A stretch of 64,000 bases of DNA from Neoechinorhynchus agilis (GCA_051530055.1 CM121341.1:4008784-4072783); one strand, 5' to 3'. Positions 1 to 64,000 are shown, numbered from the stretch's first letter. The notes: a model not told the origin generated them from the sequence alone. Translations and numbers: made by a program.

Positions 1-1900
1 CAACGTAAAACGTTTTTCTGCTTTATCTTTTTTGGTCGTGACGTAATCTCAACAAATGTTCCAAACTCACGTTCGTTTAGAAAGAAATCGACGAAAAAAG
101 TCGACGCGTTCTTTTTTGAAATGAATCCTGTTGACTTTTATTTAAATGCGACTTGAGCGTTGGTCGATCGAGTGACGTCAACGTAAAACGTTTTTCTGCT
201 TTATCTTTTTTGGTCGTGACGTAATCTCAACAAATGTTCCAAACTCACGTTCGTTTAGAACAAAAAACCAACGAAAAAGGTCGACGCGTTCTTTTTTGAA
301 ATGAATGCTGTTGACTTTTATTTAAATGCGACTTCAGCGTTGTTCGATCGAGTGACGTCAACGTAAAACGTTTTTCTGCTTTATCTTTTTTGGTCGTGAC
401 GTAATCTCAACAAATGTTCCAAACTCACGTTCGTTTAGAACAAAAAACCAACGAAAAAGGTCGACGCGTTCTTTTTTGAAATGAATCCTGTTGACTTTTA
501 TCTAAATGCGACTTCAGCGTTGCTCGATCGAGTGACGTCAACGTAAAACGTTTTTCTGCTTTATCTTTTTTGGTCGTGACGTAATCTCAACAAATGTTCC
601 AAACTCACGTTCGTTTAGAACAAAAAACCAACGAAAAAGGTCGACGCGTTCTTTTTTGAAATGAATCCTGTTGACTTTTATCTAAATGCGACTTCAGCGT
701 TGTTCGATCGAGTGACGTCAACGTAAAACGTTTTTCTGCTTTATCTTTTTTGGTCGTGACGTAATCTCAACAAATGTTCCAAACTCACGTTCGTTTAGAA
801 AGAAACCAACGAAAAAAGGTCGACGCGTTCTTTTTTGAAATGAATCCTGTTGACTTTTATTTAAATGCGACTTGAGCGTTGGTCGATCGAGTGACGTCAA
901 CGTAAAACGTTTTTCTGCTTTATCTTTTTTGGTCGTGACGTAATCTCAACAAATGTTCAAAACTCACGTTCGTTTAGAAAGAAATCGACGAAAAAAGGTC
1001 GACGCGTTCTTTTTTGAAATGAATCCTGTTGACTTTTATTTAAATGCGACTTCAGCGTTGGTCGATCGAGTGACGTCAACGTAAAACGTTTCTGCTTTAT
1101 CTTTTTTGGTCGTGACGTAATCTCAACAAATGTTCAAAACTCACGTTCGTTTAGCAAGAAACCAACGAAAAAGGTCGACGCGTTCTTTTTTGAAATGAAT
1201 CCTGTTGACTTTTATTTAAATGCGACTTCAGCGTTGTTCGATCGAGTGACGTCAACGTAAAACGTTTTTCTGCTTTATCTTTTTTGGTCGTGACGTAATC
1301 TCAACAAATGTTCAAAACTCACGTTCGTTTAGAAAAAAACCAACGAAAAAGGTCGACGCGTTCTTTTTTGAAATGAATCCTGTTGACTTTTATTTAAATG
1401 CGACTTCAGCGTTGTTCGATCGAGTGACGTCAACGTAAAGCGTTTTTTGCTTTATTTTTTTTGGTCGTGACGTAATCTCAACAAATGTTCCAAACTCACG
1501 TTCATTTAGAACAAAAAACCAACGAAAAAAGTTCGACGCGTTCTTTTTTGAAATGAATGCTGTTGACTTTTATTTAAATGCGACTTCAGCGTTGTTCGAT
1601 CGAGTGACGTCAACGTAAAACGTTTTTCTGCTTTATCTTTTTTGGTCGTGACGTAATCTCAACAAATGTTCAAAACTCACGTTCGTTTAGAAAGAAATCG
1701 ACGAAAAAAGGTCGACGCGTTGGTTTTTAAAAAAGAATCCTGCTGACTTTTATTTAAAAAATATCTACTTAAACGTTGGTCAATCGAGTGACATCATCGC
1801 ATAGAACGTTTCTGCCCCGTCGTTTTTGGTCGTGACGTAATCTCAACAAATGTTCAAAACTCACGTTCGTTTAGAAAAAAATCGACGAAAAAAGTCCACG
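1..1900. repeat. Tandem satellite, ~179-180 bp unit, ~10.5 copies, continues off the left edge
   Basis: CAACGTAAAACGTTTTTCTGC recurs at 1, 179, 359, 539, 719, 899 and onward. The last unit (~1700-1900) is degenerate. Confidence 0.97.
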
Positions 1901-2000
1901 TTTTCTTTTTAAATCTCACCCTGCCGTAAGTACTTACAATTTCATGACCTATCATTTCGATCATCGTAAGGTTCAATATAACCGTTTCCACTAAGAAATA

Positions 2001-3334
2001 TCACTTGTTTTTGGTTTTCTTGAAATCTTCATTGGTTCCAGTCTCGTCTGTGGCTGAATCCGGACACGAATCCTTCCCGGAGCGTTTCTTAGACCTCGCC
2101 AACGCCCGTTTGCTTCGTCTCACTTTTTGCTGTTGACGGCCGTTCTTTAACTCCTCGTCCTCATACTCCTTTTCAAGAAGCACTATCAGGTGGTTGCATC
2201 TACTTTTAAGATCCGCTGGAGTCCGTGATTTTATATACCAATCAAATCGAAATGCATCTTCATATCTGAACAATTGAAGAATGTCATCGTATACATTTTC
2301 ATTATCAAATCCCAGCCGATGGAGATGGTATATAAGAAATCGATCTTCTTGTTCCGTAAAGTTCTTTCCTTTCCCACTTCCATACTGAAATTTCAATTGT
2401 TCGAGTGGTCGCTCATATTTGGCCATCTTATGGTCCAGCATCCGTTTAATAAACTTCTTTCTTTTTATCTTATTCTCTCCTTTTTGAATCTGAAGTATAA
2501 TCTTAGTCGAATCCTGCAATTCTTCGTGCCGTTCCCAAAAAACTTGAGCATATTGTTTAACTTCGTCAGCAGTTTTCCCGTCCACTTCGTCGCAAATCTT
2601 TGTCATATTGTACCGTCCGTACTTTTCGTTGGCCTTTACGAACTGATTAAACTCCCGACGACTCCATGAACCAAACCCTTCTGTCAATAACCTTTTACGC
2701 TCTTCTTGCTCTTCCTCACTCAACGGCTGAGCCTCTTCAATCTTCTTTTGTTCGCGAGTTTGACGAGAACCGGAATTGGAATCATCTTCAATATCATCAG
2801 CACGCGTTTTTAGACCAATCGTTCGCCGATAGTAGTACATTTCTTTTTCATTTAAATCAAACAGTCGTTTTGGATAAAACTGGAAATCGTAAAGAACTGG
2901 TTGTTTAGGAGGTTTCGGTACCCGAATATTCTTGCCCTGATGAGTATAAAGTGCACCACCACCATAGGAGTATGTACCCGGTCGACGCTCACGTTTAGGA
3001 GGCATTATAAACTCAGGATTCGCTCGTTTCTCACGATAATCCTCACCTTCGAACACATAGCAACTTATGCTTTCCATTAAGTTAAAACCGTCTCCGCTGT
3101 TTGAATTGATGTCCTCGGCGGCATCAATCGTGAACTTCCTCAGCTGGTTCTCACCCAATTGCTCCAGTCTATTCTTCTGATCCAATGTACGCTTTTCACC
3201 TTCCGCCAATATCGCATCGATGTCCTGATCGGTGTACTCACCTTCCTTTGCACTAAACACGTGATTTGCCCCGTAGCGTATCATTGAAAGCATCTCTTCC
3301 TTTCCTAATTTATTCGCAGCGTCCGTTAGCCGTC
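2001..3334 (-). CDS. SMARCA5: ISWI/SNF2H chromatin remodeller, C-terminal half only (post-helicase region, HAND-SANT-SLIDE); single exon behind a splice acceptor
   Basis: Motifs KEEMLSMIRYGA, DEDID-like DQDIDAIL, PPKRER, YDFQFYP, GFGSWSRREFNQF..ANEKYGR, GKNFTEQEDRFL, FRFDWYIKSRT match ISWI. Acceptor GCTAATTTTTTTATTTTAG|GA ends at 3335. The ORF N-terminus (MFANF...) is intronic. Confidence 0.93.
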
Positions 3335-3413
3335 CTAAAATAAAAAAATTAGCAAAAACTCTCCATGACAACCATGGTAAAAAACAATTTGAAGGGGCGA
3401 AATTGGCAAACAA

Positions 3414-3788
3414 ATGTGTTTTACGTTATGCTTTAAGCCAAAACCTCAAAAACCTCCCAAAAAAGAACCAAATAAGAAAAAGAAAGATCCTGAACCACAG
3501 CCGCCGCCGATTAAAGAAACCAAAAAGCAACCACCTTCTTTGCCAAAACCCAAATCTTACGACGAAACGCATTACGCCGCAGCTGCTGATAATCTCAAAA
3601 TGACCGAATCCAAACTAATGAACAAACAAGATTTCGACGAACGTTTAAAATCAATCAAATGCGATCGGAATCATCTTTGTTTTCTAGACTCTAGAACCCG
3701 TATGGACGTGTACAGATCGGTTGAAAGAGAACGAGATTTACATCGAAAGCACGTACAGGAATATTTGAAAAAAAGATCGAACAATTGA
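3414..3788 (+). CDS. Hypothetical 124-aa Lys/Pro-rich protein, head-to-head with the ISWI exon
   Basis: ATG-initiated ORF with a low-complexity KP-rich N-half and a charged C-half. No family recognised. Confidence 0.4.
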   Translation: MCFTLCFKPKPQKPPKKEPNKKKKDPEPQPPPIKETKKQPPSLPKPKSYDETHYAAAADNLKMTESKLMNKQDFDERLKSIKCDRNHLCFLDSRTRMDVYRSVERERDLHRKHVQEYLKKRSNN

Positions 3789-3807
3789 ACCATTAAATTT
3801 TTTGCTT

Positions 3808-6800
3808 CAATATTCTTGGAATCAAAATTCATCAATGAAGCAACTCTGAGCAAATTACAACATCTTATAAGAAGATGCAAGACCCATTCGGTGTCAATAT
3901 ATTCTAAAGCAGCAACGAAGTTGGCGGGTATATTCAAAAAGAAACCAAAACAGGAGGATAAAAGAATGATCTATAATGTACCATGCAGACAATGTGGAAA
4001 ATATTCTTGGAATTAAAATTCATCAATGAAGCAACTCTGAACAAATTACAACATCTTTTAAGAAGATGCAAGACCCATTCGGTGTCAATATATTCTAAAG
4101 CAGCAACGAAGTTGGCGGGTATATTCAAAAAGAAACCAAAACAAGAGGATAAAAATATAATCTATAAAGTACCATGCAGACAATGTGGAAAATATTCTTG
4201 GAATCAAAATTCATCAATGAAGCAACTCTGAGCAAATTACAACATCTTATAAGAAGATGCAAGACCCATTCGGTGTCAATATATTCTAAAGCAGCAACGA
4301 AGTTGGCGGGTGTATTCAAAAAGAAACCAAAACAAGAGGATAAAAGAATGATCTATAATGTACCATGCAGACAATGTGGAAAATATTCCTGGAATTAAAA
4401 TTCATCAATGAAGCAACTCTGAACAAATTACAACATCTTATAAGAAGATGCAAGACCCATTCGGTGTCAATATATTCTAAAGCAGCAACGATGTTTTCCG
4501 GTATATTCAAAAAGGAACCAAAACAAGAGGATAAAAGTATAGTCTATAAAGTACCATGCGGACAATGTGGAAAATATTCTTGGAATCAAAAATCATCAAT
4601 GAAGCAACTCTGAGCAAATTACAGCATCGTATAAGAAGATGCAAGACCCATTCGGTGTCAATATATTCTAAAGCAGCAACGAAGTTTTCCGGTATATTCA
4701 AAAAGGAACCAAAACAAGAGGATAAAAGTATAGTCTATAAAGTACCATGCAGACAATGTGGAAAATATTCTTGGAATAAAAATTCATCAATGAAGCAACT
4801 CTGAGCAAATTACAGCATCGTATAAGAAGATGCAAGACACATTCGGTGTCAATATATTCTAAAGCAGCAACGAAGTTTTCCGGTATATTCAAAAAGGAAC
4901 CAAAACAAGAGGATAAAAGTATAGTCTATAAAGTACCATGCAGACAATGTGGAAAATATTCTTGGAATCAAAATTCATCAATGAAGCAACTCTGAGCAAA
5001 TTACAGCATCGTATAAGAAGATGCAAGATCCATTCGGTGTCAATATATTCTAAAGCAGCAACGAAGTTGGCGGGTGTATTCAAAAAGGAACCAAAACAAG
5101 AGGATAAAAGAAAGATCTATAATGTACCATGCAGACAATGTGGAAAATATTCTTGGAATTAAAATTCATCAATGAAGCAACTCTGAACAAATTACAACAT
5201 CTTTTAAGAAGATGCAAGACCCATTCGGTGTCAATATATTCTAAAGCAGCAACGAAGTTGGCGGGTATATTCAAAAAGAAACCAAAACAAGAGGATAAAA
5301 GTATAATCTATAAAGTACCATGCAGACAATGTGGAAAATATTCTTGGAATTAAAATTCATCAATGAAGCAACTCTGAACAAATTACAACATCTTATAAGA
5401 AGATGCAAGACCCATTCGGTGTCAATATATTCTAAAGCAGCAACGAAGTTTTCCGGTATATTCAAAAAGAAACCAAAACAAGAGGATAAAAGTATAATCT
5501 ATAAAGTACCATGCAGACAATGTGGAAAATATTCTTGGAATCAAAATTCATCAATGAAGCAACACTGAGCAAATTACAACATCTTATAAGAAGATGCAAG
5601 ACCCATTCGGTGTCAATATATTCTAAAGCAGCAACGAAGTTTTCCGGTATATTCAAAAAGAAACCAAAACAAGAGGATAAAAGTACAATCTATAAAGTAC
5701 CATGCAGACAATGTGGAAAATATTCTTGGAATCAAAATTCATCAATGAAGCAACTCTGAACAAATTACAACATCTTATAAGAAGATGCAAGACCCATTCG
5801 GTGTCAATATATTCTAAAGCAGCAACGAATTTGGCGGGTGTATTCAAAAAGAAACCAAAACAAGAGGATAAAAGAATTATCTATAATGTACCATGCAGAC
5901 AATGTGGAAAATATTCTTGGAATTAAAATTCATCAATGAAGCAACTCTGAACAAATTACAACATCTTATAAGAAGATGCAAGACCCATTCGGTGTCAATA
6001 TATTCTAAAGCAGCAACGAAGTTTTCTGGTATATTCAAAAAGAAACCAAAACAAGAGGATAAAAGTATAATCTATAAAGTACCATGCAGACAATGTGGAA
6101 AATATTCTTGGAATCAAAATTCATCAATGAAGCAACTCTGAACAAATTACAACATCTTATAAGAAGATGCAAGACCCATTCGGTGTCAATATATTCTAAA
6201 GCAGCAACGAAGTTGGCGGGTATATTCAAAAAGAAACCAAAACAAGAGGATAAAAGTATAATCTATAAAGTACCATGCAGACAATGTGGAAAATATTCTT
6301 GGAATTAAAATTCATCAATGAAGCAACTCTGAACAAATTACAGCATTGTATAAGAAGATGCAAGACCCATTCGGTGTCAATATATTCTAAAGCAGCAACG
6401 AAGTTTTCCGGTATATTCAAAAAGGAACCAAAACAAGAGGATAAAAGTATAGTCTATAAAGTACCATGCAGACAATGTGGAAAATATTCTTGGAATAAAA
6501 ATTCATCAATGAAGCAACTCCGAGCAAATTACAGCATCGTATAAGAAGATGCAAGACCCATTCGGTGTCAATATATTCTAAAGCAGCAACGAAGTTTTCC
6601 GGTATATTCAAAAAGGAACCAAAACAAGAGGATAAAAGTATAGTCTATAAAGTACCATGCAGACAATGTGGAAAATATTCTTGGAATCAAAATTTATCAA
6701 TGAAGCAACTCTGAGCAAATTACAGCATCGTATAAGAAGATGCAAGACCCATTCGGTGTCAATATATTCTAAAGCAGCAACGAAGTTGGCGGGTGTATTC

Positions 6801-8392
6801 AAAAAGGAACCAAAACAAGAGGATAAAAGTATAATCTATAAAGCACCATGCAGACAATGTGGAAAATATTCTTGGAATCAAAATTCATCAATGAAGCAAC
6901 TCTGAGCAAATTACAGCATCGTATAAGAAGATGCAAGACCCATTCGGTGTCAATATATTCTAAAGCAGCAACGAAGTTGGCGGGTGTATTCAAAAAGAAA
7001 CCAAAACAAGAGGATAAAAGAATGATCTATAATGTACCATGCAGACAATGTGGAAAGTATTCTTGGAATCAAAATTCATCAATGAAGCAACTCTGAACAA
7101 ATTACAACATCTTATAAGAAGATGCAAGACCCATTCGGTGTCAATATATTCTAAAGCAGCAACGAAGTTGGCGGGTGTATTCAAAAAGAAACCAAAACAA
7201 GAGGATAAAAGTATAATCTATAAAGTACCATGCAGACAATGTGGAAAATATTCTTGGAATCAAAATTCATCAATGAAGCAGCTCTGAACAAATTACAACA
7301 TCTTATAAGAAGATGCAAGACCCATTCGGTGTCAATATATTCTAAAGCAGCAACGAAGTTTTCCGGTATATTCAAAAAGGAACCAAAACAAGAGGATAAA
7401 AGAATGATCTATAATGTACCATGCAGACAATGTGGAAAATATTCTTGGAATCAAAATTCATCAATGAAGCAACTCTGAGCAAATTACAACATCTTATAAG
7501 AAGATGCAAGACCCATTCGGTGTCAATATATTCTAAAGCAGCAACGAAGTTTTCCGGTATATTCAAAAAGAAACCAAAACAAGAGGATAAAAGTATAATC
7601 TATAAAGTACCATGCAGACAATGTGGAAAATATTCTTGGAATCAAAATTCATCAATGAAGCAACTCTGAACAAATTACAACATCTTTTAAGAAGATGCAA
7701 GACCCATTCGGTGTCAATATATTCTAAAGCAGCAACGAAGTTGGCGGGTGTATTCAAAAAGAAACCAAAACAAGAGGATAAAAGAATGATCTATAATGTA
7801 CCATGCAGACAATGTGGAAAATATTCTTGGAATCAAAATTCATCAATGAAGCAACTCTGAACTAATTACAACATCTTATAAGAAGATGCAAGACCCATTC
7901 GGTGTCAATATATTCTAAAGCAGCAACGAAGTTTTCCGGTATATTCAAAAAGGAACCAAAACAAGAGGATAAAAGAATGATCTATAATGTACCATGCAGA
8001 CAATGTGGAAAATATTCTTGGAATCAAAATTCATCAATGAAGCAACTCTGAACAAATTACGACATCTTATAAGAAGATGCAAGACCCATTCGGTGTCAAT
8101 ATATTCTAAAGCAGCAACGAAGTTTTCCGGTATATTCAAAAAGGAACCAAAACAAGAGGATAAAAGAATGATCTATAATGTACCATGCAGACAATGTGGA
8201 AAATATTCTTGGAATCAAAATTCATCAATGAAGCAACTCTGAACAAATTACAACATCTTATAAGAAGATGCAAGACCCATTCGGTGTCAATATATTCTAA
8301 AGCAGCAACGAAGTTTTCCGGTATATTCAAAAAGAAACCAAAACAAGAGGATAAAAGTATAATTGAAGTACCATGCAGACAATGCGGAAAAT
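3808..8392 (+). repeat. 191-bp tandem array (~24 copies) derived from a Penelope-like element linker/GIY-YIG start
   Basis: ORF track repeats every 191 bp (3983, 4174, 4365...8185). The unit encodes KFINEATLSKLQHLIRRCKTHSVSIYSKAATKLAGIFKKKPKQEDKSIIYKVPCRQCGKY and the last unit runs into an intact GIY-YIG motif. Confidence 0.95.
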
Positions 8393-8810
8393 ATTATGTT
8401 CGACAAACAAGTCAAGGACTAAAAAAGCGTATTGACCAACATAAATATTGTGTGCGCAGAGCAGATACGTCGTCCGCCATCAGTAATCATGTTGTAAAAA
8501 CGAATCATGAGATCGGATTTTAGGATGCTCATCAGATCATGATCGAGAGTGACTGGAAAAGGAGGGTAATCAAAGAGGCGGTAATGATAAACAACAACTG
8601 TATGGATGGGAATACCTCTAGCTGGAAGCTGAAGATTCCATATAAACTGAGACCTGCTGTATGGATGGGAATACCTCTAGCTGGAAGCTGAAGATTCCAT
8701 ATAAACTGAGACCTGCTCAGGGGGCACCCGAGTTCTGCCCATGCTACACTCACCATGAACTATTCTGGATACCTGAAGAGGTCTGCATGCAGACGAAAAT
8801 TCGTACAAAT
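8340..8810 (+). mobile_element. Penelope-like retroelement 3' remnant: GIY-YIG endonuclease, 59-bp tandem duplication, pLTR with hammerhead
   Basis: VPCRQCGKYYVRQTSQGLKKRIDQH...SAISNHVVKTNHEIGF*...ESDWKRRVIKEAVMI follows the PLE pattern VYKIPCxxC-YIGQT-R..EH-SA..H-H-R...EA. One in-frame stop. Duplication at 8599-8657/8658-8716. Confidence 0.88.
8770..8805 (+). ncRNA. Minimal type I hammerhead ribozyme (PLE type)
   Basis: TAC-CTGAAGA-G-GTCTGCATGCAGAC-GAA-AATT-C-GTA. Core CUGAAGA 8773-8779, palindromic stem II, GAAA 8795-8798, AAUU stem III, cleavage after C8802, 3-bp stem I. Confidence 0.75.
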
Positions 8811-9112
8811 AAATCAGTCACCGGTGAGGTTAATAAGGTTGCAACTATCAATAAATTGGAATCCCCCCCGATTGAAATCAAAGACACAATAATATTTTAC
8901 CTAAACAACCAATACGAAATTCATAATTACCTCACAAAAGGTTAAAATCGACCTTTTTGAACTCATTTATTCCTAGCTATTGTTCAAATTAATGCAATTT
9001 TACAAGCAAACTGCATTTCCACATTAATGGATTAGTTTTTGCTCGCTGATTGTCGAAATTTTGACATATGAAGAAAAAGGTCATATTAGTGAGAAGCACT
9101 TCCTCCCGCTCT

Positions 9113-9240
9113 TCGGATTCCCGAAAACCCAATGAGATATATTTAGTTTTTTTTAAATCTAGACGTCAGATACTAAAGTTCTTATTATGCAAGAGGTGGA
9201 AGTTGTTTAGAAAAGCAAAATTAGTCTCCAGAGAATACCA
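9113..9240 (+). repeat. Dispersed ~130-bp repeat; inverted copies at 39893-40030 and 40245-40379
   Basis: TTCGGATTCCCGAAAACCC...TTTAAATCTAGACGTCAGATA is the reverse complement of TATCTGACGTCTAGATTTAAA...GGTTTTCGGGAATCCGAA. Confidence 0.85.
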
Positions 9241-10171
9241 TAATTTTAGTTTTATTGTTGAAAATAATCACTTTTTTAACTTTGTACCCCATTGTACACT
9301 TTCGTTTTTGTTTCCGACTTTAATTGCCGGAAATTGTTGAATTTCCAATGTTATAAACCTATGCTGGAGACATTTCACATTCTCCTTTCTGAAGACGATT
9401 TAATATTTCAAGTTTTGTTCCGCGTTTCCTGTTCGAATTTAAAGCCATTACAGTTCACAGACAATAAACTGATCGAATATTCCATTATCGAATCAAGGAT
9501 TTTCTTTTACTAGGGAGAGTATCGCATTTTTGACTTCAAGCGAAACAACCTTTGAGCATTTTGCGGCTAGAAAACGCACTTTTAAATAAAGTTCATGTAA
9601 TTAACAAAAAATATACCTGGATAATCGGCGTTCCATTGTAATTTGTAGCTTGAAATTCCTAGTTCCAGCTTAACAAACGATGTGATATTAGGAACCTTTG
9701 AAACTCAAGCGGGTGAAATTCAACATAGAAAAGCATACGAATGATAGCGGAAAAGAAAGTTGAGTAAATAAAATCAAAAATAAAGAAGCAAATTAAAAGT
9801 TTCGCAAACAAGTGAAAATTATAGCATGCGAAGCGCGAGAGCTGAGTGTTATTGAACAAGAAAAAATGACAGAAATGCATAAAATGGCAAGGCAATAACG
9901 GTTCCGGTTTAATAAAAAAGTTCTGAGAAGGTACGACTTAGACAGTTGCAAAGAAGTTGCTCACGGATACATTTTGCTTGGTGATTGAGAAAATAGAAAT
10001 TAATTTATTAACCCCTTTCCCAATTTCCTGAAGAAGTCGGACGAAACGGACGAAATATTTTGAATTAATAAAATTAATCTCTATTTTCTCAATCATCAAA
10101 CAAAATATACGTTAGACAGTATAGGATGGCTTCTTATAAAGGGATAATAAGAACACGTTTTATTTGTTGCT

Positions 10172-10330
10172 TTACAAAGAAGAGGACCCATGCACCTTTG
10201 GGTCCTCATAAGCACACAGATATTTTGTTTTTTGTATTTACGTTCGAATGGAAATGTCCGGTCGGGGATGTCCGTTCGAGTGGGAATTTCCGGTCGGGTC
10301 CGTTCGCAGCCGAGATCCCCACTTGCACCC
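10172..10330 (-). repeat. GC-rich repeat module ending in a 9-bp hairpin; also at 11386-11580 and (diverged, inverted) 54095-54250
   Basis: 10174-10298 is nearly identical to 11386-11500. Hairpin GAGGACCCA-TGCACCTT-TGGGTCCTC. Confidence 0.85.
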
Positions 10331-10669
10331 GACCGCATTACCCAATTTACGGTTGATCAGCAGGGCTTCCGAGATAGAGAGTTCAATGGGATCTAATGCC
10401 CGATAAACTGCCTTACAGACTCGTATTTTTTCTGCCTAAACCAAAAACTAAATAAAGTTGTACTGGATTTTATTTAAAACACAAATGTTTTAGTTCCACA
10501 AGCAATTTTCAAACGCACTTGATTGTAAACAAGCGTTAAACATTGTTGACAAGAGCGTTCTCCATATTTAGAGAAGTCGATGAGAAAGGTAACCAGTTTG
10601 CTCCGATTTAATTCGGGATACATTCAAGGGAGTTGCATTACTTTTGGTATATTGCCATCTACAGTCACC

Positions 10670-10998
10670 ATGAACGTAATCTATCATTTTCTACTCGTAT
10701 GGACATTCTTTGTCTTTGCCAATCGCTGTATGAGCTTCGACTCAAAAATATTTGGATGGATAAATATCGATGAAAGCTCTGAACAATTCCCTGAGTGGTT
10801 CGTTGGCAAACATTTGGTCAAAACAGAAAAACAGCTTGAAGATGGGTCAAAAGAAGAGATGCAAGTTTCCATCAAACCGAAAAATGACACCGTCGCCGTT
10901 ACAGAAACGAATACTACCGAAATTATCGAAGGATCTCGCAAAAGAAATCTAACGAAGAACATGGATATCTCGACTGAAGGAACAACTACCGATAAAGG
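10670..10998 (+). CDS. Probable first coding exon of a secreted, Thr-rich protein of unknown function
   Basis: MNVIYHFLLVWTFFVFANRC resembles a signal peptide. CTACAG acceptor 5 nt before the ATG and AAG|GTAAG donor near 10998. No downstream exon identified. Confidence 0.45.
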
Positions 10999-11589
10999 TA
11001 AGAAAAAAAAAATTAACAGGATAAAAATATGGATTTCGCCAAACAGCAAGATTAGTGTCGAGCAACAGCATAGATTTATTCGTTCATCGTAGTTAGCATA
11101 GAGTTATATAATCTTTTATTTGTTGACAAGGGGTTAAAGGTAAATTATTGATAGAGTTCATTTAGGCAAAATGTTAAGAATATAAAAAATCACACATTTT
11201 GGCCCAAATTAACCGTAGTCGGCACCGATATTTCTACTATTTTTTGTTTGTTTTCTCATTGGCCTCTAAGTCAGTGAGGTAAACAGAGGAAGGAGCTGTC
11301 GCCTTGGATTTCCAGCGTCATTGACTTGTTGTACCTATCGAGATCAAAGCACGAATAACTTTGATGAATTTGTGTTTAAAAAATTGGACCCATGCACCTT
11401 TGGGTCCTCATAAGCACACAGATATTTTGTTTTTTGTATTTACGTTCGAATGGAAATGTCCGGTCGGGGATGTCCGTTCGAGTGGGAATTTCCGGTCGGG
11501 TGGGAATATCAGGTTTAGTTATGTCGATATGTAAGGTACCGGGGAATGGGATGTCCATTCTCGTGGGAATTGGCGGATATTGTTTGCAG

Positions 11590-12815
11590 AAGCGCTTTCA
11601 AGGTTGGTCTTTCCTCGTATTCATTTCAAGTTATGATATCCGAGAGAAGATTGGGCAGCATGGAAAAAGGAGCGTAAATATACGAGGATGAAATTAATTA
11701 GGATTACGAGTGTTGTGCTCGTGTGAAAAGGGAAGAAATTGTTCAGCTGGGGTTGAGAGGCGTTTTGTTTGTTTTATGAAAATAGCATCAAGGCATTCGG
11801 CGAGAAGGAGAAAGTCAGTTGCGTGAATTTTATATGCTTTTTTATGAAACATTTCAAGACGGCCGATTTGAGATTTCGATAGGTTGCAAAATACGGGATA
11901 ACCGCAGGCGAGGGAAGGTAAAATAAAAATGAAGTAAAATTTGGAGAGATCGGGTGAATGGATTCCTAAATGTCGGAGGCGTTTGAGGAGATAAATATTA
12001 AAGGTGTTGTGCTTGAGGGAAGGTGTGATGTGCGAGTGCCATTTCAAGTTTGATTGAAATTGGAGACCCAGAATTCTGAGTGGGTGGTTACTCGTAGGAT
12101 GTTATTTAGAAGCTCAGAGATGATGTGGAGTTGCAGGAGAATTAGGAGATCATTTCGATGCATTTAAAGAAATTCAGGTGGAGTTTGTGATTGGTGCCGA
12201 AATCTTTTATATGTGTGATTTCTTTAGAGGTTAAAGAAAGGGCGAGGTGGGATGGTGAATGGGCGATGAGGGTAATATCGTCGGCGTATAAGAAGAGTTT
12301 AGAGTGAGAGGAGAGAGGTTTGAGGTTGTTGAGGAAAATGTTAAAGAGAAGTGGTGACAACAGACCACCTTGGTGTACGCCTTTGGTGAGAGATATTCTG
12401 ATAGAGGAGGTAGAACGGCAGTGAATGTATTGTTTGCGATTGTGAAGATAAGATTCGAGCCAGCGGATCTGCCACAAGTTGAGACCCGGGGTCGAATGCT
12501 TTCGATAAATCAAGTTGAATGAGATGGGTGACGCGAGAGGGATTATTGTCGAGATTTCTTAGGAGTGTGTAATAAATGCAAAGTAAGACATCGGTTGCAG
12601 AAAATTTGGGCCGGAAGCCGAATTGCAGGGGCGATAACTTTTCGTTGAGAAGTGAAAGAAGGCGAGATTTAAAACATTTTTCGATGGTTTTTGAAAGAAC
12701 GGCAGGTAGAATGGAAATTGGACGGAATGATTCGGCCGAAATGGGATGCCCTTTTTTTGAACAAGGATAACTTTAGCAGTTTTAAGGCATGAGGGGTAGA
12801 AGGATAACACATTAA
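11590..12815 (-). mobile_element. Defective L2/CR1-group non-LTR retrotransposon (RT and C-terminal region), 5'-truncated
   Basis: KTAKVILVQKKG, QFGFR-equivalent, DLSKAFD, WLESYLHNRKQY, GVHQGGLLSPLLFNIF, LYADDITL, KWHSHI...LKRLRHLG are spread across frames. Confidence 0.9.
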
Positions 12816-13797
12816 TGCGTTTGATTGAAATTAATACCGCAAATTCGAATCAGTGTTGAATAGCAACAAATTTTCTAAACTAGTTCTTCAAACGCTGCTG
12901 TTCGTCCCGGATATCTTCTTGAATTAAACATCCGAGTTTAACATGAATGACAGCAAATGTTCGCATTCATTATTATTAAAATATAAATCTTCATTTATTA
13001 TAAGATTGTTTATAGAAAATCTCAGCTTGTTTCTATGAAACCAACAAAATGTTATGCCACATTTGCAAAACAACGATGAGCTCTCAGTCACGTTTAGTAT
13101 AAATATCGGGTCGTTTTTACTACGAGATCGTATTCTCGTTCACAAAAACATAGCCTCGGTTCATTGTAAGTGTTTGAATATTGAATTATTTACGTTTTAT
13201 ATGGCGGAAAAATTGAGATAATTTATTAAGTCAAATATTTCGGCACACAATCTTGTGCCTTCATCAAGGGTTTTAAGTATTTTATTCAAACTTTTTAAAA
13301 TAAAAAATACTCACAGCAGGTTCCTTTCTTAGTCCTTTGGATTCTATAAAGTTCATCAGAACGTTCATATATAACTCCTTTATATTTTACACTTCTATTT
13401 GCTCTTAAAATATGGAAGCTCCTCTTTTCCAATAAAGAGAAAATCTCTAAGATTCAAAGGTTTTCAAAAAAGGAACTTTTATACATTTCAGGGTACAACT
13501 GGTAATAATCTCCACATTTCTAAAAGTATCTGCTATCGATTAATTTTTTTAAACAAAGTATTAATTTCTCAAAAAATAAAGACCGATCGATAGTTGTTTT
13601 TCCATATTAAAATCTGCAATAGATTTAATGATTTACACTATTTAAAAACAAAGTTTCCTCCATGAAGAGCACAGGATTGTGCGGTAAATTCTTAGCTCAA
13701 CTTATTTTAGAACATCTCGACTGTTTAAAATTTCTAAACTATTCAAAACGCAAAACTAGGAATTTAATTTTATTTCAGCAAATTCCTTTTTGGTAGT

Positions 13798-14851
13798 TCA
13801 GTTTATTGATTGTCGACTGATTTCTCAACCGCACGTTATTTTTATCGATTGTTCTTTATTTAAGCAATTGAAGCGGTTGAAAAACAAATCGATTTATTTT
13901 CGAACCAATATTTCAGAGTTTTACTCCTAATTTTGGTGAAAATCAGTTTGCTCAACCGCATTTTGATCAGTTTATTGATTGTCGACTGATTTCGCGCATG
14001 TCATTTTTATCGATTGTTCTTTATTTAAGCAATTGAAGCGGTTGAAAAACAAATCGATTTAGAACCAATATTTCAGAGTTTTACTCCTAATTTTGGTGAA
14101 AATCAGTTTGCTCAACCGCATTTTGATCAGTTTATTGATTGTCGACTGATTTCTTAAGCGCATGTTATTTTTATCGATTGTTCTTTATTTAAGCAATTGA
14201 AGCGGTTGAAAAACAAATCGATTTATTTTCGAACCAATATTTCAGAGTTTTACTCCTAATTTTGGTGAAAATCAGTTTGCTCAACCGCATTTTGATCAGT
14301 TTATTGATTGTCGACTGATTTCTCAACCGCATGTTATTTTTATCGATTGTTCTTTATTTAAGCAATTGAAGCGGTTGAAAAACAAATCGATTTATTTTCG
14401 AACCAATATTTCAGAGTTTTACTCCTAATTTTGGTGAAAATCAGTTTGCTCAACCGCATTTTGATCAGTTTATTGATTGTCGACTGATTTCTCAACCGCA
14501 TGTTATTTTTATCGATTGTTCTTTATTTAAGCAATTGAAGCGGTTGAAAAACAAATCGATTTATTTTCGAACCAATATTTCAGAGTTTTACTCCTAATTT
14601 TGGTGAAAATCAGTTTGCTCAGCCGCATTTTGATCAGTTTATTGATTGTCGACTGATTTCTCAACCGCATGTTATTTTTATCGATTGTTCTTTATTCGGG
14701 CAATCGAAGCGGTTGAAAACAAATCGATTTATTTTCGGACTTTTTCAGAATACGATTTTTTCGCAGTGCATCTTTCAGAACCCTGACGAAGTCCGAAATA
14801 TTGGTTCGAAAACAAAATATATTTGTTTTCAACCGTTTCAATTGCTTAAAT
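13798..14851. repeat. 169-bp tandem array (~5.7 copies) closed by an inverted partial unit (14796-14851)
   Basis: TCAGTTTATTGATTGTCGAC at 13798, 13967, 14127, 14296, 14465, 14634. AAATATTGGTTCGAAAA...TTCAATTGCTTAAAT is a reverse-complement copy of part of the unit. Confidence 0.93.
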
Positions 14852-14988
14852 GAACTACGAAACACTCTTTTTTCCCTTTGGGTCCGACTTAAAGACGGAA
14901 ATAAAACATTGGTGAATTTAAGAAGTGAAAAGTGAAGGGGTTTAGAAAAACCCAAATAACAAATCGCACCACTCAACAATTTACTCCT

Positions 14989-15300
14989 TTAATCATCCTC
15001 CGCACCTTCCATATGAACATCTTCGACTACTTTAGCCTCTTTTTCCTCTTGATCGGCTTCTCGAACATACAGAACATTATTACATCTGATCAATAGATCG
15101 CCAAGCTTCACATTGTCTTTTAATGATCCCGGGACTCGCTCCACAGCGTGAGAAAGTTGAAAGTTCATGTATTGGTCGAACGAAACAAGAATTCCGGTGT
15201 ATTCCATTCCCCATTTAAGCCGAACTACAACCGTTTTCCCGGTTAGGGAATTCAGAAACGGCCGAGGGTTGCGAAGAACACTACGGACGTTGGATGACAT
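14989..15300 (-). CDS. SNRPF: Small nuclear ribonucleoprotein F (SmF)
   Basis: [39 protein letters not shown]...[14 protein letters not shown] contains the Sm1 and Sm2 motifs. Start taken at MSSN (15300). Confidence 0.95.
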
Positions 15301-15592
15301 TACCGAGGGGCGCTGGGAAGTTAAACACGAGACTTTGGTTATCTCATTCATGATTCTTCCTGAAATTTGCACTCCAAAAAGAAATTCGAGAAACCGGTCA
15401 TCCTTTTTTAAAATTAGATTTTTTTTACGATTTGAATGGCCGTTTTTTTTGTGTCGAAGCAAAAACAGCGGACAGCCGAAAAAAATTGAAATTTGAATCT
15501 TTTGTATTTTCTTCTACTTACAACGAGGTTTCGTCTTTCGAAATTAATTTTAACCAGGACCAACCCAAACGATCTTCTCGATAATTAAAAAC

Positions 15593-16590
15593 TAGAATTT
15601 AGCGACTCTGAGTAAAGTTTATTAATAATGATTTTTAACTTCAAAATAAAGCATTAAATTAGGAATCTTTTCTGGTCTCGATCTCGTCTTTTTACTGGAA
15701 ACAACAGATTTAAAAATGGAATTTAGCGACTCTGAGTAAAGTTTATCAATAATGATTTTTAACTTCAAAATAAAGTACTAAATTAGGAATCTTTTCTGGT
15801 CTCGATCTCGTCCTTTTACCGGAAACAGCAAATTTAAAACTGGAATTTAGCGACTCTGAGTAAAGTTTATTAATAATGATTTTTAACTTCAAAATAAAGC
15901 ACTAAATTAGGAATCTTTTCTGGTCTCGATCTCGTCTTTACTGGAAACAACAAATTTAAAACTGGAATTTAGCGACTCTGAGTAAAGTTTATTAATAATG
16001 ATTTTTAACTTCAAAATAAAGCACTAAATTAGGAATCTTTTCTGGTCTCGATCTCGTCCTTTTACTGGAAACAACAAATTTAAAAATGGAATTTAGCGAC
16101 TCTGAGTAAAGTTTATTAATAATGATTTTTAACTTCAAAATAAAGCACTAAATTAGGAATCTTTTCTGGTCTCGATCTCGTCCTTTTACTGGAAACAACA
16201 AATTTAAAACTGGAATTTAGCGACTCTGAGTAAAGTTTATTAATAATGATTTTTAACTTCAAAATAAAGCACTAAATTAGGAATCTTTTCTGGTCTCGAT
16301 CTCGTCCTTTTACTGGAAACAACAAATTTAAAACTGGAATTTAGCGACTCTGAGTAAAGTTTATTAATAATGATTTTTAACTTCAAAATAAAGTACTAAA
16401 TTAGGAATCTTTTCTGGTCTCGATCTCGTCCTTTTACTGGAAACAACAAATTTAAAACTGGAATTTAGCGACTCTGAGTAAAGTTTATTAATAATGATTT
16501 TTAACTTCAAAATAAAGCACTAAATTAGGAATCTTTTCTGGTCTCGATCTCGCACTTTTACTGGAAACAACAAATTTAAAAATGGAATTT
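15593..16590. repeat. 124-bp tandem array, ~8 copies
   Basis: GAATTTAGCGACTCTGAGTAAAG recurs about every 124 bp from 15595. Confidence 0.95.
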
Positions 16591-17506
16591 ATCTCTCAAA
16601 TTCGCGTGTTTGTTAGTTTCTAGATGAATTTTTTAAAATTTGCGTTGTCGTTTTTGACAAAAGAGCTTCATATCAATATTTCGCCGTATCAAGACTCATG
16701 AGAAAAGGGATGTATTTTTGACGAAGGGATATTTTGTTTTACTTCTACATGAGATGAGGAAAAGAAAATCAATATTCTCCTCTTAGTGATCTTTTATTTA
16801 CGAAATATGCTTTTGTAAAAATGTCAAATTTCTTTATAGACAATTCTCAAATCTCAATGATAAACTTAGATTTAGCAACGAAGACAGGATTTTTATCATT
16901 TTACTCAGTTAATTTAAAGTTTGCTTTTTTTTATTTCTCTAAGGATTTTTTAAATGGAAAGACGAATTTAATAGGTTTCCCAATAATAAAGTACAAAACG
17001 TGCAATCACCACCGTCCGCAAAATTGGAGCGCTTCAATTTTTTTTAAAAATAGCCTACGAATTAACACGACAACATAAATTCTGGTTTATAAAAGCAATT
17101 TAATATTTATGTCTAAAACGAGATCACTTTTTTTGAGGAAAAATTAGATTCGCTCGTTTTGTACTCTTTCATAACTTAACTTTCCCATATCAAAAACCCT
17201 GCAAACATTTCGCTTATGTAATCTATCAAACGAAAATCGATTACGAACACTATTAAAATTGTTGAGAGTTTGTTTATGAATTTGGTAAATGGAAATATTC
17301 CGCTTTTTTAGTTGACATTTCTTATAGCACTCTCTCTGGGGAGATAATCTAGTTTTTAAATTTCTATAGCTTTTTTATAAAATTTTGTGTAAAAGCTTTT
17401 ATGTTCCTCAAACTTTTATACAATGTATTTAAAAATGAGTTATAAACTTTGGTTTTTGTCATACTTCAACAATCTTTAGTTAACAAAAAAAACCGATAAA
17501 AGTTTA

Positions 17507-17718
17507 CAGTTTCAATTAGCGATGTTTGATTTAGAAAATAGATTTATCTTGAAAATTTTCGGCTTTTTCGTTGGCCCATTTCAGTCAATTGATTGTAAGT
17601 TTTTAAATGTCTCATATATTTGAAAGTTACAATCAATTGACTGAAGAAGGCCAACGAAAAGGCCGAAGATTTTTAAGATAAATCTATTTTCTTAATCAAA
17701 CATCGCTAACTGAAACTA
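17507..17718. mobile_element. Foldback element (~95-bp arms, ~25-nt spacer, TA flanks), each arm carrying a degenerate hammerhead
   Basis: 17507-17600 is roughly 90% the reverse complement of 17626-17718. TA lies on both sides. The right arm contains CTGAAGAAGGCCAACGAAAAGGCCGAAG. Confidence 0.85.
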
Positions 17719-18546
17719 TAATAATTTCTTTTCATAAAGTTTGCAGTCGCGTTGTTTAGCTAATTTTAAAAGTATTATTAATCTTTTTATTGATTATTTC
17801 CACCATTTCGTTTCTACAATCAATTAATATCAAAAAATTATTATTTACTGATCATATGATTACCGCTTATTTTATCCACTTTCATTTGACTGCAGAAATT
17901 ATTTCACATCCTCGAACGGCTCTTAAAATTATGTAGTCGGATTTTTGACATTATTCATTATAAAAGCCGTAGTTTAACTTTTGGAAGAAACATAATTATT
18001 CAGATTTGCAAAATATATTTCATGTTATCTTGGTGCTTTTTCAAACCCGCAATCGTTTTTATTGCTACAAAAAATTTCGACTGCTCACCGTTATTTTATT
18101 ATAAGATTGTTACTATCTAAAGGAAACGATTTGTTTGTTTAAATTTCAATGTTGCACTTTCTTAATGTTTGGATTCCTCCATTGGCTCTTTTTGAATCGC
18201 TGTTTCTTCGATAAAAATAGTTAGCTACTCGGGGATCCTTTGTTGCTGTTGTGACCAACCATTTTCCAACATTAAAACCCATTGTGTCAATGGCGGGACG
18301 GATCGATGCAATTGAATTCCTCACTTTTCCGATGCCACCTCATCGTAATGCCATTGATTACTTTTTGCCGTATTTCCATAAAATTCTAATGTTGTAGACT
18401 TTATTACATTTTTGTATGCAATAGTTGGCATATAAAAATTCTCTTTTTTTACAAAACTATTTCAATCTGCGATAAGACATTGAAATTTTAGGTGTTAATA
18501 TTTTTAATTTTTCAGCACTTACACCCACCATTCTTAATTGTTTCAG

Positions 18547-18888
18547 ATGCCTCGAGCTAAACGTGGACGCGGTAAGCCTATTTTTCCGGCTGCAAGAGTC
18601 AAGAGGCTGATGCAAACGAACAAGCAAGTGGGAAAACTATCAGGAAAAGTTCCCGTAATGGTTTCGCGTGCCCTTGAGTTATTCTTGCGAGACTTTGTTA
18701 CTGATTTGTGCTCTGTTTGCTTGGATGGAGGTGCTAAGACTGTCACACCGACTCATATCAAGCAACTCGTTTATAATGAAGTACCAGACAATAGGGAAAG
18801 ACAACCGGCAACTGCGGGACAGCGAGAACATGCTAAAAAGTATGCATTCTTAAAGAAAGTTGTTGCGAGCAGGCGACTGTCAAAATGA
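18547..18888 (+). CDS. DRAP1: Negative cofactor 2 alpha (histone-fold, DRAP1-like)
   Basis: FPAARVKRLMQTNKQVGKLSGKVPVMVSRALELFLRDFV...KTVTPTHIKQ...YAFLK matches the NC2-alpha histone fold. Confidence 0.85.
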   Translation: MPRAKRGRGKPIFPAARVKRLMQTNKQVGKLSGKVPVMVSRALELFLRDFVTDLCSVCLDGGAKTVTPTHIKQLVYNEVPDNRERQPATAGQREHAKKYAFLKKVVASRRLSK

Positions 18889-20218
18889 TGCTTATTCTGT
18901 AGAGAAACGGATTTGATGCAATGTATAGAAAGCTTATGGCGCTGAACATTGTATCATTGTGCCGGGAAATCGAAATATTAAAAGTTTACACGTCGAGGTT
19001 TTAAATGGCATTTTTTTACAATTTAATAAGCTTTTTTCCGCTTATTAAATGACGAACTTTGATTTTTAATTTTTTTATTCTTGGTTTTTTTTGCTCGTTG
19101 TGTTTTTCATAAAGAAGCGACTTTTGATCACCTCACAAAGGTCATTAAGAAATAATTAAGCAAGACTTTCACAAAAAAACTCTTTGAGAAATCTAATCAT
19201 TAAGGACTTTTGGTGTCGCTAAAAGAATGTATTTTCATGTTGGTCGGATTCATATCGATATAGAACACGGATTTCCTTACTTTTATTGTGACCACCATTT
19301 TTTTAATCACTTTAGCGATCTTCTCATTTGTGGACTTTTAGTACCGATCTTTCCATCTAGATAAATTGTCTTATTTCATTTTTCACACGAAAAATCAAGC
19401 CATTTTTAAGATATTTCAATAAAAAAAGTCCAAATGTACGAATATTTATTTAAATAACGAATTTTAAAGAGTTCAAAATCGGTCATACGATCTAAACCTT
19501 TATAAAACCTCTAGACGTTTATCTATAAACCATCTTGATTTTATTATATCACCCTTGAAGATAGAGGTCATAAGATCAATATTTAAGAAGCTCGAGACAG
19601 ATAGTGATATGAATATTTCGTAGCCTTTTTCTAGCGACAGCTTATAGTAAAATTTTAGAATTGTTAATTATCCAAAGCTTTTTCTTTAAATTTTAAATTA
19701 TCGTCGTAGCTCTTTAGCATGAGAATTGGCTCTTTGATTCATTCTACAATGACATTGCTTATCCAAAAAAAATCAAAATGGTTTATGATATAACAATAGA
19801 AAAACTCGGCCGCATTTGCAACAATTTTCTCATTTTCTTATAAAAAATGTACCGTACTAACAACAAAACGGCTTGAAAGAGCAACGAAAAGTGTTTCTCA
19901 TTCATTTATATGACTTTTCATTCTACTACTTGTCTCGAGCTTTAAAAATACTTTTCCTTTTATATATAGATTAAGATCTTTGACATTGCTTCATTGAAAA
20001 AAAAGATATTTCTCACGTTCGGACGAGATAAAGATTGAAAAAAAATCCTTTGAATTCTCAATGAACATGTGAAATTTTCCGATCACGTTTTTGATATAAA
20101 AATGCAAACTGCCGTGTATGTTGTTTTTTAAAGTTAATAAATTCATTTATTAGTTTTCGATTAAGGTCTATTTAAAAAATGGGTCTCCTTTACCATACCT
20201 TTAATTGTTGTAGATTGG

Positions 20219-23200
20219 ATGGAACATTTGAAAGACGACGAGATTAAATTCAGTGATGAACCTGTCGATGTTATTCGAAAGCGTGCAATTCAAAAAGCAG
20301 AAGATATTGTTTCTTCGAAATTCAGTAAAAATCCTAGAGCTACAATCGAAAAGATAAAGCAGCTAAAAGCTAGTGCGCATAAACAAAAGGTGATTTTGGA
20401 TTTCACTTTATTTTTATTGATTTACATGCAATTTAGGCAGCAGTTGACGAACATCTAAAATCGCTCATTTACGTTCAATTAGACAACGTCCGCTCGGCTA
20501 TAGATCAATTGCAAATCGTGAAAGAAAAACTGCATACAGTGGATACAAATGTGCTTCAGATTAACACTTCTGTCGGAAAAGCGGTTGAAATTAATCAAGG
20601 ACTCGATGATCTTCGCAAAGAATCTCAAGCATTTCGAAGATTATCTCTGGCAAGAAAAAACATTGACTATATATTTGATGTACAGGATAATGTTGCAAAA
20701 GCGAAAGCATTACTCGAAGAAGATAAATTGCTAATTGCACATAAAGTTATCCTGGATTTAGAGAGCTCCAGAAATTATTTATATTTTGAAATGTATAAAA
20801 CTGGTCGATACGAGGGCGTAAAAACGAGTCGAGAGGATGAGAAGGTTTGTCTTCTGATTTTTTTTAAAGTTGCTAACAATCCATCTATATCTCGTAGCTT
20901 TTCCAAATTTTCTTTAAAGATGTCGGGCAACTCATTGTTGATTTGCGTGGAAGGTTGAAACTTTTGCTTAGTAGATTTCTTGAGACTGGAAAACAGGCTC
21001 CAGAAAAGCTAGTATCGGCGTTTAGGATTATTGAACGTGAAGAATAGTAAGAACGAGAAGACATGTTACATACACTACTCAAAATTTAAGTCTGGACAAG
21101 TATTGGTCAACAAAAAGTACTGAAACTGGATTTGAGTTGACTGATCGACCCAGGAACTTCAAGGCATTATTCCTCACGATTCTGGACGATTTTGTTTTCC
21201 GAAGGTGATTGTTGTTTATTTAGAGATTCATATTTATTTCTAATTAGGATCGAAGCTGCTTCTGTTGAAGTTGAAAACGAAGAAAGAGGGAAAATGTGGT
21301 TGGTACGCCATTTGGAGCTTATTCGGCTTAATATGGTACACGACTTGAAAGCAATAGTGGTTAGTTAAAAAAGACTTTGAATTCAATGTTCAAAGCGTTC
21401 GTATTTTAATACAAAGTGCAAAATTCATCGTTGTTTTTGCTGTAAAAGAGTGTTTCGCTTATTCTTATAAAAATTTAAACCAACTAATTTTGAAATAAAC
21501 AACCATTCCTGAATTCCTTTTTATTAATTTACACGTTCATCGTTTCATACAGGACCTTAGTGATCGATGCTTTCCACCTTCTTACAAAATTATTCAAACA
21601 TTTGTTCGCTCATATCACGAATCACTGAGTAACCACGTGAGTTTCTCATTTCTTTTTTTTTCGCATCAATCACGTAAACGTACAGCTACAAATTGTGGTG
21701 GAATCTAATCTAAACTCAACTGAGATTTTTTCTTTGCTCCAATGGGTTAATCAATATCGGTAATATACGATGATTAAAGCTTACACTTTTTTCGACTACT
21801 TTTCACTAGTGGCAAAGAATGCTTAGGTATTCTAAAGGAACTCGGATCTAATGGTTTAGAAGAGATGGATCCTCCTCTCGGACCACTCTTAGACGAGATG
21901 CTCCTAAATAATCTCACGTCTACGTACGTTCAATCAACCGCTGACGAACTATCGTTATGGATAAAAAGATGCATCGTTCAGGAAGCAAAAGTATGCAGAA
22001 AGCTTTTTTTGTATAGTATAATTTCTTTTTAGGATTGGTATGATCAAAAGCCTCTCATCACAACAAATGAGAATTATCTTGTTTCTTATTTACCACACAC
22101 ATTTGAAGCTATGATTTCACAAAGTGTACGTTTATTGGTCTTTTTTGAGTACTTTTGGGTTCTTTGAAATTTTTTAAACGGTCAAAGATTTAATAGTCAC
22201 TAAAGTTTACAACCGCTCTCATCGTCGCTGGCCAAAATGCTGGGGCATTACCCCGCTCAGTCGCCGCGTTGGATCGTTTCCACTGGTCCTTCACGAGGGC
22301 CAGCGCCGACCTTCCCAAGGTGCGTTATAAAATCCAAAGAACGACAGCGGTTCCGAAGGAGATCCTCCAAATAGCGCCGAGAGTCGAATTGCTCTGCGAG
22401 CGTACGAAGGAACTTCCATCCCATCAGACATTATTCTTAATAAAGAATGCCCTTTTCCTTCCGAAGTTGCCGCCTTTCTTCAAACATCGATACTCCTTGA
22501 GGAAAATCGATGACAATTTAAGGAGGTGTCTCGAAGGGACACTAAAGAGAACAAAATGGTAGTTTCTGATTATCTCCCTGTATTTCGAGCATTTCCGATC
22601 CTCTGCCGCCCTCCTCCTGGACCTTTTTTGGAGTTTGCCAACGGATTCAATTATTAGACGATAATCACAAAAGTTTTAATAAATTAAAAACAAACGTTGT
22701 TTCTATTTGATTTTAACACTTCTTTTTTAAAGTTGGATGTTGCGACGACAATGGGAAGTGTGACCACAGACAAACTTCTTATGGTATCGTTGACGAAAGG
22801 AATGGAATTTAAGAATCTACTAACAGGTTTATAATATGACAGTTATTCGCCGCTTTTAAATGCCTAATAGCTGAAGTCGTCAAATATGTGGATCGATATT
22901 TTGAAAGCGTGTCTAATCGCAGTGACATGCGGGGTAATTTTACGAAGCAAATGGTACGTTTTCACTAAACTTTTTCATTGCCGAGCAGTTGGGTTTTAGG
23001 TAGCAAACGCAAACAACTGCGAAGCGTTTCCTCTCATATTGTCCATAATATCAAAGAAATTCACTTCTAATGGATCAGACAATGAAATGGATGTAGACGA
23101 CCATCATCAATACATGAAGCATTTGGCTTGGAAACCTGCTACCAAATTTGCATGTCTTGTCAAAGAGTTTACGTCCTTAGCTGAATTCTGGTTAGACTTT

Positions 23201-25876
23201 TTCGCTCTCTCTCTCGCTAAAGCATTCTAATAGCTGTCAAGTTCTAATCCGCGAAATCGAATCCGATCTAAACTATCTTTTGGTTCGATTACTCAGCAAC
23301 GAATGGTATGTATATAAATATGTAATCAATTTTTTGTAGCCTAGAAATAACCTCTAGTTATAAATATTAGGCTTACAGATAAAGACATGATTGGAAGTAG
23401 TGATTGCATTGTTGACACATGCATCGCAACATTCGATGATTATTATCATAATGAATACTCACATCTCAAAAGACCGTTGCTTCATTATCTATGCTATAAT
23501 TTACATTTAAGAATTTTGAAATATTTCCTTCGAGGAGTCCTTCAATGGTTTGTTGATCTTGATAACAAGTACAAATCTTTATCTAGTCGAATAGTCAACA
23601 AACCCAATCAAGTGGAATACAACATAGTGCATTCGGAGGAATATTAGGCAGATCTACCAATATCCAACTTTCGGGATCATCTTCGTTCGCTCTACTCAAA
23701 TTTAGTGATGCAGTCGGTCGTCGAAAATGTGCCAATAAGCTTGCTGTAAATGGCTGGTATTCGTAACATTTTCTTTACTACGTTCTTCTTCTATAATTCC
23801 TCTCGAATAATCTCAGTAATGAATTTTTGGAAAAAATAGTACAGAGCCTTCGGTGCTTTTGCGTGAGCTTTTTTTATTCAAAATTCCAAGTCTCTGATAT
23901 CCACAATTTTATGTATCATTTTTCTAAACTGATTCATTAATTTTGGTCTTCGGTGAGCTGCCACAACCCCGAGTTTAATTCTCGGGTCTTTACTACGTTC
24001 TTCTTCTATAATTCCTCTCGAATAATCTCAGTAATGAATTTTTGGAAAAAATAGTACAGAGCCTTCGGTGCTTTTGCGTGAGCTTTTTTTATTCAAAATT
24101 CCAAGTCTCTGATATCCACAATTTTATGTATCATTTTTCTAAACTGATTCATTAATTTTGGTCTTCGGTGAGCTGCCACAACCCCGAGTTTAATTCTCGG
24201 GGGGGGTGACCGCTCAGAAGACCAAAATTAGATTCCCCCGAATGTAATTCTCAAAGAAATATTCATTAATCTTTATTTTATTAAACTTTAAGAAATGCTA
24301 AACTTAAAAATGTCAATGGCAACGCACTTTTTTGTACGAACATAACCAACTCAATGGAAAAAACATTCTCTTTACTACGTTCTTCTTCTATAATTCCTCT
24401 CGAATAATCTCAGTAATGAATTTTGGAAAAAATAGTACAGAGCCTTCGGTGCTTTTCGTGAGCTTTTTTTATTCAAAATTCCAAGTCTCTGATATCCACA
24501 ATTTATGTATCATTTTTCTAGATTCATTTCTTCGAGCTCCACAACCCCGAGTTTAATTCTCGGGGGGGGGTGACCGCTCACCGAAGACCAAAATTAGATT
24601 CCCCCGAATGTAATTCTCAAAGAAATGATTCATTAATCTTTATTTTATTAAACTTTATAGAAATGCTAAACTTAAAAAATGTCAATGGCAACGCACTTTT
24701 TTTGTAGCGAACATAACCAACTCAAGTGCGGGAAAAAACATTCTCTTTACTACGTTCTTCTTCTATAATTCCTCTCGAATAATCTCAGTAATGAATTTCT
24801 GGAAAAAATAGTACAGAGCCTTCGGATGCAGCCATCCTAATTCTTAGTACAGATATCAATGCTAAGAACGACATTTGGTTTGCAATGACAACCAAGGACT
24901 ATCCTGAATTGCTTTGCTATTAACACATAGCATTTTCTCGCAAAAACGCATTACTTTTAGGCGGGAAAAACCAGTGGGACCAAGTGATTTCTTGCTTTTG
25001 CATAAGTGTGCCTTATTCTCACCATTTACTTGACAGAAACATTGAGAGGCTGAGAAAAGCCATCAAGTTAATTCAGGCGCTCTGTTGCATAAGTAAGCAA
25101 CTCTTGCAAATTGCATTTGGTCGTCCACATATCCGATTCTTTTTTTATCAATGCTTTCTAAATCTTGGGAGACATCTTTTTTTATGGCTGTATTAGCATT
25201 TGATTTACATTCGGAGCTCTTATCGATCCACAACAGTGGATGTAATTATGCATGCCGCTTGTAATTTTCTTGCAGAAGGCTGAAATTTATATTTTTTTAA
25301 TGATCACTCTTTTTTTTAAAAGCTTAGTGCACTCTTTTGTGCCGTTGCTTGTCGTCGTAATTGAACTTCTTTCACTCACCCATTGCACTCGTCATGTGTT
25401 GAATGTTACTCTTTCATCGTGAGTTATGAACACCCGTCGAAGAAGCTGACGATTTTCTTAAATGTTTCCGCACACGAGATCCATTTTTTGACAAGGAACC
25501 TTACCTCTTCGATGTACTTAAAGTGATAGCTGAAATTCTGCGTGGAAATGATTCCGATTCTATAGTTCTTGAACTGGCGGTATGTTTTTTTTCGTTTGCT
25601 TCGTAAATGTAAACTTGCTTTCGCACAGTCTCTTCATAAGAAGCAACCAAGCTTAAATTTGGATCAAGCAACGGCTATTTTAGTTTTGAGGGGCGATATG
25701 ACTCGAAATGAAGCACGATCGGTTAGTCTTTTATTCGCTCGTCTAATCGATTTTTTTTCGCTTTGAATTAACAGAAAGCGGAAAGTGCACTAGGAACCAA
25801 TACAGTTGCCGTTGAAGGAATTTTCTCAAAGATTAATGTTGATGAACCAATTGGGAAACATCCTGGTTCTGAATAA
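20219..25876 (+). CDS. EXOC3: Exocyst component Sec6/EXOC3, multi-exon
   Basis: Spliced by hand: KQK|AAVDEHLK..QLDNVRSA, LLIAHKVILDLESSR, SAFRIIEREE, WLVRHLELIR..DL, IVDTCIATFDDY, LAEI-like IAEILRGNDSDSIVLELA, LVLRGD, GIFSKI. Most traced introns are GT-AG of 43-60 nt. One junction near 23.9-25.4 kb is unresolved. Confidence 0.9.
22219..22620. mobile_element. Rearranged CRE-clade fragment in a Sec6 intron (inverted 3' end joined to a post-RT fragment)
   Basis: ELPSHQTLFLIKNALFLPKL..FFKH matches 47749-47988. 22219-22257 is the reverse complement of the ...GCGGGGCAATGC...TTTTGGCCAGCG.CGATGA end at 49510-49550. Confidence 0.8.
23772..24825 (+). repeat. Tandem duplication (216- then ~378-bp steps) containing a 46-nt Sec6 exon with its splice sites
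   Basis: TCTCAG|TAATGAATTTTTGGAAAAAATAGTACAGAGCCTTCGGTGCTTTTGC|GTGAG at 23817 and 24032. An indel copy at 24414 and a donor-less copy at 24789. Confidence 0.85.
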
Positions 25877-25951
25877 AATATTTTACTAAAAGAAATCTGA
25901 CGCCAACTGGTGCCCTTCGCTTTTCTTTGGTACTCTCATTTTCAGATAAAG

Positions 25952-27113
25952 ATGAACATTTCACGTTCAACGTTCCTAATTCCAACGATTTTCATCTTTT
26001 ACTTCTACCTGACGGTAAAGATGTTGGCACCAGTTAGTCTAAGCGCTCTCGTGACTGTCATCTTCGCTGGATTTTATTTTGGAACTTGCATGAATCAATG
26101 CAAGAAAACCCAAGTAGAAGAATGGATCAAAAGATGTCTTAGTGGAAAACTAAAACAGGCATTTATTAGTCATCGTGGCGAAAGTGGTCTTTATCCTGAA
26201 AATACTCTTGCTGCATTTAAAGAAGCTATTAGAAAAGGAGCTACAGCAATCGAAGTCGACCTGAGACTTAGTAAAGATGGCCACATTGTATTATCGCATG
26301 ACGGTTTTCTAAGGAGCGTCTGATATTTTCTGTAAGGATAATCAATGAAAGTGTCCGGCGCTCAATCGAACGGTGTACAAACGGTTCAGGAAAAGTGTGT
26401 GATTTTACTTTCGACCAATTGAAGCTTCTTAAGACAAAAATGAGCGATGGACGATTGACTGATGAGCCGATTGCGAGTTTAATTGAAGTCATCGGACTTT
26501 GTACTGAAAACGATACGTTGATTATTCTCGACATAAAGGACGGATCCATGGCAGCGGTAGTCGATTGAACCGTCCGAAATACTTTCATCTTGCTTTTGGG
26601 CTACTGAAACCTCGTCTAAGACGATTCTCAGTTGATTATCGCTGCATTAGACAAATGACAATCAATTTGTCTTCTTTACTGCGAACAAATTCTTCGTTTC
26701 TTCGACTAGCCCTCGTTGCATCGTTTAATCCTCTTGTAACCGCAGCCGTAAAATCCAGAGTACCAAACGTACTAACTGCGCTCTCTTACCGTCCAAGTGT
26801 ATTTCGAACAAATCCTGAGATAAAGGATAAATTGAACTTTGCCAAATACTATTGGTTCACCGCACTCGATCTTCTGATGGGCTATTGTGTAGAAAATGTA
26901 TTTTGGCTCTATATCGGATGTGAGTTTATTTTGCTTCATCGATCACTCATGTGCTCAGATGTTGTGGAAAAGTGGGCTGGAAGGAATATTCAGACGATTT
27001 ATTGGGTGGTAAATCTCGATCATGAACAAATCGTGTGCCACGAAATGGGATGTCCCGTGATTGCCAATAAGGCGAAAATGCTTGCTCATGTTGTTGATGT
27101 GACACAGTTTTGA
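25952..27113 (+). CDS. Glycerophosphodiester phosphodiesterase (GDE1-like); internal junctions unresolved
   Basis: N-terminal [23 protein letters not shown]...[54 protein letters not shown]. Frame changes near 26.3 and 26.6 kb could not be fitted to clean introns. Confidence 0.85.
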
Positions 27114-27726
27114 ATGCCGATTAGATTCTAAGCGAATTTACTGTTGTCTACGTGTGTGAGATCTGATGAGAAATTATTACGATTGATTTGTGTGTGTGTT
27201 CGGCTGAATTGAACCATTTTTTGCCCTAATGCGTCTTTTAGACATTTCTTAGATTATCCATAAAATACTTTGATTTGTTCATGTGAGTTTTAACGACCAA
27301 CAAACCTCTCCACTACAGGTAACCATCATCTCTATCTAAAATCATTTGGATGATTCATAAAAAAAAGAAATTTTGATTTTAAATACGCTTTGAACCTTGT
27401 CTCGTTGAAAACTAATGACTGACGAGGTTACATCGTGAAATATTTCAAGTAAACTAAAAATATGCTAAGCTCGAGGCTATTATGCTCACCGAAATTATAA
27501 AAGGATTTAAAGACATCGACAAAAAAATCCACCGATATCTCTGTTACGAAAACTTGATGTGTCAAATTACCTCTAAAACTACGCTGATTCATTTTTCTGG
27601 GGGGGATTTATGTGGATGAAGGTGTAATGCGGTCTTTTAAAAATATATAAATCCGTCGACCGAATATGTGGGTGACACTCACGATTTCCAAAATAATTGG
27701 TTTTTATTAAAAAGAATAAAAAAAAA

Positions 27727-28959
27727 TCAGCACGGCATCACGACTCCTGAAGCCGAGTTTTGAGCCGCCAGAATATAATCACTGAGTGAACTATATCCAA
27801 GACTTATTTCCTGTTTGTATTTTTTAAGTGCTTCTAGACGTTCACTCTTTGATTGAACATAGCTGACGTATAGAAATTTCCCATCGATCGGTGACAAATG
27901 CATTTCCTTTTTTGCCTTTTCTGCGTCCCCCAAGTGCTTAAAATTCACGAATCCGAAACATTTGGAACTCCCATTTTCGTCTCGGGTTATCTTTACACTA
28001 AAAATTTCCCCATACAAGTCAAACATCTTTTTTAACTTTTCCTCGTTCAAATCCGGGCCAAAATGCTTTACATAAAGACTTTTCTTTGATCCTTCCATAT
28101 GCTTTTGACTCAATAAATATTGCCTTTCAGATTTTCGTTGGGCGTAAGAAATGTAAAGACCTTCTTTTGTTTCCAGTTCATTCTTTGCGATTCGTGCAGA
28201 TTCGTCGTTATCGTAAGAAACAAATCCAAACCCTCTACTTAGACCTCCTTCATCTCGCATTATTTTTAAACTTGTGATTCTACCGAACGGTTCAAAGATT
28301 TTCTCCAATTGTTTCTCGTCGACGTCTCTACGGAAATGTTTAACATAAAGATTATTTGCTTTTGGAACACTGACACTCTTTCCTAATCCAACTCTTTCAG
28401 CTCTCGGTCTAAAGTAATCCAGCCGTACAATTTGGTCTTCGATCATCTTTCGATCGACCCTTTCGATAGCTCGTTCTGCATCCTGTGGATTTTCGAAATC
28501 AATGTAGCCGTATCCTAGACTTCTACCGAAACTATCCCTCGAAATTCTGCACGATCCAACAGGGCCGAATTGATCGAACGTTTCATAGAGTTCTCTATCC
28601 ATTATGGTTTTCTTTAGATTTCTTATAAAGACGTTCGTCTTCCTTGTTGATTGAACGTCCTTGCCGGTAAAGGTCTTTGCAAACATTATTCGAATCGGTT
28701 TTGTTGGGAAACAACAATAGCTGAGAATTTCCTTTGCTTTCTGAGCTTCGGCTAAGCGTTTAAATTGAACAAATCCAAATCCCCGCGATGATCCGTCTTT
28801 TTGCCTCTTGATTATCACTGACTGAATATCCCCGAAAGGACAAAACAAATTGAACAAATGTATCTCCGAAATCTCTTTCTCCAAGTTTCCGACATACATG
28901 CAAATTCCTGAAGTGATTGGGTTCTGAGCGTGTTTTACAGATTGATCCATTTGATTCAT
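27727..28959 (-). CDS. Intronless poly(A)-binding-protein-like, four RRMs, no MLLE domain
   Basis: MYVGNL..SRGFGFVQF..KPIRIMF, NVFIRNL..SLGYGYIDF, NLYVKHF..GFGFVSY..YAQRKSER, LYVKHFG..FGFVNF..VQSKSER. Ends about 30 aa after the last RRM. Confidence 0.88.
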   Translation of the reverse strand: MNQMDQSVKHAQNPITSGICMYVGNLEKEISEIHLFNLFCPFGDIQSVIIKRQKDGSSRGFGFVQFKRLAEAQKAKEILSYCCFPTKPIRIMFAKTFTGKDVQSTRKTNVFIRNLKKTIMDRELYETFDQFGPVGSCRISRDSFGRSLGYGYIDFENPQDAERAIERVDRKMIEDQIVRLDYFRPRAERVGLGKSVSVPKANNLYVKHFRRDVDEKQLEKIFEPFGRITSLKIMRDEGGLSRGFGFVSYDNDESARIAKNELETKEGLYISYAQRKSERQYLLSQKHMEGSKKSLYVKHFGPDLNEEKLKKMFDLYGEIFSVKITRDENGSSKCFGFVNFKHLGDAEKAKKEMHLSPIDGKFLYVSYVQSKSERLEALKKYKQEISLGYSSLSDYILAAQNSASGVVMPC

Positions 28960-29693
28960 AAGGTTTTTAGTGCTAACTAAAGTCTCGAATGGAGAAACTT
29001 TGATGAAGAAAAAACGGACAGTGCCTACCTTTGAACAAGTAGAAAGCAACTCTTGTATTTCGGTGGTGTTTCCAGAACCTGCGTTTCCATAACGACCACC
29101 AGTAAAATCTTTTTATTTTTCTGGATTCTGATTGGCTGGATTTCGCGGATGTGAAACTACCTTGAATTTATAGAAACTTAGAGAGAGAGAGATTTCTTGT
29201 TTTTGGTATCTTATACGACTTTTGGTTCTACTTATTTAGTACAAAGAATAAAATTGTTTAATATGTTAAGCTCATCGCAGACTTTTACAGAAAAACTCCA
29301 TTGTTTCACACTTTCAGTGACTCTCGTGAAATCATTGTTGGATTTTAGGAGTGATAATTTAATGGAGTCATAGCTAAACATCGCCTTCTCAGAATCCTTA
29401 ACTGGTCTCCTCAATTCATACCTTCACCGATTCGTATCGTTAGACCCTCTGCTAAAATCTTTTCTCGAATCTGTGTCACCACTATCCCTTCCCTCATTTT
29501 GATTGGAACAAGGGCGAAAAATGTCCGTAGAAATCAACAATTGAATCTCGTATCAAAACGCGTTTTGTCCAAAATATTGGCTAGAAATATTGGTTTTGTG
29601 TAACATTTAAGCAGTTCGTTTTCACTCGAATATATTAATTAAGCGTAAATTATCGCTGATCAAACAATGTCCTTCCCAAGAAACTCATTAAAT

Positions 29694-30633
29694 TCATTTT
29701 TTATCTATGACATTTAGCTCAAAATGGTTGAAATTCACAGAGGTCTTCGAATTTCGGTCGGTTTTACGCTGCTTTCGCCTTCTTTTACAGCAAAAACATG
29801 CACAGAATAAACATTTTATCACGATTGCCACAATAGCGACGAACACGAGGATCGTAATCACGAAACTATTATCTTCGACTTTCCTCGTTTCTGAAAGCAG
29901 TTTACTGCTATTATTTGCGGAAGGCATAAATGTAGACATCGATACTTTTTGTGTATTCATTGTACTTATTGTTGAGTGACCGTTATTCACATCAATTGAC
30001 GTTCGAATCTTCGAGTTTTCTTCGTCCAATAACATTTTATAGATAACGTTTTGATGCTTGTTAACAGGTTTTGCTAAACAAAACAAAAACCAATGAAATC
30101 GAATCATAAAAAGGTTTCTGATTTCTATCGAAAAAAAGTCTCAAAACCCAGAGTTTACCCTATTCTCTAAAATTCAAAATAGCTGAAAACAGAACGGTGC
30201 CAATTATTTTTATAGGACTCACCTTCCTGTTGTTCTTTTTGGGAGTACGGTATAAATATTATTTGTTCAGAATTGTGAACTTTTTCTAAACAAAATAAAA
30301 CCAATGAAATGGAATCATAAGAGGTTTTGGATTTCTATTCAAGAAAGTTCCGAAACCCAGAGTTTTCTAGGACTCACCATCCGAGTGTTTTTGTGATAAC
30401 TGCGGATTATCGGTATTTTCTTGGGCTTTGTCAACGGGTTCCTCTAAACAAATTAAGAGCGTTGAAATCGATCTATTTAAGAAAATCTTGAATTTTTTCT
30501 AGGACTCACCATCCGAGTCTTCTTTTGGGAAATGCGGTATCATGGTATCATTTGTGGAATATATAAATGCTTTCTTTGATGGACGCGGCCGTATTCTTGG
30601 CCCCAAACGAGCAAACAAACCGTAGATACTCAT
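29694..30633 (-). CDS. Single-pass membrane protein paralog 1 (4 exons, Ser/Thr-rich ectodomain, Cys-rich juxtamembrane)
   Basis: Three phase-1 donors G|GTGAGTCC. Last exon starts at 30073 after TTTTAG. TM FVITILVFVAIVAIVI followed by KCLFCACFCCKRRRK. Confidence 0.7.
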
Positions 30634-31698
30634 TCTTAGAATGAAGTTGGATATTTTGGAGAAGAGCTTGAAAAGAACGTCTTTTATAATAATACGGCGT
30701 GTCAACATGTCCTAGACGTGTTTTTGAGATTTACTCACGAAATGTCCTACTTGGCGAAGACCCATAGAGAATGTTTTTAAATAATAGTCTTAAGTTTTTC
30801 GATCCAATTACATTTTCTTTTCGTCCAGAAGACCAACAGGGAAAGTCCAGTGTCTAGTGGAGGGGGGCAGCGGATCCGGAAAAAAAGGTGACGTTTTGGA
30901 TATAACGGCTGACAATGTCGAGTGTGACCCCCGTTGGGGCGGTAAAAGATCGAGACAGCTAGCTCCGACCTGCTTCTATGTGGGCTAAGGAAGTTTTTAA
31001 CTAATCAACGAATTCCTTTTGGATCAATTAGCAAACTAAAAGGACGACATCAATGATCGGCTACGGGCTGGAGCGGTCGACGACATTCGTAAAATTTTCA
31101 TGCAGATACATGTCAAGAAGGATAAATCTTAAGCTGCTGTGGGGTTACAAGCAGAACTGATCTTTTTTATAATCTTCATGGCAGCTTTAGTATCCCTAAG
31201 CTAAACAAGTAACCTGAATGGCCAATATGGAGTTCGGTCTAAGTTAATTGAGGCCTTTAATAGATAAATTCCATCGTTTTTAGAGCGCTTCACTTTTCGC
31301 CACAAAACTTGATATTTTCTCAAACAACCGAACAATCTACTCAAAGATTAACCACGGACGGAGACTGGTAATTTATGGGTAAAAAGGAACCGGAAAAACG
31401 ATCTAAGAATTTCCAAGTGAGCAAAATGTGAAGGGGAAAGCGGTGAAATGAGTTGTCATCGGTTTAATGGCCGCATCTAACAACCTATGGAAAGTGTATT
31501 CAGTCTCCGAAATCGATACTTTTAAAAGATTCAAAAGGAACTTCTTTTTTTTGAATGTGCAATTGTACAACAGTAACGTAGATTACAGATTGAGATCAAA
31601 GTGATTAAATGCTAGACGCTAAAGGTTCTTTAATAAGTTTAATTATTTTAGAATTTTTATATGTGGCTCGGCCGGTAGTCTTTTGATAGATATTTTCT

Positions 31699-32237
31699 TT
31701 CCATACACGGCCGAATGGACACATAGTCCACCGATCACTGAACCATCCGGTAAAAGAGTTTATACATCCTCGTCCGGATTCTCAGATACCTCCCGATGAG
31801 GCGGGACTCTCATTTGTGAGTTTCCTCCCTTCAACGAGGTATTTCGTCCTCTTTTTGGTTGTGCGTCATCTTTGGTAACGGATTCGAACCAGTTGACCTT
31901 ACCGGCTGAGCCACATATAAAAAATTCTAAAAAATCGGAAAGCTTATCCAGGCCAATGTATGGCGAAGTTTGTACATTCCGCAGTGTGCTGAGGTGGTCA
32001 AGTGGACTAATGCTCCAATCGCCGATGACACTCACAATCAAAAGGGGACGAAATACCCCGATGAAGGGAAGAGGAAACTCACCAATGGGAGTGCCACCTC
32101 CCCGGGAGGTATCTGAGAATCCGGGGGAATTCACACAAACTCATTTACCGTACGGTCTTGGAGCATTGAGTGCAGACCAGCGGTTCCCAGACCAATGAAT
32201 AGGCGCACTGCGAGTGTCCATTCGGCCGTGTATGGAA
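31699..32237. mobile_element. MITE-like foldback element A
   Basis: 24-bp TIR TTCCATACACGGCCGAATGGACAC / GTGTCCATTCGGCCGTGTATGGAA plus imperfect internal inverted arms. Interior shared with 41065-41546. Confidence 0.8.
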
Positions 32238-32739
32238 AAAATATATTCGAAAGATGATTGCGGATATGAAGAATTAGATCCGAAATCAACTAGGATTTTC
32301 GAAACGATGAGATAGCGAAAAATATCTTGAACAATATACAAATTGCAGAACTATATGGACACATTAAGACGCGGATAAAAAAAGATCCGTTACACGCAAT
32401 CGAACCAATATTTTTTGGTTCTGGAATCAAAATGTCAATAATCAGTTCAATATCAGTGATCGGTCAAACAAAAAAGCGTATCGCTAAAATTTACGAGATG
32501 GTTTGAAGAATGCTCTGCGTGAAGCAGAATCTTAATTTTCATTAATACGACGACCTTTTTTTGTTCGAAATTGGTTAAAAATAACAGGAAATTAAATCAG
32601 CTATCGAATCAAAACGAGTTTTGTCTAGCCGTTCGTTTGCTCGATTATCAGGCCGAAGACTTGTTAACTCATTAAAATCATTTTTTTATTGGAGAAATCA
32701 AGCTCAAAAGGTTTGAAATTCACAGAAGCTTAACGCGTT

Positions 32740-33232
32740 TTATTGGTCGGTTTCACGCTGCTTTCGCCTTCTTTTACAGCAAAAACATGCACAGAATAAC
32801 CATTTTATCACGATCATTAGAATAGCGACGAACACGAGGATCGTAATCACGAAACTATTATCTTCGACTTTCTTCGTTACCGTGGGAGGCATAAATGTAG
32901 ACTTCGATGCTTGTTGTGTATCCATTGTACTTATTGCTACTGAGTAGTTTAAACTAAAATAGTCAATCTCACCGTTAAGAACATCAATTGGTATCGGAAT
33001 CTTCGAATCTCCTTTTTTGAAAAACAGTTTATCGATAATTCCATGATGCTTGTTAACAGGTTTTGCTAAACAAACCAAAAAGCAATGAAATCGAATCATT
33101 AAAAGGTCTCTGATTTCTATCGAAAAAAAGTCTCAAGCGGAACGGTGTCAATTTTTTTTGTTAAAAAAGCTAACCAATTATTAAAGTTGATAATGCAGAG
33201 AAAGTCAGTGCACAGAAATGGTTGATACTCAT
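32740..33232 (-). CDS. Single-pass membrane protein paralog 2 (signal-peptide exon plus TM exon)
   Basis: Exon 33232-33175 MSINHFCALTFSALSTLII, G|GTTAG donor, TTTAG acceptor to exon 33065-32740. TM followed by KWLFCACFCCKRRRK. Confidence 0.75.
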
Positions 33233-33379
33233 TCTTAGAATGAAGTTGGATATTTTGGAGAAGAGCTTGAAAAGAACGTCTTTTATAATAATACGGCGTG
33301 TCAACTTGTCCTAGACGTGTTTTTGAGATTTACTCACGATAGGGTTATAAAAATTAAAAAGCCTCGTAGATATCGTTTT

Positions 33380-33590
33380 TTAAAAGTGACGTTTTGAACC
33401 TCGTCGGGTATTGTCCATTTCGTTTATTTTGTAACCTCGTCCGTTCCTTGCGCTAAATTCGATAAAACAAATCAAAGTTTGATCACAATTGGCCCGCCGC
33501 ACGTTTTCTGTCAATCTCATCTTCAGATTCCTGCTTGTTTGTCCGATATGTAATTGCTGTTGCATTTTTCAATTGGCATTCGCTAATCGG
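33380..33590 (-). mobile_element. Degenerate Penelope-like GIY-YIG remnant
   Basis: With one frameshift it reads ECQLK-CNSNY-IGQTSRNLKMRLTE, matching CxxC..YIGQTxRxLxxRxxEH. Confidence 0.65.
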
Positions 33591-33624
33591 ATTCGACCGT
33601 TTCGTTTGAGTCACTTGTATTTTA

Positions 33625-33662
33625 GAACTGATGATAAACCCGACGAGGCTAGAAACGTCTTT
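33625..33662 (+). ncRNA. Degenerate minimal hammerhead ribozyme (PLE type)
   Basis: GAA-CTGATGA-TAAACCCGACGAGGCTA-GAAACGTC-TTT has intact cores and an ACGU palindromic stem III. Stem II is partly mismatched. Confidence 0.55.
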
Positions 33663-34009
33663 AATAAATCGTTCTCTACGGGCCTTCAAAGATTTTGTTG
33701 GATAAAAGGATCGAAGGTGTGAACATTGGCTAGAAACGACGGTCTCGACGCCAAACGGAATGAAATAATGTTTTTAAACCAAACTTTTTGCAATCCCCGA
33801 TTTAATAACCGACATTTGCCTTCTTATTCCATTAGAAAGCTACATGTCTTCTAATCGCGACCCATAAATCCCTCAGATTTGTCTTCTTCGGAGGAAAAGA
33901 CATTCTTTTGATAGTTTTGCCACGCTCTCAGATTTAAATTAACTTATTAGATATTTATTTTAAAACGGCATGATTATTAAAGTTATTCGATTACATTTCT
34001 TTAGAGATG

Positions 34010-34300
34010 TTATGTTTGTTCGGCAGCTTCCTTGATGGCCGCGGCATTGCCGCGTTGGATCGCCGCGCTGATTCGCAGCAACAGGAAGCTGCTGGATCGC
34101 ATATCGCCGGTGGCATGTTTTAGCATCCCTCCCAGTCGTGAGAGGAAATAATCGGCTTCTTTTCCGAGACATCCCAGTGTTTCCACCGCAATCGGGATGA
34201 AAATATATTGATGCCCATCGAGCGAGGAGTACTTCTGCTGCTTCTTTTCCTCGCTGAAGCTGGCGACTGGATTGAATTTTTTTCGAAAACAACAAAAAAA
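34010..34300 (-). mobile_element. CRE-clade non-LTR retrotransposon 3' remnant (REL endonuclease end)
   Basis: EEKKQQKYSSL...FIPIAVETLGCLG...RISAAIQRGNAAAI. Confidence 0.85.
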
Positions 34301-34849
34301 ACCTTTGGAAAATGTCCGAATTATCAAAAAATTGAAATCCCCGGGATTAAAAATATCGAGATTGCCGTAATGCGAAGTAATCCAAAGGTACATTTCTGAT
34401 TAGGTATTGTATAACTTTTTAAACATGAAACAATAAACCTCTTGCTGGTCCTCGAAGAAACTGTGGAATTTTACAATGTTTGCGTGCCAGTTTCCTATGA
34501 ATTTCGATCTCTTGGAGCATTTTGACAAGCAGCGTTTTCAATACGATTTTTTTGCCTCCATGCAAACAAATAAGTCTGCGATTGATGACTACTTTCAATC
34601 CCATAACTCGGTACCCATTCCTCACATATCAACATTTCGTTAAAAGGTGAAGCTCGGAACTTTTTGGAACTCAACATTTTTTTCGGGAAGATCTTACGTC
34701 AAAACATTGGTTTTGTGATGGAAAAGAAACGCAGAGAGCGACACCTCTTCTCGATGGACGTTTTGTAATTGTTTAAACATTTTAGCGATCGCTCACAAAC
34801 TGTTTTATGCAACACAACTCTTCAGTCCGCGTCCCAATGACGTAATCGT

Positions 34850-34865
34850 GGCCCTTAAGAGGGCC
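34850..34865 (-). promoter_or_regulatory. Histone mRNA 3' stem-loop
   Basis: GGCCCT-CTTA-AGGGCC followed by ACGA, 32 nt after the H4 stop. Confidence 0.9.
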
Positions 34866-34897
34866 TATAAAAACGTGCGCGTCACCTCGCTGATTGC

Positions 34898-35257
<360 letters not shown>

Positions 35258-35676
35258 TCACTCTTCGATATGCACACCAAACAACGAAATGGGTCCACAA
35301 ACTGAATGCCGAATCTTAGTACTACTTTACTCAATTTCCTATTGGTGCATTCACAAGTCTAATCGTGTATAAAGCGCGCATTCAAATTTATGGCAAAAAT
35401 AATGATTTCGACTCAGGTCCCGGTGGCGATTGCTGCTCGGGAATGAAATTATTAACTGTTGTGGCCCTTTTCTCTTTGGTTCCGCACTCGGTCAGGACGA
35501 ATCGCTATCCATCCGAGTTCAGTGAGCATTCCTCCTGTAAAAAATGAGTTTAACTCCGCGGCGGAAAAGGGAAGTGCTGCGTCCTCGACCGTTGCACGCC
35601 AGTACGGCGGGCGACCGTTGTTCGGCGGCTTCCTCCGCGCGGCTGCTGGAGCGCGTCCGCAGCAGTTAATGATTAT

Positions 35677-35748
35677 CGTCCGCGGCAGGACTCGAACCTG
35701 CAATCTTCTGATCCGAAGTCAGACGCGTTGCCATTACGCCACGCGGAC
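35677..35748 (-). tRNA. tRNA-Arg(UCG)
   Basis: GTCCGCG/CGCGGAC acceptor stem, TGGCGTAATGG A box, TCTGA-CT-TCG-GA-TCAGA anticodon arm, GGTTCGAGTCC B box. 72 nt. Confidence 0.97.
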
Positions 35749-36896
35749 TTGTGGTTCGTCCAATTGTTCATGTCATGTGAGACTTTAATGCATTTCTCGA
35801 CATCGTTTTAGGATTTAATCAGAAGTGTAGCCACTTAGTTCTTTTATTGTTGTTCGATGACACTTAATCACCTCTAAAATATAGCATAACGACAGATGGA
35901 AACTTAACGAAATCATGAAATCCATCGCTTCAGTACGGGAAGTACAGAAACTCTTTAACACTCTCCGGCCCAGGAAAACGGCAGGGAATCTAGATATTTG
36001 TGGAAGGCGTCGACAAAGAAAGCCCCTTAAGTTCTGGCGGACGATCTCTCGAGGAAAAACAAGGCCGGGGATACCTCAACTTTTCCAGATAGTTTGAACT
36101 TGCGAAGAATTCATTCCCAGTTTAGACGCTCGTTCAGCCATTTTGTTACCTACATTGAGAAGTCTTTTCATTCCATTAATATCGGTTCTAGGAGAAAGAT
36201 TTAGAATGCGCATTTAAAGTGGAGTGTTGCAATTGAGCGCACCGGGATCATTTAGAGGGTTCATTGGATTATTAAAAAAAGATTTGAGCACAAAGATTCA
36301 CATTGATTTGGATAGATTCCTCTAAAATTCACACACGTCTGAAAACGCGTCAACTGGGATGTTTCGGACGTGTTGCCGCTCTCTTTATCGATTTATCACA
36401 CTGAACACGAATCTTTACGAATGAACATCAAAAAACTACTGACTTCTAACAGAAAAGATGAGCCAAGATTAGCGTAATTGCGTACAATCTTTGGATCAAT
36501 GGTCTATTTAACGAACTTGTAAAGAAATTAATCATTATTGTTTCAATTTCAATTAGCGATATTCACTCAGAAATAGATTTATTAGAAATTAACGACCAAT
36601 CTTACCGAATCTAAATTAGAAATTTCTGACTTAAACGGATACATCAATGCAAAAAACATACACGTTTGTTAAAACCTTGGTTTGAGAAGGAAATCAAAAA
36701 CCTCCTTTAAAGAATCAGCGCTCCTTCCCGTGGCCGAAACCAAATGTAAATTGGTACTAAATCGATAGACCAATCCTTCAGCTCGGCACTATGCTTAATC
36801 GTGACTTTTTTAATCCCTCCGGACTCAACTAAGCTAAAACGATCGCCACAGCATTGTGAATGCTCTAAAACGTAGGGATTTGCTCCTCGAGACAAT

Positions 36897-38130
36897 TGTG
36901 AAACTTCATTTTAAAACAAAGTCGAATTAATCGAATTTCAGCGGTTTATAAGAATCATCAAGGGAAAATCCTTCGGGGATGGTACAAGTTTCCGAACCAC
37001 CTCTGAAATAAAAAAAAATCCCCGCGAACAAAACCTTTTTATACGACCAGAACGCGACTTCCTCTTTCAAACAATCTCAATCCAATCAAATATGAAACTT
37101 CATTTTAAAACAATGTCGAATTAATCGAATTTCAGCGGTTTATCAGAATCATCAAGGGAAAATCCTTCGGGGGATGGTACAAGTTTCGGAACCACCTCTG
37201 GAATAGGAAAAATCCCCGCGAACAAAACCTTTTTACGCGACCAGAACTAGGCTTCCTCTTTCAAACAATCTCAATCCAATCAAATATGAAACTTCATTTT
37301 AAAACAATGTCGAATTAATCGAATTTCAGCGGTTTATAAGAATTATCAAGGGAAAATCCTTCGGGGATGGTACAAGTTTCGGAACCACCTCTGGAATAGG
37401 AAAAATCCAGGCGAACAAAACAAAACCTTTTTATACGACCAAAACGAGACTTCCTGTTTCAAACAACCTCAATCCAATTAAATGTGAAACTTCATTTTAA
37501 AACAATGTCGAATTAATCGAATTTAAACGGTTTATAAGAACCATTAATGGAAAATCCTTCGGGGATGATAGAGTTGTGGTGGTTACAGGATAAAACACAT
37601 TTTATTGGGATATTTCGATAGACGAGCCTATCGTCCAAGAACCTTTGGAATAGCGATCCTCCATCGCACGCATCCGAGCCACACAAATCAAGAAAAACCT
37701 TTTTATACAACCAGAACGCGACTTCCTCTTTCAAACAATCTCAATCCAATCAAATGTGAAACTTCATTTTAAAAAAAAGTCGAATTAATCGAATTTCAGC
37801 GGTTTATAAGAATCATCAAGGGAAAATCCTTCGGGGATGGTACACGTCTAGGAACCACCTCTGAAATAGGAAAAATTCCCCCGAACAAAACCTTTTTACG
37901 CGACCAGAACGAGACTTCCTGTTTCAAACAATCTCAATCCAATCAAATGTGAAACTTCATTTTAAAACAAAGTCGAATTAATCGAATTTCAGCGGTATAT
38001 AAGAATCATCAAGGGAAAATCCTTCGGGGGATGGTACAAGTCTCGGAACCACCTCTGAAATAAAAAAATCCCCCTGAACAAAACCTTTTTACACGACCAG
38101 AACGAGACTTCCTGTTTCGAAATATCTCAA
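36897..38130. repeat. ~194-bp tandem array, ~6 copies, just upstream of beta-TrCP; one unit carries a ~130-bp unique segment
   Basis: TGAAACTTCATTTTAAAAC near 36899, 37093, 37287, 37485, 37756, 37950. Unique segment at about 37566-37695. Confidence 0.93.
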
Positions 38131-38241
38131 TTTATCCGGTAATCACGGCAATTCCAGAAAGGTTGAAATGCCATATCAGTCGTCCCGGACGGCTTCTTTC
38201 GTTACAGCCCAAGTCCATTATGATTACGACGGACTTACTGG

Positions 38242-39654
38242 ATGGAATCACCTACGATGCAAAACCAGCACAAGTTAACTGTCTCGTCTTTAACCGATTC
38301 TTATATAGAAGACTTTTTGGTGTTATTTCGCCAGGAATCGTCCCTGAAGCAATTGGAAGCAATGAAGAAACTTATTGGATCTATGGATCACAGCCAAAAT
38401 ATTCTTCTTAAGTCGTTTTTGAAATCGAGACTTCGAACGGACATTATTTGGGGATTGTATGAGAAAGGATTGGATCATTTGATTGAAAAGATTTTTCTGA
38501 ACCTGGATGGGCGTTCTTTGTGTGCAGCTGAATCCGTCAGCCTAAATTGGCGTTCATGTGTGGACTTTTCTTATGTTTGGAAGCAGTGCCTTCTGCGTAG
38601 ACTCGTAGAGGACCCTGTTTTCGAAAGCGTTGTAGCCCACGATCTTCATTTTGATGGTCGTCAACATAAATGTAAATCGATTTTGAAATACGCTGATGAA
38701 ACGATTGATCGATACGATAAGAACTGGATGGCAGGAAGATGTCGCATTTCACGTATCGATTGCCGAAGCAATCATACAAAAGGAGTTTACTGTCTTCAAT
38801 ATGACCACGAGAAGATCGTTTGTGGACTACGAGATAAAACGGTGAAGGTATGGAATAGAGAATCTTCTCAAAGTACAAACACAGCTACTTATTATTGTTC
38901 GCTTAGTGGGCACACGGGTTCCGTTCTTTGCCTTCAATACTGTGACGATTACCTGGTAACCGGGTCCTCGGATTCTACTATAAAAATCTGGTCTTTATCC
39001 CAAAAACGAGAACTTCTCACTATTCATCACCATACTGAAGCTGTTTTGCATGTTAGATTCGCTGAAAAGACAATAGTGTCCAGCTCCAGAGATCACACAA
39101 TTGGCATATTCGAAATGAACTTGGAACCAAAAGTGATTCATATGAACTCTCACACTCTTAGAGGTCATCGGGCAGCAGTAAATGCCGTTGATTTTGATAA
39201 TCGATTTATCGTCAGCGCATCCGGTGATCGATCCATTCGGATTTGGAACCTTAAGACTCGTGAATGTATGCGAACTCTCTTGGCACATCGACGTGGAATT
39301 GCTTGTCTTCAAATGAAAGGCGATCTTATTGTGAGTGGATCTTCCGATAACACTGTAAAGATATGGAATTTAATATCAGGACAATGTCTGAGAACTCTCG
39401 AAGGACACGCTGATCTTGTCCGGTGTATAAGGTTCGACGATAGACGCATCATTTCTGGATCCTATGATGGAATCCTGAAAATTTGGGATCTTCAACGAGC
39501 ACTCGACACTCAAAACAAATACGACGACCAACAATGCTGCCTTTTCAGCAATCAAATCCACACTGGACGAATTTTCCGCATTCAGTTCGATCATAAGCTT
39601 GTCCTTACAGCCGCACACGATGACTCCATTGCTTTTGTGGATTTTAGCGTTTAA
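38242..39654 (+). CDS. BTRC: F-box/WD40 protein beta-TrCP (Slimb), intronless
   Basis: GLDHLIEKIFLNLDGRSLCAAESVS F-box, KGVYCLQYDHEKIVCGLRDKTVKVW, GHTGSVLCLQY, GHRAAVNAVDFD, HRRGIACLQ, GHADLVRCIRFD, HTGRIFRIQFD. Confidence 0.95.
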   Translation: MESPTMQNQHKLTVSSLTDSYIEDFLVLFRQESSLKQLEAMKKLIGSMDHSQNILLKSFLKSRLRTDIIWGLYEKGLDHLIEKIFLNLDGRSLCAAESVSLNWRSCVDFSYVWKQCLLRRLVEDPVFESVVAHDLHFDGRQHKCKSILKYADETIDRYDKNWMAGRCRISRIDCRSNHTKGVYCLQYDHEKIVCGLRDKTVKVWNRESSQSTNTATYYCSLSGHTGSVLCLQYCDDYLVTGSSDSTIKIWSLSQKRELLTIHHHTEAVLHVRFAEKTIVSSSRDHTIGIFEMNLEPKVIHMNSHTLRGHRAAVNAVDFDNRFIVSASGDRSIRIWNLKTRECMRTLLAHRRGIACLQMKGDLIVSGSSDNTVKIWNLISGQCLRTLEGHADLVRCIRFDDRRIISGSYDGILKIWDLQRALDTQNKYDDQQCCLFSNQIHTGRIFRIQFDHKLVLTAAHDDSIAFVDFSV

Positions 39655-41064
39655 AACGCAACCGAATCTAGAGAGTTTTGTGTGAAAGTGTAAACCTTGT
39701 CTGTGAAGTCGCGAGAGTGTGTGCTTCGCTCTATCAAAATGAGTCTGTGAATACTTTTTCTCTCTCGCGATATGTCAAAAATATATTTCCTCTTTAGGTC
39801 TTCATAGGAAATTTTATCATTTTAGATTAAGCAATCACGGCTTAACAAAAAAACCCAACGGAATCGTAGACTCAAGTTAAAAAAAGACGTTTCCTGCTTT
39901 TGCTGGGACTTTGCAAGCATTCTCTAGACTAATTTTGCTATTTTTTTAAAACCACTTCCACCTCAATATCTGACGTCTAGATTTAAAAAAACTAAATATA
40001 TATGTCATGGGGTTTTCGGGAATCCGAAGAAAATATCCTATCGGAATGGTGTCCGAATTAATTCGCTCTGTATTTAATTTTCAGACCAAAAATCCCCATT
40101 TGAGATTTTTATAATGAAATCTTTTCAAAACGCTGTCAAAGAAAACGAACTTATAGCGTATTTTTGGGGGAAATTGTTTCTTAAAGTTAAATACAAAGGA
40201 ACTTCAATTTTATACGAAACGTCTATTTTATCCCGATTGCTGTCCTGCTTTTGCTGGGACTTTGCAAGCATTCTCTAGACTAATTTTGCTATTTTTTTAA
40301 AACCACTTCCACCTCAATATCTGACGTCTAGATTTAAAAAAACTAAATATATATGTCATGGGGTTTTCGGGAATCCGAAATAGATCTCGTATTAAAATAG
40401 TGCCCGGTCACTAACCTTCTATAAAAACAATTCAATAATTGAGCCAAGATAAAAAATGGCAGAGTTTGTCAGATCGATAAGATGTGTGTGTGTCCAGGGA
40501 AAATTATTAGTCATATAAGTGATGTTCAGTTCAACACTTGAAGAAAATTTGTAAAAAGTTTCGATAGGAACGGAGGAACATCTTTATCTTCTACTGCACC
40601 TCGCAGCTGATTCTCTACTTCGTTGTTTTGTTGCGACCAACCATTTTCAAATACTTTTTTTTAAATTCTACGATGTTTGGTAAAGAGACGGATCGAGATG
40701 TATAAAAACCAAGGAACGTTCAGCAAGCTAACAAATTGACCACTGGATTTTTTGGCATTGTCGATTTCACAACTCTGAATACTCTTCTTTAGAAGGACTT
40801 TCCATCGAGACGGCGTCGAGATAATATTCCTAATTGACTGAAGAGTAGCATTTGTCTATCAGATGCGCCGGATGAAGGTTGATGCTTGCTTTACTGCAAA
40901 AAATCTCTAGTTGAATCTGAAATTATTTGTTCTCAAAAGTTCGTGCTGCGACTAATTTAAAACAGATCCATTAATAATCGATGAAGAAAAATCAATAAAA
41001 TTTGCAACATATACGCACTCGAGGTTGAGGCAACCACACGCAAAAATTTTGAAAGAATATTCAA

Positions 41065-41546
41065 ATATCAATGTGTGGCCTTTTTATGGCACGGCTGATA
41101 ATTCTCGGGCACACAGCCCACCGATCTGGTTCGGAGAATTCAATTACTCAATGCACTGAACCATCCGGTAAAAGAGTTTATACATCCTCGTCCGGATCCT
41201 CAGATACCTCCCGATGAGGCGGGACTCTCATTTGTGAGTTTCCTCCCTTCAACGAGGTATTTCGTCCTCTTTTTGGTTGTGCGTCATCTTTGGTAACGGA
41301 TTCGAACCAGTTGACCTTTAATCGGGATCACGGGCATTAGTCCACTTGACCACCTCAACACAACTACGGAATGTACAAAATCAGCCCCGCCTCATCGGGC
41401 GGTATCTGAGGATCCGGACGAGGATGTATAAACTCTTTTACCGGATGGTTCAGTGCATTGAGTAATTGAATTCTCTGAACCAGATCGGTGGGCTGTGTGC
41501 CCGAAAATTATCAGCCGTGTGATAAAAAAAGGCCACACATTGATAT
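41065..41546. mobile_element. MITE-like foldback element B with ~160-bp inverted arms
   Basis: ATATCAATGTGTGGCC...GATGAGGCGGG (41065-41223) versus CCCGCCTCATC...GGCCACACATTGATAT (41386-41546). Confidence 0.88.
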
Positions 41547-41676
41547 AAGTTACCGGCTTTCCAATCTTCAAAAAGAATATTTCAATGTTCATATCTAACG
41601 ACAAAATTTCATAGCGAAAATTCCGGTCGGAAATCGTAAGAATGTTTTTGTGTGTTGAAAAAAGGTGAAGAACGCA

Positions 41677-44600
41677 TTATCCCCGCATTACTGCAACTTG
41701 TTTAAAAAGTTGTACACAGCTCTGAAACTCGCCCGATCTTCTTTTTCTTAAATACTCCACGGGATTCACGTTCCTCAGATCATCACTATTGCCCAGATTC
41801 CTACTAGTTTGCCTTGGAAATAAGAAATGGAGGCAATTCTGTTCGCAACATAGAGTTAAACAATCATTTTGATGGCCGATGGCGACTCCAGTGTGAGTGC
41901 AAGTGCGATCACCAACCTCGAGCTGGAGTCCACATTGTGGCCAGTATTGAGTACCGTACATTTGACAAGCACCACTCATTCCATTCGTGGCTACTAGAAT
42001 TGTACCTGATCGATTGATTTTCATGTCCGCGTTATCGAAATTAGACATTGTACTATTGGCCGACGAAGCAACTGAGCAGTCGATTTTCACTGGTGTAAAA
42101 GGTCGGCTCTGTCGCATGAAAATAGATGTGTTGTACTTGTAAATGACCATAGGAGTCGATCTAGGCTGAATGTACGTAAATTGCTTCTCAAAATCAGTGA
42201 TAATGTTGCGACAACCACTGTTGTCGTTCAATGGCATATCAAACGAGTAGAAACAAGTTGTCCGTTGGCGAATGTCCCAGACGAGAAGCGCTTTTTTGTT
42301 GTATTGACCAATCAATAGGTGATTCGGACTCAAAAATGATACTCCTCGAATACTGCTTAAACTTCGAAGGTGCGGAACGTGAACGGTTATTTGAGTCGCA
42401 GTGTCTCTTAAACAACAAGGTAGTCAAAAAAATATGAGATGCTAACATTTGAACTCGAATTAAATATCAATTTTTCGAAAGAAAAAATCTAGCTTTTATA
42501 AACATCGCATATTAAAGAACGCTTTAAAAAGTCCGGTGTAACATTAAAATAAAGAGTACAATAAACTTTTTTTAATTTCTCGATTTTAGAAAAAAACCTT
42601 GATTTCCGTGTCATGAATATTTTTTAAATCGCCTGCAATTATTTTCTCGCCATCAAGAGTCTAAATGCACCAAAATGAGGAGTATTTATAAAAAAAGTAT
42701 TTAAAGAACGCTTTAAAAAGTCCGGTGTAACATTAAAATAAAGAGTACAATAAACTTTTTTTAATTTCTCGATTTTAGAAAAACCTTGATTTCCGTGTCA
42801 TGAATATTTTTTAAATCGCCTGCAATTATTTCTCGCCATCAAGAGTCTAAATCACCAAAATGAGGAGTATTTATAAAAAAAGTATTTAAAGAACGCTTTA
42901 AAAAGTCCGGTGTAACATTAAAATAAAGAGTACAATAAACTTTTTTTAATTTCTCGATTTTAGAAAAACTTGATTTCTGTCATGAATATTTTTTAAATCG
43001 CTGCAATTATTTTCTCGCCATCAAGAGTTCTAAATGCACCAAAATGAGGAGTATTTATAAAAAAAGTATTTAAAGAACGCTTTAAAAAGTCCGGTGTAAC
43101 ATTAAAATAAAGAGTACAATAAACTTTTTTTAATTTCTCGATTTTAGAAAAAAACCTTGATTTCCGTGTCATGAATATTTTTTAAATCGCCTGCAATTAT
43201 TTTCTCGCCATCAAGAGTTCTAAATGCACCAAAATGAGGAGTTATTTATAAAAAAAGTATTTAAAGAACGCTTTAAAAAGTCCGGTGTAACATTAAAATA
43301 AAGAGTACAATAAACTTTTTTTAATTTCTCGATTTTAGAAAAAAACCTTGATTTCCGTGTCATGAATATTTTTTAAATCGCCTGCAATTATTTTCTCGCC
43401 ATCAAGAGTTCTAAATGCACCAAAATGAGGAGTTATTTATAAAAAAAGTATTTAAAGAACGCTTTAAAAAGTCCGGTGTAACATTAAAATAAAGAGTACA
43501 ATAAACTTTTTTTAATTTCTCGATTTTAGAAAAAAACCTTGATTTCCGTGTCATGAATATTTTTTAAATCGCCTGCAATTATTTTCTCGCCATCAAGAGT
43601 TCTAAATGCACCAAAATGAGGAGTTATTTATAAAAAAAGTATTTAAAGAACGCTTTAAAAATCCGGTGTAACATTAAAATAAAGAGTACAATAAACTTTT
43701 TTTAATTTCTCGATTTTAGAAAAAACCTTGATTTCCGTGTCATGAATATTTTTTAAATCGCCTGCAATTATTTTCTCGCCATCAAGAGTTCTAAATGCAC
43801 CAAAATGAGGAGTTATTTATAAAAAAAGTATTTAAAGAACGCTTTAAAAAGTCCGGTGTAACATTAAAATAAAGAGTACAATAAACTTTTTTTAATTTCT
43901 CGATTTTAGAAAAAACCTTGATTTCCGTGTCATGAATATTTTTTAAATCGCCTGCAATTATTTTCTCGCCATCAAGAGTTCTAAATGCACCAAAATGAGG
44001 AGTTATTTATAAAAAAAGTATTTAAAGAACGCTTTAAAAAGTCCGGTGTAACATTAAAATAAAGAGTACAATAAACTTTTTTTAATTTCTCGATTTTAGA
44101 AAAAACCTTGATTTCCGTGTCATGAATATTTTTTAAATCGCCTGCAATTATTTTCTCGCCATCAAGAGTTCTAAATGCACCAAAATGAGGAGTTATTTAT
44201 AAAAAAAGTATTTAAAGAACGCTTTAAAAAGTCCGGTGTAACATTAAAATAAAGAGTACAATAAACTTTTTTTAATTTCTCGATTTTAGAAAAAAAACCT
44301 TGATTTCCGTGTCATGAATATTTTTTAAATCGCCTGCAATTATTTTCTCGCCATCAAGAGTTCTAAATGCACCAAAATGAGGAGTTATTTATAAAAAAAG
44401 TATTTAAAGAACGCTTTAAAAAGTCCGGTGTAACATTAAAATAAAGAGTACAATAAACTTTTTTTAATTTCTCGATTTTAGAAAAAAACCTTGATTTCCG
44501 TGTCATGAATATTTTTTAAATCGCCTGCAATTATTTTCTCGCCATCAAGAGTTCTAAATGCACCAAAATGAGGAGTTATTTATAAAAAAAGTATTTAAAG

Positions 44601-45434
44601 AACGCCTTAAAAAGTCCGGTGTAACATTAAAATAAAGAGTACAATAAACTTTTTTTAATTTCTCGATTTTAGAAAATAAAAAAACTACCTTGATTTCTAT
44701 GTCATGAATTCTGCAATTTCCTAAATCGTCTGCAACTGCAATTATTTTTTCGTCGACCACATCAAGACCTCTAAATCCACCAAAATGAGGAGTTATTTAT
44801 AAAAAAAGTATTTAAAGAACGCCTTAAAAAGTCCGGTGTAACATTAAAATGAGTACAACAAAACTTTTTTTAATTTTTTGGTTTTAGAAAATAAAAAAAC
44901 TACCTTGATTTCTATGTCATGAATTCTGCAATTTCCTAAATCGTCTGCAACTGCAATTATTTTTTCGTCGACCACATCAAGACCTCTAAATCCACCAAAA
45001 TGAGGAGGTATTGAAAATCGACTATGACCACCATCAGGTGACAATTTCGTGTATTGAATCATCCCGCTGAATCCTGAAGTGACAATACAATCGGGTCCTG
45101 CCCATTTTATCTTCTGAATTCCGTTATGATGAATTCCGTTGATTTCAACGGTCTTTTTTACATCGGTCGATATACAATCAACTTTGTATAATCTCAATCC
45201 GCCGATATGGTTACCAATGGCTAATATTTCATTAGAATCCACAAAAGGACTAAATTCACAGACGTAAGGTTCGTGGTGTAATCGAACAGTTAACATCTCG
45301 TTCTTTGCTCCTCCGAATGTTTGAAGATATCGTCGATAGTAAGCCAATGGGATTTTAGAATAGCTTCGGACTACTGAGAAGTTACTTTCAGATTCTTGTA
45401 TTTTAGGCCTTTTAGGACTATATAATTCGTCCAT
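41677..45434 (-). CDS. DTL: CDT2/DTL-like WD40 protein, interrupted by an intron-filling tandem array
   Basis: PYVCEFSP...ILAIGNHIGGLRLY...HHNGIQKIKW parallels DTL PFGCTFS...LAVANEEGFVRLY...HWNAVFDLAW. Downstream SIRGVSFLSPNHLL...LLVWDIRQ. Exon-2 acceptor phase not resolved. Confidence 0.7.
42520..45010 (-). repeat. ~190-bp tandem array (13 copies) built from the CDT2 exon-1 3' end, splice donor and intron start
   Basis: GTCCGG spacing 184-192 bp, 217 bp for the exon-proximal unit. The proximal unit repeats HFGGFRGLDVVDEKIIAVADDLGNCRIHDIEIK|GT exactly. Confidence 0.93.
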
Positions 45435-46959
45435 GTGTATCTAAAAGGAATTCGATGTTACAATTCACAAGAATAGGAGAGAAAGGTGAGAAAAAAGAAG
45501 ATCGTTGATAGGAAAGGGGTCGCCTATTTATGCTAGCAAATTTCGATCAGCTGCTTTGGGCAGAGATAAATATAATTGTTGAAAAGATAATTCATTGTTA
45601 TTTGTCGATAGGAGAAATAAATGAAATTAAGATTTTATTGGATATTTCGATCCACTATCTCGGATCTTTTTCAGCGACTGTTAAAGTGTTTCGAAACCAA
45701 ACTGAAAGTTATAAAGCTGTTTTTCGCAGTGAGAAATCCTTAGCGGAAATCGATCTTCTCCTATCGACAAATAAATATAATTGCTGCATTGAACATTTAT
45801 ATGATTTAAATAGTTGAATTCACAAGTTTAAAACCTAAAAACAAAGGAGGTCTTTTGTCATTCATATGCAATAAACAATTCCCAACCTTTTCTTATACGA
45901 TTCTGAGCATCTAGACCGACTCTTTTTAAGGAAGATACTTTGATCTTGGGAAAGCAAAGAAATTCACCATTTGAGGAAGCGGGAGATAAGATCTTGCTTG
46001 ATACTTAGTTTTTTAAGGTTATTATAACAGCAGCGATTTTATAGGAGTGAAATTAAGAATTCAGAGCTAAAAGACCGAATAAAAACACCTCACTTTTAAG
46101 CCGGAAATTATTTCAAGATTTGTAGCTGTTTAAACGAACTTTAGTTGAGAAAACTTTGAAAACTACATACAAGGAGAATCATTAAGCAAAATCAACAAAT
46201 TGCACGTCGATAAAATTAGAATCTTCCACTGTTTCCCTGTGGTTTTTAAACGAATTTTTGTTTCTCTACAACGGACGGAAAACGCTGCATCCTTGAGTTC
46301 GACCATTACACAACGAAGGCCACTGAGTGATCCAAAACAGTGGCGTGAATGTTTTTTCGAACTCTTTTGGTCCAGTTTTAAAAAATAAACATCATTTTAC
46401 TATTATTTTTTTCGCATAAGAGCCTAATAAAAATTCGCAATGCAGTATAAATAAAATTCGCAAGTACCTTAGAGTGTTTCCGACGAGTGACATTTCATGG
46501 CAGGAATCATTAGTCACGCACACACACATCAATGTCCCATCGGCATCTATAAACATGACGTCATTGTAAATGATGAATTCTTCCAGAGAAAAACAGGTTT
46601 TTCGCATTTCTTCCACTTCGAAACGATTGTAGGGTTATTACAGGGAAGTTTTGTCGCGACTCTGCCGTTTAAATACGAAGCCACCGATTGGTTCGTGCAG
46701 AAAACAAGATTATCGTTTCGAAATGACGTCATTGTAGATTTTGAATTCTTCCGTTTCAAAAAGTTTTGTCTCGTTTCTTCCAGTTCAAAACGAAACAACG
46801 TTTTATTTTGTTTCTTCCGTCAAAGAACGAATAGTAAATAGTCGCATTTCGAGAAGAAGGAAAATCTTGCATTCCCCCGGAAAGCCTTTGCCTCACTTCC
46901 GTTTAAAAACGGGGCAAATATAAAGTTTTTTAGAATGCGAGATTTATTGAATGAAATGC

Positions 46960-48480
46960 CTAGCCGTCCTCAATTGTCGCCCGAATGCTTGCAGTGTTGC
47001 CTCTCAACACGGCGATGCTGATATTTTGAATGCATCACCGGTTATAACCTGAAGGCGTCGTTTCAGATTCCTCAGGAGCTGAAGAGCCTCGCTACCAAGA
47101 GATCCGTAGTTCTCAACTCCAGGGCTAAATCGAGGTATTTCGCCGTTTTCCGTCTTTCCACAGCGCTCGCTGCACCTCCAGCTCGAACCACCGAGAACTT
47201 GAGATTGCTGGCCGCGAGATTATCGACACAAGTGGCGTTCCAGAGGAGGCATTTACCCTTCCGCCACGGAAATGCGGTCACCCCACCGTTCCAAAATATC
47301 GGGCGTATTTACCGCATAACAAGTGCCCGGCTCAGCACCATGTAAATTTCGGAATGTCTTGCGAATCTGCAGGCTGATTTTCTACAGATGAGACCATAAC
47401 GTCCCGACGAATCCACATTTGCACTGCAGCGGCAACGGTGGGGATGACACATCGGTAGTCCCAGTCTCATTGAAACTCCGACCAGTACTGCCTCGTCGAA
47501 GAGGAGAGTACCCTAGGATGCCAACGGGACCGCGGATTCTCCAGTGGAGACGGCCAACAACCTGGCACGGACAACGTCGTTTGATTCTGATAAGAGAGAG
47601 AGCTTTGGACTCTTGCGACGAGAGGTCCACACGGATTGTTTTTGGCCATTCATAGGTACTTGATCTCCACTCACTGATTCCCTCTTCAAAATGCCTATCG
47701 ATATGATAAGCAGATTTCAGAATGCGCGGAACTGCGCTTCTGCTTCCCTCACAGGAACCTAAAAATGCGGGCAAGGATGCTTGTCGCCATGCCTCTTCTG
47801 ATAGCTGGACATTTCAAAACTTGCTCGAGACAGTCCTTCAATCTGTTATCTAGCTTGCCAAGTTTAACCTCGTGCTTGAAAAACGGGGCAGTGCGTAGAA
47901 CATAAAGGAACTTGGGGATGAAGAGGGTATTCTTTATCAAGAACAAAGCCTCGTGTGATCCAAGCTCACAGACCCTATCGCAAAGCACCGATAACTTCTT
48001 TAGAAGGTTGTTAATTTAGTTTTCTACGTTCCCATCAAAGACGCAACTGCCCTAAGGTTTATGCCGGTAATGGTCGATCATTTCTATCCCGGGTGCAACA
48101 AGTTCAAAGTCGCGCTTTATTTCGTCTTTTGCAGGGCCGCTCTCTATATTACAGAATAGAATTTCGCACTTTTCTGTGCTCAATTCAATGTCTAGCTTAC
48201 TTGCCTCTATCTTGTGACAAATCATGGCATCTGCGTCACCACGCAAATCACTACAGTACTCCAGCACAAAGTACCAATCTCCACAATGCAAAAGGCTTGT
48301 CCAAGATATTTCGGTATTTGCCTCGAGACAGTCGCTCAGCAGGGCTTCTTCGCTACCTAAAATCGAGCGCCCTTCGGGATCCGCTTCAGGATGTTTCTGG
48401 GCAGCGCACGATCTGCAGCAACGAAGGGTTGCAATGGACGATGTTTTGGATGTTCTAACGAGGTTCATTGAGCTGAGGAG
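46960..48480 (-). mobile_element. Degenerate CRE-clade non-LTR retrotransposon (RT remnants, zinc knuckle, REL)
   Basis: ELSTEKCE, SHEALFLIKNTLFIPKFLYVLRTAP, QCKCG..H, PWRKGKCLLWNATCVDNLAAS...ERRKTAKY, ISIAVLRGNTASI. Many deletions and frameshifts. Confidence 0.85.
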
Positions 48481-48525
48481 CAGAGCTTGCTAGCAGAAGG
48501 CCGGGACCAACACATCAAGAATCCC

Positions 48526-49553
48526 TTGGGCCGTGAGTCCAAAATTCTCTCGATTTCGTAATTTTGATCTGTTAATTATGAAGATCGACGTCGATCTTGG
48601 CTCTCCAGTCGCTGCGTAAATTCGTTTCCCCAAGTCCTTTAGGAGGGCTAGTGCCGACCCTCCCAAGGCCCCATACGTTTCCACACCGAAGGGGACAAAA
48701 TGGTGACTTGGGCCGTGAGTCCAAAATTCTCTCGATTTCGTAATTTTGATCTGTTAATTATGAAGATCGACGTCGATCTTGGCTCTCCAGTCGCTGCAAT
48801 TCGTTTCCAAGTCCTTTAGGAGGGCTAGTGCCGACCCTCCCAAGGCCCCATACGTTTCCACACCGAAAGGGACAAAATGGTGACTTGGGCCGTGAGTCCA
48901 AAATTCTCTCGATTTCGTAATTTTGATCTGTTAATTATGAAGATCGACGTCGATCTTGGCTCTCCAGTCGCTGCGTAAATTCGTTTCCCCAAGTCCTTTA
49001 GGAGGGCTAGTGCCGACCCTCCCAAGGCCCCATACGTTTCCACACCGAAAGGGACAAAATGGTGACTTGGGCCGTGAGTCCAAAATTCTCTCGATTTCGT
49101 AATTTTGATCTGTTAATTATGAAGATCGACGTCGATCTTGGCTCTCCAGTCGCTGCGTAAATTCGTTTCCCCAAGTCCTTTAGGAGGGCTAGTGCCGACC
49201 CTCCCAAGGCCCCATACGTTTCCACACCGAAGGGGACAAAATGGTGACTTGGGCCGTGAGTCCAAAATTCTCTCGATTTCGTAATTTTGATCTGTTAATT
49301 ATGAAGATCGACGTCGATCTTGGCTCTCCAGTCGCTGCGTAAATTCGTTTCCCCAAGTCCTTTAGGAGGGCTAGTGCCGACCCTCCCAAGGCCCCATACG
49401 TTTCCACACCGAAAGGGACAAAATGGTGACTTGGGGAAACAAATTTACGCAACGACTGGAGAGCCAAGATCGACGTCGTTCTTGGCGCAAAAAATAAGCA
49501 TTGCGGTGCAGCGGGGCAATGCGACTAGCATTTTGGCCAGCGCCGATGAATAG
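48526..49553. repeat. 182-bp array (5 copies) from a second CRE REL segment, ending in an inverted copy of the element's true 3' end
   Basis: Unit encodes HHFVPFGVETYGALG...GEPRSTS (minus strand). 49432-49553 (plus) encodes LGKQIYATTGEPRSTSFLAQKISIAVQRGNATSILAS. Confidence 0.9.
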
Positions 49554-50059
49554 GAGCGTCGAAGAAACTATAAATTATGTATGATTATGAAGATTCACTC
49601 ATTTCTTCCGTTTTAAAATGACGCCATATTAAATCATAAATTCTTTTAGAAAAGTTGCGTTTCGTCGCCGTCACGTTGAAGAGAAGGTACCATTTTTCCA
49701 GAGCACGACGTTTAGTCTCTGTTGCGTTCTTTCGTTTTGATTCTTCCGTTTAAAGAAGTTTTGTCTCATTTGTTCCGTTTCGGAAAGAATTTGTTTATTT
49801 ACTTATGTGATGAGAGAAGAATAGATATTGATTTATAAATTCTCAATATTTCATGCGTCTCGTCAGGCTTCTTCAGGTCAAAAAAAGGAGGTCACTAACT
49901 AGAAAATTTCGCTTCTGCGTCATAAACCACACCGGGAACAATTCTTCCGTATTTAAAAAAGTATTGTCTCGTTTCTTCCGTTTTAAGACTTAGTTTCTTC
50001 GATGAAACATTACGTTTTTGCGTCATAGAGTTGTTGTGATCGTGTATCCGTGACCTTTA

Positions 50060-51260
50060 TTATCATAGCCTCATACACTTGTTGGTCTGTGACCTCTTCT
50101 TTTGATAGTTTCGTCTATATTCCTTTGGAGTCTTTTTCGAACTTGGGCTGAGTGTTGGATTGATCAGACCCCTCAGCCTCTGTTTTTTATCAGCCAACAC
50201 GAAGGCGCTTAGCCGCACTCGAAGGAACAGGACCAACCCACTTTGGTGCCGATGGGTGATCTCAAACCTGACCCCCATCCCTTCCAGCACCGGTGGCGTT
50301 GAACCATCGACATATCAAGCGCATTATGAACGCGCACGCGGCCACTTGGTCCTATGTGTGGTTTATTTATTTGATCACACACGAATACTGTTAGTTTTTA
50401 TGAGTTGTTTTCTTCAGATTGAGTTGATTGGTCTTGCGACATCTTCTTTTGGGCCTCTCGGCTATATTCCTTTACCCTGACTTGCACAGGCGCTAGCGCC
50501 GAAACGCCAACCCCTTGGGCCGATGGGCACCTCAAACCTGACCCACCCTTAACACCAACCCAGCACCGGTGGCGTTGAACATCGACATACAGCGATTATG
50601 GACGCGCACGCCGCCACTGGGTCCTATGTGTGGTTTATTTATTTGATCACACACGAATACTGTTAGTTTTTATGAGTTGTTTTCTTCAGATTGAGTTGAT
50701 TGGTCTTGCGACATCTTCTTTTGGGCCTCTCGGCTATATTCCTTTTTGGGAGCCTTTCGGCTGACTTGCACACATCGGAGGCGCTTAGCTGCACCGAAGG
50801 GACAGGGCCAACCCCCTTTGGGGCCGATGGGCACCTCAAACCTGACCCTCACCCTTTCAGCACCTCGAACACCGGGAACCCAGCACCGGTGGCGTTGAAC
50901 ATCGACATATCAGCGCATTATGAACGCGCACGCGCCACTGGTCCTATGTGTGGTTTATTTATTTGATCACACACGAATACTGTTTTATGAGTTGTTTTCT
51001 TCAGATTGAGTTGATTGTCTTCGACATCTTCTTTGGCCTCTCGGCTTACCTTTTTGGAGCCTTTCGGCTGACTTGCACACATCGGAGGCGCTTAGCTGCA
51101 CACGAAGGGACAGGGCCAACCCCCTTTGGGGCCGATGGGCGACCTCAAACCTGACCCTCACCCTTTTCAGCAGCCTCGAACACCCGTGGAACCCAGCGAC
51201 CGGTGACGTTGAACCATCGACATATCGAGCGCATTATGAACGCGCACTGGGCCCCAGTGA
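50060..51260. repeat. Noisy GC-rich tandem array, ~280-320-bp unit, ~4 copies, origin unknown
   Basis: GGTG(G/A)CGTTGAAC near 50291, 50568, 50888, 51202. Flanked by a ~60-bp direct repeat (49927-49985 / 51367-51426). Confidence 0.85.
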
Positions 51261-51522
51261 CCTTTAGAAAGGTTTTATTCGACAAACAAAGCAGTCGTTA
51301 TGTGTGAATAACTAATTTTTTATATACAATGGTACACGGCGCCATTATCGATTTTCGTTACAATAGACCACACCGGGAACAATTCTTCCGTATTTAAGAA
51401 AGTATTGTCTCGTTTCTTCCGTTTTTGCGTCATAGAGCACAACGTCCAGTCTCGTTTCTTCCGTTACGAGGCCAAATGTTTTTCTAGTTTGTGCGCATTA
51501 ACTTTTAAAATTTTGATTTAAG

Positions 51523-51990
51523 ATGACGAACACTAAAGGATGCAGACGTGGAACGAGGTACATGTTCGCCCGGGATTTCCGGAAACATGGTACGATTCCA
51601 CTTTCGACTTACATGAAAGTGTACCGTCGAGGTGATTATGTGGACATTAAGGTAAACGGTGCCGTTCAAAAGGGAATGGCTCACAAATACTACCATGGAC
51701 GAACTGGACGAGTGTTCAATGTGTCTAGACACGCCGTCGGTGTGGTCGTCAATAAACGAGTTCGTAGTCGTCTTATTCCAAAACGGATTTTCGTCCGTGT
51801 TGAACACGTAAAACCAAGCAGGTGCCAAGAGGAGTTCAAAAAGAGACAAAAGGAAACTGAAAAAGCGAAAAAAGAAGGAAAGGAGATTAAAAAAAGAATG
51901 CCCGCACAACCCAGACCTGGAATGTTGGTTAGAACATTTGGAAGAAAGCCACAGTTACTCAGGCAATTACCTTATGAACTAGTTGTTTAA
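51523..51990 (+). CDS. RPL21: 60S ribosomal protein L21 (eL21)
   Basis: [23 protein letters not shown]...[31 protein letters not shown]...[10 protein letters not shown]. Confidence 0.97.
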
Positions 51991-52420
51991 GTCCTCTTTC
52001 TAAACCAACAACATATCTTTTTTTGCGTTTGAAGATTGAACGATTTTTTTGATGTTTTTTTATCGAAATGGCGGAAATAATTATAGTGGAATTTTGGTTT
52101 AATCCGATTGGGTTTCGGCTATGCACAATCTCGTCTTTATCAAGGTTGTTGGCCTTTTGTTTAAGCCATAAACAAACAATATATCTTTTTTTGCGTTTGA
52201 AGATTGAACGATTTTTTTGATGTTTTTTTATCGATGTGGCGGAAATAATTATAGTGGAATTTTGGTTTAATCCGATTGGGTTTCGGCTATGCACAATCTC
52301 GTCTTTATCAAGGTTGTTGGCCTTTTGTTTAAGCCATAAACAAACAATATATCTTTTTTTTGCGTTTGAAGATTGAACGATTTTTTTATCGAAATGGCGG
52401 AAATAATTATAGTGGAATTT
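51983..52420 (+). repeat. ~168-bp tandem duplication (2.5 copies) of the RPL21 3' UTR
   Basis: ATATCTTTTTTTGCGTTTGAAGATTGAACG occurs three times. Junction shares TTGTTTAAG with the stop-codon region. Confidence 0.9.
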
Positions 52421-52789
52421 TAGGAATTTCTATGCGCAAAATTTGTCGACTAATTCATCTCCAATTAAAGATTTTGCGTTTCTAGACGTGCGTTGTCGAC
52501 TACTTTAGAGCTGAAACAATTCAAAAAACGTAGTAAAATTTAGTTCGGTTTAAATTGCGCATTGAAATGTTTCTAAAACAAAAAGGATCAAACTCTAATT
52601 TCGTAACGCGGTCCTGACCATCATCATTGGAAAAAGTAAAAAACTGAGACTCCTTCAAGACCAAAAAAGCTCGTTCTAAATAACATTTCCAAAATTCGTT
52701 AGGGTGACAATTCAACATGGTGGCGGACTGTCAAGGACTCTTTTGGTATACACCACCCAGATCCCTTCCATAATTTGACTTCCACATAA

Positions 52790-54095
52790 TTAAAACAGGT
52801 TCTAGATTCCATTAAATTATTTTTTCACAATGATCTACGTCAGACATCACCTGAAACTTTTGTCAAATCGCCGATGCTCCCCTTAGGTTCATCATATGAA
52901 GTACTAAAGTACCTCATGAAATTACCTAAAAAGTCGTATTCTCAAGCCGAAATCCCAAACTGGGCTCTTCGCTACATCATCCCCGAACTTATCGACCTTC
53001 TTACCCACATTATGAACCTCAGCTTTTTGTATGGCATCTACCTCTTGCCTGAAAACTGCCAAAGTTATTCTTGTTCCAAAAAAGGCATCCTATTTCGGCC
53101 GAATCATTCCGTCCAATTTCCATTCTACCTGCCGTTCTTTCAAAAACCATCGAAAAATGTTTTAAATCTCGCCTTCTTTCACTTCTCAACGAAAAGTTAT
53201 CGCCCCTAAAATTCGGCTTCCGGCCCAAATTTTCTGCAACCGATGTCCTACTTTGCATTTATTACATACTCCTAAGAAATCTCGACAATAATCCCTCTCG
53301 CGTCACCCATCTCATTCAACTTGATTTATCGAAAGCATTCGACCCCGGGTCTCAACTTGTGGCCGATCCGCTAACTCGAATCTTATCTTCACAATCGCAA
53401 ACAATACATTCACTGCCGTTCAACCTCCTCTATCAGAATATCCCTCACCAAAGGCGTACCTCAAGGTGCTGTGCTGTCACCACTAAAGATTTCTGCAACA
53501 ATCACAAACTCCACCCGAATTTCTCTAAATGCTTCGAAATGATTCCTTCATTCTCTCGCAGCGATCGGGATGAATGTTTTGCGAATCTACACTTTACTGG
53601 TAGAGCTCCCAAAAAGGGGCATCCTATTTCGGCCGAATCATTCCGTCCAATTTCCATACCTTTAATATTTATCTCCTCAAACGCCTCCGACATTTAGGAA
53701 TCCATTCACCCGATCTCTCCAAATTTTACTTCATTTTTATTTTACCTTCCCTCGCCTGCGGTTATCCCGTATTTTGCAACCTATCGAAATCTCAAATCGG
53801 CCGTCTTGAAATGTTTCATAAAAGAGCATATAAAATTCACGCAACTGACTTTCTCCTTCTCGCCGAATGCCTTGATGCTATTTTCATAAAACAAACAAAA
53901 CGCCTCTCAACCCCAGCTGAACAATTTCTTCCCTTTTCACACGAGCACAACACTCGTAATCCTAATTAGTTTCATCCTCGTATATCTACGCTCCTTTTTC
54001 CATGCTGCCCAATCTTCTCTCGGATATCATAACTTGAAATGAATACGAGGAAAGACCAACCTTGAAAGCGCTTCTGCAAACAATATCCGCCAATT
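52790..54095 (+). mobile_element. Second defective L2/CR1-group copy, inverted relative to 11590-12815; YADD region deleted
   Basis: SFRPISILPAVLSKTIEK, FGFRPKFSATD, DLSKAFD. 53680-54117 is nearly the reverse complement of 11570-12000. Confidence 0.9.
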
Positions 54096-54415
54096 CCCAC
54101 GAGAATGGACATCCCAACCCGACCGGATACTCCAAAATTAATAGCCAGTTTCGTTTTTCAATCCGAACTCGAGTGTTTATGAGAGGACCAAAATGTGCAT
54201 GGGTCTTCTTCTACTTTGGGCATTAACAAACGTGTTATTATTAAAACGTGTTATTATAACAAGAGATTTAAATGTTGATTCTCGTGGAAGCGAACAAATT
54301 TTGCACCCGATAAAACTTAAGAAACTCAAGTTTCGAGGATAACCTTTTTATTATATTTTTTTGGGGGGTTGGGATTGTTATCCTCTTCGGTAGGTACAGA
54401 CATCTTCTGGAGCGT

Positions 54416-55135
54416 TCATCTGTGACCTTGTTCGTTATCGCACCCAGCGGCGGCGAACTTTTTCCTGATTTCATTGAATTGCGCTCGACGTTGTCCTCTA
54501 TGGCCGTCAATCATCTTCAAATTCGAATCAATATCTTCATCTCCAGAAACCCCAGTCATGAAGGCAACCTAAATATTTATAAAGTGAAAAGCCGAATCTG
54601 CCTTTAAAAGAGAGAGAACCTTTTTATCAAAGAAATCGGCAGCAGCCTTTACTCCATGTTGGCTGACATCGATCTCATGTATCTGCTCATAGAGGACACG
54701 AAGAGCACACAAAGTGTCGCCTTTATCAGCGTTCGTCGTCTTCTGCTCAGCGTACTCCGCTCGCACTTTTCGAAAAATGAGAAGAAATTCCCTAAAAGAC
54801 ACTTTTCCATCCTTATCCTCATCGACCTGACGAATCATTTCCTTGAGAGCCAAATGCGTTTGTGCCGCTCCCAGTTTTTCCATCATTATTCGCAACTCAT
54901 TGACATCCAAAACGTTGTCGTGATTGAGGTCGTACTCTCTAAACACTGCCAAATATTTCTTAATTGCTTGAGTTGTGAAATCACGAAACTCGGAGTAGAG
55001 ATGGTAAATCGAAAATGCACGACGCTTTTTCAATTGATCTTGGTCGTCGCATTGGTCCGAACATAATGAAGCTGGAATCTGTTCACCGCATATTTCCAAG
55101 CGGCGGTTCAATTTTGCAGCCAGCTCAGAATCCAT
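54416..55135 (-). CDS. EFHD2: Swiprosin-1/EFHD EF-hand protein, two exons (55135-54620, 54568-54416)
   Basis: ELAAKLNRRL, YSEFRDFT, ELRIMMEKLGAAQTHLALKEMIRQVDEDKDGKVSFREFLLIFRK, EIDVSQHGVKAAADFFDKK|V. GT-AG intron of 51 nt. Confidence 0.92.
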
Positions 55136-55401
55136 ATCACGGAACAAGGTTTTCTATGTCTCCTAAATGTAGAAATCTACAAAAAGATGCCTTGATGTGG
55201 TGAATGTTGAGAAGAAAAACGAAATTAACAGATCGTGTCTTTTAAGGACACGTTGCTTAAAAAAGCAAGTCCTAAAAATGATCTACGTGAAATTAGAAGA
55301 AGAAAAACGCTTGTTTAAAAACAACAAAAATGATCATTTATGACAAAAAAAGAGATAGAGAATAAACCTGTCTACTGAAATACCCATGTTTGCATGTATC
55401 T

Positions 55402-55811
55402 AAAATCGAACGGGAAAAAATTAAGCGACTAAAGGAAATTAAAGGGATTAAACAAAAAAAGAATCCTCAAAACGAAAGTGAAGAGGATTCAATGAGCCTG
55501 AAAAGAGAATGAGGCATAAAGATCGGGGATTGGAAAAGAGCGAGAACTATAAAATGAGGGGAAATCGAACGGGAAAAGATTAAGCGACTCTAGGAAATTA
55601 AAGGGATTAAACAAAAAAAGAATGCTCAAATCGAAAGTGAAGAGGATTCAATGAGCCTGAAAGGAGAATAAGGCATAAAGATCGGGGATTGGAAGAGCGA
55701 TAACTATAAAATGAGGGGAAATCGAACGGGAAAAGATTAAGCGATTCTAGGAAATTAAAGGGATTAAACAAAAAAAGAATCCTCAAATCGAAAGTGAAGA
55801 GGATTCAATGA
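55402..55811. repeat. ~158-bp tandem repeat, ~2.6 copies
   Basis: AAATCGAACGGGAAAA near 55402, 55562, 55719. Confidence 0.9.
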
Positions 55812-56572
55812 ACAATTGGAGTGATTGAGTGGAAATGTTCAAAGATTTCATCATTATTATCCAAGGACCTACGCTATAGTCTTCAGACGAATAATGTGGC
55901 ACAGATCGGATAGTCAACGGTAAAATCTGACTGGTCTTTGTGTTTAGATGAAAGATGATAAACAATTCGTGTGTAACAAATAATGAGAAATTGGGTCGTC
56001 CTGCACGAATTGCGGCATTCCCTACATAAAGCAACCGTCGTTTCCATTACGTTTTATCAGCAGTACCAAAGGAATTCCCGGCGTGGAATCTGATAACTTA
56101 AGAGAAGTTGGCCTTTAGCGACATTGCTCTGTGAAAGATCAGATTGATTGGCATGATTAAAACCTTAATGTGAGCGGTGGGATAAATCGTTTCGTAGAAG
56201 TTGTCGACGTATCGATTGGTCAACAAATGGAATCAATCAAAACGGAAGAAGGAACGCTACGACGCATTGATTATTGGTCGCAATGTTCCTTCAGTTTAAG
56301 ATTTTGGTCAACGGACAATGGTCAAGAAGCCATTGGGCTCGGACGAAGCAAATCACAATCAATTTATTACATTCATCAATCAGATATTTTTCCATACCAA
56401 CCCGCGTATGAGATGTTTGCGTTTGTTGCGTATTTAACGAGAAAACTAAAAGAATGTTCTCTATTCAATGCTCCGAGGAACACTTCATTTATAACAATGG
56501 GCCATCTCGAATCTCTTTGGCGTTTCTCCATGGCCAAAATCAAAAGGCTGACGTTAAATAGCAATTTCTTTT

Positions 56573-57430
56573 GAGATCTCGTCCATATCAAATCCGTGTG
56601 AATGGATCATCTTTTTTAGTTTTTAGCCGAGAAAATCTCAATTATCTTTCAAGATCTCGTCCGATTTTTTATTTATCGTATTCAATTTTTACCGATAAAA
56701 TTTTCGGTCTCACAAAATCCATTATATTTAAATCTGTTTTAGTGGATTTTTTTAGTTTTAATCAAAAAAAATCTCAATTATCTTTCGAGATCTCGTCCGA
56801 TTTTTTATTTATCGTATTCAATTTTTACCGATAAAATTTTCGGTCTCACAAAATCCATTATATTTAAATCTGTTTTAGTGGATTATTTTTTTAGTTTTAA
56901 CCGAGAAAATCTCAATTGGCTTTCGAGATCTCGTCCGATTTTTTATTTATCGTATTCAATTTTTACCGATAAAATTTTCGGTCTCACAAAATCCATTATA
57001 TTTAAATCTGTTTTAGTGGATTTTTTTTAGTTTTAATCGAGAAAATCTCAATTTGCTTTCGAGATCTCGTCCGATTTTTTATTTATCGTATTCAATTTTT
57101 ACCGATAAAATTTTCGGTCTCACAAAATCCATTATATTTAAATCTGTTTTAGTGGATTTTTTTAGTTTTAATCAAAAAAATCTCAATTGGCTTTCGAGAT
57201 CTCGTCCGATTTTTTATTTATCGTATTCAATTTTTACCGATAAAATTTTCGGTCTCACAAAATCCATTATATTTAAATCTGTTTTAGTGTATTATTTTTT
57301 TTGTTTTAATCGAGAAAATCTCAATTGGCTTTTGGGATCTCGTCCGATTTTTTATTTATCGTATTCAATTTTTACCGATAAAATTTTCGGTCTCACAAAA
57401 TCCATTATATTTAAATCTGTTTGAGTGGAT
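56573..57430. repeat. ~136-bp tandem array, ~6 copies
   Basis: AGATCTCGTCCGATTTTT about every 135-138 bp from 56652. Confidence 0.93.
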
Positions 57431-57679
57431 TATTTTTTTCAATCGAAAAAATTCGTCCGATTTGAGTTATTTTACAAAAATAGTGTGAGATGTGGACCGA
57501 TTTCTTTGCAGGATACCACGGGAATCTTTTGATTGATACGTTTCCCGCCATCGCCTTCCGCTCACACAATCTACGAATAATAAGATTGCAAAATTAGAGA
57601 AGATTGATCTCATCAATTCACGCCCACGCACGCTCTCAATACACACACATTCGTTCGTTGTAGTTGTTTCTCGAAAAAA

Positions 57680-59676
57680 TTAGCCGTTAATGAGTAAATG
57701 CTGCCTGTTACTAATACCACCGGAAGCGTTTCTTCCAATTCTATTCTGATTACTTGAGTTGGTAACGCAGTCTCGTTGTTGATGTTTGTTGTACTGGGAC
57801 GCTTTGAGTACTTTGAGTACTCGAACGCAATTATCAGCTCCGCCGGTGGCAGCGAAAGGTAACGTTGAATGTAAAGCAACGCATAGAGCGCCTTCGCCCA
57901 GTTTAGTCCGATGAACGGTCATTTGTTGACAGCAAGACCAATCTTCTTTAGATTCTCGATGCCAAATACGCATTGTGCCTTCATGAGAAACACTCAAAAT
58001 GACTCGGTCTCCTCTGCCGGCCAATTGAGTAACAAAAGTCGATTGGCATCCATCGACACTGCTTACGAAACGCTTTTTGTTTAAATCGTAAAATTGGATA
58101 CTCATATCACTAAAAGCGAATGCGACTCTCGATGAACCCATCAAAGCTAACGATGTAATATCACGGAACTGAAGTTTGAATCGTTTGCTTACTTGTCCTT
58201 TCGATGGATCCACGAAGAACGTCTCACAATCTTCTGCAGGTGGTGCATTGAGACCAATTATTAATTGTCCATCTTTACACAAGCAGGCGTCCACAGGCAC
58301 GAGTAGTTCTGTGTCAATGATCCATTTAATTTCGTTTAAATCGCGAGTTAAACAAGCGATTTTATGGTCAGTTGAGAAGGTCACCAACAATTGAGTTCCT
58401 TTAAGAAGACAAATCCCATTCACAGAATCTGTGTGAACGTCTGTACGAATACTGAGTCGATCTGTAGGGTCATAGGGATCGACAAACGAAGCATCTACAC
58501 TCGGAACACGCCATCGGCATAAAAGTCCCGATAAGTCTCCACTGTACACACAGTCAATGTCCACCTCGACACAAATGATTGCAAATCGATGATACCGATA
58601 CGTCCTCGCTAGATTGATCGTAATTTTAGGAAATCGTCGTTTGATCGCTGCTCCTCCATCAGCATCCCTCTTCTCCTTCAAACTAAATACCCTAACGCAA
58701 GTATCATCGCTTCCTGTAACCAGAAGAGGTTGTGTAGGGTGAAAAGCAACAGTACGAACAGTGTCCAAATGACTACGAGCAAATCCACTTTCTACAAGAC
58801 GAATCTCTTCGTCAAATGATACCATTTCTAACGAAACAAAATACTTTTCCAACGATAAAGGAGTGTCAATCTCCACCAATGGCCTATCAGTCTCGTCTTC
58901 ATGTCCTAATACGTTCAAAAACTCAAACTCCTTAGTTACCACTGCTTGTATGTCCGGTGGCGACGACGGAGCATTAACTCCAATTTCCTTTGCTTCTTTA
59001 GCAACAATTCCATCCAGGACGACTTTCCTTCGGTTCTTGTTAGAACGAATGTCCACCACTTGACTATAGGACTGAATTTCGTCCAAATATTGTTTCATGA
59101 GACCACTAGCACTTTCTAACCAAAGGAAAGTCGATTTAAGACGAAACTTTAAATGTTCAACTTCCCCTTGTCCACTTTTCCAGCTTTGTCGTCGGCAATA
59201 AGTTGGTCTACGAATTGCCGAAGAGCTCGTTGTTCGTCGCCATTCGCATTATTATCACCTAAAATATCCTGGACGCTCGCCAAAAACTCATCAGTAGCTT
59301 CATCATCGCAACAATTTTGATGATCATGATGACTCATTCGTTCCATTCGAAGAGCATGTTCAAGCATTTGGATACGTCTAACCAAATTGGAAACCAACAT
59401 CAGCTGATTATGGTTCCGACCTCGCAGTAGCGCCAATTGGGCTTCATATTCCACACGCTGAAGATTCCATGTAGCGCGCTCCTTCTCCATCTCGTAGTAT
59501 CGAGACTCCAGGAAGCTAAGGGCACCGCGAATCGTGTATTTGCTGTCACTCGGACTGCCAAAATGACAACGTTGATGATTATCAGATCCGTTATTATTAT
59601 TGCTTAGGTCGGATGATGGAGGAGACGTTTGTGGAGGCGGAGGAGGGTCCAGTGCAAGAAGTGAAGTGTCGTCCAT
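57680..59676 (-). CDS. STRN: Striatin-family protein (N-terminal coiled coil, C-terminal WD40), at least two exons
   Basis: YTIRGALSFL...ERATWNLQRVEYEAQLALLRG...LVRRIQMLEHALRMER, SHLDTVRTVAFHPTQPLLVTGSDD, VALHSTLPFAATGGAD. Confidence 0.9.
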
Positions 59677-59747
59677 CTTAACAAAAAGAATAAAAAGTTA
59701 ACAACAACAAAAAGGTGCAATTTAAACATTATTTTTCACAGGGCAAT

Positions 59748-61792
59748 AATAAAGAAGATTTCTGCGGTTTTGGTCGAAAGATCAACAGTAGAAAACAAAA
59801 GGAAATCAATAGATTATTTAAAAAAAAGGCGATCATTAGATAAAAAATTAGAATGGAAAATAAAGAAGATTTCTGCGGTTTTGGTCGAAAGATCAACAGT
59901 AGAAAACAAAAGGAAATCAATAGATTATTTAAAAAAAAGGCGATCATTAGATAAAAAATTAGAATGGGAAATAAAGAAGATTTCTGGGGTTTTGGTCGAA
60001 AGATCAACAGTAGAAAACAAAAGGAAATCAATAGATTATTTAAAAAAAAGGCGATCATTAGATAAAAAATTAGAATGGAAAATAAAGAAGATTTCTGGGG
60101 TCGAAATCAACAGTAGAAAAAAAAGGAAATCAATGATTATTTAAAAAAGGCGATCATTAGATAAAAAATTAGAATGGAAATAAAGATTTCTGGGGGTCGA
60201 AAGATCAACAGTAGAAAACAAAGGAAATCAATAGATTATTTAAAAAAAGGCGATCATTAGATAAAAAATTAGAATGGAAAATAAAGAAGATTTCTGGGGG
60301 TCGAAAGATCAACAGTAGAAAACAAAAGGAAATCAATAGATTATTTAAAAAAAGGCGATCATTAGATAAAAAATTAGAATGGGAAATAAAGAAGATTTCT
60401 GGGGGTCGAAAGATCAACAGTAGAAAACAAGGAAATCAATAGATTATTTAAAAAAAGGCGATCATTAGATAAAAAATTAGAATGGAAATAAAGAAGATTT
60501 CTGGGGTCGAAATCAACAGTAGTCATTAGATAAAAAATTAGAATGGGAAATAAAGAAGATTTCTGGGGGTCGAAAAATCAACAGTAGAAAACAAAAGGAA
60601 ATCAATAGATTATTTAAAAAAAGGCGATCATTAGATAAAAAATTAGAATGGAAAATAAAGAAGATTTCTGGGGGTCGAAGAATCAACAGTAGAAAACAAA
60701 AGGAAATCAATAGATTATTTAAAAAAAAGGCGATCATTAGATAAAAAATTAGAATGGGAAATAAAGAAGATTTCTGGGGTTTTGGTCGAAAGATCAACAG
60801 TAGAAAACAAAAGGAAATCAATAGATTATTAAAAAAAAGGCGATCATTAGATAAAAAATTAGAATGGGAAATAAAGAAGATTTCTGGGGGTCGAAGAATC
60901 AACAGTAGAAAACAAAAGGAAATCAATAGATTATTTAAAAAAGGCGATCATTAGATAAAAAATTAGAATGGGAAATAAAGATTTCTGCGGTTTTGGTCGA
61001 AAGATCAACAGTAGAAAACAAAAGGAAATCAATAGATTATTTAAAAAAAGGCGATCATTAGATAAAAAATTAGAATGGGAAATAAAGAAGATTTCTGGGG
61101 GTCGAAGAATCAACAGTAGAAAACAAAGGAAATCAATGATTATTTAAAAAAAGGCGATCATTAGATAAAAAATTAGAATGGAAATAAAGATTTCGGTTTT
61201 GGTCGAAAGATCAACAGTAGAAAACAAAAGGAAATCAATAGATTATTTAAAAAAAAGGCGATCATTAGATAAAAAATTAGAATGGGAAATAAAGAAGATT
61301 TCTGGGGGTCGAAGAATCAACAGTAGAAAACAAAAGGAAATCAATAGATTATTTAAAAAAAGGCGATCATTAGATAAAAAATTAGAATGGGAAATAAAGA
61401 AGATTTCTGGGGTCGAAAAATCAACAGTAGAAAACAAAAGGAAATCAATAGATTATTTAAAAAGGCGATCATTAGATAAAAAATTAGAATGGGAAATAAA
61501 GATTTCTGCGGTTTTGGTCGAAAGATCAACAGTAGAAAACAAAAGGAAATCAATAGATTTAAAAAAAGGCGATCATTAATAAAAAATTAGAATGGGAAAT
61601 AAAGAAGATTTCTGGGGGTCGAAGAATCAACAGTAGAAAACAAAAGGAAATCAATAGATTATTTAAAAAAAAGGCGATCATTAGATAAAAAAATTAGAAT
61701 GGAAAATAAAGAAGATTTCTGGGGTTTTGGTCGAAAGATCAACAGTAGAAAACAAAAGGAAATCAATGGATTATTTAAAAAAAAGGCGATCA
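59748..61792. repeat. ~105-112-bp tandem array, ~19 copies, immediately upstream of striatin
   Basis: GGCGATCATTAGATAAAAAATTAGAATGG repeats, with two unit variants (with or without TTTT before GGTCGAA). Confidence 0.95.
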
Positions 61793-62369
61793 GAGGCTAA
61801 AATTCGATTCGAAGAGAAAACTTTTTAAAAATACGATCACTTTAAAAACGATTTAACGAGTTGATGCAGAAAACTGAAGATTAGCATAATAAGTTTTTTT
61901 GATCACTTTACACAACCTTTAAAAAGTTGAACTGGCAAACAAAATCATCAGAGCGTTATTTCGCGCTATTAGAAAAGATGGGAATTGTTTACGTTCATAA
62001 GCGACAAAGTAATTTGTTTTGACAAAACGGTAGGAAAGCACCGCTTATGAATATAAATGAGCATTCAGTTCTCCCACCGACAAAAAACGCCTAAAATGTG
62101 GAACAAACATGCAAATTAAGGGATAGAAATAAAAAAATTGAGAAAACGAATTAAAATAAACGAAAACCAACATTAAAAAACTATCTCTTACGATGCAAAA
62201 TTGGAGTCCTTTAATGCAATGGCGGCACAGAAGCGAAAGAAGAATCACTAAAGAAGGTTTGGTTCCATTGATCATCAGGATCAAGAAAAGTCTTAAAGAT
62301 TCTTCCATAGCCGAGAAACGTCATCACTTCTGAACAATTTCGGATCTCAGCAACAAATCGGCGACAGTT

Positions 62370-63251
62370 ATGGATGTTGAGTTTCAAGCAGTCGTTTCCG
62401 AGGTACGAAGCCATCTATCGCGATATTCCGGCCTTTTAGGCGAATTGGAAATTAGTGATAATCCGGATTTCGACTCTTTTTGGAAATCAATCACTTTTTT
62501 GTATAGCGAGAAGCATCCCTTCCGTTTCGTGATGAAATCGGTAAACGTTAGACAATTTTGTAATTGGATAGTTTTAATTGACCAAAATATTTGCTGGATT
62601 TTAAAGTCGGAAAAACATAAGAAATTCTCTAGTCGATCTTTAACGGAATAGTCCCTTTCAGTTTGAAAAAGTGATCACATTTCAATACTAGAAGCTGAAC
62701 AGTTCATTGACAACGAAATTAAACAGCTCGAATTATTTTTAAGTTCTCAGCAACGCCGAATAATTCAATTAGAAAACGAAATTAAATCGCTTCGCTCGGC
62801 ATTCGTACGGTTACAAGCGACGAAAATGCGCTTAATGGCATACCACGAGAACCGGAAAAAGCTTTTATTGACCGATTTGGACTGTGGAACTGATGTAACT
62901 CGGATCAATATGTTTTCAACTGAGCAATCATTGGAGAAGAAATGGCAATTTTCGAGTGCGTTGGACAATTTGATTGACCAAGGCACTGAGATAGTCCGAA
63001 ATTTAAAACCAACTTAACGTGTCTTTTACAAGGGAAAAGATCGAAGACTCGTTAAATTTGGATTACAACAGCAACGATTCGGGATTAGTCGTTCAATATC
63101 CCGTCTTTCGCTCTCTGAATGGACACTAACACGTTCAAAAGATTTAATAGAAGAGATCGGACACCGTGCTCGCTCTGACTGGATTATTCTGTTTATTGGA
63201 TCTGCTTTAATCATCCTTCTTATTGTGATGATCTATCGATTCCTTCTCTAA
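62370..63251 (+). CDS. GOSR2: Golgi Qb-SNARE membrin/Bos1-like, multi-exon
   Basis: LDNLIDQGTEI, GLQQQR...LTRS..LIEEIGHRARSDWIILFIG plus a C-terminal TM. QR-to-RA spacing (29 aa) equals that of human GOSR2 as recalled. Proposed 39-nt GT-AG intron at 62994-63032. Confidence 0.72.
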
Positions 63252-63559
63252 TTGATTAAATTCACTTTTCTTACTTCCACACGGAGTAATAATGCATATG
63301 AACACAAAGATCAATTGAACTACGAATCGGTACTGCATGAAGAAGCTATAACCTCGGTGGAAATCAAGGAGGGAAAATGGTATCAAGCAGTAATTGGCCG
63401 CTGTGATCGCAGAAAACCACGTCAAAACGTCGTAAAATCTCTTGCGTGATGGTGATTTCAAAAACAATGGACGGAACGATCGTCTATCAAACACAATCCG
63501 TCTTATATCTTCAGAGTAAGAAAAGTTAACTAGTTTTTTAAAATATTACATCTTATGAG

Positions 63560-64000
63560 GTAAAATTTCTTCAAAAAGGGCCTAGAAGCCTCCTTCGTCT
63601 AAAAAAGATGAAAGGATCTTTTATACGGACATTAATAAGACAATCTCTAAATTTTAGCGTTATCTTTAGATCTCTATACCTTTTTGAACTTTTAAGAATA
63701 GAGATTAAAAATCCTAGGTGAAATTTCTTCAAAAAAGCCCTAGAAGCCTTCTTTGTTTAAAAAAGTTGAAAAGACAATCTCTAAATTTTAGCGTTATCCT
63801 TAGATCTCTATACTTATTTGAACTTTTAAGAATAGAGATCAAAAATCCTAGGTGAAATTTCTTCAAAAAAGCCCTAGAAGCCTTCTTTGTTTAAAAAAGT
63901 TGAAAAGGCAATCTCTAAATTTTAGCGTTATCTTTAGATCTCTATACTTTTTTGAACTTTTAAGAATAGAGATCAAAAATCCTAGGTGAAATTTCTTCAA
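63560..64000. repeat. 134-bp tandem array, continues off the right edge
   Basis: CTAGGTGAAATTTCTTCAA at 63714, 63848, 63982. Confidence 0.92.

Follow-up and report, generated by a model that had tools for sequence, protein, structure and literature searches.

Analysis of the window, a gene-dense stretch of 64,000 bp (positions 1–64,000) from the thorny-headed worm Neoechinorhynchus agilis, revealed 14 tandem array loci with units of 105–320 bp in 2–24 copies, which are real, exceptionally dense, and most likely born in place by microhomology-mediated seed duplications followed by unequal exchange. The arrays detected by TRF (scores 693–8173, matches 92–100%) sum up to 18.0 kb, i.e., 28% of the window, and a gapped search bore out their registers and extended the coverage to 19.4 kb (30%) by adding decayed edge copies. 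Comparison via blastn and tblastx within the 64-kb window resulted in no similarity between array families and no further copies, in agreement with the original prediction of about 14 unrelated arrays over about 30% of the stretch, whose list of unit sizes also agrees with the TRF units. Confinement to one locus was examined within the 64 kb and, for three arrays, by DNA depth as well. All arrays, the longest of which comprises 4.6 kb, are located between or inside genes and, progenitor copies aside, outside coding exons, as predicted and in line with the gene calls; arrays disrupting coding sequence were not seen, presumably because selection removes them. The classical definition of a satellite, which demands arrays of at least tens of kb located in gene-poor heterochromatin, does not apply to the arrays of this window. 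They are euchromatic satellite-like tandem repeats in which units of about 100 bp or more follow each other head to tail in several copies, well beyond what chance would yield.

The first array, cut by the window start, has a unit of 180 bp (1–1910, at least 10.7 copies; TRF and gapped search) and its end is located 90 bp downstream of the stop codon in an ISWI C-terminal ORF (2001–3413, minus strand). Its copies are 95–99% alike, with the last two (1611–1910) decayed to 88%. A 191-bp array on the plus strand (3809–8395; TRF and gapped search) comprises 24 copies plus the 6 bp AATATT, and TRF also detected a tandem duplication of 59 bp (8598–8717), 100% identical with 2 bp of microhomology, which is possibly a fresh event at the seed stage. 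Two intergenic arrays are associated with an LSM gene, namely a 169-bp array (13798–14854), with the LSM gene upstream of it, and a 124-bp array upstream of the gene (15583–16591, 8 copies plus a partial copy of 17–19 bp; TRF x8.2), which displays a higher-order period of 370 bp. The former runs over 5.7 copies to position 14749 (TRF 13798–14737, x5.6), followed by a loop of 40 nt and then by a partial unit in inverted orientation (14789–14854), so that its right end is a hairpin (dG -31.9 kcal/mol, z -5.2). Inside the Sec6 gene (20219–25876, plus strand), we identified a compound array (23765–24825) with an older period of about 375 bp in 2.2 copies, within which a 215-bp duplication (23772–24201, x2.0) is 100% identical, shows 0 bp of microhomology, and has its right breakpoint in a hairpin (dG -25.1, z -7.5). 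The 194-bp family (36893–38131) consists of two TRF blocks (36899–37567 and 37694–38131) of 3.5 and 2.3 copies with an identity of 90–93%, separated by an unrelated spacer of 123 bp (37571–37693), and the ATG of a WD40 gene lies 110 bp downstream of its end.

In the second half of the window, an intron of a WD40-like gene harbors another 191-bp array of 13 copies on the minus strand (42512–45012; TRF 42512–44891, x12.4). The 182-bp array (48525–49483) contains 5 copies plus the 6 bp CTTGGG up to 49435 (TRF 48525–49435) and is capped by an inverted partial unit of 56 nt (49428–49483; dG -68.4, z -13.7), and the 320-bp array (50082–51247, about 4.5 copies; TRF 50557–51247, x2.2) revealed older copies on the left (76–86%) and younger ones on the right (96–97%). 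A 168-bp array on the plus strand (51983–52421, 2.6 copies; TRF 52001–52387, x2.3) is located at the end of RPL21. The 159-bp array (55403–55811, 2.6 copies; TRF and gapped search) is located upstream of an AIF1-like gene (minus strand), at 227 bp from its trans-splice acceptor, and is transcribed; no RNA coverage was detected over the intergenic 136-bp array (56590–57452, 6.3 copies; TRF 56612–57452, x6.2), which lies 228 bp downstream of the striatin stop and has higher-order periods of 274 and 409 bp. A purine-skewed array of 105–111 bp with a higher-order period of 312 bp (59748–61792, about 19 copies; TRF) starts 72 bp upstream of the striatin ATG (59676, minus strand). Finally, a 134-bp array cut by the window end (63558–64000; TRF 63637–64000) is preceded by a decayed partial copy (63558–63612). 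No known RNA families were found within any array.

Five arrays had been predicted to have local templates, of which the RPL21 end and an exon end with its donor were confirmed and a Penelope-type ORF was supported; for the putative Sec6 mini-exon, the location of the array inside the gene stood, and for the fifth, a putative CRE endonuclease, its derivation from coding sequence. The first unit of the 168-bp array starts in the last codons and the TAA stop of RPL21 (51523–51990) and holds the 3' end of the RPL21 mRNA (about 52023–52027), with the later copies being silent. The intronic 191-bp unit consists of the last c. 108 bp of an exon (...IHDIEIK), the donor GTAGTT, and about 90 nt of intron; its progenitor is the exon copy at 44812–45012, and the eleven derived copies have four deletions in common, one of which takes out the donor. 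The unit of the 24-copy array corresponds to a piece of a Penelope-type ORF ending in ...VPCRQCGKY, and its last copy reads on into a GIY-YIG-type endonuclease ORF (8179–8520). A Pfam search gave no match for the Penelope-type ORF, which scored 0.96 to GIY-YIG clusters in the Atlas. On the minus strand, the 182-bp unit encodes 57 aa with 39% identity to an ORF at 34013–34399, and it is a coding-derived part of a dispersed ORF family. Altogether, the 14 unrelated units have their sources in the 3' end of a gene, the boundary of an exon and an intron, dead transposon ORFs, an intron, and spacers, as expected for the sequence-independent process originally proposed: a sequence-blind seed step makes units of whatever DNA lay there. 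Amplification in place is supported by at least three arrays whose flanks continue the unit sequence.

The internal structure of the arrays points to a multi-step origin. In the intronic array, three age layers were distinguished, with identities of 95.1%, of 93.4% together with the four deletions, and of 99.4–100%. The 24-copy array contains 17 shared variant columns in mosaic blocks and no star pattern. Thus, the equal relatedness and lack of positional layering of a single burst were not found in these two arrays. TRF detected higher-order periods of 370, 380, 359, 274/409, and 312 bp, and the gapped search decayed edge copies in at least five arrays, so that the signs of concerted evolution, namely a homogenised core, diverged edges, and higher-order repeats, are present. 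Within single arrays, mean identity lies between 83% and 100%, which indicates that array births were spread over time. In a first step, an error of replication or repair that needs little or no homology, such as microhomology-mediated tandem duplication or template switching, would have produced a head-to-tail copy of a segment of about 100–350 bp, sometimes at a hairpin; we take the two 100%-identical duplications of 59 and 215 bp as this seed stage. Template switching, the second option of the original prediction, is a reasonable seed mechanism. In a second step, out-of-register homologous exchange between copies, for which unequal sister-chromatid exchange, replication slippage, and gene conversion are candidates, would add, remove, and homogenise units over a long time, yielding higher-order repeats, near-identical central copies, and decayed edges. 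This second step is apparent in the internal structure. Of the earlier interpretation, the sequence-independent amplification in place, with microhomology and outside coding exons, was upheld, but not a single event of circularisation and rolling, given the layers, mosaic variants, and higher-order periods.

According to this circle model, fragments of roughly nucleosome size are excised, circularised by microhomology, and copied as rolling circles, and the concatemer is re-inserted at or near its source. We consider it unlikely, since the age layers, the mosaic of shared variants, the higher-order periods, and the decayed edges reflect many successive events, and the position of the arrays exactly on their progenitors and in register is accounted for by homologous exchange without circles. 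Nevertheless, the burst of 11 intronic copies with 99.4–100% identity could equally be a rolling-circle product, and satellite-bearing extrachromosomal circles are documented in Tribolium (PMC11610590). The microhomology of 6 bp at two unit-unit junctions fits the model as well, but is predicted equally by template switching. These two, AATATT (24 copies plus 6 bp) and CTTGGG (5 copies plus 6 bp), were true, and 6 bp or more at random breakpoints here would have a chance of 0.003 for each junction. The third claimed microhomology, TTGTTTAAG, was rejected, as it corresponds to the initial 9 bp of the unit, after which come an indel and more homology. Only 4–6 junctions were cleanly readable, including the two with 6 bp, one with 2 bp (59-bp duplication), and one with 0 bp (215-bp duplication); microhomology appears enriched where the junction is readable, but is not universal. 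Copy numbers are fractional in most arrays (e.g., 2.6 or 5.7), which a simple model of duplication and exchange does not predict unless deletions followed. Three array ends are located in strong hairpins, though across all 31 array ends hairpins were not enriched (3 in the lowest c. 5% versus 1.7 expected).

The clustering of unit sizes at 159–194 bp also speaks for circles of nucleosome size. Eight of the 14 units fall into this range (155–200 bp bin; p = 3e-6 against a log-uniform distribution of 20–500 bp and p = 0.002 against a uniform one of 100–330 bp, with the bin chosen post hoc), and the remaining six measure 105–136, 215, or 320 bp. A second length mode at about 340–380 bp is absent among the 14 units, and the 10-bp periodicity of WW (AA/TT-type) dinucleotides is weak, with z = 1.7–2.4 at 10–10.5 bp and z = 3.4 at 11.5 bp against simple shuffles with many periods tested. 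Here, the nucleosome link appears to be a coincidence of length only. MicroDNA and extrachromosomal circles of 200–400 bp, reportedly described by Shibata et al. in 2012 as having microhomology at their ends, resemble the original proposal in size range and microhomology and may serve as a lead; in contrast, array growth here involved multiple steps.

That the arrays are artefacts of assembly or of long-read concatemers is extremely unlikely. Though the assembly is a Nanopore-heavy hybrid (PMC12690905) and two of the duplications show 100% identity, short-read contigs bridge five junctions between array and flank or between units: the transition from RPL21 into the 168-bp array, a unit-unit junction of this array (258x versus c. 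130x for single-copy sequence), an array-to-flank junction, and the two sides of the 159-bp array, with continuation into the beginning of the 136-bp array. In the 168-bp and 136-bp arrays, two of the three examined, the summed depth agrees with the assembled copy number, so this check by short-read depth did not bear out the artefact reading. Moreover, the copies bear structured, shared substitutions and indels, and concatemers would not yield decayed edge copies. For the 159-bp array, DNA depth exceeded the 2.6 assembled copies (one contig with 593x versus 130x); this array may have a greater length in the pooled worms or occur at further sites.

This excess depth and the two units derived from transposon ORFs would also fit cargo of mobile elements or members of dispersed satellites, such as those of MITE or Helitron carriers or Tribolium Cast, that were inserted here rather than born here. 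We regard this explanation as highly unlikely, since 11 of the 12 arrays tested lack inverted or direct terminal repeats, with 59-bp direct repeats identified only on both sides of the 320-bp array and no significant inverted repeats between the flanks of any of the 12. Furthermore, units run on into unique host sequence (RPL21, exon), no similarity connects the families with one another or with other parts of the window, and the depth of the 168-bp and 136-bp arrays corresponds to local copies only.

Alternatively, the arrays might persist owing to a useful function, for example as phased-nucleosome spacers or insulators between densely packed genes, as promoter multipliers, or as dispersed centromere-like sites as proposed for holocentric nematodes. 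The arrays indeed fill most intergenic spacers and lie within 0–230 bp of coding sequence, many units have about the length of one nucleosome repeat, and transcription was seen for the 159-bp array upstream of the AIF1-like gene. However, two of three arrays examined for RNA showed none, WW periodicity at 10 bp is weak, and the unrelated, mostly young sequences with decaying edges indicate turnover rather than conservation. For some arrays, their source in dead transposon ORFs or in a decoy exon end suggests a chance origin, so that usefulness appears very unlikely as the reason for their presence.

In holocentric nematodes, 7–47 satellites per Mb were described, with units of at most 200 bases and 10 or more copies (Subirana and Messeguer 2013, PMC3634726). 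The N. agilis window resembles them in its many unrelated, poorly conserved arrays along gene-bearing arms with no single heterochromatic block, but four arrays by that criterion in 64 kb correspond to about 60 per Mb, and 14 arrays at any copy number cover c. 30%; in addition, the units (105–320 bp) include several traceable to a local gene or transposon. The unusual aspect is the density, as the arrays occupy about 30% of a gene-dense stretch and the majority of its intergenic spacers, which implies a high rate of birth or expansion, or weak removal, in a small genome. With considerable reservation, we suggest that this lineage has an unusually active sequence-blind amplification that can turn any segment of 100–350 bp into a single-site array, the cause of which could be a lost repair or anti-recombination function. 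The genome of this worm lineage is known to have lost many core genes. If true, between a quarter and a third of a 46-Mb animal genome would serve as a nursery of single-locus satellites under constant renewal; it would be the densest known case of this kind and would offer a natural system in which the birth of satellites from genes can be followed.

The Cast families of Tribolium castaneum occupy multiple loci, spread between chromosomes in bursts, and constitute about 4% of the genome (Pavlek 2015, PMC4675708; Volaric 2024, PMC11610590). They share with the N. agilis arrays satellite features in gene-rich euchromatin and more variable edge monomers, whereas here each family is found at a single locus within the window and was templated locally, and the coverage is about 30%. 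Monomers of c. 170 bp predominate in Tribolium as copy number rises, with microhomology and circles being discussed (PMC4675708, PMC11610590), and the cluster of units at 159–194 bp resembles many satellites. In fission yeast, sequence-independent head-to-tail duplications between microhomology pairs are subclonal and rapidly reverting (Dan et al. 2021, PMC8639346); with regard to the junctions of 6, 6, and 2 bp, they are a good model for the seed step, but the duplications here have grown to arrays of up to 24 copies. Satellites can also originate from fragments of transposable elements (reviewed in PMC9659126), and Helentrons carry arrays in oyster (PMC7492417). Similarly, two arrays of the window are composed of fragments of transposon ORFs, namely the Penelope-type endonuclease region and the dispersed ORF family, but no ends of carrier elements were found around the 12 arrays tested and other arrays derive from host genes, so that transposons represent one substrate among several and not the vehicle.

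Analysis of CM121341.1 (19.4 Mb) positions 4,008,784–4,072,783 (assembly GCA_051530055.1) using TRF revealed 14 array loci with a summed length of 18.0 kb (28% of the window) and unit sizes of 180, 191 (two arrays), 169, 124, 215, 194, 182, 320, 168, 159, 136, 105–111, and 134 bp, matching both the census and the list of unit sizes of the original prediction. A gapped search with each consensus added decayed edge copies, leading to a total of 19.4 kb or 30% of the window. The published assembly has a size of 46.2 Mb in three large scaffolds and is a hybrid of Nanopore, HiFi, and Illumina data with Hi-C (PMC12690905). Comparison via blastn and tblastx resulted in no similarity between families or to the rest of the window, and the sole similarity between blocks was found within the 194-bp family, which consists of two blocks parted by a 123-bp spacer. 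Since mean within-array identity was lowest in the 320-bp array (83%) and highest in the 215-bp duplication (100%), the births of the arrays are spread over time. The 105-bp array (59748–61792) displayed a strong purine richness of the plus strand, with a GC skew of 0.40 and an AT skew of 0.37 in the 60–62 kb bin.

Contigs from one DNA run and three RNA runs were compared with positions 51400–57399, for which the DNA-run word depth of single-copy sequence was about 126–132. One DNA contig joined the gene for ribosomal protein L21 (RPL21) to the 168-bp array, and another crossed a unit-unit junction of this array at depth 258, i.e., twice the single-copy value, as expected since that junction is present twice in the assembly. 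Further DNA contigs exited the 168-bp array to the unique flank, entered the 159-bp array from the left, and bridged the spacer between the 159-bp array end and the 136-bp array. Short-read depth had been named in the original prediction as a measure of copy number, and assembled copy number agreed with summed DNA depth in two arrays (168 and 136 bp), while the 159-bp array (55403–55811) was in excess of the depth expected for its 2.6 copies, with one contig at 593. In the pooled worms this array may comprise more units than assembled, or further copies may exist elsewhere. The DNA run, which possibly derives from the assembly's own project and is not an independent individual, excludes long-read concatemer artefacts. 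A search for the RPL21 gene in other assemblies or individuals for a comparison of copy number returned the source record only. The window also harbors two non-LTR retrotransposon fragments with RVT_1 matches (11547–12794, minus strand, and 53041–54116, plus strand; 95–99% alike), and DNA word depth in such a fragment reached 5,000–41,000 compared to about 130 for single-copy sequence. Thus, this element is a high-copy family, and a truly dispersed repeat looks very unlike the arrays. RNA-contig depths in the 159-bp array (55403–55811) were similar to those of the adjoining AIF1-like mRNA, from which one RNA contig continued into the array; the transcribed array may be an outron, a 5' UTR, or a duplicated promoter region.

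For several arrays the progenitor sequence could be located beside the array. The ORF at 51517–51987 encodes ribosomal protein L21e (E = 1.5e-45), and the 168-bp periodicity starts at TTGTTTAAG (51983), which comprises the last RPL21 codons and the TAA stop. RNA contigs stop at 52023–52027 within the first unit, and later copies are without RNA, so that the 168-bp unit consists of gene end, 3' UTR, cleavage region, and downstream DNA; the proposed origin from the RPL21 end is therefore confirmed. Non-genomic 5' tags ending in ACTTGCAAACA were present on the RNA contigs of two genes, at the RPL21 start (51523, plus strand) and at the start of the AIF1-like gene (55176, minus strand). The tags are absent from the window, and their upstream part occurs in two variants. 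These tags look like spliced-leader trans-splicing, which is reportedly mentioned together with Acanthocephala in a rotifer EST study.

In the intronic 191-bp array (42512–45012; minus strand), IHDIEIK marks the exon end ahead of a GTAGTT donor, and the unit takes in the final ~108 bp of exonic sequence, the donor, and some 90 nt of the intron. Thus, a template made of exon end and splice donor holds true. For the suggested gene name CDT2, the search gave only a weak WD40 match; we refer to the gene as WD40-like. The unit of the Penelope-type 191-bp array (3809–8395) is a piece of an ORF ending in VPCRQCGKY, and its last copy continues through YYVRQTSQGLKKRIDQHKY to SNHVVKTNHEIGF. This ORF was grouped with GIY-YIG clusters by the ESM Atlas (score 0.96, 194 shared features), while Pfam revealed no match for it; the suggested Penelope-type template is supported. 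The compound array of 215 and 375 bp (23765–24825) is located within a gene whose called 810-aa product matches Pfam Sec6. That identity stands, but no coding signal was seen when the unit was read on the strand of the gene, and a Sec6 mini-exon is at most a putative template. The 182-bp unit encodes 57 aa on the minus strand with 39% identity (E = 6e-10) to the ORF at 34013–34399, indicating an origin from a dispersed coding family. Searches with the unit ORF and its paralogue against Pfam, PDB sequences, and the ESM Atlas were all blank, and the suggested CRE-type endonuclease is at most a putative template. The unit ORF contains a motif that we take, as a lead only, to be one of restriction-like endonucleases.

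With templates taken from a gene end, an exon with its donor, and a transposon ORF beside the arrays, the amplification was in place and blind to sequence, in agreement with the original prediction. In regard to the way of growth, array structure points to many successive in-register exchanges and not to one copying burst. Among the 24 copies of the Penelope-type array, 36 variable columns were singletons and 17 were shared; the shared ones form mosaic blocks, e.g., copies 5–7 and 14–17 have two linked changes in common. TRF detected higher-order periods in five arrays, and the gapped search found decayed edge copies in at least five. The intronic array is built of three age layers: identity is 95.1% between the exon copy and its neighbor, 93.4% between this neighbor and the other eleven, with four deletions (6, 6, 6, and 8 bp) as further differences, and 99.4–100% among the eleven. 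The last (8-bp) deletion removed the GTAGTT donor from all eleven amplified copies, either by selection against decoy donors or by chance expansion of a donor-less variant. In a comparison of 44595–45012 with 42512–44594, the one older copy was seen to retain the donor. In the Sec6 array, a brand-new 215-bp duplication lies within an old repeat of about 375 bp. Mosaic variants, age layers, and edge decay thus give no support to the proposed circularization with rolling-circle reinsertion, which may account for individual bursts. No terminal inverted repeats were found to flank the 12 arrays tested, and Rfam at gathering thresholds revealed only a tRNA-Arg in the whole window and no known RNA family in the arrays; a permissive Rfam scan of 8300–9400 yielded nothing credible. 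Therefore, neither cargo of mobile elements nor arrays of RNA genes is a supported reading. Direct repeats of 59 bp (98% identical; 49926–49984 and 51367–51425) are located on both sides of the 320-bp array together with about 250 bp of unique DNA, possibly as traces of a larger old duplication or as element ends.

Of the junction microhomologies proposed before, AATATT and CTTGGG hold, as the Penelope-type array consists of 24 copies plus AATATT and the 182-bp array of 5 copies plus CTTGGG, but TTGTTTAAG is not a junction microhomology. Random breakpoint pairs from the non-array part of the window gave P = 0.003 for a microhomology of at least 6 bp, and two such cases in four to six readable junctions exceed chance by far. 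Microhomology was 2 bp in a fresh 59-bp duplication and 0 bp in the 100% identical 215-bp one. The 124-bp and 136-bp arrays terminate in partial copies of 17–22 bp, which could be short homologies or mere partial units, and the original junctions of the remaining arrays are unreadable because of fractional copy numbers (e.g., 2.6 and 5.7). Hairpin-type inverted repeats occur about six times in the whole window, and two of them cap right array ends with one arm within the last unit (49304–49483, dG −68.4, z −13.7; 14691–14854, dG −31.9, z −5.2). A third hairpin is located at the breakpoint of the 215-bp duplication (dG −25.1, z −7.5). Though these three ends are striking, strong folding was not enriched over background across all 31 array ends, so that hairpins were rejected as a general rule and are a trait of a minority of arrays.

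Unit lengths showed a single broad mode with a median of 174.5 bp (8 of 14 between 159 and 194 bp) and no second mode at double size. The 10-bp WW dinucleotide periodicity was weak. Size clustering was significant against broad nulls (p = 3e-6 or 1e-5) and against a uniform null of 100–330 bp (p = 0.002), the bin being picked after the data were seen. Low-copy duplications with larger periods (351 bp and 2.99 kb) are also present, so it may be during expansion, and not at birth, that unit size is constrained, an idea already put forward for Tribolium (PMC4675708). The tandem duplication with a period of about 2.99 kb includes a small membrane-protein-like gene (29682–30144 and 32666–33136; ORF identity 76%) and one 130-bp block at 95% (30611–30740 and 33210–33339).

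Scattered unrelated satellites are known from holocentric nematodes (7–47 per Mb; PMC3634726), euchromatic 170-bp families make up about 4% of the Tribolium genome, with circles detected (PMC4675708, PMC11610590), and read clustering revealed many species-specific satellites in other acanthocephalans (PMC11758010). As a seed mechanism, microhomology-mediated tandem duplication has been documented in fission yeast (PMC8639346). In contrast to these systems, about 30% of gene-dense DNA is in arrays here, each family is apparently confined to one locus, and progenitors are visible. The kind of event is already known, and its scale in the N. agilis genome is notable and not described in the genome paper, where tandem repeats are not discussed (PMC12690905). 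While satellite birth is mostly inferred long afterwards, the progenitors still lie beside their arrays here, namely the RPL21 terminus (stop codon plus 3' end), the end of an exon together with its splice donor, and an endonuclease ORF of a transposon. Within 64 kb all stages can be seen, ranging from two copies with 100% identity to an array that has decayed to 83%. If this density holds genome-wide, birth rate, junction rules, and unit-size selection would be directly measurable in a 46-Mb genome.

Based on the public record's gene calls and our own Pfam scans, most intergenic spacers are filled by arrays at distances of 0–230 bp to coding ends, namely at the RPL21 stop itself, 90 bp past an ISWI-type stop, 110 bp ahead of the WD40 ATG, and on both sides of striatin (72 bp ahead of the ATG and 228 bp past the stop). 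Two arrays are intronic (Sec6 and the WD40-like gene). Progenitor copies aside, no array interrupts a coding exon according to the gene calls, as had been predicted. In practice, arrays mislead gene callers and are a hazard for annotation, and beside real genes they create additional decoy splice donors and poly(A) regions. The public gene model 42826–46182 (minus strand) spans the intronic 191-bp array, ends inside it, and splits an apparently single WD40-like gene (exons 44847–45440 and 41680–42423) into two calls. The ISWI-type protein (2001–3413, minus strand) is represented by its HAND-SANT-SLIDE C-terminal half alone as one long ORF, with no ATPase exons evident nearby within the window. 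Two long palindromes are located at 17504–17721 and 41081–41528, with arms 90% and 96% complementary, respectively. A dispersed element of about 165 bp occurs 9 kb apart at 31736–31900 and 41154–41318 (99.4% identical), with weaker relatives at 39892–40055, 40243–40406, and 9110–9236.
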